From NCBI GenBank assembly GCA_036446375.1, contig JAZFSW010000565.1, forward strand, positions 1-26,038: a stretch of DNA of 26,038 nucleotides. The letters are read 5' to 3'. A program made the translations under genes and the position numbers. The notes under the pieces were generated by a model. That model saw nothing but the letters and a program-made list of their open reading frames with translations. It did no database searches and was not told where the DNA came from. The stretch's first letter is position 1. Every line of letters starts with the position of its first letter. This DNA is from Desulfobacterales bacterium (lineage in GTDB: Bacteria; Desulfobacterota; Desulfobacteria; Desulfobacterales; JAZFSW01). This document shows positions 1-26,038 of this stretch, piece by piece.

Positions 1-190
1 CTGTTTCCTCCGGGAGTTGTATGAGGTATACAGCGGGGATTGAGAGAGAACGTGGCGTTGGCAGGCATGACTCCCCGTAGTCACAGCTTGGCATGACTGC
101 GGAGAGCTTCAGTTGGATGGAAACTAGTCTAATCTGCTGGCGCGCTTCGCCTGCTGTCCGGTGAGAGTGTCCGGTGGCAGCCCGGGAGGC

Positions 191-1000
191 TTATTTGTTT
201 TTCCAGATGGGCGGTCTCTTCTCAAGGAAGGAACTGACACCTTCCTTTGCGTCCTCCGACATACTGGCCTCATTGAAGCGCTTGGCGTTCTCTGCCTGGT
301 GGGCGCCGATCGACCAGTCGAAAGAACCGTACGCCATTTCCTTGATCTTCTTGAGTGCCAGCGGTGCTCCCCGCGTCAGCCTGGCGGCCAATTCCTTTGC
401 TGCTGTCATCAGCTCCTCCGGAGGAACAACGGCGCTCACCAGGCCGATCTCCATTGCCTTTTGGGCATCGATGATCTCCCCTGTGTAGAGCAGTTCCATT
501 GCGTTGCTCATTCCGACGATCTGGGGGAGCATGTATGGCCCGGCGCCGGTATCGGGGCACAATCCCCTCAGTGGGAAAACCCAGCCGAATCGGGCCTTCT
601 CCGAGGCAATACGGAAATCGCACTGAACCGTCCATTCGGCACCGATGCCCACGGTAGCGCCGTTGACAGCGGCAATGGTGGGTTTGGGGATATGGGTGAA
701 TTGCCACCTGGGCAAACTGGTCGGGGGCAGATCGAATTGCTTGGGTTGCCTCTGCTGTGTCGAACGTTCTGCTGTCTGGTCACGGGCGACGCCAACGTTA
801 ACGTCGGTTCCGGCGCAGAAGGTACGGCCATTTCCGGTGACGATGATGGCTCGGACCTCGTCATCCACTGTAGCTTCATTCAGGATATCGCCCATCAGCA
901 CCAGCATGTCGTCCGTGACCGCGTTCAGCTTGTCCGGTCGATTGAGAGTGATGATAGCAACGCCGTCTTCCTTGTCGTATAAGATTTCTTGTTCGCCCAT
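191..1000 (-). CDS. Enoyl-CoA hydratase/isomerase (crotonase superfamily) protein, 269 aa
   Basis: Crotonase motifs: ITLNRPDKLNA, FCAGTDV, KPTIAAVNGATVGIG, CDFRIASEKARFG, and C-terminal DAKEGVSSFLEKRPP. Start moved from 1021 to ATG 1000, which follows an AAGGAG RBS. Confidence 0.92.
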   Translation of the reverse strand: MGEQEILYDKEDGVAIITLNRPDKLNAVTDDMLVLMGDILNEATVDDEVRAIIVTGNGRTFCAGTDVNVGVARDQTAERSTQQRQPKQFDLPPTSLPRWQFTHIPKPTIAAVNGATVGIGAEWTVQCDFRIASEKARFGWVFPLRGLCPDTGAGPYMLPQIVGMSNAMELLYTGEIIDAQKAMEIGLVSAVVPPEELMTAAKELAARLTRGAPLALKKIKEMAYGSFDWSIGAHQAENAKRFNEASMSEDAKEGVSSFLEKRPPIWKNK

Positions 1001-1135
1001 GTCGTGTTCGCTCCTTGTCATTTTTCAGTGTGCTCAAATCACCTCTTTCGGTCATACCATATACCTATAGGCTGAGTCTGTGTGACTATAGCCAGACCTG
1101 CAGTTCCCCTAAATTATCCAGCATTTCCCTCGACT

Positions 1136-1163
1136 CCTTGAACCCTTGGCCCCTTGAACCCTG
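1136..1163. repeat. Short degenerate 8-mer tandem repeat (CCTTGAAC/CCTTGGCC)
   Basis: Units are ccttgaac, ccttggcc, ccttgaac, then cctg. It resembles the reverse complement of the ggttcaggg-type repeats at about 21270-21306. Confidence 0.6.
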
Positions 1164-1375
1164 CAGAATCATGTATACTCGAATGAAGATGACCCGCGGA
1201 TCTTACCTAATTCAACCCGAACAAAGCAGGAGATGATCTGAGACAGTTATCATATACGAGAGATCATTCATATACAAAAGGGCTTCAATCGTAACCGGTT
1301 TTGGTGGAACGGTCATCAGCTGACAGTTCTTTTTTTCAGACAGAGCTTAAGTTATATTTTGGTATAAATATATAC

Positions 1376-1404
1376 TTTACAATAAAAATAAATGCTGGTA
1401 TGTT
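1376..1404 (+). promoter_or_regulatory. Candidate sigma70 promoter with extended -10
   Basis: TTTACA (1376-1381), a 17 bp spacer, then TATGTT (1399-1404) preceded by TGG. It lies in an AT-rich tract upstream of the AGGAGG RBS at 1425-1430. Confidence 0.5.
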
Positions 1405-1437
1405 TTTTCCGAAATCATCCAGATAGGAGGTCCCTAA

Positions 1438-1673
1438 ATATCCTCATTTCAACTGCACGCAAAGATTGCCATATAATCGGTGCCAGCCGCAGTGGCGGTA
1501 CCGGTAGGAATACCGCTGTGGCGTGTGCCAAAGCCAGCGCCGGGGCTACTGCATGCCCCGATCCCAGAGACCTTGGCTTTCCGGCCATATTCCCCGGCTG
1601 ATCGGCATCTGATCACATCACCGGCGTGACCATTCCGGTCGAAGGACCCGTCACCACGGGCCGTATGCAGTAA
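1438..1673 (+). pseudogene. Degraded short-chain dehydrogenase/reductase (SDR) relic with large internal deletion
   Basis: After the RBS AGGAGG comes ATA (a probable former ATG). It reads SSFQLHAKIAI, then a frameshift, then IGASRSGGTGRNTAVACAKASA (Rossmann glycine-rich start). This joins directly to PDPRDLGFPAIFPG*SASDHITGVTIPVEGPVTTGRMQ*, an SDR C-terminal motif of the ASDYITGxTIPVDGG type. Confidence 0.72.
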
Positions 1674-1726
1674 TGAAGGAATATCAGAAATGATCTCATC
1701 ACAAATGCAAAAAGGAGGAAGTCAAA

Positions 1727-2215
1727 ATGTCAGTAGCTGAATTGATCACACGCCCGAAAGATGTGCCTTGGCTCAAAGATTGTGAAATCTGTAATACCGG
1801 CCTCTGCAACAGAATGGACGATTTGGTGAAAGATGGAGCCAGGAGCGTACGGGAGGCCTCCAGGATGATGTCAGAAGAATCTGGAAATGTCTGGAATGAC
1901 AACGAAATCCGACACCGATACCGATACTATAAAGGAACGAAAGTCAAGGCTGGGCGGAAACCGCCCACCCCGACCAAAGGCATCGTTTCACCACACTTTC
2001 AGGCCGCTTTTGACAAGCTGCTTTCAGAGATTCACCAAGCCAAATCGGATGGCTGGAAAAGTACTTCGAAATCATCAGCATTGAAACGAATCAGTGCACT
2101 CCGTAAGGCGGCTACATCAAAAACAGTCACAGAAGAAAACGGTCTTGAAGCTTATATAGAATACCTTCAAGGCAGCTATCGAAAGAAAGCTCAGCCGCAA
2201 CATGGATACATATGA
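1727..2215 (+). CDS. Hypothetical basic protein, 162 aa, with N-terminal CxxC-x4-C and a possible helix-turn-helix
   Basis: Strong RBS (AAAGGAGG) 8 nt before the ATG and a 162-codon ORF. Motif CEICNTGLC is followed by an amphipathic segment (SVREASRMMSEE...NEIRHRYRYY). No family recognised. Confidence 0.7.
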   Translation: MSVAELITRPKDVPWLKDCEICNTGLCNRMDDLVKDGARSVREASRMMSEESGNVWNDNEIRHRYRYYKGTKVKAGRKPPTPTKGIVSPHFQAAFDKLLSEIHQAKSDGWKSTSKSSALKRISALRKAATSKTVTEENGLEAYIEYLQGSYRKKAQPQHGYI

Positions 2216-2270
2216 GCGCCGCCTCTGGCTAAATCCCGCAAGGCTGGACCAGTCTGATCGAGAAAGAAAC
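2209..2270 (-). repeat. Dispersed intergenic repeat, family A, copy 1
   Basis: The reverse complement reads gtttctttctcgatcagactgg...gccagaggcggcgctcatatg. It matches 21188-21260 with 1 mismatch over the 22 nt arm and a near-identical gccagaggcgg(c/t)gctc(a/g)tatg arm. Confidence 0.8.
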
Positions 2271-2279
2271 TATGATCTT

Positions 2280-2377
2280 TCACCGCAGAGTCGCAGAGCA
2301 CGCAGAGAAAAGAAATATTATTCAATATTGGTTAGTTGCCTCTGCGTCCTCTGCGCCTCGAGCGTAGCGGGCGGTGA
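2280..2377. repeat. REP/MITE-like imperfect inverted repeat built of GCAGAG-containing 9-mers
   Basis: The left arm tcaccgcagagtcgcagagcacgcagag pairs with the right arm ctctgcgtcctctgcgcctc...gcggtga around an AT-rich spacer. Confidence 0.75.
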
Positions 2378-2528
2378 GAACGAGCATGTAGTTTCATACG
2401 AGGACACCATGGCACTATTCTCGCAGAGACACCTGATAGTATGTTGACAAATCCTCCAGTAGTGAATTACATTCGCACTCCTATCCATAGTAACTTCGAC
2501 ATAGAACCAATTGGGCCAAGTATTGGTG

Positions 2529-2573
2529 ACCAATAGAACCAATGCAACCAATAAGACCAATCTGGCCAATCTG
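2529..2573. repeat. Five-unit degenerate 9-mer tandem repeat (ACCAATNNN)
   Basis: Units are ACCAATAGA, ACCAATGCA, ACCAATAAG, ACCAATCTG, GCCAATCTG. Confidence 0.8.
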
Positions 2574-2617
2574 ATCAGCCCATGCAAACACGGAAACAAA
2601 AGGAGGAAAGAGAGACT

Positions 2618-3496
2618 ATGGAATTGCCATCTAAAGATACAATGCTCAAGCTGTATCGGGATCTGCTTACCGCGAGGCGGGCAGAGGCCGAACTTCATTC
2701 ACGAGGAGGGATATCGGGTCATCGGATGGTTGGAGAGGAGGCGATTTCGATTGCCATCTGCAATAACCTGACGGAAACGGATTGTTTCCATCCCAGTTTC
2801 AGGACCCAGCCCTGCATCGTTTTCAAGCCCGGTTTTGTATTGGCCGATTGGCTTGCGCCAGGGACGAAGGGCAGTACAAAGAACATCTGGTTGGCTCCTG
2901 AAGGCGGCGTATTGGCTACCAGCGGTACGTTGGGGGAGGCCAGCCTGAAGTTTGTGGGCGCTGCCGTGGCGGCCTCTATCCTGAAGACGGGCGATGTAAC
3001 CGTCTTTTCCCAGGGAGATGGCGCCTCAAACCGGGCTCCCACCCATGAAGCCATGGCGGTGGCATCGGCCTGGAAGTTACCGATTGTCTTCGTCATCCAC
3101 AACAACAAATACGGTATGGGTACCTCCGTGGAGACTTCGTATGGCATCGAAGACCTGTCACTCAGGGGAGTGGGCTATGGTTTCCCTTCCGAGAGAGTGG
3201 ACGGCAACGATATGCTAGACATGTACCTGGTTGCCAAGAAGCACATCGATAGAGTTCGTGCAGGCGGCGGGCCCAGCCTCATCGCAGCCGACACCTACCG
3301 TGTGATGCCCCATTACGGCGGGGACCTGGATACCGTGGATAAATACCGGCCAGAGGGTGAAGCCAAAGAATGGATGCAGTACGATCCCTTACCGCGGTAC
3401 CAGAAACAGCTTCTGGATCTGGGTGTCTTGACCGAAGGGGACATTGATCAACTGGAAGAGGAAATACATGCCGAGATTCTGACGATTCTGGACTAG
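2618..3496 (+). CDS. ThDP-dependent dehydrogenase E1 alpha subunit (pyruvate/acetoin/2-oxoacid dehydrogenase family), divergent, 292 aa
   Basis: ThDP motif GDG-x26-NN (GDGASN...IHNNKYG), plus RVDGNDM and TYRVMPH. RBS AGGAGG precedes ATG 2618. The C-terminus is about 20 aa shorter than in the paralog at 19098-20075. Confidence 0.88.
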   Translation: MELPSKDTMLKLYRDLLTARRAEAELHSRGGISGHRMVGEEAISIAICNNLTETDCFHPSFRTQPCIVFKPGFVLADWLAPGTKGSTKNIWLAPEGGVLATSGTLGEASLKFVGAAVAASILKTGDVTVFSQGDGASNRAPTHEAMAVASAWKLPIVFVIHNNKYGMGTSVETSYGIEDLSLRGVGYGFPSERVDGNDMLDMYLVAKKHIDRVRAGGGPSLIAADTYRVMPHYGGDLDTVDKYRPEGEAKEWMQYDPLPRYQKQLLDLGVLTEGDIDQLEEEIHAEILTILD

Positions 3497-3589
3497 AACG
3501 GTATGCTCAAAGAGCTATCGTGTCAATGGACACTGCATAAATATGCGATTTCCGAATCATGAAGGGCTTGATAAGGAGGATATGAAACA

Positions 3590-4594
3590 ATGGCCATGAT
3601 TAACTATGCTGAAGCACTTAACCAGGCCTTCAGAGAAGAGATGCGTCGAGATGACCGGGTGGTCATGTGGGGGGAAGACCTGATTTCACACGACGGGGTC
3701 ATGGGTCACACCGGAGGAATATTTGAGGAATTTGGCGGCGAGAGGATCAAGGAGACGCCAATCTGTGAGCAGGCAATTGCCGGTATGGCCATCGGGGCGG
3801 CTATGCGGGGGCTTAGACCGATGGGCTTCTTTATGAATGCCGGTTTCATGCTCTGCGCAATGGACGGCCTGTTTCTGAAGATGGGCTGCACCGGCGCCGG
3901 TTTGCCGATCGTGATGTGCGGCACTTCCGGTGGTCCCTGGGATGTCGACCACGGCATATCACCAGAGGCACTCTTTGTTCATGCACCCCACTTGAAGATC
4001 GTTCTGCCGTCAACCCCCTATGATGCCAAAGGGCTAATGAAGACCGCCATCAGGGAGGATGACCCGGTGATGTTCTTCGACCATTCAGCGTGCTTTAATT
4101 CCGGTTATTCGGATGGTAGTTCTTACACCCCTGCCGGGGAGGGCAGCATTATACCTGGTGGTAACCGGCAGGAAGTGCCTGACGAAGAGTATCTCATTCC
4201 GTTCGGTGAAGCCGATGTCAAGCGGGAGGGGTCTGATGTCACGCTGGTAACGTTCTCATTTACGGTGCATCATTCCTTGGCAGCAGCCAATGCACTGGGC
4301 AAAGACGGCATCAGTGTTGAAGTCGTTGACCTGCGTACCATCGAGCCGCTGGATGTCGGCACTATCGTTGCGTCCGCAAGGAAGACGGGCCGGCTGCTAA
4401 TTGTTCACGAAGCGATGGAGCGGGGTGGCATAGCCGGTGAGATTGCCTTCCGTGTACTTGAGAAGGCCCCCGAGCTGTTCGGGTCTTTGAAGACGCCTGT
4501 CAAACGCCTGGCGGCCGAGAACGTGCCGATAGGTATGACCAATACCGCCCCTACTGCGGACGGTATTATCGCTGCCGTGAAGGAGATGGTGTAG
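3590..4594 (+). CDS. ThDP-dependent dehydrogenase E1 beta subunit (transketolase central and C-terminal domains), 334 aa
   Basis: EALNQAFREEMRRD, VVMWGED, ETPICEQAIAG, PSTPYDAKGLMKTAIREDDPV, and VEVVDLRTIEPLD. RBS AAGGAGG present. Adjacent to E1 alpha. Confidence 0.92.
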   Translation: MAMINYAEALNQAFREEMRRDDRVVMWGEDLISHDGVMGHTGGIFEEFGGERIKETPICEQAIAGMAIGAAMRGLRPMGFFMNAGFMLCAMDGLFLKMGCTGAGLPIVMCGTSGGPWDVDHGISPEALFVHAPHLKIVLPSTPYDAKGLMKTAIREDDPVMFFDHSACFNSGYSDGSSYTPAGEGSIIPGGNRQEVPDEEYLIPFGEADVKREGSDVTLVTFSFTVHHSLAAANALGKDGISVEVVDLRTIEPLDVGTIVASARKTGRLLIVHEAMERGGIAGEIAFRVLEKAPELFGSLKTPVKRLAAENVPIGMTNTAPTADGIIAAVKEMV

Positions 4595-4663
4595 TTTCCA
4601 TCCGGAAACGGACTACCCTTTCAACTTTCGGGATTCATAGGGTCGCGGAAGAAATAATGTGAG

Positions 4664-5599
4664 CTACCCACCGACTTCCGTTTTCTTGCCGAAGCCGGAC
4701 AGCATTTTTGCCAGCGCCTTCTCTTCATCTTTGGTGTGTGCTACGACCTGCTCCAGCGGGTACGTCTCTCCGATCGACGGATACTTTGCCCCGCTCACCA
4801 CATTGTAGGGCAGAAGGGATATCTTCTCCACCGTATCCAAGGGTGCGACAAACGCGGCGGTCTTCTTCAGGTTCTCTTCCGAATCATTGAATCCCGGTAT
4901 CAGGGGGATCCGCACCCAGACAGGCTTGCCGCGTTGACAAATCTTCTCCAGATTCTCCAGGATCAGCTCGTTTCCGACGCCGGTAAGTTCCTTGTGGCGG
5001 GAACTGTCCATGTGCTTGATGTCATACAGGAAGAGGTCGATATAGGGCAGCATCTCCGACAGAACGGACCATTTCACCTGGCCGCAGGTGTCCAGGGCGG
5101 TATCAATTCCGGCATCCCGGCATGCCTTAAGGCACGCCAGTAGGAATTCGTGCTGCATTGTGGCTTCGCCACCACAGAAGCTCACGCCGCCCCCCGAATT
5201 CCGGTAATAGACCCGGTCCTTCTTGACGACCTCCAGCACCTGTTGGACCGTCATCCATTTCCCGGCCATATCCAGGGACGCGGAGGGACAGACCGGTACG
5301 CAATCCTCGCAGTCATCGCAGCGTTCCCATAGGACGCGCCGGTCCGAGGGGGAGACGATGTGAGCGTCCCGTGGGCACGCGCCGGTACAGGCGCCACAGC
5401 CGATGCATCGGTTGGCCTGGAAGAGGAGCTGCGGCTTTGGCGATATCGACTCAGGGCTGTGGCACCAGACACAGCGGAGCGGGCACCCCTTCATGAATAC
5501 CGTTGTCCGGATCCCCGGTCCGTCTTCGCCGACAAACCTGTCTATTGAGAGTACCAGCCCCTTTGGCGGAGAATCGCTAGGTGCCCGCATATTGTTCAC
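4664..5599 (-). CDS. Glycyl-radical enzyme activating enzyme (radical SAM with a 2x[4Fe-4S] ferredoxin insert)
   Basis: DGPGIRTTVFMKGCPLRCVWCHSPES contains the CxxxCxxC motif. The insert carries CIGCGACTGACP and CDDCEDCVPVCP, followed by GGGVSFCGGE and DLFLYDIKH. It overlaps the GRE stop codon. The start is GTG 5599 or ATG 5590. Confidence 0.95.
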   Translation of the reverse strand: MNNMRAPSDSPPKGLVLSIDRFVGEDGPGIRTTVFMKGCPLRCVWCHSPESISPKPQLLFQANRCIGCGACTGACPRDAHIVSPSDRRVLWERCDDCEDCVPVCPSASLDMAGKWMTVQQVLEVVKKDRVYYRNSGGGVSFCGGEATMQHEFLLACLKACRDAGIDTALDTCGQVKWSVLSEMLPYIDLFLYDIKHMDSSRHKELTGVGNELILENLEKICQRGKPVWVRIPLIPGFNDSEENLKKTAAFVAPLDTVEKISLLPYNVVSGAKYPSIGETYPLEQVVAHTKDEEKALAKMLSGFGKKTEVGG

Positions 5600-7997
5600 A
5601 TTTCTTGATCTGCCAGTTCTGCATTGCCGGCGGCAGATCTGTAAAATAGGACTGAAAGCCCCCGATCCGAATCTTCAGGTCCCGGTATTTTTCCGGCTCC
5701 TTCTGGGCCGCCCTTAGCTTCTCGCAATCATTGACGCTGATGGTGAGGAGTTCTCCGCGCTTTTCGACGAAGGACATGATAAAGGCTTCCATCTGCTTGA
5801 GCAGACCGGCGCGATTTTCCATGGCGATATCCAGCGGAGCACCGTTGGGTACGTCAATCAGGGGCAGTTTGCAGTACGAATTAAGCGCCGCCGTTTGACC
5901 GTTCGCTGCCCTGCCAACGGAAGGAGAAGCGTTTGAGCTGATCGGCTGGTTTCCCAGGCGGCCGTCTGGGGTGGCACCGGCGACAGCTCCGATGCCGACG
6001 TACGATTGGAATGTTCCCAGGGCAACGGGAAATTTGAGATGGTTGTGTTTCACACGGCCACCGTAGTGACGGACTTTTTCAACGCAGGTCTCGACGATGT
6101 CACGGGCAATATCGTCCGCGTAGTCGTCATCGTTGCCATAGGCCGGGGCCTTGGTCATCACCAGCTGCCGGAGGGGTTCTCTGTCCTGCCAGTTGTCTTT
6201 GACGGCATCCAGCAACTCCGGCCAGGCGATGGTGTTGTCTTCAAAACACAGCTTCTTGATGGCCGCCAGGGAATCAGCCGTGTGGGATAGCCCGGCGAAA
6301 ACGGGCGCGTGGAAATTGTGCGTGACGCCATCCAGCGTCAGGTCTTTACCGGATTCGATTGGGCCCTCCGTCAGGGCAGACAGCAGCGGAAGCGGAGCGA
6401 TTTCGTAGAGACGCTCATCGCGAAATTCATCTATGCATTCAATGAAGCGTCTGATTATCCGGTCCAGCCGGTCTTTGAACGAGGCCATGAGGTCATCAAA
6501 AGAGCCGAAGCTGTATGCGTCCGGAGGGCTGCAATCAGCGAACGGATCCCACGCCTTCATATACGGATCGCCCCATTGCGGACGAATATCCCCTTCCCAC
6601 CTTTCCGGGAAAAGTGCCCGATCCAGGATTTCGACAAGGCTGATGATACCGTATTTGAAGTTGGTTCTTCCCTGAGAATAGATCTCCCAGCAGCCGTCGC
6701 TGGTATAGTCCCGAGCATGTTCCGGGGAAAGCCCCAGCTTCTCCAGACCGGGAATAATGATCTCGTCATTGTAGAAGGAAGGGGCGGCGGAGCCGGTTCG
6801 GATGACGTCGGCTGCGCGCTGAACCAGTTCAGGGGGTGAATCGTCGTGCAGGCGGACGTATAGTTCCGGGTCCGGCAGACCGAGGCGCAGTGCCGCGTTG
6901 AGGCAGAGATACGTCACCGGATTGGTGGCATCTTTGCCATCCGGCGTTTGGCCGCCGACGGTCGTTGTGTGCAGCCATTCGTTGTAGAGTTCGCCTTTCC
7001 AGTCCATTAGCTCAGCCGTGGTGTTGCCGCCAAGGAACAGCCCCCAATTGCCAACGTGGCCGGCCCATGGGGCGGGGGCTCGTTTTGATAGTTCAGCAAC
7101 AGGTATCTTCGCCATCTCATCGGGGTCGGGAACATAGTATGAAGAATTCTCGGCCAGCTCCAGTGACTGCAGGCGCTCATTGAACTTGAGCCAGAGGAGG
7201 TCTATCAATTCCTGGGCTTGCTCAATTGTCGTTGTGGCGTTTGCCAGGTCCTCTTCGAGAAACGGCCAAAGGTACTGGTCTATCCTCCCCAGAGACAGAA
7301 GGTTCCGGGTAGCCTGGAAAGCGGCGTGGGCGAACCAGAAGGCCTGAATAGCCTCGCGAAAGGTCCTCGGTGGTTCTGTCGACAGATGTCTTGAGATTTC
7401 GGCGATCTTGAGAAGCTGATCTTTCCGGTCGGGGTTGGTTTCGGCTTCGGCGAGTTGAAGCGCCAGATCCCGGTACCGAAGAAGAAAGCTGCCAAGACCG
7501 TCGAGAGACATGATGACACTTTCGTACCAGGATTCTGTATCCGCGTTTCCACCGTCCTGCCGGGTCCCCGCCAGCCCTTCCTCAGCCAGCCGCCGCAGAC
7601 CACCGATGCCGTGCTTCAGGAAACGCTCATAGCTCGGGCAATGGTGGCCGAAAACGGCGCCGGGATGCATGAGTTTCTTCCCGGCAGCAGCGATCTCTTC
7701 CGCCGTACAGTATTCCGGGAACGGGATGCCGGTGCCCAGGGAACATTGGAAAAGGTGACCCACAATAAGCTCGTAGTCTTTGATCTTAACCGGCATTTCT
7801 GCCAACTGCTTTCCAATGGCCAGAGCCTTGCGCTTCACCAGCGGGAGTTTGACGGTTTCATCTGTGAGGACGGTCAGCCTTTCCTTCCACAGGGGTTGCT
7901 TGCTGAACCGAATAGCTTCTATGTCTTCACAGCCCTTTTGTACACGCTCTGTAAGAGGGATCGACTTGCTTACGGCTTCTTCTATTTGGCTATCCAT
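5577..7997 (-). CDS. Glycyl radical enzyme (PFL-like family), uncharacterised subtype, 806 aa
   Basis: GRE fold motifs ELIVG, PPRTFREAIQAFW, SLGRIDQYLWPF, YGNDDDYAD and GATPDGR. The Cys loop is DGCWE (Cys436, 6690-6692) and the Gly loop is IRIGGF (Gly780, 5658-5660). RBS AAGGAG present. The activase lies immediately downstream. Confidence 0.95.
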   Translation of the reverse strand: MDSQIEEAVSKSIPLTERVQKGCEDIEAIRFSKQPLWKERLTVLTDETVKLPLVKRKALAIGKQLAEMPVKIKDYELIVGHLFQCSLGTGIPFPEYCTAEEIAAAGKKLMHPGAVFGHHCPSYERFLKHGIGGLRRLAEEGLAGTRQDGGNADTESWYESVIMSLDGLGSFLLRYRDLALQLAEAETNPDRKDQLLKIAEISRHLSTEPPRTFREAIQAFWFAHAAFQATRNLLSLGRIDQYLWPFLEEDLANATTTIEQAQELIDLLWLKFNERLQSLELAENSSYYVPDPDEMAKIPVAELSKRAPAPWAGHVGNWGLFLGGNTTAELMDWKGELYNEWLHTTTVGGQTPDGKDATNPVTYLCLNAALRLGLPDPELYVRLHDDSPPELVQRAADVIRTGSAAPSFYNDEIIIPGLEKLGLSPEHARDYTSDGCWEIYSQGRTNFKYGIISLVEILDRALFPERWEGDIRPQWGDPYMKAWDPFADCSPPDAYSFGSFDDLMASFKDRLDRIIRRFIECIDEFRDERLYEIAPLPLLSALTEGPIESGKDLTLDGVTHNFHAPVFAGLSHTADSLAAIKKLCFEDNTIAWPELLDAVKDNWQDREPLRQLVMTKAPAYGNDDDYADDIARDIVETCVEKVRHYGGRVKHNHLKFPVALGTFQSYVGIGAVAGATPDGRLGNQPISSNASPSVGRAANGQTAALNSYCKLPLIDVPNGAPLDIAMENRAGLLKQMEAFIMSFVEKRGELLTISVNDCEKLRAAQKEPEKYRDLKIRIGGFQSYFTDLPPAMQNWQIKKCEQYAGT

Positions 7998-8084
7998 TAT
8001 CTTGACTCCTTTCCTGCGGGATTCCCCGCTTTCAGGGCGATAGGGCAGGAGGGAATGGGGAACGCCATTGCCGATACAGCCTTT

Positions 8085-8624
8085 CTATGCAAGGACATGC
8101 TTTGCATCGGCGTCAGCATATACCGCCAGAATTTCCCCAAAGTAGATTCGGTGGAAGCCGATTTTGAGACGGCCATAGATACCATCGCGAATCTCATCAG
8201 ACAGATTGTCCGGGAGCACATCGTTCTTATTTACAACCTTGCATTCGTAGTGAATGACACACTCCTCGATTATCGGTGACGTAACCACTCTACCCGGCGT
8301 TGCCGTGAGCCCCCGGACCTTGAACTTGTCCTCATCTCGCCCCGAGACCGTGCCGAAGTACATCACATCGTCCTTGAGGGCAGGTGTCGGAATGTTCACG
8401 GTGAAGTCATTTGTGGTTTCAATCAGACCGTAGGTGTATGTCTGCGGTCGGACGAGCACGCAGAAAATCGGTCTGTTCCAGCTGAACCCGATCGTTCCCC
8501 AGCCGATGGTCATCGCATTCGGTTTCCCCTGGGCGTCTGCCGATGCGAGCAGCAAACCGCCGCGTCCGAGCATCTTGTGCGTTTCCGTCATGTAATCCAA
8601 GTATTTTGCGTCAACTTTTTCCAT
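8085..8624 (-). CDS. Flavin reductase-like FMN-binding protein (flavoredoxin family), 179 aa
   Basis: GKPNAMTIGWG, VLVRPQTYTYGLIE, FTVNIP, GTVSGRDEDKF, SPIIEECVIHYECKV and HRIYFGEI. RBS AGAGGAG present. Confidence 0.88.
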   Translation of the reverse strand: MEKVDAKYLDYMTETHKMLGRGGLLLASADAQGKPNAMTIGWGTIGFSWNRPIFCVLVRPQTYTYGLIETTNDFTVNIPTPALKDDVMYFGTVSGRDEDKFKVRGLTATPGRVVTSPIIEECVIHYECKVVNKNDVLPDNLSDEIRDGIYGRLKIGFHRIYFGEILAVYADADAKHVLA

Positions 8625-8690
8625 TTAAAGATCTCCTCTTCTCCAGTATTGTTTCTGTGGTGTGACAGGTTTCCGGTTGCGGTAGTTCAC

Positions 8691-8787
8691 TTACCACGGA
8701 AAAGCACGGAATGGGTCACGGAAACAGCAAAGATCCGCCCGAAATGCCTTTTTCATTTCAGTGAAATTCCGTGGGAATCCGTGGTAA
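8691..8787. repeat. REP/MITE-like inverted repeat (CACGGAA family)
   Basis: Perfect 10 bp terminal arms ttaccacgga (8691-8700) and tccgtggtaa (8778-8787), with inner cacggaa/ttccgtg arms. Confidence 0.8.
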
Positions 8788-8879
8788 AACCATGTTAGCG
8801 TTTCATTGTTTCTCCCTAGGCTCCTGGAGTCGGCGGTCCGATTTGGGTTGTCCTTAATATGAAACCAAGTCTCCTTCTC

Positions 8880-8942
8880 GACTGGACCGACCCTCCCGCT
8901 TTCAGCGGGACCTCTTGTTTTGGTCGGTGGCCCGGCTCGTAT
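8880..8942 (+). repeat. Dispersed intergenic repeat, family A, copy 2
   Basis: gactgg...ctcccgctttcagcgggacctcttgttttgg...gctcgtat aligns with 21204-21259. Both share the internal hairpin tcccgct-NNN-agcggga. Confidence 0.75.
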
Positions 8943-9007
8943 AGCGATTGGCTGTAATGATATGGCACGCTCCATGGCTTTGTGCAACCCTTTGTGCAAG
9001 ACAGAAC

Positions 9008-11284
9008 TCAGGGCGTATACCATATCGGACTGCTGTAAGCACGGTCCTGGACGACCATCGGGATTTCTTTCGGCACCTTGTCCAGCTTGAAGAACTTCTT
9101 GTCATAGGCAGTCCAGCGGGGTTTCGGGATTTCGATGACCCGGACATAATAGAATGCCAGCTCTGCCGGATCGAAGCTCGGATCGGTCCAGACCACGGCC
9201 AATTCAGGATCGCCGATGCTGTTTTGATAGTTGGCATTCCCCACATCCACTGTCGATCCGACGGATTCGACGCTTCCGCCGTCCCCTGGGATATTCCGGC
9301 CGTCCGAAACCGCAACATCATAGACCTTCTCATGAAGAGAGCCGTCCGATGAGCGCCAGCCTTTGATCACTTGAATCCGGTCGAGATTTGCGCCATCCGG
9401 ATCCTTTGTGGCACGGATGAGGAATTTCGATGAGGCACCCCTGGGGGCATGGGTAAGATCGCCGCCCATGGGCACACCTTTCTCATAGCCGATCCGGGCA
9501 AGGTTCGGACTGAAGGCGTCCTTTCTCTCATAGTTCCATCCACCAAAGAGTCTTAGCGTGATGCGAGGTCCCGTGCTGGCATATACCTCTTTGCGTCGCA
9601 TGGCGTCAAAGAGGGCTTCTCGCGTATTCTCCTTTGCCCACACGGCTGCATAGCCCGAAGCGGAGTACTGCCAGGAATCGTAAATGCGGTAGGCGCTCGG
9701 TTCTACCATCGACGTTTTGCCCCAGAAATTATCTTCAGCCGCTGTGGGCAGGGATGTATGGGAATCCGTCGAGCCGATCATACCGAATTTAAAGGGGTTC
9801 ACACCAAGTTTCACCTGCTGATCCAGTCCCAGCTTGAGGGCCGACCGGGCATACTCAAATCGCTTTTGCTTGACACGATCCTCTGGTGCCAGTTTGCTGA
9901 ACTGCCATCCGTTCCATGTCTCGAAATCCGCAAACTCATCGGTAGGGGACAGAAGGGGATGGGCCTCCCCGTCTCCCTTGAATTGGGTTACTTCGTAGAG
10001 CGGCTCCCAGCGAGACCGGGATCGGGCGTATTCGGTCGTGAAAGGATTCCCGTCCGAATCTTCTAGCTTGAACATCAAGCCGTTGCTCAGATTGCCGTTA
10101 TGGGGAATCGCAAGGACCTTGCCCCCGATGCGCTTTTCGTAATCCTTGAGAACTTCCCACAGATCCTCGATATCCGCGCTGTCGGCATAGGAGAAAGGCA
10201 GAATCCGGCTCGCCTTCGTTGCACCATCCTCGAAAATGACGACGCGGTGATAGTTCGAGGTCTGGGGAGGCAGCGTATACTCGTAACCGATAAAGGCAGT
10301 GAATTTTCCGGGATCGTTGTGCCTGTCCGCGGTGCGGCAGACCTCATCCCACACCGAATGCCGGAAGGTTTCGTCCCTAACGGCATCAGGTCCCCAGGCA
10401 CGCCAGAAGAAGCCCAATCCTGTCGACTGTCCACTTGCCTGCGTCTCCCAAATGGCCGTGCTGCGCTGGTCCGGCGAGCCGGCGTTGAGAACTTGGTTGA
10501 CGTCTAAGGGCATCTTCTTAAGCAATTTGGCCCAACGCCTGCCGATTTCGGTTTTTAGAATCAACGGATCCTCTGCCTGGATGCGCGGCAGAACTCCCAG
10601 GTTTTCCGAATGGTCCGCCACCACGAGGAAATCGAGAGGGCGGCGCAACCGAGCTTTCATCCCGCTGTGGGCGGTGATTAATTCCCCTTTGGCAAATCGG
10701 TATGCGTGGTCCGGTGTCAGGTTCTGATTTCCAAAACCATAGGCGTCAGCAGACATATTGGTGTGAAGGTGGGTATCACCCCAATACACCCGATTCGGAA
10801 AATCCCGGCCGTCCTGGGGAGAATAAGCATGAGATGCCGTGGCAGGCATCACCGTTGGCGGCCAGTCTGCGTCGTCAACGGCGGTTCGGGGTCTGGTCCG
10901 GGATTGCTGTTGGTTCTGGGACATCGCCCTCAGGAGTTCCTCAGTATCCAGATATCCGTCCTTGTTGACGTCAATGAGTTTGAAATGAGGTTTTAGCTCG
11001 GGAGGTGCTTCGTCTTCTACTATCTTGCCGTCCTGGTTGACATCTATTAATCGGAAATATAATCGAAAATCATCCGATAAGGGCTTTCCGGTGCCTCTTC
11101 TCGCCGTTTCCTTGGCTTGCGTTGTCCCATCGGTTTCCCCAATGGCTTGAATGGGGAAAAGTGAAAAAACACAGATCAGTAACACCTTTGAAAGCAGTGT
11201 GGTTAAACGGCAAAAGGCGCTGATTCCATCTACCGCGCGGGCGCGATGGTGACAAATGGCGGGCCAGGTTGTTGTTCCCTTCAT
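9008..11284 (-). CDS. Putative secreted DUF3604-type (PHP-like metal-binding) protein with an N-terminal EF-hand pair, 758 aa
   Basis: A hydrophobic signal-like segment (LLSKVLLICVFSLFPIQAIG) is followed by EF-hand loops DVNQDGKIVEDE and DVNKDGYLDTEE. After that come VYWGDTHLHT, LDFLVVADHSE, FTAFIGYEYT, AIPHNGNLSNG, FGMIGSTDSHT, FYYVRVIEIP and RAYSSPIWYTP, which I recognise as the DUF3604 pattern. Confidence 0.85.
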   Translation of the reverse strand: MKGTTTWPAICHHRARAVDGISAFCRLTTLLSKVLLICVFSLFPIQAIGETDGTTQAKETARRGTGKPLSDDFRLYFRLIDVNQDGKIVEDEAPPELKPHFKLIDVNKDGYLDTEELLRAMSQNQQQSRTRPRTAVDDADWPPTVMPATASHAYSPQDGRDFPNRVYWGDTHLHTNMSADAYGFGNQNLTPDHAYRFAKGELITAHSGMKARLRRPLDFLVVADHSENLGVLPRIQAEDPLILKTEIGRRWAKLLKKMPLDVNQVLNAGSPDQRSTAIWETQASGQSTGLGFFWRAWGPDAVRDETFRHSVWDEVCRTADRHNDPGKFTAFIGYEYTLPPQTSNYHRVVIFEDGATKASRILPFSYADSADIEDLWEVLKDYEKRIGGKVLAIPHNGNLSNGLMFKLEDSDGNPFTTEYARSRSRWEPLYEVTQFKGDGEAHPLLSPTDEFADFETWNGWQFSKLAPEDRVKQKRFEYARSALKLGLDQQVKLGVNPFKFGMIGSTDSHTSLPTAAEDNFWGKTSMVEPSAYRIYDSWQYSASGYAAVWAKENTREALFDAMRRKEVYASTGPRITLRLFGGWNYERKDAFSPNLARIGYEKGVPMGGDLTHAPRGASSKFLIRATKDPDGANLDRIQVIKGWRSSDGSLHEKVYDVAVSDGRNIPGDGGSVESVGSTVDVGNANYQNSIGDPELAVVWTDPSFDPAELAFYYVRVIEIPKPRWTAYDKKFFKLDKVPKEIPMVVQDRAYSSPIWYTP

Positions 11285-11455
11285 ATTGAAGTCTCTCCCC
11301 AGTACAGGGGCTTGGACGGGATAGATTGAAGCGCCCCACCGCAGGCGATCTGAGCGGGCATGCCCTGTTTCAGCTCATCCGAAAACATCGGACTCCGGCG
11401 GTCTCCGAAGAAAGAGGGATTTCGCCCCATGTGATGTTATTTCGGAATCGCCCTA

Positions 11456-12529
11456 CTAGGCCCCAGGACCCGGGGGAATATGATCCGGCGGTCGAACGGC
11501 CTTCATTTTAAGTGCCTCGGCTTCGCAGCCGACAACACACACGCCGCAGCCGAAACACTTCTCACCGTCGACGACGGCCTTGTACTTCTTGCTCCCTTCA
11601 GGCTTCGCCATCTCTATCGCATCAAGAGGACATCGATCAACACAGTCCTGGCAGCCGACGCAATCATCTAGAATGACATGGGGCACGAACCGGCTCTTCG
11701 ACCAGGCCTTATTGAGCGGATAACCCTCCATTTCCATCGGGATGATAATCATGCAGCAATCCCGGCAGCAATTACAGCTGGTGTGAGGACCGACGATACC
11801 GGTGTGGTTGTTATAGGAATGAATGAGACCGTTGTCTTCAGAAAGATCGGCCAGTTCAATCGCCTCGTCAACGCTCAGCCCGCGGCCGGACTCGCTTGCG
11901 ACCGCATAATCGGCGCCTCGACCGAACTGAAAACAGACCGGATGGGCTTCCTCATCGTGCGTCTCACAGGAGTGGCCGGCACCGGCTTCCATATACCGGC
12001 AGCCGCAGGGAACCGTGCTGATTTGCTTCTGGGCCCGGAGTATTTCATGATAGTTCTCCTCGGGGAGAACATCCGGAAGGTCTTTAATTGATTTATAGGC
12101 GGGAATGACCCGCAGGTTGGGTGTCTCATTCGAGTTGTTGAATCCAGCCCATTTGGGGTAATACTCGTTCATGGACCAATCCTTCATTAGCTTAAAGAAC
12201 TTGGTGTTCTCCGCGGGGACCCGCTGAAAACGGGCCTGCACGGATTCAAAGAACTGGCCGTCCGCTCGGGCAAAGTGGTAGTACACCCGGTTCCGGAAAT
12301 CTCCCTTCGGAAAGACAACCCCCTTGAAGAACATCTCGTCAAGCGTCTCTTTTACTTTTTCTATGTCGAATCCTGTCTTTTCGGCCACTTCCTCGGGCGA
12401 TGCGGATAGAGCAGCCACAATCACCACCTGGTCGGGGGTCATCAGGTCCTCCATTACCAGTTTCAAGCGGGAAGATCCTTTGTGGCCCAACCGCTCTACG
12501 AGGCTATCGTATGCTTCATTTGAATTCAT
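11456..12529 (-). CDS. 4Fe-4S dicluster-domain protein with an N-terminal extension and extra Cys clusters, 357 aa
   Basis: C-terminal CVGCQDCVDRCP and CFGCGVCVVGCE ferredoxin motifs, plus PCGCR, HPVCFQFG and SCNCCRDCC. RBS AGGAGG present. Confidence 0.88.
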   Translation of the reverse strand: MNSNEAYDSLVERLGHKGSSRLKLVMEDLMTPDQVVIVAALSASPEEVAEKTGFDIEKVKETLDEMFFKGVVFPKGDFRNRVYYHFARADGQFFESVQARFQRVPAENTKFFKLMKDWSMNEYYPKWAGFNNSNETPNLRVIPAYKSIKDLPDVLPEENYHEILRAQKQISTVPCGCRYMEAGAGHSCETHDEEAHPVCFQFGRGADYAVASESGRGLSVDEAIELADLSEDNGLIHSYNNHTGIVGPHTSCNCCRDCCMIIIPMEMEGYPLNKAWSKSRFVPHVILDDCVGCQDCVDRCPLDAIEMAKPEGSKKYKAVVDGEKCFGCGVCVVGCEAEALKMKAVRPPDHIPPGPGA

Positions 12530-12541
12530 TACGTGTTCCTC

Positions 12542-13459
12542 CTATTTTTTTGTCTTCACAACCGGTGCACCCTCGGCAAAAGAAGCCCATTCTATCGCAT
12601 TGGGGAAGTATTCTGCGTCTTCCAGGCTTGAAATGGCATCCCAATTGTCACGAATGTCTTCTGCGGTTGGCTTGGCGTCGAATTTAACACCGAGGCCGTT
12701 TACAATATTGGCACGACTGTAACGTCCGACACCGGCGTGGATATACATCCCGGTATCTTCGCACTGCTCTGAGCACAGATACATCACCGCCGGTGTAACA
12801 TAGTCCACCGTCGATTTTTCAAATGCATCAGGTGAAAATACGTCTTCGGTGAGCCTCGTGGCGGCCGTGGGCATGAGGGCATTCACTTTGATATTATATT
12901 TGGCTCCTTCAAGTTTCAGAACATTTGTCAGACCGGCCAGCCCCATTTTGGCTGCCCCATAGTTGGTCTGGCCAAACTGACCCAGAATGCCGGAGGTGGA
13001 AGAGGTCATGACGATTCGCCCATAGCCGTTGGCCTTCATATTGTCAAAAGCCGGCCGGGACACACAATAGGCGCCTCGCAGATGAACGGCAATAACGATA
13101 TCCCAGTTTGCCGGCTCCATCTTTAGGAAGGTCTTATCCCTGAGAATACCGGCATTATTCACGACAATATCGACCTTTCCGTAGTTGTCGATAGCGGTCT
13201 TCACGATGTTCTCTCCGCCTTCTACCTCGGCAACGTTGTCGTAATTGGCTGTCGCTTCGCCACCGGCCGCCTTTATTTCGGCTACCACCTCATCGGCAGG
13301 CGTCGCCGCTCCCGCCCCGGATCCATCGCGTGCACCTCCCAGATCATTGACGACAACGCTGGCACCCATTTTGGCAAAATTAAGTGCATAATCTCTTCCG
13401 AGACCGGCGCCCGCACCGGTTACAATTGTCACTCTTCCTGTAAAATCGATTCCTGCCAT
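12542..13459 (-). CDS. SDR family oxidoreductase, MFE-2/FOX2-like (3R)-hydroxyacyl-CoA dehydrogenase type, 305 aa
   Basis: TGAGAGLG, VVVNDLGG, VVNNAGILRDK, YGRIVMTSS and YGAAK. Start set at ATG 13459, behind the RBS AGAGGAG. Confidence 0.9.
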   Translation of the reverse strand: MAGIDFTGRVTIVTGAGAGLGRDYALNFAKMGASVVVNDLGGARDGSGAGAATPADEVVAEIKAAGGEATANYDNVAEVEGGENIVKTAIDNYGKVDIVVNNAGILRDKTFLKMEPANWDIVIAVHLRGAYCVSRPAFDNMKANGYGRIVMTSSTSGILGQFGQTNYGAAKMGLAGLTNVLKLEGAKYNIKVNALMPTAATRLTEDVFSPDAFEKSTVDYVTPAVMYLCSEQCEDTGMYIHAGVGRYSRANIVNGLGVKFDAKPTAEDIRDNWDAISSLEDAEYFPNAIEWASFAEGAPVVKTKK

Positions 13460-13576
13460 TGAAATTTCTCCTCTTTTTCTGTTTGGTGTCCCCATCGGGG
13501 ATGGTTGAAACCATACCGGCCTCTTTACGCAGACCGTATTATGCTGCCGTCGTTTCCGTAATAGTCGATTGACGCA

Positions 13577-14752
13577 TTACGCCTGACCCAACGCGTCTGT
13601 TTTCTTTATACAATCCAGAATATCCTGGGGATCGTAGGAATTGAAGTTCTGATCCGGCATGTCGTAGGCCTTTGGCATCGCTGCCATATTACCGTCCTTG
13701 GCTGCATCTTCTGCCACGAGACGGAGGGTGTCGTCGGTGGTGGATTTTATCCCTAACGCCTCAAGCGTGGTCGGCAAACCGACACTCGTGCAAAAGTTTC
13801 GAACCTTGTCCACCAGCTCGGAATCCGCCGGTTCCATGACCAGCTGAACGAGGGTACCGAATGCGACCAGTTCTCCATGGTAGGGCATCTGGTCGAACTG
13901 GTCGTGGCGATTCCCAAATCCCTGGGCGATGGCATGGGCTGCCGCTAAACCGCCACTCTCATATCCGATGCCGCTGAGCAGGATGTTTGCCTCCGCCACT
14001 TCCTCCAGGGCGGGACCGGCTTTCTTTTCCGCCACCTCTCGGGTGGCCGCCAGACCGTATTCCATCAGAATGTCATAGGCAAGGCGGGCCATTGTCAGGA
14101 CCGTGTGAAGCGCAAATCCGCCGATAACGTTCTGTCTTCCGGACCGATGGACCCTGTCTGCTTCAAAATAGGTTGCCAGCGCATCCCCCATGCCGGCCGC
14201 CAGTGTTCTTACCGGTGCCCGGGCAATAATCTGCGTATCCACCAGCACCAGATTCGGATTCGCCGTGGTCGATACAACGCCCGCCTGGACCCCCTGGGCA
14301 TCGTAAACAACACAGCTCGAAGCGGTGGGTGCATCATTGGACGCAACGGTTGGCACCTGTATGCAGGGGACACCGGCACCGGGGAAAGGGTCCGGCTGCC
14401 AAAGGGGAGGCGCTATCGTAATGGCATTGGTCGCTGCTGCAGCCCGACCGGCGTCCATTACCTTGCCGCCCCCGCAATCGATAATGGCATCATGGCCACC
14501 ATCCAGGCATAGGCCTTTGATCCGATCGATCTCATCGAAGGTACACTCGCGGCCAAACTCGGTGAACGTATGGGCGATATTGCTATGGCCCAGGGCGTCG
14601 GCAAGAATGGTCTCGCAGGCTTTGAGCGCGCTGGGGGAAGCGACAATCAGTGGATTCTTTACGCCAAAGGCCTGAAGATGGACGGCGATCTGCGAAAGCG
14701 CACCCGGCCCCTGGACATATCTTTGGGGTGAAATCATCGTCTTAATGGTCAT
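13577..14752 (-). CDS. Glycerol-dehydrogenase-like (GldA family) metal-dependent polyol dehydrogenase, 391 aa
   Basis: SPQRYVQGPGAL, GGGKVMDAGRA and VPTVASNDAPT. The metal-ligand motifs AGMGDAL, AAAHAI and HGELVAFG are present, followed by VGLPTTL. Confidence 0.88.
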   Translation of the reverse strand: MTIKTMISPQRYVQGPGALSQIAVHLQAFGVKNPLIVASPSALKACETILADALGHSNIAHTFTEFGRECTFDEIDRIKGLCLDGGHDAIIDCGGGKVMDAGRAAAATNAITIAPPLWQPDPFPGAGVPCIQVPTVASNDAPTASSCVVYDAQGVQAGVVSTTANPNLVLVDTQIIARAPVRTLAAGMGDALATYFEADRVHRSGRQNVIGGFALHTVLTMARLAYDILMEYGLAATREVAEKKAGPALEEVAEANILLSGIGYESGGLAAAHAIAQGFGNRHDQFDQMPYHGELVAFGTLVQLVMEPADSELVDKVRNFCTSVGLPTTLEALGIKSTTDDTLRLVAEDAAKDGNMAAMPKAYDMPDQNFNSYDPQDILDCIKKTDALGQA

Positions 14753-14768
14753 CTGTCATTTCTCCTAT

Positions 14769-14840
14769 CCCAATCCCGCCGCGGCGGGATTGGGTGCTAC
14801 TGGTTAGTCGTTGTTGGTTAATCCCGCCTGTGGCGGGATT
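14769..14840. repeat. Two ATCCCGCC/GGCGGGAT palindromes (REP-like)
   Basis: A perfect 26 bp palindrome cccaatcccgccgcggcgggattggg (14769-14794) and aatcccgcc-tgt-ggcgggatt (14820-14840). Confidence 0.8.
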
Positions 14841-14903
14841 CGAACACCGGAACTGCATTCTACCCATAGCATAGAGATACCGGTTGATTGGCACTGCAAC
14901 GCC

Positions 14904-14931
14904 GAATAACGAATAACGGATAACAAATAAC
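14904..14931. repeat. Four-unit heptamer tandem repeat (RRATAAC)
   Basis: Units are gaataac, gaataac, ggataac, aaataac. Confidence 0.75.
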
Positions 14932-14932
14932 T

Positions 14933-14964
14933 CCCCAAATGAGCAGCTTTCCGCTCATTTGGGG
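14933..14964 (-). terminator. Candidate intrinsic terminator after the Mo-enzyme/moaD-like genes
   Basis: A perfect 12 bp stem (ccccaaatgagc / gctcatttgggg) with an 8 nt loop, 11 nt after the stop at 14976. On the minus strand it is followed by T-rich agttatttgttat. Confidence 0.6.
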
Positions 14965-14975
14965 TCCTATTGAAC

Positions 14976-15254
14976 CTATCCGCCTGCCATTGCATGCATA
15001 ATCGAAATCTGTTCGCCGTCTCTGAGAGGGGCATCGGGAGATTCCAGATACCGGTCGTCTCCCGCAATCCGGATGCCGGTCCTGAACATGCGCCGACCCT
15101 TGTCCCAGATACGAGGACCTATTCCAGGACCGAATTGTCTGTCGATATAATCCAAAAGTTCTCCTAAGTCGGCGCCGTCCGGAAGATCGACTTCGACGCA
15201 CGCCGTCCGGACGTGCTGTCGAAGCAGGCCCAGGAATGTAAGTGCAATCTTCAT
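14976..15254 (-). CDS. MoaD/ThiS family sulfur-carrier protein, 92 aa
   Basis: Beta-grasp-type pattern (KIALTFLGLLRQHV...LRDGEQISIM) ending in the diagnostic Gly-Gly (HAMAGG). It lies directly downstream of a molybdoenzyme gene. Confidence 0.85.
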   Translation of the reverse strand: MKIALTFLGLLRQHVRTACVEVDLPDGADLGELLDYIDRQFGPGIGPRIWDKGRRMFRTGIRIAGDDRYLESPDAPLRDGEQISIMHAMAGG

Positions 15255-15278
15255 TTGTGCCGTTCTTGCAAGCCTTCT

Positions 15279-17723
15279 CTAGCCTTTCTCTAATGCGCGG
15301 AGCACCTTGTCCGGCGTGATCGGGAAATCATCGATCCATACGCCGATGGCATTGAAGACGGCAGGACCGACGAGGCTCGGTACGACCGTGGCAATATCTT
15401 CACCGATACCGACCACACCATAGGGGCCGTAGCCCATACCCGATTCCACCAGACGGGTATCGATGGGACCTAGATCGAGCATCGTGGCGATCTTATAATC
15501 GAGCAGGTTCCCGTTGAGCATGACGCCGGTCACCGGATCATGGATGACCTCTTCTGTGGTTCCCCGGCCGACACCCACGTAGGTTCCCCCGTATTGCTGG
15601 CCCGCGCAGGATGCGGGGTTGATCACCTTGCCCACGTCGTTGACATTGACAACATGCAGGACTTCGATTCCCCCCGTGTCTTTATCGACGGCAACTTCCA
15701 TAAAGTGCGCCTGCCGGCAGAACCGGGGGCGCGGCTGCTCGGGTTGATAGGTGCCCGTCTGGGCGTGGTAACCCATGGCGAACAAGGGGGCCGTAAACGG
15801 GGTCCGGGTTCCACCAGACTCGCCATCCGTCATGGGGCCGGCGCCCCTCGATGGCCCTACGAATTGGGCAAGCGGCATCGACTTGGAGGGATCATCCTTC
15901 CGGTAGATAACGCTGTCTTTCATATCCAGATCCTCGGGGTTCGCATCCTCAAAGGCGGGTGGGAACCCGCCCCGCTGGGTCACGGCGATCGGCGCTGTCG
16001 CAGCTCCCAGAATCTGGGCCTTCAACTGCCTGGCTGCGTGCCGGATCGCGAACCCATTTACCGACATGTTCGTGGAAGAGTCGGGTGTCATCCGAAAGAA
16101 GCCCGGGTCGATTTGGGGATTGTAGCTGACATCCTCCAGCCGCATCCCCAGTTCATCAGCGGCAATCTGGCAATAGGAGCTCTCCGCATCCACACCGTTA
16201 TCGCAGCCCATGGACAGGATGGTCGCCGTGCCGTCATGACGTTCAATTCGGATGGCCATCTCGCTCGAGCCGGCCGAATCATCCCATTCATGGGTCCAGG
16301 TAAAACCCAGGCCATGCATCCGGCCATCCGGCATTATTTCCTTTCCGGGAGGATGCCACTTTTTGTCCCAGCCGATGGCCTCCTTGCCCTTTTCGACGCA
16401 TTCTTTCAAACTGTGCCTTAAGGGGAATCCCTGTTCCTTTTTACGCTCATCGAGCCATTTCATGTCGTGACCGTCTGCGCCGTCGTTCAACAGTGCCACA
16501 TCCACCGGATCAAGCCCGAGCTCGGTGGCCACGTGGTCAAATATCAGGGTCAGAGCATGGGTCGCAGCATTCTGCTCACAACGGGTGGGCACCGTGGGTC
16601 CTTTGTTGGTCATCACGGTTTTCAGCGTACCGTGCAGGTTGGGTATCTTCGTGTTTTCATGAGCATGGCCGAGGACATTGAATACGGGCCACAACAGATT
16701 TGCCAATACCGTATGGGAGCGGACGGCGAGGATGGTGCCGTCGTTTTTGAAGCCGATCTTGTAATCGTAGACGCCTTCATCCATAGAACCGCCATAGAAA
16801 TCCTCACGTCGGGTGAAGGTCCACTTTACTGGGCTGCCGGTTCGCCTGGCGATTACCGCCGCGCAGTAGTTCCCGCCCATATTCCAGTTCACCTGGCTCC
16901 AGCCGCCGAAGCTGGCGCCCTGGGTAAGAAGATGGATCTTGATCCTGTTCATGGGGATGCCGCCGAACCAGGTCGAGACAACCCGTTTGACCACATGGGC
17001 TCTCTGTTGCTTGACCCAGAGTTCCGGATCTTCGCCGTTCCATCGGAAAACACCGCAGGGACGCTCAGGGCCAATCCAGGTATGCAGTCGCCGTACCGAC
17101 CGGAACTCGATAATTCTGTCCGATTCGGCAAATCCTTTTTCTACATCTCCGTGGCTGACGACGTCAAAGGAACCTTCGTTGTAATGGTTGCTCATCGGGG
17201 CCATCTCCGGTTTGGTCAGGGGGGCATCCGGCGCCAATGCCGCTTCGGGATCGAGTAGGAAGGGTCGCTCTTCCCAGTCCACCCGGACAAGGCTCAGGGC
17301 CTCTTCGGCAATGGCTTCCGTATCCGCTGCAATTGCCACACCGACCTCTTCTCCCTGGAAATGGGCAACCCGGGGAATGGGTGGTTCGAATGGCCATCCC
17401 GCATGTCCACCAAGATCGATCGCTTCCGGAAGTTCCGGATCATCGCACCGCAACACATACCTCACACCCGGCAGGTTCTCCGCCCTCCGGGTATCCATTT
17501 CTCTTATAACCGCATGGGGATGGGGGGATGTCAAAAAACGCATATGGAGCATGCCCGGCAATTGGACATCCATCGTGTATTCGGCAGATCCTCCCGCTTT
17601 GGCGACACCATCCAGGCGGCGCGGAATCCGCTTCCCGATGGCGTTGTATTCCTTTAGTGGATATTTGTCCGAGCCCAGATTGTCGAACATCTCTTCCATT
17701 TTCTTTGTCTCGTCATGAGACAT
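15279..17723 (-). CDS. Xanthine dehydrogenase/aldehyde oxidoreductase family molybdopterin-binding (large) subunit, 814 aa
   Basis: IGKRIPRRLDGVAKAGGSAEY, LTSPHPHA, FTRREDF, QIAADELG, VNDVGKVINP, NGNLLDYKI and the catalytic-Glu motif VVGIGE. Confidence 0.93.
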   Translation of the reverse strand: MSHDETKKMEEMFDNLGSDKYPLKEYNAIGKRIPRRLDGVAKAGGSAEYTMDVQLPGMLHMRFLTSPHPHAVIREMDTRRAENLPGVRYVLRCDDPELPEAIDLGGHAGWPFEPPIPRVAHFQGEEVGVAIAADTEAIAEEALSLVRVDWEERPFLLDPEAALAPDAPLTKPEMAPMSNHYNEGSFDVVSHGDVEKGFAESDRIIEFRSVRRLHTWIGPERPCGVFRWNGEDPELWVKQQRAHVVKRVVSTWFGGIPMNRIKIHLLTQGASFGGWSQVNWNMGGNYCAAVIARRTGSPVKWTFTRREDFYGGSMDEGVYDYKIGFKNDGTILAVRSHTVLANLLWPVFNVLGHAHENTKIPNLHGTLKTVMTNKGPTVPTRCEQNAATHALTLIFDHVATELGLDPVDVALLNDGADGHDMKWLDERKKEQGFPLRHSLKECVEKGKEAIGWDKKWHPPGKEIMPDGRMHGLGFTWTHEWDDSAGSSEMAIRIERHDGTATILSMGCDNGVDAESSYCQIAADELGMRLEDVSYNPQIDPGFFRMTPDSSTNMSVNGFAIRHAARQLKAQILGAATAPIAVTQRGGFPPAFEDANPEDLDMKDSVIYRKDDPSKSMPLAQFVGPSRGAGPMTDGESGGTRTPFTAPLFAMGYHAQTGTYQPEQPRPRFCRQAHFMEVAVDKDTGGIEVLHVVNVNDVGKVINPASCAGQQYGGTYVGVGRGTTEEVIHDPVTGVMLNGNLLDYKIATMLDLGPIDTRLVESGMGYGPYGVVGIGEDIATVVPSLVGPAVFNAIGVWIDDFPITPDKVLRALEKG

Positions 17724-17771
17724 CTTGGCGCCCCCTTCCAGCTACACGACGGTGTTCCTGAACCTCATGCA

Positions 17772-18032
17772 TCAGAACTCCATTCCGCCGGCCACTGCCA
17801 CAACCGCCCCGGTAATCATCCGGGCCTTATCCGAGGCGAGGAAAACCGCAAGGTTCCCGACACCCTCCGGCGTCTGCTCCTCGCCGAGGGGCACCTGCTG
17901 GGCAACCATCCCTTTGAAAATATCCCACTGCGATACATTGGCAAGTTCCGGGTTATTCTGTTTCATCTCGGCCGTCAGCATCTCCCATGCCCTGGTCCAG
18001 AGGAGCCCGGGGCAGAGTTCTCAAAAACTCAC
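17772..18032 (-). pseudogene. SDR relic: a gene start fused to the last ~83 codons of an SDR
   Basis: RBS AGGAG, then GTG AGT TTT TGA (in-frame stop at 18021-18023), then in-frame ELCPGLLWTRAWEML...VPLGEEQTPEGVGNLAVFLASDKARMITGAVVAVAGGMEF. This is an SDR C-terminus lacking the Rossmann fold and the YxxxK motif. Confidence 0.82.
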
Positions 18033-18041
18033 AGGATCTCC

Positions 18042-19004
18042 TTATTCCAATACCGCTTCGATGGCGGCCAAGACATCCTGGGGCTGGGGTAGAACTTCGG
18101 TTTCCAGGAAACCACCGGCAATGGGCAGGTTTGCCGCCGCCACCCTCTTAACCGGAGCATCCAGGTAGTCGAAGGCTTGCTCCATGATCTGAGAGGCGAT
18201 TTCACCGGTGACGCCGCATCGCAGCGTATCTTCATCAACCACCACCGCTCGACCGGTTTTCTTGACCGATTCGACAATGGTATCGATGTCGAAGGGTTCC
18301 AGGGTCCTCGGATCGATCACTTCGACACTGGCCTTATCCTTCAGTTTCTCTGCCGCTTGCAGGGCGAAATGAACCATTTGCCCGATGGCCACCACGGTTA
18401 CGTCCGATCCTTCCCGTTTGATATCCGCCTGGCCAAAGGGAATGGTATATTCCTCTTCGGGGACGTCCCCCGTAAGTCCAAACAATGCCTTGTGGTAGAA
18501 ATAGACCACCGGATTGTTGTCCCTGATGGCGGTTTTCATAAGACCCTTTGCATCGTAGGGGGTTGAGGGCACGACCAGTTTAAGTCCCGGGGTGTGCATA
18601 ACGACCGATTCAGGACATTGGGAGTGTTCCGGTCCTAATTTGAAACCACCGCCCATGGCGGCCAAGAAGACCACCGGCACATTGACTTTCTTGCCGTGGA
18701 GAAAATGCCACTTGGCTGCCTTCATAAAGATTTCATCTCCGGCGATCCACATAAAATCGGCGAACATAAAATCAGCCACCGGGCGATACCCGCACATGGC
18801 GGCCCCGATTGCGGCTCCGGCCACTGCCGTTTCTGCCAGAGGCGTATCCATGATGCGGTCCGGTCCGAACTGCTGGACCAAGCCACTGGTTTCGCCAAAG
18901 GTTCCCGCCTGAATGTCTTCGCCAATGCAGAATACCTTTTCATCTCGCTGCAATTCTTCTTTGAGGGCCTCGTTAATGGCCCCGGTCAGGGATAGTTGTC
19001 TCAT
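18042..19004 (-). CDS. ThDP-dependent dehydrogenase E1 beta subunit, 320 aa
   Basis: AINEALKEELQRD, IGEDI, DTPLAETAVAG, EHSQCPE, PSTPYDAKGLMKTAIRDNNPV and LDAPVKRVAA. RBS AAGGAGAGG present. Confidence 0.93.
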   Translation of the reverse strand: MRQLSLTGAINEALKEELQRDEKVFCIGEDIQAGTFGETSGLVQQFGPDRIMDTPLAETAVAGAAIGAAMCGYRPVADFMFADFMWIAGDEIFMKAAKWHFLHGKKVNVPVVFLAAMGGGFKLGPEHSQCPESVVMHTPGLKLVVPSTPYDAKGLMKTAIRDNNPVVYFYHKALFGLTGDVPEEEYTIPFGQADIKREGSDVTVVAIGQMVHFALQAAEKLKDKASVEVIDPRTLEPFDIDTIVESVKKTGRAVVVDEDTLRCGVTGEIASQIMEQAFDYLDAPVKRVAAANLPIAGGFLETEVLPQPQDVLAAIEAVLE

Positions 19005-19097
19005 CTTGTTACCTCTCCTTGAAGGGGTGAAATTGTCGCGTTCGTTGTATTGGGCACATCGATAATCGTTTGAACGGTATCCCGTTGTCGGGGTCTC

Positions 19098-20075
19098 TCA
19101 GTCGGCATACAGAGAGGCCCTCATAAGGGAAGCATCCGGCATGCCGCCTTCCGTCGCTTCGCGGTCCATTTCCGCTGCGGTCTCCTCCAGCTCCTTGTCG
19201 ATGCTTTCAATGTCCGCTTCGGTCAGCACCTGTTGTTCAATCAGTTTTTTCGCAAACGATTCGATCGGGTCTCGTTTCTTGAACGCTTCCACAATTTCGG
19301 GGGGTCTCGCTTCAATATGAAAAATATCGGGGGACCCTTCCGAATGGGTCCTGTATCGGGTGGTTTTCCCCTCGACCAGGGTCGGTCCGTCTCCGGCCCG
19401 GGCTCTTTCCACCGCCGCCTGCACGACTTCTTGCACCGCCAGAACGTCCATGCCGTCCACCACCACCCCCGGCATGTCGTAGCCCGCTGCCAGATCGGCG
19501 ATATCCTCCTTGGGGTAGGCATCCTTGATGGGGGTGTATTGGGCAACGCCGTTATTGTCGCAAACCCAGACGATGGGTAGTTTCCAAAGAGCCGAGAGGT
19601 TGAATGCTTCGTGTAGGGTTCCGCGGTTGGAACTACCGTCACCAAAGCAACCCACCGCCACTTGGGCCCGGCCGTTCTTCTTGGCGGCCAAACCCCAGCC
19701 GAGGGTCATGGGAAACACGGAACCGATGGTTCCGGCTGCTCCCAGGACTCCCTTGGAGGGATCAGCGTTGTGAAACCCGGTGAAACCATTGCAGGAACCG
19801 TTTGCTTTCCCGTAGTGCTCGGCGAGGAATTCCATGCCTGAACCTCCTTTGGAAAGGAGGTAGACGATACCGTGGCCCCGATGATGACAGTATATATAAT
19901 CGTCATCGTTCAAGAACGAGGCGACCCCTGCCGCCAATCCTTCCGACCCCTGGCCACTGTGGTAAAAGGCCAGAACTTTCCCCGTTGCCATTCCAGCGAT
20001 GACTAACTGATCGATCTTTCGGCCCAACAGCATGTTTCTGTACAACAAAATCAGATCTTCTTTAGCAAGCGTCAT
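19098..20075 (-). CDS. ThDP-dependent dehydrogenase E1 alpha subunit, 325 aa
   Basis: HSGQGSE, HHRGHG, GDGSSNRG...CDNNG (ThDP motif), VDGMDV and TTRYRTHSEG. RBS AGGAGG present. Confidence 0.93.
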   Translation of the reverse strand: MTLAKEDLILLYRNMLLGRKIDQLVIAGMATGKVLAFYHSGQGSEGLAAGVASFLNDDDYIYCHHRGHGIVYLLSKGGSGMEFLAEHYGKANGSCNGFTGFHNADPSKGVLGAAGTIGSVFPMTLGWGLAAKKNGRAQVAVGCFGDGSSNRGTLHEAFNLSALWKLPIVWVCDNNGVAQYTPIKDAYPKEDIADLAAGYDMPGVVVDGMDVLAVQEVVQAAVERARAGDGPTLVEGKTTRYRTHSEGSPDIFHIEARPPEIVEAFKKRDPIESFAKKLIEQQVLTEADIESIDKELEETAAEMDREATEGGMPDASLMRASLYAD

Positions 20076-20242
20076 TGTTACCTCCTGTCAATTGTATTAC
20101 TGGTTATCATGCCGGTTCGCGCTGAGATCGGACTACAATTATAAGTGCTGAAGCACCCACATGGCAGGGCGGGATTGCGACGTATTGCAGCGCTGCCAGG
20201 GGGGATGCATCGGTCGATAGCATCTACAGTTTCGCGTGATCC

Positions 20243-20428
20243 CTATGAACGGCTTCCGCTATACTTGAGGCTGAATCCGGTAGACAACATTTCGCCCGAA
20301 ATCTCGTCGCCCTCTACGGTCCCCGTAACCGTCATCTGCATCGGCCCCGCAGGACCGGTAGCATCAAAGGTTACTGAAAAACTGTTGCCGTCCACCGTTC
20401 CGCCGTCAAAGGGTGTTTCGCTGATATC
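20243..20428 (-). pseudogene. 3' fragment of a small all-beta protein or domain, truncated at its 5' end by a repeat element
   Basis: DISETPFDGGTVDGNSFSVTFDATGPAGPMQMTVTGTVEGDEISGEMLSTGFSLKYSGSRS* is protein-like, with alternating beta-strand patterning. It has no RBS or ATG, and the ORF-track TTG start lies inside non-coding repeat-like DNA. Confidence 0.55.
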
Positions 20429-20490
20429 GTATGTCGAACGTCTTGCCAACCGCTATAACGCCGTAGATGGAGACTTTTTACGACGCCATC
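20429..20490 (-). repeat. One half of a GATGGC..CGTAAAAAGTC-type intergenic element
   Basis: The minus strand reads gatggcgtcgtaaaaagtctccatctacggcgtt...tcgacatac, starting at the RraA stop codon. No matching inverted end is seen nearby. The family assignment is from my recollection of deltaproteobacterial repeats. Confidence 0.5.
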
Positions 20491-21163
20491 AGTATTTGCC
20501 CATCATAAAATCCTCTGCATTGTAATCCGGTGACTGGCAATAGTCGATGATGCGCCGCTCGCCGTCTTCCACTTTCTTACACGCATCGGGTACTTCCCGG
20601 GCAATATCGTGGGGAATTGATACCACCCCGTGTTTGTCGGCGTGGAGCAGATCACCGTTATTCACCAGAAGGCCGCCCACTGTCACCGGTATTGCCGCAT
20701 CAACGATATGTGCATAGGCGTGGGTGGGAATCACGTCGGCAGCAAAGAAATGGAAAATCAGATCCCGGACTTCGTCCAGGTCCCGCACGCCGCCATCGGT
20801 AATAACGCCCAAACAACCGAGAGCTTTATGGATATTGCCGTTCACTTCTCCCCACAAGGAGCCGATACACTTGGGCTCATCCAGATCCTGGATAACGACA
20901 ATCCGGGGACCTTGTGTCGCATGGATATTGGCCCAGTGCTGCGGTGTCCCCCCCCAATCTCCTTTTGGAAGCGGGGTATTGGCCACTATCGTTGCCGTGC
21001 AGGCGTAGCCGACCATCGGTTCGAATTCCGGATACATGCACCGGATACCCAGCATAAATCCTTCGTTTCGGGGTCTGACGTCAAATTCCTCGATCGCATT
21101 GGCAATTGCGGGTGTCGGCCATGCTCCAAGGGCCTGAAACTCTGCATCTGTTAAAGGTTCCAT
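20489..21163 (-). CDS. RraA family / 4-hydroxy-4-methyl-2-oxoglutarate aldolase-like protein, 224 aa
   Basis: TPAIANAIE, MVGYACT, IVVIQD, SLWGEVN, GVITDGGVRDLDEV and GDLLHADKHGVVSIP. RBS GGAGG present. Confidence 0.88.
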   Translation of the reverse strand: MEPLTDAEFQALGAWPTPAIANAIEEFDVRPRNEGFMLGIRCMYPEFEPMVGYACTATIVANTPLPKGDWGGTPQHWANIHATQGPRIVVIQDLDEPKCIGSLWGEVNGNIHKALGCLGVITDGGVRDLDEVRDLIFHFFAADVIPTHAYAHIVDAAIPVTVGGLLVNNGDLLHADKHGVVSIPHDIAREVPDACKKVEDGERRIIDYCQSPDYNAEDFMMGKY

Positions 21164-21187
21164 GTATCTTCCTCCGTTTATTTTCTG

Positions 21188-21420
21188 GTTTCTTTCCCGA
21201 TCAGACTGGTCTCCCGCTTACAGCGGGACCTCATGTTTTGCCAGAGGCGGTGCTCGTATGAAACTACGTTTCAGGGTTCAGGGTTTTGGGTTCAAAGGTT
21301 CAGGGCTTGGTCCTTCATTTCACGCCTGGGCGTGATTGGGCGTTCGATGTTGGACGTTCAGCTCTTGCTCCGTTTCTTCGCCGATCAGACGGGCCGTTTT
21401 TGGGCCGAGGCGGCGCTTAT
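21188..21420 (+). repeat. Composite intergenic repeat block: family A copies 3 and 4 flanking short-period repeats
   Basis: gatcagac...gcc(a/g)..ggcgg.gct copies at 21188-21260 and 21382-21420. ggtt-cored 7-8-mers (cagggtt, cagggtt, ttgggtt, caaaggtt) at about 21272-21306, and gttcgatgttggacgttc at about 21342-21359. Confidence 0.72.
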
Positions 21421-21427
21421 CCGGTGA

Positions 21428-22444
21428 CTATCCCCATTTTGTACTTGGCGGAAGCGTTAGCGCTTGGGGCACATCGATATTGGTGGGAATACCTTCTTCT
21501 TCGAAGATACGGTCAATCGCTGCACGGTCCGCCTCGGTCAGCGTCCATTCTGCGGCGACAACATTTTCAACGAGCTCTTTCTCATTGCGCATGCCGACCA
21601 GGGAGACAGTAACCGCCGGGTTGCCGATCGCCCAGGCGATCGCCAGCTGGGCCAGCGTCTTTCCGTAGCCCGCTGCAAGTTCGGCAAGCCGTTCACCAAG
21701 CTTAAGCTCTTTGAGGATAACCTCGCGGTCCAACAGCGGTAGCCCGAAGGCCTGTGTGTGGCTTCGCCAATCGTCGTCGCCGAAGGTCGTCTCTGGTGTT
21801 ATTTCGCCGCTAAGCAGTCCGAAGGCAAGGGTGCCGTAACCCATGAAGGCGATACCGCTCTCAAGGCAATAAGGGAACATCTCTTTCTCCATGCGACGGT
21901 CGAGTAGGTTATAGCCCACCTGGGAGGTTGTCAAATCGCCGCTCTTCCGAGCGGTTTCCAGCATTGCAGGATCATGGTTGGAAAGACCCCAGTGGCGGAT
22001 TTTGCCATCCTTCTTGAGCTGTTCCAGTGCTCCGACGGTTTCCTCAAGGGGTGTCGTGTGGTCCGCCAATGAATTAAATGCAGGTCGATGACGTCCGTCT
22101 GAAGCCGTTTCAGGCAGCCTTCAGTCCGTTCGATAACGTTGTCATGCTTGGAATTCAGGCCCATGACGTAGCCTTCAGGGGCGAAACCGAAGCCGACCTT
22201 GCTGACCAAGGTAATGTCTTTGCGCTTGTCCCCTAGTGCTTTGGCAAGGAGCTCTTCCGAGTTGAAGGGCCCGTAGCACTCGGGCGGTGTCAATAAGGGT
22301 GATGCCATGGTCGATAGCAGCGTGAATAGCCCGGGTTACCTCATCGGGATCAATATCTCCGTAGTCCGTCATGCTCATCTCCCAGGTACCGAAACCGATG
22401 GGAGAACAGGTTAGATCCGTATTCCCCATTGTGCGTTGTTCCAT
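21428..22444 (-). pseudogene. Aldo/keto reductase, about 338 aa, interrupted by two compensating frameshifts (pseudogene or sequencing error)
   Basis: Three overlapping ORFs join into one AKR: IGFGTWEM...LIDTA / ECYGPFNSEELLAKAL...SKVG...LKRLQTDVIDLHLIHW / PDHTTPLEETVGAL...GLSN...QVGYNLLDRR. There is an extra C near 22283 (gcccgag) and a missing C near 22065 (tggcggac). Confidence 0.9.
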
Positions 22445-22479
22445 AATGTAGCTTCCTCGTCTGTTATGGCATTTGTAGA

Positions 22480-23202
22480 TTATGCGACAAGCAATAACCC
22501 CACGGTGGAAGCGCAGGGAATCTCATCCGGGGTGTTGGTGTGGCCCCCAATGTAGACCATATCCCAGCCAAGAGGCAGAATCGTACCGATGACATCAATG
22601 GCCATTGCTTCCATAGCCGGCCGGACCTTCAGGAAATTGCGGCACGTCTTGCCTTTAAGTACGGCGCAATCGGGGCTCTCACCCGTAAAACCACATGTGC
22701 CCGTCTGCAAGCCGGTGCAGGGACCGGCCGAAAAACTCACCGCCTGTCTGTAGCCCATGCTGTTGGCCCAGGCCTCGATCTGGTTGCAGACACCGGTGTT
22801 GTCTATGAAATGGCCTCTCACGTTTTTCACCCAATTTGGCACGAAAGACGGGTCCTCTTCAGTAAAGGCGTCCGGTTTCATAGAGAAATCCTCCACAGGA
22901 ACATCCATCTGGAACACAATTCCGTACCGGAAGCTGTGGATCACCCTTCGACACTCATCAACCGGCGGTGTATTTGGTGGACAATTGGGACTGCTGCCGA
23001 TGCCGAAACAAATCGGGTAGAGGCATTTCCAGCGGACCTTCTCATCCACGATAATGTCTTTTGCCGAGATGACAGCCGCCCGGTTGACACCTTCCAACCC
23101 TTCCATCTTCTTACGCAGCGTCTCCAGGTCTTCTTGCAGCTGCACCTCAAAGGCTTTTTCGGCCTGATACGTCGGCATGAAGTCTTTCTTGATTTTTGTC
23201 AC
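22480..23202 (-). CDS. DUF2284-type Cys-rich predicted metal-binding protein, 240 aa
   Basis: IIVDEKVRWKC-x4-C...SPNCPP, AGPC, C...CRNFLKVRPAMEAMAIDV. GTG start behind RBS GAGGAGG. Confidence 0.78.
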   Translation of the reverse strand: MTKIKKDFMPTYQAEKAFEVQLQEDLETLRKKMEGLEGVNRAAVISAKDIIVDEKVRWKCLYPICFGIGSSPNCPPNTPPVDECRRVIHSFRYGIVFQMDVPVEDFSMKPDAFTEEDPSFVPNWVKNVRGHFIDNTGVCNQIEAWANSMGYRQAVSFSAGPCTGLQTGTCGFTGESPDCAVLKGKTCRNFLKVRPAMEAMAIDVIGTILPLGWDMVYIGGHTNTPDEIPCASTVGLLLVA

Positions 23203-23523
23203 TTCTTCCTCCTATAGACCGAAACGATTGTGAAGTGTTGGGTTTCAGCCTGTGGTTGATGTCCTCTTCTGTTTACAATAGAAATCTGATTCCGTTAATT
23301 GTTAGCCGTCGCTGCATTACCAAAGAATCCGTATCTACAATCTGTGCTTCAAACGTTGCGTCAACCGGATCATATCTATAGGTTTTAAGACCTGTAGAAT
23401 CAACCCTTCGAACCCCTTTCTCCAGCTTGTTTGGAGATGATCCATTACCGCTTACGCAACTTCTCATCTGCTTCCTTGAGCATCTCATCGCCTGTCGTCC
23501 CTTCTGAATAGACGGCAATCTGC

Positions 23524-24855
23524 CTAGGATACCTCCGGCGCGGCCTCTTCGAGAGAAAGGCGGCTCGTTTCGGGCAGGCATTTTGCCACGATCACCGGCG
23601 CCAGAAATGCGACTACGGCGAGGTATGGTATCGCATCCCAATGGGAGCCGACTAAGTCATAGAAACGGGATTCGGCCCACAAACCGACAACGCTGCCAAG
23701 CGTTACCAGAACCGTCACGGCGCCCGAGGCGGTTGATCTGTAGGATGTGGGGAACAACTCGTTTCCGAAGACATTCAGGACCACCTTTCCGCCATTGCCG
23801 AAGAATAACATGCCGACCCATAGCGGGGGGAGAAACCAGCCAGACCCCTTGTAGAAACCGATTACAAAGAGCGGATGCAGCAGCAGAAAGATTCCTGCAA
23901 TTCGACGGCGCCCCTTTCGATCGGACAACCTTCCCGCCCACGCATTTCCCATTAAGGGGACGAGTCCACCGACGAATGACAACGCTGAGAAATGCCAAGG
24001 CGCCCAACCGTGGGCCTCCTGCAAATACTTTGGGGTAAAAAACACCGATGCGCTTGTCGAAAAAGCGAGTAGGAGGGACACACTGCCGATAGCTGCAAAC
24101 CGACCGGGATACATCTTTACCAGATTCAGAATGGGTGTGATAGAATCTCGAACGAAGCTTTGGGCCGCCTTCTGGTCCCTGTGGTTCTCGAAGCGTTTTG
24201 TTTCCGGCATGGATCTTCGAAGCCAGGCGACAATAGCCAACGGCAGCAATCCCACGAGATACATGGCTCTCCAGCCCATCGGTAACTTATCGATAAAGGC
24301 AAAAAGCAAAAGCGCAAGTCCGCCACCAAGGCTGCCGACAGCTGCCAGCGCTCCGGTCGCCCAGCCGCGATGCTCGGATTCGATCTCCTCTGCAATCACC
24401 ACATAGGCCAGTGCCACTTCAGCAACGGCAAAGGCCCGGGCTAGAAACTGAAACATGATAAAGGTTTTTGCATCCGTTGAAAACGCAGTTGCCCCGGTGA
24501 GGATCGTGTAACCCACTATGGTGAACAGCAGTATCTGCCGCCGGCCGAAGCGATCTGCAGCAATCGACAAAAGGACCGCCGGAAACGCGCCCATGCTAAC
24601 AAATGCACCCAATTCCCCAAGTCTGTTTTCCGGGATGCTCAAGGCCTCCTGGATTTGCTTCAAAGCCAGCGAAAACAAGTAAACATCATATGTCTCAAAG
24701 ACGGTTACAATGAAGATGAGAGCCAGCAACTTCCACTGTCTGGCAGTTAAGGCGGGGGCTTTGCCGAGCCAAGGGAAGTTTTTCATCCACTTGGCAACGT
24801 ACTTTTCATCGCCATCGGGATCATCCTGCTGATGCTGCATGTCTTCCACTATCAA
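23524..24855 (-). CDS. Major facilitator superfamily transporter (organic acid/aromatic acid-type)
   Basis: About 12 hydrophobic segments, with MFS motif A in both halves (ADRFGRRQIL and LSDRKGRRRI), VIAEEIESEHRG and ELFPTSYRSTASG. The exact start (TTG 24855, GTG 24849 or ATG 24840) is uncertain. Confidence 0.92.
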   Translation of the reverse strand: MIVEDMQHQQDDPDGDEKYVAKWMKNFPWLGKAPALTARQWKLLALIFIVTVFETYDVYLFSLALKQIQEALSIPENRLGELGAFVSMGAFPAVLLSIAADRFGRRQILLFTIVGYTILTGATAFSTDAKTFIMFQFLARAFAVAEVALAYVVIAEEIESEHRGWATGALAAVGSLGGGLALLLFAFIDKLPMGWRAMYLVGLLPLAIVAWLRRSMPETKRFENHRDQKAAQSFVRDSITPILNLVKMYPGRFAAIGSVSLLLAFSTSASVFFTPKYLQEAHGWAPWHFSALSFVGGLVPLMGNAWAGRLSDRKGRRRIAGIFLLLHPLFVIGFYKGSGWFLPPLWVGMLFFGNGGKVVLNVFGNELFPTSYRSTASGAVTVLVTLGSVVGLWAESRFYDLVGSHWDAIPYLAVVAFLAPVIVAKCLPETSRLSLEEAAPEVS

Positions 24856-24886
24856 CTCCCCGTCACTTCCATCAAACAGCGGGCCA

Positions 24887-26038
24887 TTAACCGCCAGCGT
24901 ATTGCTCGCATTTCTGAATCTGGTAGGTCTGCATTTCCGGTGCCAGGTCTGTAAAATAGCCCTGGAAGCCGCCGATTCTTATCTTCAAGTCCTTATATTT
25001 TTCCGGCTCTTTTTGGGCCGCCTTGAGCTTTTCACAGTCGTTGATGCTGATGGTGAGCAGTTCGCCTCGTTTTTCTACAAATGAAGTGATGTAGGCTTCT
25101 AACTGGTTGAGCAGACTGGCGCGGTTATCCATAGCAACATCCAAAGGGGCGCCGTTGGGTACGTCAACCAAGGGCAGTTTGCAGTAGGAATTGAGGGCTG
25201 CTGTTTGACCGTTTGCGGCCCTGCCAACCGAAGGCGAAGCGTTTGAGCTGATTGGCTGGTGGTCAAGGCGGCCATCGGGCGTAGCACCGATAATGCCGCC
25301 AACAGGGACATAGGACTGGAAAGTGCCCAGCGCAACGGGGAATTTGAGATGGCTGTTTTTCACCCGATCGGCATAGTAGCGCACCCTCTCAACGCAGTAC
25401 GCGACGATTTCCCGGGCGATATCGTCCGGGAAATCATCGTCGTTGCCATAGGCCGGGACTTTTGTCATCACCAATTGCCGGAGGGGCTCTTTGTCCTGCC
25501 AGTTGTCTTTGACGGCATCCAGCATCTCCGGCAAGGGGATGGCCTTTTCGTCAAAACACAGTTTCTTAATGGCCGCAAGGGAATCGGCTGTGTGGGATAG
25601 CCCGGAGAAAACAGGCGCATGGAAATTGTGCGTTACACCCTCTAAAGTCAGGTCTTTTCCGGATTCAATCGGGCCTTCCATCAGGGCCGATATCAGCGGC
25701 AGCGGCGCGATTTCATAGAGACGCTCATCCCGGAACTCATCGATGCACTCGATAAACCGTCCGATGTGCCGGTCCAGCCGCTCTTTGAATGACGCCATGA
25801 GTTCTTCAAAAGATCCCATGCCGTAGGCATCCGGCGGTGTGGCGCCGGCGTAGGGATCAAACGCTTCCACGTAGGGACGAGCAAATGGTGGTTGAACATC
25901 ACCTTCCCACCTTTCCGGAAACAGCGCCCGGTCCAAAGCCTCCACAAGGTTGATCATACCGTATTTAAAGTTGGTTCTTCCCTGGGAATAGATCTCCCAG
26001 CAGCCGTCACTGGTATAATCCCTTGCATGCTCAATCGA
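24887..26038 (-). CDS. Glycyl radical enzyme, second paralog; C-terminal 383 aa only, the gene continues beyond the window
   Basis: The frame stays open to the window edge (SIEHARDYTSDGCWEIYSQGRTNFKYGMINL...). It has the same DGCWE and IRIGGF loops as 5577-7997, with 284 of 356 residues identical by manual alignment. Confidence 0.95.
   Translation of the reverse strand, partial: SIEHARDYTSDGCWEIYSQGRTNFKYGMINLVEALDRALFPERWEGDVQPPFARPYVEAFDPYAGATPPDAYGMGSFEELMASFKERLDRHIGRFIECIDEFRDERLYEIAPLPLISALMEGPIESGKDLTLEGVTHNFHAPVFSGLSHTADSLAAIKKLCFDEKAIPLPEMLDAVKDNWQDKEPLRQLVMTKVPAYGNDDDFPDDIAREIVAYCVERVRYYADRVKNSHLKFPVALGTFQSYVPVGGIIGATPDGRLDHQPISSNASPSVGRAANGQTAALNSYCKLPLVDVPNGAPLDVAMDNRASLLNQLEAYITSFVEKRGELLTISINDCEKLKAAQKEPEKYKDLKIRIGGFQGYFTDLAPEMQTYQIQKCEQYAGG

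Follow-up and report, generated by a model that had tools for sequence, protein, structure and literature searches.

A 21-kb co-directional gene run in a Desulfobacterales contig: a probable mosaic around a conserved glycyl radical enzyme and its activase

The gene run described here is quite probably a mosaic in which unrelated catabolic modules, some of them broken, lie side by side in a genome rich in glycyl radical enzymes (GREs), and its conserved unit is a DGCWE-type GRE and its own activase only. Taken jointly with the prediction that this unit cleaves a polyol- or sugar-like C-O bond, we give this reading a probability of roughly 0.68. The 21-kb 'system' as such is probably no discovery target, and treating it as a single pathway would mislead. 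The real target is the DGCWE clade, with its distinct Cys loop, rebuilt pocket and own activase lineage.

Content and layout of the gene run

The window, by which we mean the whole 26,038-nt contig (C565), carries a minus-strand run of about 21 kb from 4664 to 26038. Profile searches identified two GREs, an activase, an MFS transporter, a GldA-like iron-containing alcohol dehydrogenase, an aldo-keto reductase (AKR), an SDR, E1 alpha and beta and an RraA-like protein. Further members are an XDH-family Mo subunit, a ThiS/MoaD protein, a 4Fe-4S protein, a flavin reductase, a DUF3604 and a DUF2284 protein (Table 1). Thus, every gene family named in the preliminary description was recovered within these limits and on this strand. 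However, the second GRE (GRE2) is partial, the AKR is frameshifted and the second SDR is a relic; likewise, the Mo enzyme is present as a large subunit alone, and the ThDP E1 pair has no E2 or E3 in the window.

Table 1. Genes and other elements of the run, with positions in the window
Feature	Position	Strand	Support or remark
Cognate GRE activase (radical SAM, ferredoxin-like insert)	4664..5599	-	TIGR02494 above cut-off; 23 nt overlap with GRE1 end
GRE1, full-length DGCWE-type GRE, 806 aa	5577..7997	-	PF02901 + PF01228
Flavin reductase-like protein	8085..8624	-	PF01613; 87 nt upstream of GRE1
Intergenic repeat elements	8625..9007	.	60 matches on 52 contigs
DUF3604 protein with EF-hands	9008..11284	-	Paralogues on 6 contigs
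4Fe-4S dicluster protein	11456..12529	-	Paralogues on 9 contigs
Intact SDR, PRK07791-like	12542..13495	-	Homologues on 24 contigs of the genome
GldA-like iron-containing alcohol dehydrogenase	13577..14752	-	PRK09423 above cut-off
ThiS/MoaD-family sulfur carrier	14976..15254	-	PF02597; 14-bp hairpin follows at 14964-14933
XDH-family molybdenum-binding subunit, alone	15279..17723	-	PF01315/PF02738/PF20256
SDR C-terminal relic, internal stop	17772..18041	-	75% DNA / 74% aa to intact SDR C531:12308-12553
ThDP E1 beta	18042..19004	-	PF02779/PF02780
ThDP E1 alpha, acetoin/2-oxoacid dehydrogenase type	19098..20075	-	PF00676
Deletion scar: left part of ~165-nt inverted-repeat element and small-gene tail, fused	20243..20500	-	
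RraA/HMG-aldolase-like protein	20489..21163	-	PF03737
Intergenic repeat elements	21164..21427	.	70 matches on 51 contigs
AKR with two frameshifts	21428..22444	-	Three PF00248 pieces, three frames
DUF2284 metal-binding protein	22480..23202	-	PF10050
MFS transporter	23524..24855	-	PF07690; 31 nt after GRE2
GRE2, 3' half of second DGCWE GRE	24887..26038	-	Cut by contig end

The co-directionality emphasized before is true, but it does not go far beyond chance for this genome. Here, 1079 of 1518 adjacent long-ORF pairs share a strand, which gives a chance of 0.017 or 0.008 per start for 13 or 15 same-strand genes in a row. No other run in the genome is as long as this one of 14, but no contig is as long as C565 either, and shorter contigs have runs of 10, 10 and 9. 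Moreover, six gaps of 167-383 nt break up the run, and four of them bear repeats that occur on 7-55 contigs. With 22 PFL-like matches in the genome, and numerous paralogues of the SDR, crotonase, FeS and DUF3604 genes, such genes could easily come to lie together by chance. An Rfam scan of the window gave two chance-level matches, both under the gathering score, and the intergenic repeats are therefore not a known RNA. Promoter and terminator counts in the window equalled shuffled expectation (12 vs 12.0 and 24 vs 20.9). A candidate GGDEF relic after the MFS gene was rejected, with no Pfam or genome support. As to dsrA, a fragment was seen at a contig end, with a score below the cut-off.

Scars, broken genes and missing partners

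The run bears deletion scars and a broken gene. The inverted-repeat element occurs on 55 contigs, including full-length copies, and the copy in the window ends near its 62nd base; the small-gene tail fused to it matches a longer ORF on contig C425. The AKR gene has single-base frameshifts near 22285 and 22065 and is either a pseudogene or an assembly error. At the first of these breaks, contigs of relatives (records 14 and 27) have one gap each.

In the case of the multi-subunit enzymes, E2, E3, [2Fe-2S] and FAD subunits are all absent from the window. The E1 pair is orthologous (64% and 74%) to genes of relatives' acetoin/2-oxoacid dehydrogenase operon (E1a-E1b-E2-LipB-ADH-E3), but it is cut off from its partners; orthologues of E2 and LipB, 53-62% identical, lie on contig C638 of the same genome. 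E2 was present in all three E1 loci with ORFs listed, and it follows E1 alpha orthologues (47-64%) in L213, L214 and L217. Similarly, the Mo subunit has orthologues (65-69%) in relatives' XDH-family operon ([2Fe-2S]-Mo-FAD-XdhC), where it adjoins its own [2Fe-2S] gene (4/5 XDH loci), but here it is separated from the [2Fe-2S] and FAD subunits, whose orthologues (65-66%) are encoded on contig C569. Judged by these orthologues, XDH and the E1 pair are members of other operons, the rest of which is found elsewhere in the genome, and their products would work, if at all, with the partners from C638 and C569.

Conservation of the neighbourhood

To describe the neighbours, tblastn was carried out over 14 core-clade loci of close DGCWE-type GREs, plus L234. 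The activase recurred in 10 of the 14 core loci. RraA and SDR were matched in one core locus each, both at 29%, the RraA homologue lying beside the GRE of L019. No match was obtained in any of the 14 for flavin reductase, DUF3604, FeS, GldA, MoaD, XDH, E1a, E1b, AKR, DUF2284 or MFS. In L234, too, the activase was the sole window gene found. Pfam searches picked up two genes that tblastn had missed, a distant DUF3604 member in L018 and an MFS gene in L100, and the wider-clade locus L024 has an E1 pair. In the reverse direction, five XDH and five E1 loci were free of GREs and of other window genes, the one exception being an SDR at 31%.

The reach of this comparison is set by its sample: no more than five of the core loci reach 12 kb, most of these GREs are 46-55% identical to GRE1, and the closest orthologues (71-85%) are represented by DNA from one only, L096 (76%, 4.2 kb). 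With few long loci and one close orthologue, a cluster conserved only in the GRE1 subfamily would have been missed. Scoring at most two candidates per genome, a search for loci of closer GRE1 orthologues yielded one in 400 other genomes of the order, none in 390 of the class and one in 390 of the phylum, none above 55%. Among 63 plasmid records no match reached DGCWE level, the best being about 31%. Across 250 genomes of the order, GldA had its best homologues at 40-46% identity; seven GldA homologue loci, from 20 genomes with a match, showed no window genes, which is weak evidence because these homologues are only about 40% identical.

The preliminary description had proposed one pathway and a genome-neighbourhood comparison as a check on it. 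As only the activase recurs around DGCWE GREs, in a sample with one close orthologue, the single-pathway claim is not supported across the 14 core loci and L234. Its fallback, a mosaic of unrelated modules, is the better reading in view of the scars, the missing partners and the lack of conserved neighbours.

Relatives of this genome were detected in Logan contigs of four marine runs, where DNA 80-99% alike, in listed pieces of up to 700 nt, covers 29-30 of the 30 bins of the region. In one low-depth contig E1 beta is joined to XDH and the SDR relic is missing, and in two others E1 beta, on the plus strand, is joined to the activase end. Given these joins, relatives may keep part of the gene order.

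The GRE-activase unit

GRE1 has a PFL-like barrel and a C-terminal Gly-radical domain, and its AlphaFold2 model (pLDDT 91.5) shows the GRE fold and matches GRE structures. The key residues are Cys436, Glu438, Gly780 and His118; Gly780 aligns with Gly763 and Cys436 with Cys433 of glycerol dehydratase. The Cys loop, Cys436-Trp437-Glu438, is of the CXE type found in GRE 1,2-eliminases and isomerases. GRE1 is not of the pyruvate formate-lyase type: there are no two adjacent cysteines, the loop reading Gly435-Cys436-Trp437. Against the NCBIfam models for CutC, HypD, HpfG, HpsG, PflD, IAD, HPAD and PFL it scored 90-408 bits, with cut-offs of 678-1150, and the ESM Atlas returned generic PFL-like clusters only.

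In the tree, DGCWE GREs form a monophyletic clade (support 1.0) that includes none of nine reference GREs. Cys and Glu are conserved in 49/49 members and His in 45/49. The pocket positions vary across the clade, so that its members may act on different substrates; GRE1, for example, lacks the Lys and Arg common at 325 and 330 in the inserted loop of other core members.

A GRE with an activase is a textbook pair. The activase is 51-79% identical to those adjoining the GREs of the 10 core loci, and at most 46.5% identical to any in 96 other loci. It co-diverges with the clade and is predicted to be the dedicated radical SAM activator of GRE1. GRE2 comprises the 3' 383 codons only, 81% identical to GRE1 at the amino acid level. 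Contig C673 ends in a GRE fragment that corresponds to residues 1-373 with 76% identity and may be the 5' half of GRE2. The radical Gly is kept in GRE1 and GRE2, as it is in the 14 other GREs of the genome that have 550 aa or more and an inspected C-terminus. Aminoacyl radical enzymes with Ala, Ser or Thr in place of Gly were considered and rejected, the GREs without an RVAG match carrying Lys-Val-Ala/Ser-Gly.

Predicted chemistry in comparison with known systems

On balance, we expect the chemistry of DGCWE GREs to be C-O cleavage, and our best guess is a polyol or sugar C-O lyase. The B12-independent glycerol dehydratase (1R8W) and the GRE 1,2-propanediol dehydratase (5I2G, 9RCO) are the best sequence, profile and structure matches of GRE1, with which they share the adjacent activase, the CXE loop and a His164 equivalent. 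GRE1 differs from them in its low identity (25-28%, TM 0.77-0.78), in GCWE instead of GCVE and in its separate clade. The residues that we take to form the rest of the glycerol dehydratase pocket, namely His281, Ser282, Tyr339, Asp447 and Tyr640, were all found in the reference sequence. Of these and His164, a pocket residue described in a recent review (PMC13450708), GRE1 retains His164 only. Its pocket is rebuilt (Asn232, Leu342, Trp437, Gly661, Phe663): Asn replaces His281, Leu Tyr339, Gly Tyr640 and Phe Ser642, a long insertion precedes the Tyr339 strand, and the ambiguously aligned Asp447 region has no Asp. Because of this rebuilding, the substrate of GRE1 is likely not glycerol or propanediol.

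The CXE GRE isomerases YbiW and PflD act by opening sugar rings, and their products go to aldolases (PMC13450708, section 5.7). DGCWE-family loci resemble this anhydroglycolysis in carrying transaldolase/FSA, DapA-type or RraA aldolases and sugar transporters. However, the two enzymes are only 21-24% identical to GRE1 in the structure search and fall outside the DGCWE clade, whose family loci carry ABC, TRAP or MFS transporters. Sulfonate lyases, which are common in sulfate reducers, share the CXE eliminase mechanism with GRE1. IslA, IseG and HpsG anchor the sulfonate by Arg/Gln/Arg (PMC13450708, section 5.6.3), whereas GRE1, aligned to one HpsG-type sequence (L015) as reference, has His118 in place of the Gln and lacks both Arg residues.

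If GRE1 works like glycerol dehydratase and YbiW (PMC13450708, sections 5.6-5.7), its activase would put a radical on Gly780, from where it would move to Cys436, which would take a hydrogen from the carbinol carbon. Glu438 would deprotonate the carbinol hydroxyl and His118 would supply a proton to the departing OH or ring oxygen, so that a deoxy-ketone or an aldehyde is formed. The MFS protein is a possible importer of the substrate. The diol or polyhydroxy substrate proposed in the preliminary description finds independent support at the family level, in the CXE loop, the retained His, the nearest structures and an enrichment of sugar genes. Of 30 family loci, 18 (16 if self-hits are discounted) had sugar-catabolism markers, as against 9 of 76 other, interrelated GRE loci; the markers were chosen post hoc, after the loci had been viewed.

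Alternative readings

The same inventory could instead be recently assembled yet coherent, and serve the anaerobic breakdown of a diol or polyhydroxy acid: MFS would import, the GREs would dehydrate, GldA and SDR would interconvert diol and acyloin, E1 and RraA would cleave C-C bonds and the Mo enzyme would oxidise the aldehyde, with missing subunits borrowed from other loci. This fits with the single strand, the two same-clade GREs bracketing the run, the E2/LipB and [2Fe-2S]/FAD partners encoded in the genome, the relatives in marine samples holding nearly all parts, and family loci elsewhere with aldolases, dehydrogenases, ThDP enzymes and aldehyde oxidoreductases. Nevertheless, we consider it improbable, as conservation stops at the activase, deletion scars and a broken AKR lie within the run, the gaps are full of repeats, a strong hairpin follows MoaD, and the E1 and XDH orthologues sit in other operons. 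Even less credit is due to a partial mis-assembly joining unrelated pieces at repeats. The assembly is indeed fragmented and repeat-rich (684 contigs, N50 5.7 kb), four gaps hold repeats and the AKR has its two single-base frameshifts, but the scars are half-repeats and diverged relics instead of whole repeat copies, short contigs of other samples span GRE1-activase and E1a-E1b, and GC is even across the run. A possible, though doubtful, refinement is that short sub-blocks alone are functional, with GRE2-MFS and flavin reductase-GRE1-activase as a small GRE module and GldA-SDR-FeS, XDH-MoaD and E1a-E1b as separate units. The gaps inside these blocks are small (GRE2-MFS 31, flavin reductase-GRE1 87, GRE1-activase -23, GldA-SDR 81, SDR-FeS 12, XDH-MoaD 24 and E1a-E1b 93 nt), and a depth-3 contig of run X1 links the end of the flavin reductase to the region where the activase starts; on the other hand, MFS and flavin reductase were both unmatched by tblastn in the core loci, which show TRAP and ABC transporters instead. 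This refinement is compatible with the mosaic reading, to which it would add MFS and flavin reductase as partners.

Regarding the chemistry, DGCWE enzymes might instead perform other radical reactions, such as aryl- or alkylacetate decarboxylation or amine C-N cleavage, in an apolar pocket. Trp437, Phe663 and Leu342 would make the pocket more apolar, and the equivalents of His281, Asp447 and Tyr640 are lost; CXE also occurs in HPAD and CutC (PMC13450708, sections 5.4 and 5.6.2), and L098, L099 and L020 have methylamine methyltransferase/corrinoid or acyl-CoA genes without sugar genes. Such chemistry is nonetheless rather unlikely: the family profile scored 514 bits with glycerol dehydratase but 209-301 bits with decarboxylases and succinate synthases, the His at position 164 is retained where CutC has Asp, and sugar genes are enriched across the family loci. 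Furthermore, among ORFs of at least 60 aa, the direct neighbours of GRE1 are the flavin reductase and activase genes, and no small Fe-S subunit gene of the X-succinate synthase or HPAD type lies beside it.

Distribution and significance of the clade

Whatever the neighbours do, it is somewhat probable that the DGCWE family catalyses an undescribed reaction. The wider proposal of a new sugar/polyol C-O lyase class in many anaerobic lineages, together with a new pathway captured here (two GREs with importer, diol dehydrogenases, aldolase, E1 pair and Mo oxidoreductase), is, taken jointly, a long shot. Entire GRE clades are without experimental validation according to a 2026 review (PMC13450708, section 7). 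A search over titles and the beginnings of abstracts gave nothing on a DGCWE or GCWE clade, which may still appear unnamed in published similarity networks; a term search within PMC11528403 found no passage. Recent new GRE clades have led to new anaerobic chemistry, e.g. anhydroglycolysis.

By record titles, clade members come from Deltaproteobacteria, Chloroflexota, Spirochaetes, SAR324, Planctomycetota, Armatimonadota and a named Clostridium. In the wider clade, L033, L044 and L106 are compact operons of GRE, activase, Gfo/Idh/MocA dehydrogenase, ThDP enzyme, SDR and iron-containing alcohol dehydrogenase, and for finding the substrate they are better entry points than the C565 locus.

Gene content of the run

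A single anaerobic diol or polyhydroxy-acid pathway of about 21 kb had been proposed around glycyl radical enzymes (GREs), and the gene inventory of that proposal was right, because all named families are present on the minus strand of the window. From 26038 to 4664 this strand carries the 3' half of GRE2, MFS, DUF2284, AKR, RraA, a gene tail, E1 alpha and E1 beta, followed by an SDR tail, the XDH-family Mo subunit, ThiS/MoaD, a GldA-like dehydrogenase and an SDR, and finally by a 4Fe-4S protein, DUF3604, flavin reductase, GRE1 and activase. The claimed co-directionality exists as a run of 14 but is less striking than it appears: across the genome, neighbouring long ORFs share a strand in 1079 of 1518 pairs, and runs of 10, 10 and 9 occur on shorter contigs. 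As a whole, the preliminary description was borne out in part. The window comprises all of contig C565, the longest of 684 contigs (genome 3.5 Mb, 78% complete), and its host is presumably a deltaproteobacterial anaerobe. The E1 alpha of the plus-strand pair shares just 30% identity with its minus-strand counterpart, and contigs from two runs of one study connect the plus-strand E1 beta end to the activase end.

Features of the window and of two other sequences
Position	Strand	Feature	Remark
191-1021	-	crotonase-family enoyl-CoA hydratase	homologues on 36 contigs of the genome
1727-2215	+	162-aa ORF	no match in Pfam search
2180-2580		intergenic repeat	on 80 contigs
2582-4594	+	second E1 alpha/beta pair	without E2; convergent with activase
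4664-5599	-	activase	adjoins GRE1
5577-7997	-	GRE1	full-length, 806 aa
5585-8107		region of shortened joins	runs X1 and X3
8625-9007		gap occupied by repeat
8690-8940		intergenic repeat	on 52 contigs
11390-11455		gap occupied by intergenic repeat	on 7 contigs
17772-18041		SDR relic	internal stop; begins at most ~25 nt from E1 beta stop
20424-20500		left part of inverted-repeat element	fused to small-gene tail
21164-21427		gap occupied by repeat
21175-21314		intergenic repeat	on 51 contigs
24887-26038	-	GRE2	3' half, cut by contig end
C91:3838-4094		flavin reductase paralogue, same genome	71-77% to window copy; internal deletion
L098:1579-10309		core-clade GRE locus

A clade of DGCWE enzymes

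Among the GRE1 homologues listed, GC[W/F]E occurs in 110 of 120 and DGCWE in 97 of 120; from a further 145 representatives at 50% identity listed, 30 sequences longer than 600 aa carry the motif. FastTree, run on 107 sequences and 703 columns with PflB as root, places the DGCWE sequences in one clade (support 1.0), with six of the 30 motif matches outside and three motif-less sequences inside. None of nine references falls within it (glycerol dehydratase, a microcompartment-locus PD-like GRE, CutC, two HypD, HpsG-type, PflD, YbiW and PflB). The family profile scores glycerol dehydratase at 514 bits, compared with 209-407 for IslA, HplG, HpyG/HpzG, BSS and the decarboxylases, which lie outside the sampling of the tree. 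GRE1 scores below every NCBIfam cut-off, and its structural model (pLDDT 91.5) best matches glycerol and propanediol dehydratases (TM 0.77-0.78, 25-28% identity). As far as comparisons with solved structures and NCBIfam show, the clade is absent from the GRE classes of a review (PMC13450708). By title and abstract, supplements and subscription papers being outside the scope, we found nothing on the clade and no paper combining 'glycyl radical' with 'GCWE'.

The family is rare in the kin of the host (1 of 400 genomes in the order, 0 of 390 in the class, 1 of 390 in the phylum). The same genome carries GRE1, GRE2, a 54% paralogue on contig C73 and a GRE 5' half on C673, which may belong to GRE2. 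Eleven further GREs (C81, C412, C531, C581, C237, C391, C679, C218) group apart in a lineage-expanded clade of their own (support 1.0) with the Cys loops GCNE, GCHE, GCLE, GCVE and GCIE, and the radical Gly is often preceded by Lys in place of Arg; C81 carries three of these GREs in tandem. Activase-like genes are few in the genome, three being found against 22 PFL-like matches.

Active site

When GRE1 was mapped on glycerol dehydratase, His164 (His118; 45/49), Cys433 (Cys436), Glu435 (Glu438) and Gly763 (Gly780) were kept, whereas other positions differ (His281 to Asn, Tyr339 to Leu, Val434 to Trp, Tyr640 to Gly, Ser642 to Phe). Asp447 has no equivalent in GRE1, in a strand that aligns ambiguously, and the sulfonate-binding arginines and the second cysteine of PFL are missing. 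According to the review, CXE is common to GRE eliminases and isomerases, and in glycerol dehydratase Glu takes a proton from the substrate hydroxyl and His164 gives one to the leaving group (PMC13450708). Based on these residues and roles, we infer that GRE1 would act on a polyol of larger size or more apolar character and cleave a C-O bond in it, either dehydrating it or opening a ring. Pocket variation suggests several different substrates within the clade.

One system or a mosaic

Scans of genomes and metagenomes gave 158 loci, and in 14 of these the GRE shares at least 45% identity with GRE1 (core loci; only five are at least 12 kb). For the close orthologues of 71-85% (P0002-P0008), the comparison covers one locus only (L096, 4.2 kb). 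Conservation of the neighbours around orthologous GREs did not hold beyond the activase. By tblastn (E 1e-5), activase was present in 10 of the 14 core loci, RraA and SDR in one each (29% identity), and flavin reductase, DUF3604, FeS, GldA, MoaD, XDH, E1 alpha, E1 beta, AKR, DUF2284 and MFS in none. By Pfam, L018 has a remote DUF3604 and L100 an MFS; in a fifteenth locus, L234, activase is the sole window gene matched. The GRE-activase pairing is real, because the window activase is 51-79% identical to core-GRE activases and at most 46.5% to those in 96 other loci. The genes that do lie there vary and include a DapA-type aldolase, ABC transporters for sugars, TRAP transporters, sulfatases, RraA together with an Ldh_2 dehydrogenase, corrinoid methyltransferases and acyl-CoA enzymes. 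In L098, the GRE lies amid corrinoid proteins, a URO-D-family methyltransferase, two MtmB-like methylamine methyltransferases and a TRAP transporter, hinting at a methylated substrate.

The reverse comparison started from XDH and E1, whose orthologues occur in four (XDH) and five (E1) out of 250 further genomes from the order. A [2Fe-2S] gene adjoins XDH in four of five loci; a FAD subunit gene was verified in two of them, and an XdhC gene likewise in two. E2 follows E1 in all three loci with ORFs listed, where two also carry a LipB-like gene and Zn-ADH and one carries E3; the remaining two were compared by tblastn alone, and one E1-bearing genome was left out. The ten loci hold no GRE or other window gene, except one 31% SDR. 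Since these partners accompany the orthologues, and in the genome of the window lie on C638 (E2, LipB) and C569 ([2Fe-2S], FAD), the XDH and E1 modules look cut away from their own operons.

A single 21-kb system is therefore improbable, with only the activase conserved near related GREs and the XDH and E1 partners elsewhere in the genome. A purely random jumble is counted against by four marine runs, each with DNA 80-99% alike over 29-30 of 30 bins of the region, and by single low-depth contigs that join E1 beta to XDH, missing the SDR relic, or the plus-strand E1 beta to the activase end. Chance neighbourhoods of catabolic genes are nevertheless likely in this genome, given its PFL-like matches (some of them halves) and the homologues of the window SDR, FeS and DUF3604 on 24, 9 and 6 contigs. 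The best reading, at a probability of roughly two in three, is a mosaic in which an uncharacterised module of GRE and activase probably acts as a C-O lyase on a polyol or a sugar.

Relics and repeats

AKR is split across three frames; the first break may be private to this assembly, because two covering contigs from other samples show one gap each. The SDR relic shares 74% identity with the final part of an SDR carried intact on C531. The inverted-repeat element (~165 nt) occurs on 55 contigs, and a longer paralogue of the tail's gene lies on C425. An Rfam scan matched no family to any intergenic repeat of the window. A 14-bp hairpin lies 3' of MoaD, hairpin numbers across the window being at chance level. 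The further repeats belong to at least three families and could represent MITEs or a leader RNA of unknown kind; some have a short hairpin in common and are found 5' of genes, in the same orientation. The C91 flavin reductase is another mark of gene decay in the genome. In X1 and X3, single contigs (depth 3-5) link the flavin reductase end, or the GRE1 start, straight to the activase start region, which suggests GRE1 deletion derivatives in relatives.

Sugar-gene context

The value of the window rests nearly entirely on the GRE clade. Many members are flanked by sugar ABC transporters, transketolase, transaldolase, tagaturonate and ribulose-phosphate epimerases, and Gfo/Idh/MocA or Zn dehydrogenases, which agrees with polyol C-O cleavage. 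Sugar markers occur in 18 of the 30 family loci that reach 8 kb (16 once self-hits are removed; L048 and L172 omitted as unassigned), compared with 9 of 76 among GRE loci outside the family, an enrichment we regard as a lead because the markers were post hoc and the loci non-independent.

For substrate discovery, compact operons of the wider DGCWE clade are more promising than the window. Kept in L033, L044, L106, L031 and L114, and in part in L104, L105 and L110, they comprise a GntR regulator, GRE, activase, Gfo/Idh/MocA dehydrogenase (a 58-exponent match to levoglucosan dehydrogenase, under cut-off), an acetolactate-synthase-like ThDP enzyme, SDR and Fe-ADH, often with aldehyde:ferredoxin oxidoreductase and sugar ABC genes. 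Another kept DGCWE context, in the gut-type contigs L115, L116 and L128, combines activase, GRE, a metallo-hydrolase, an AtuA-family protein and an aldehyde dehydrogenase.
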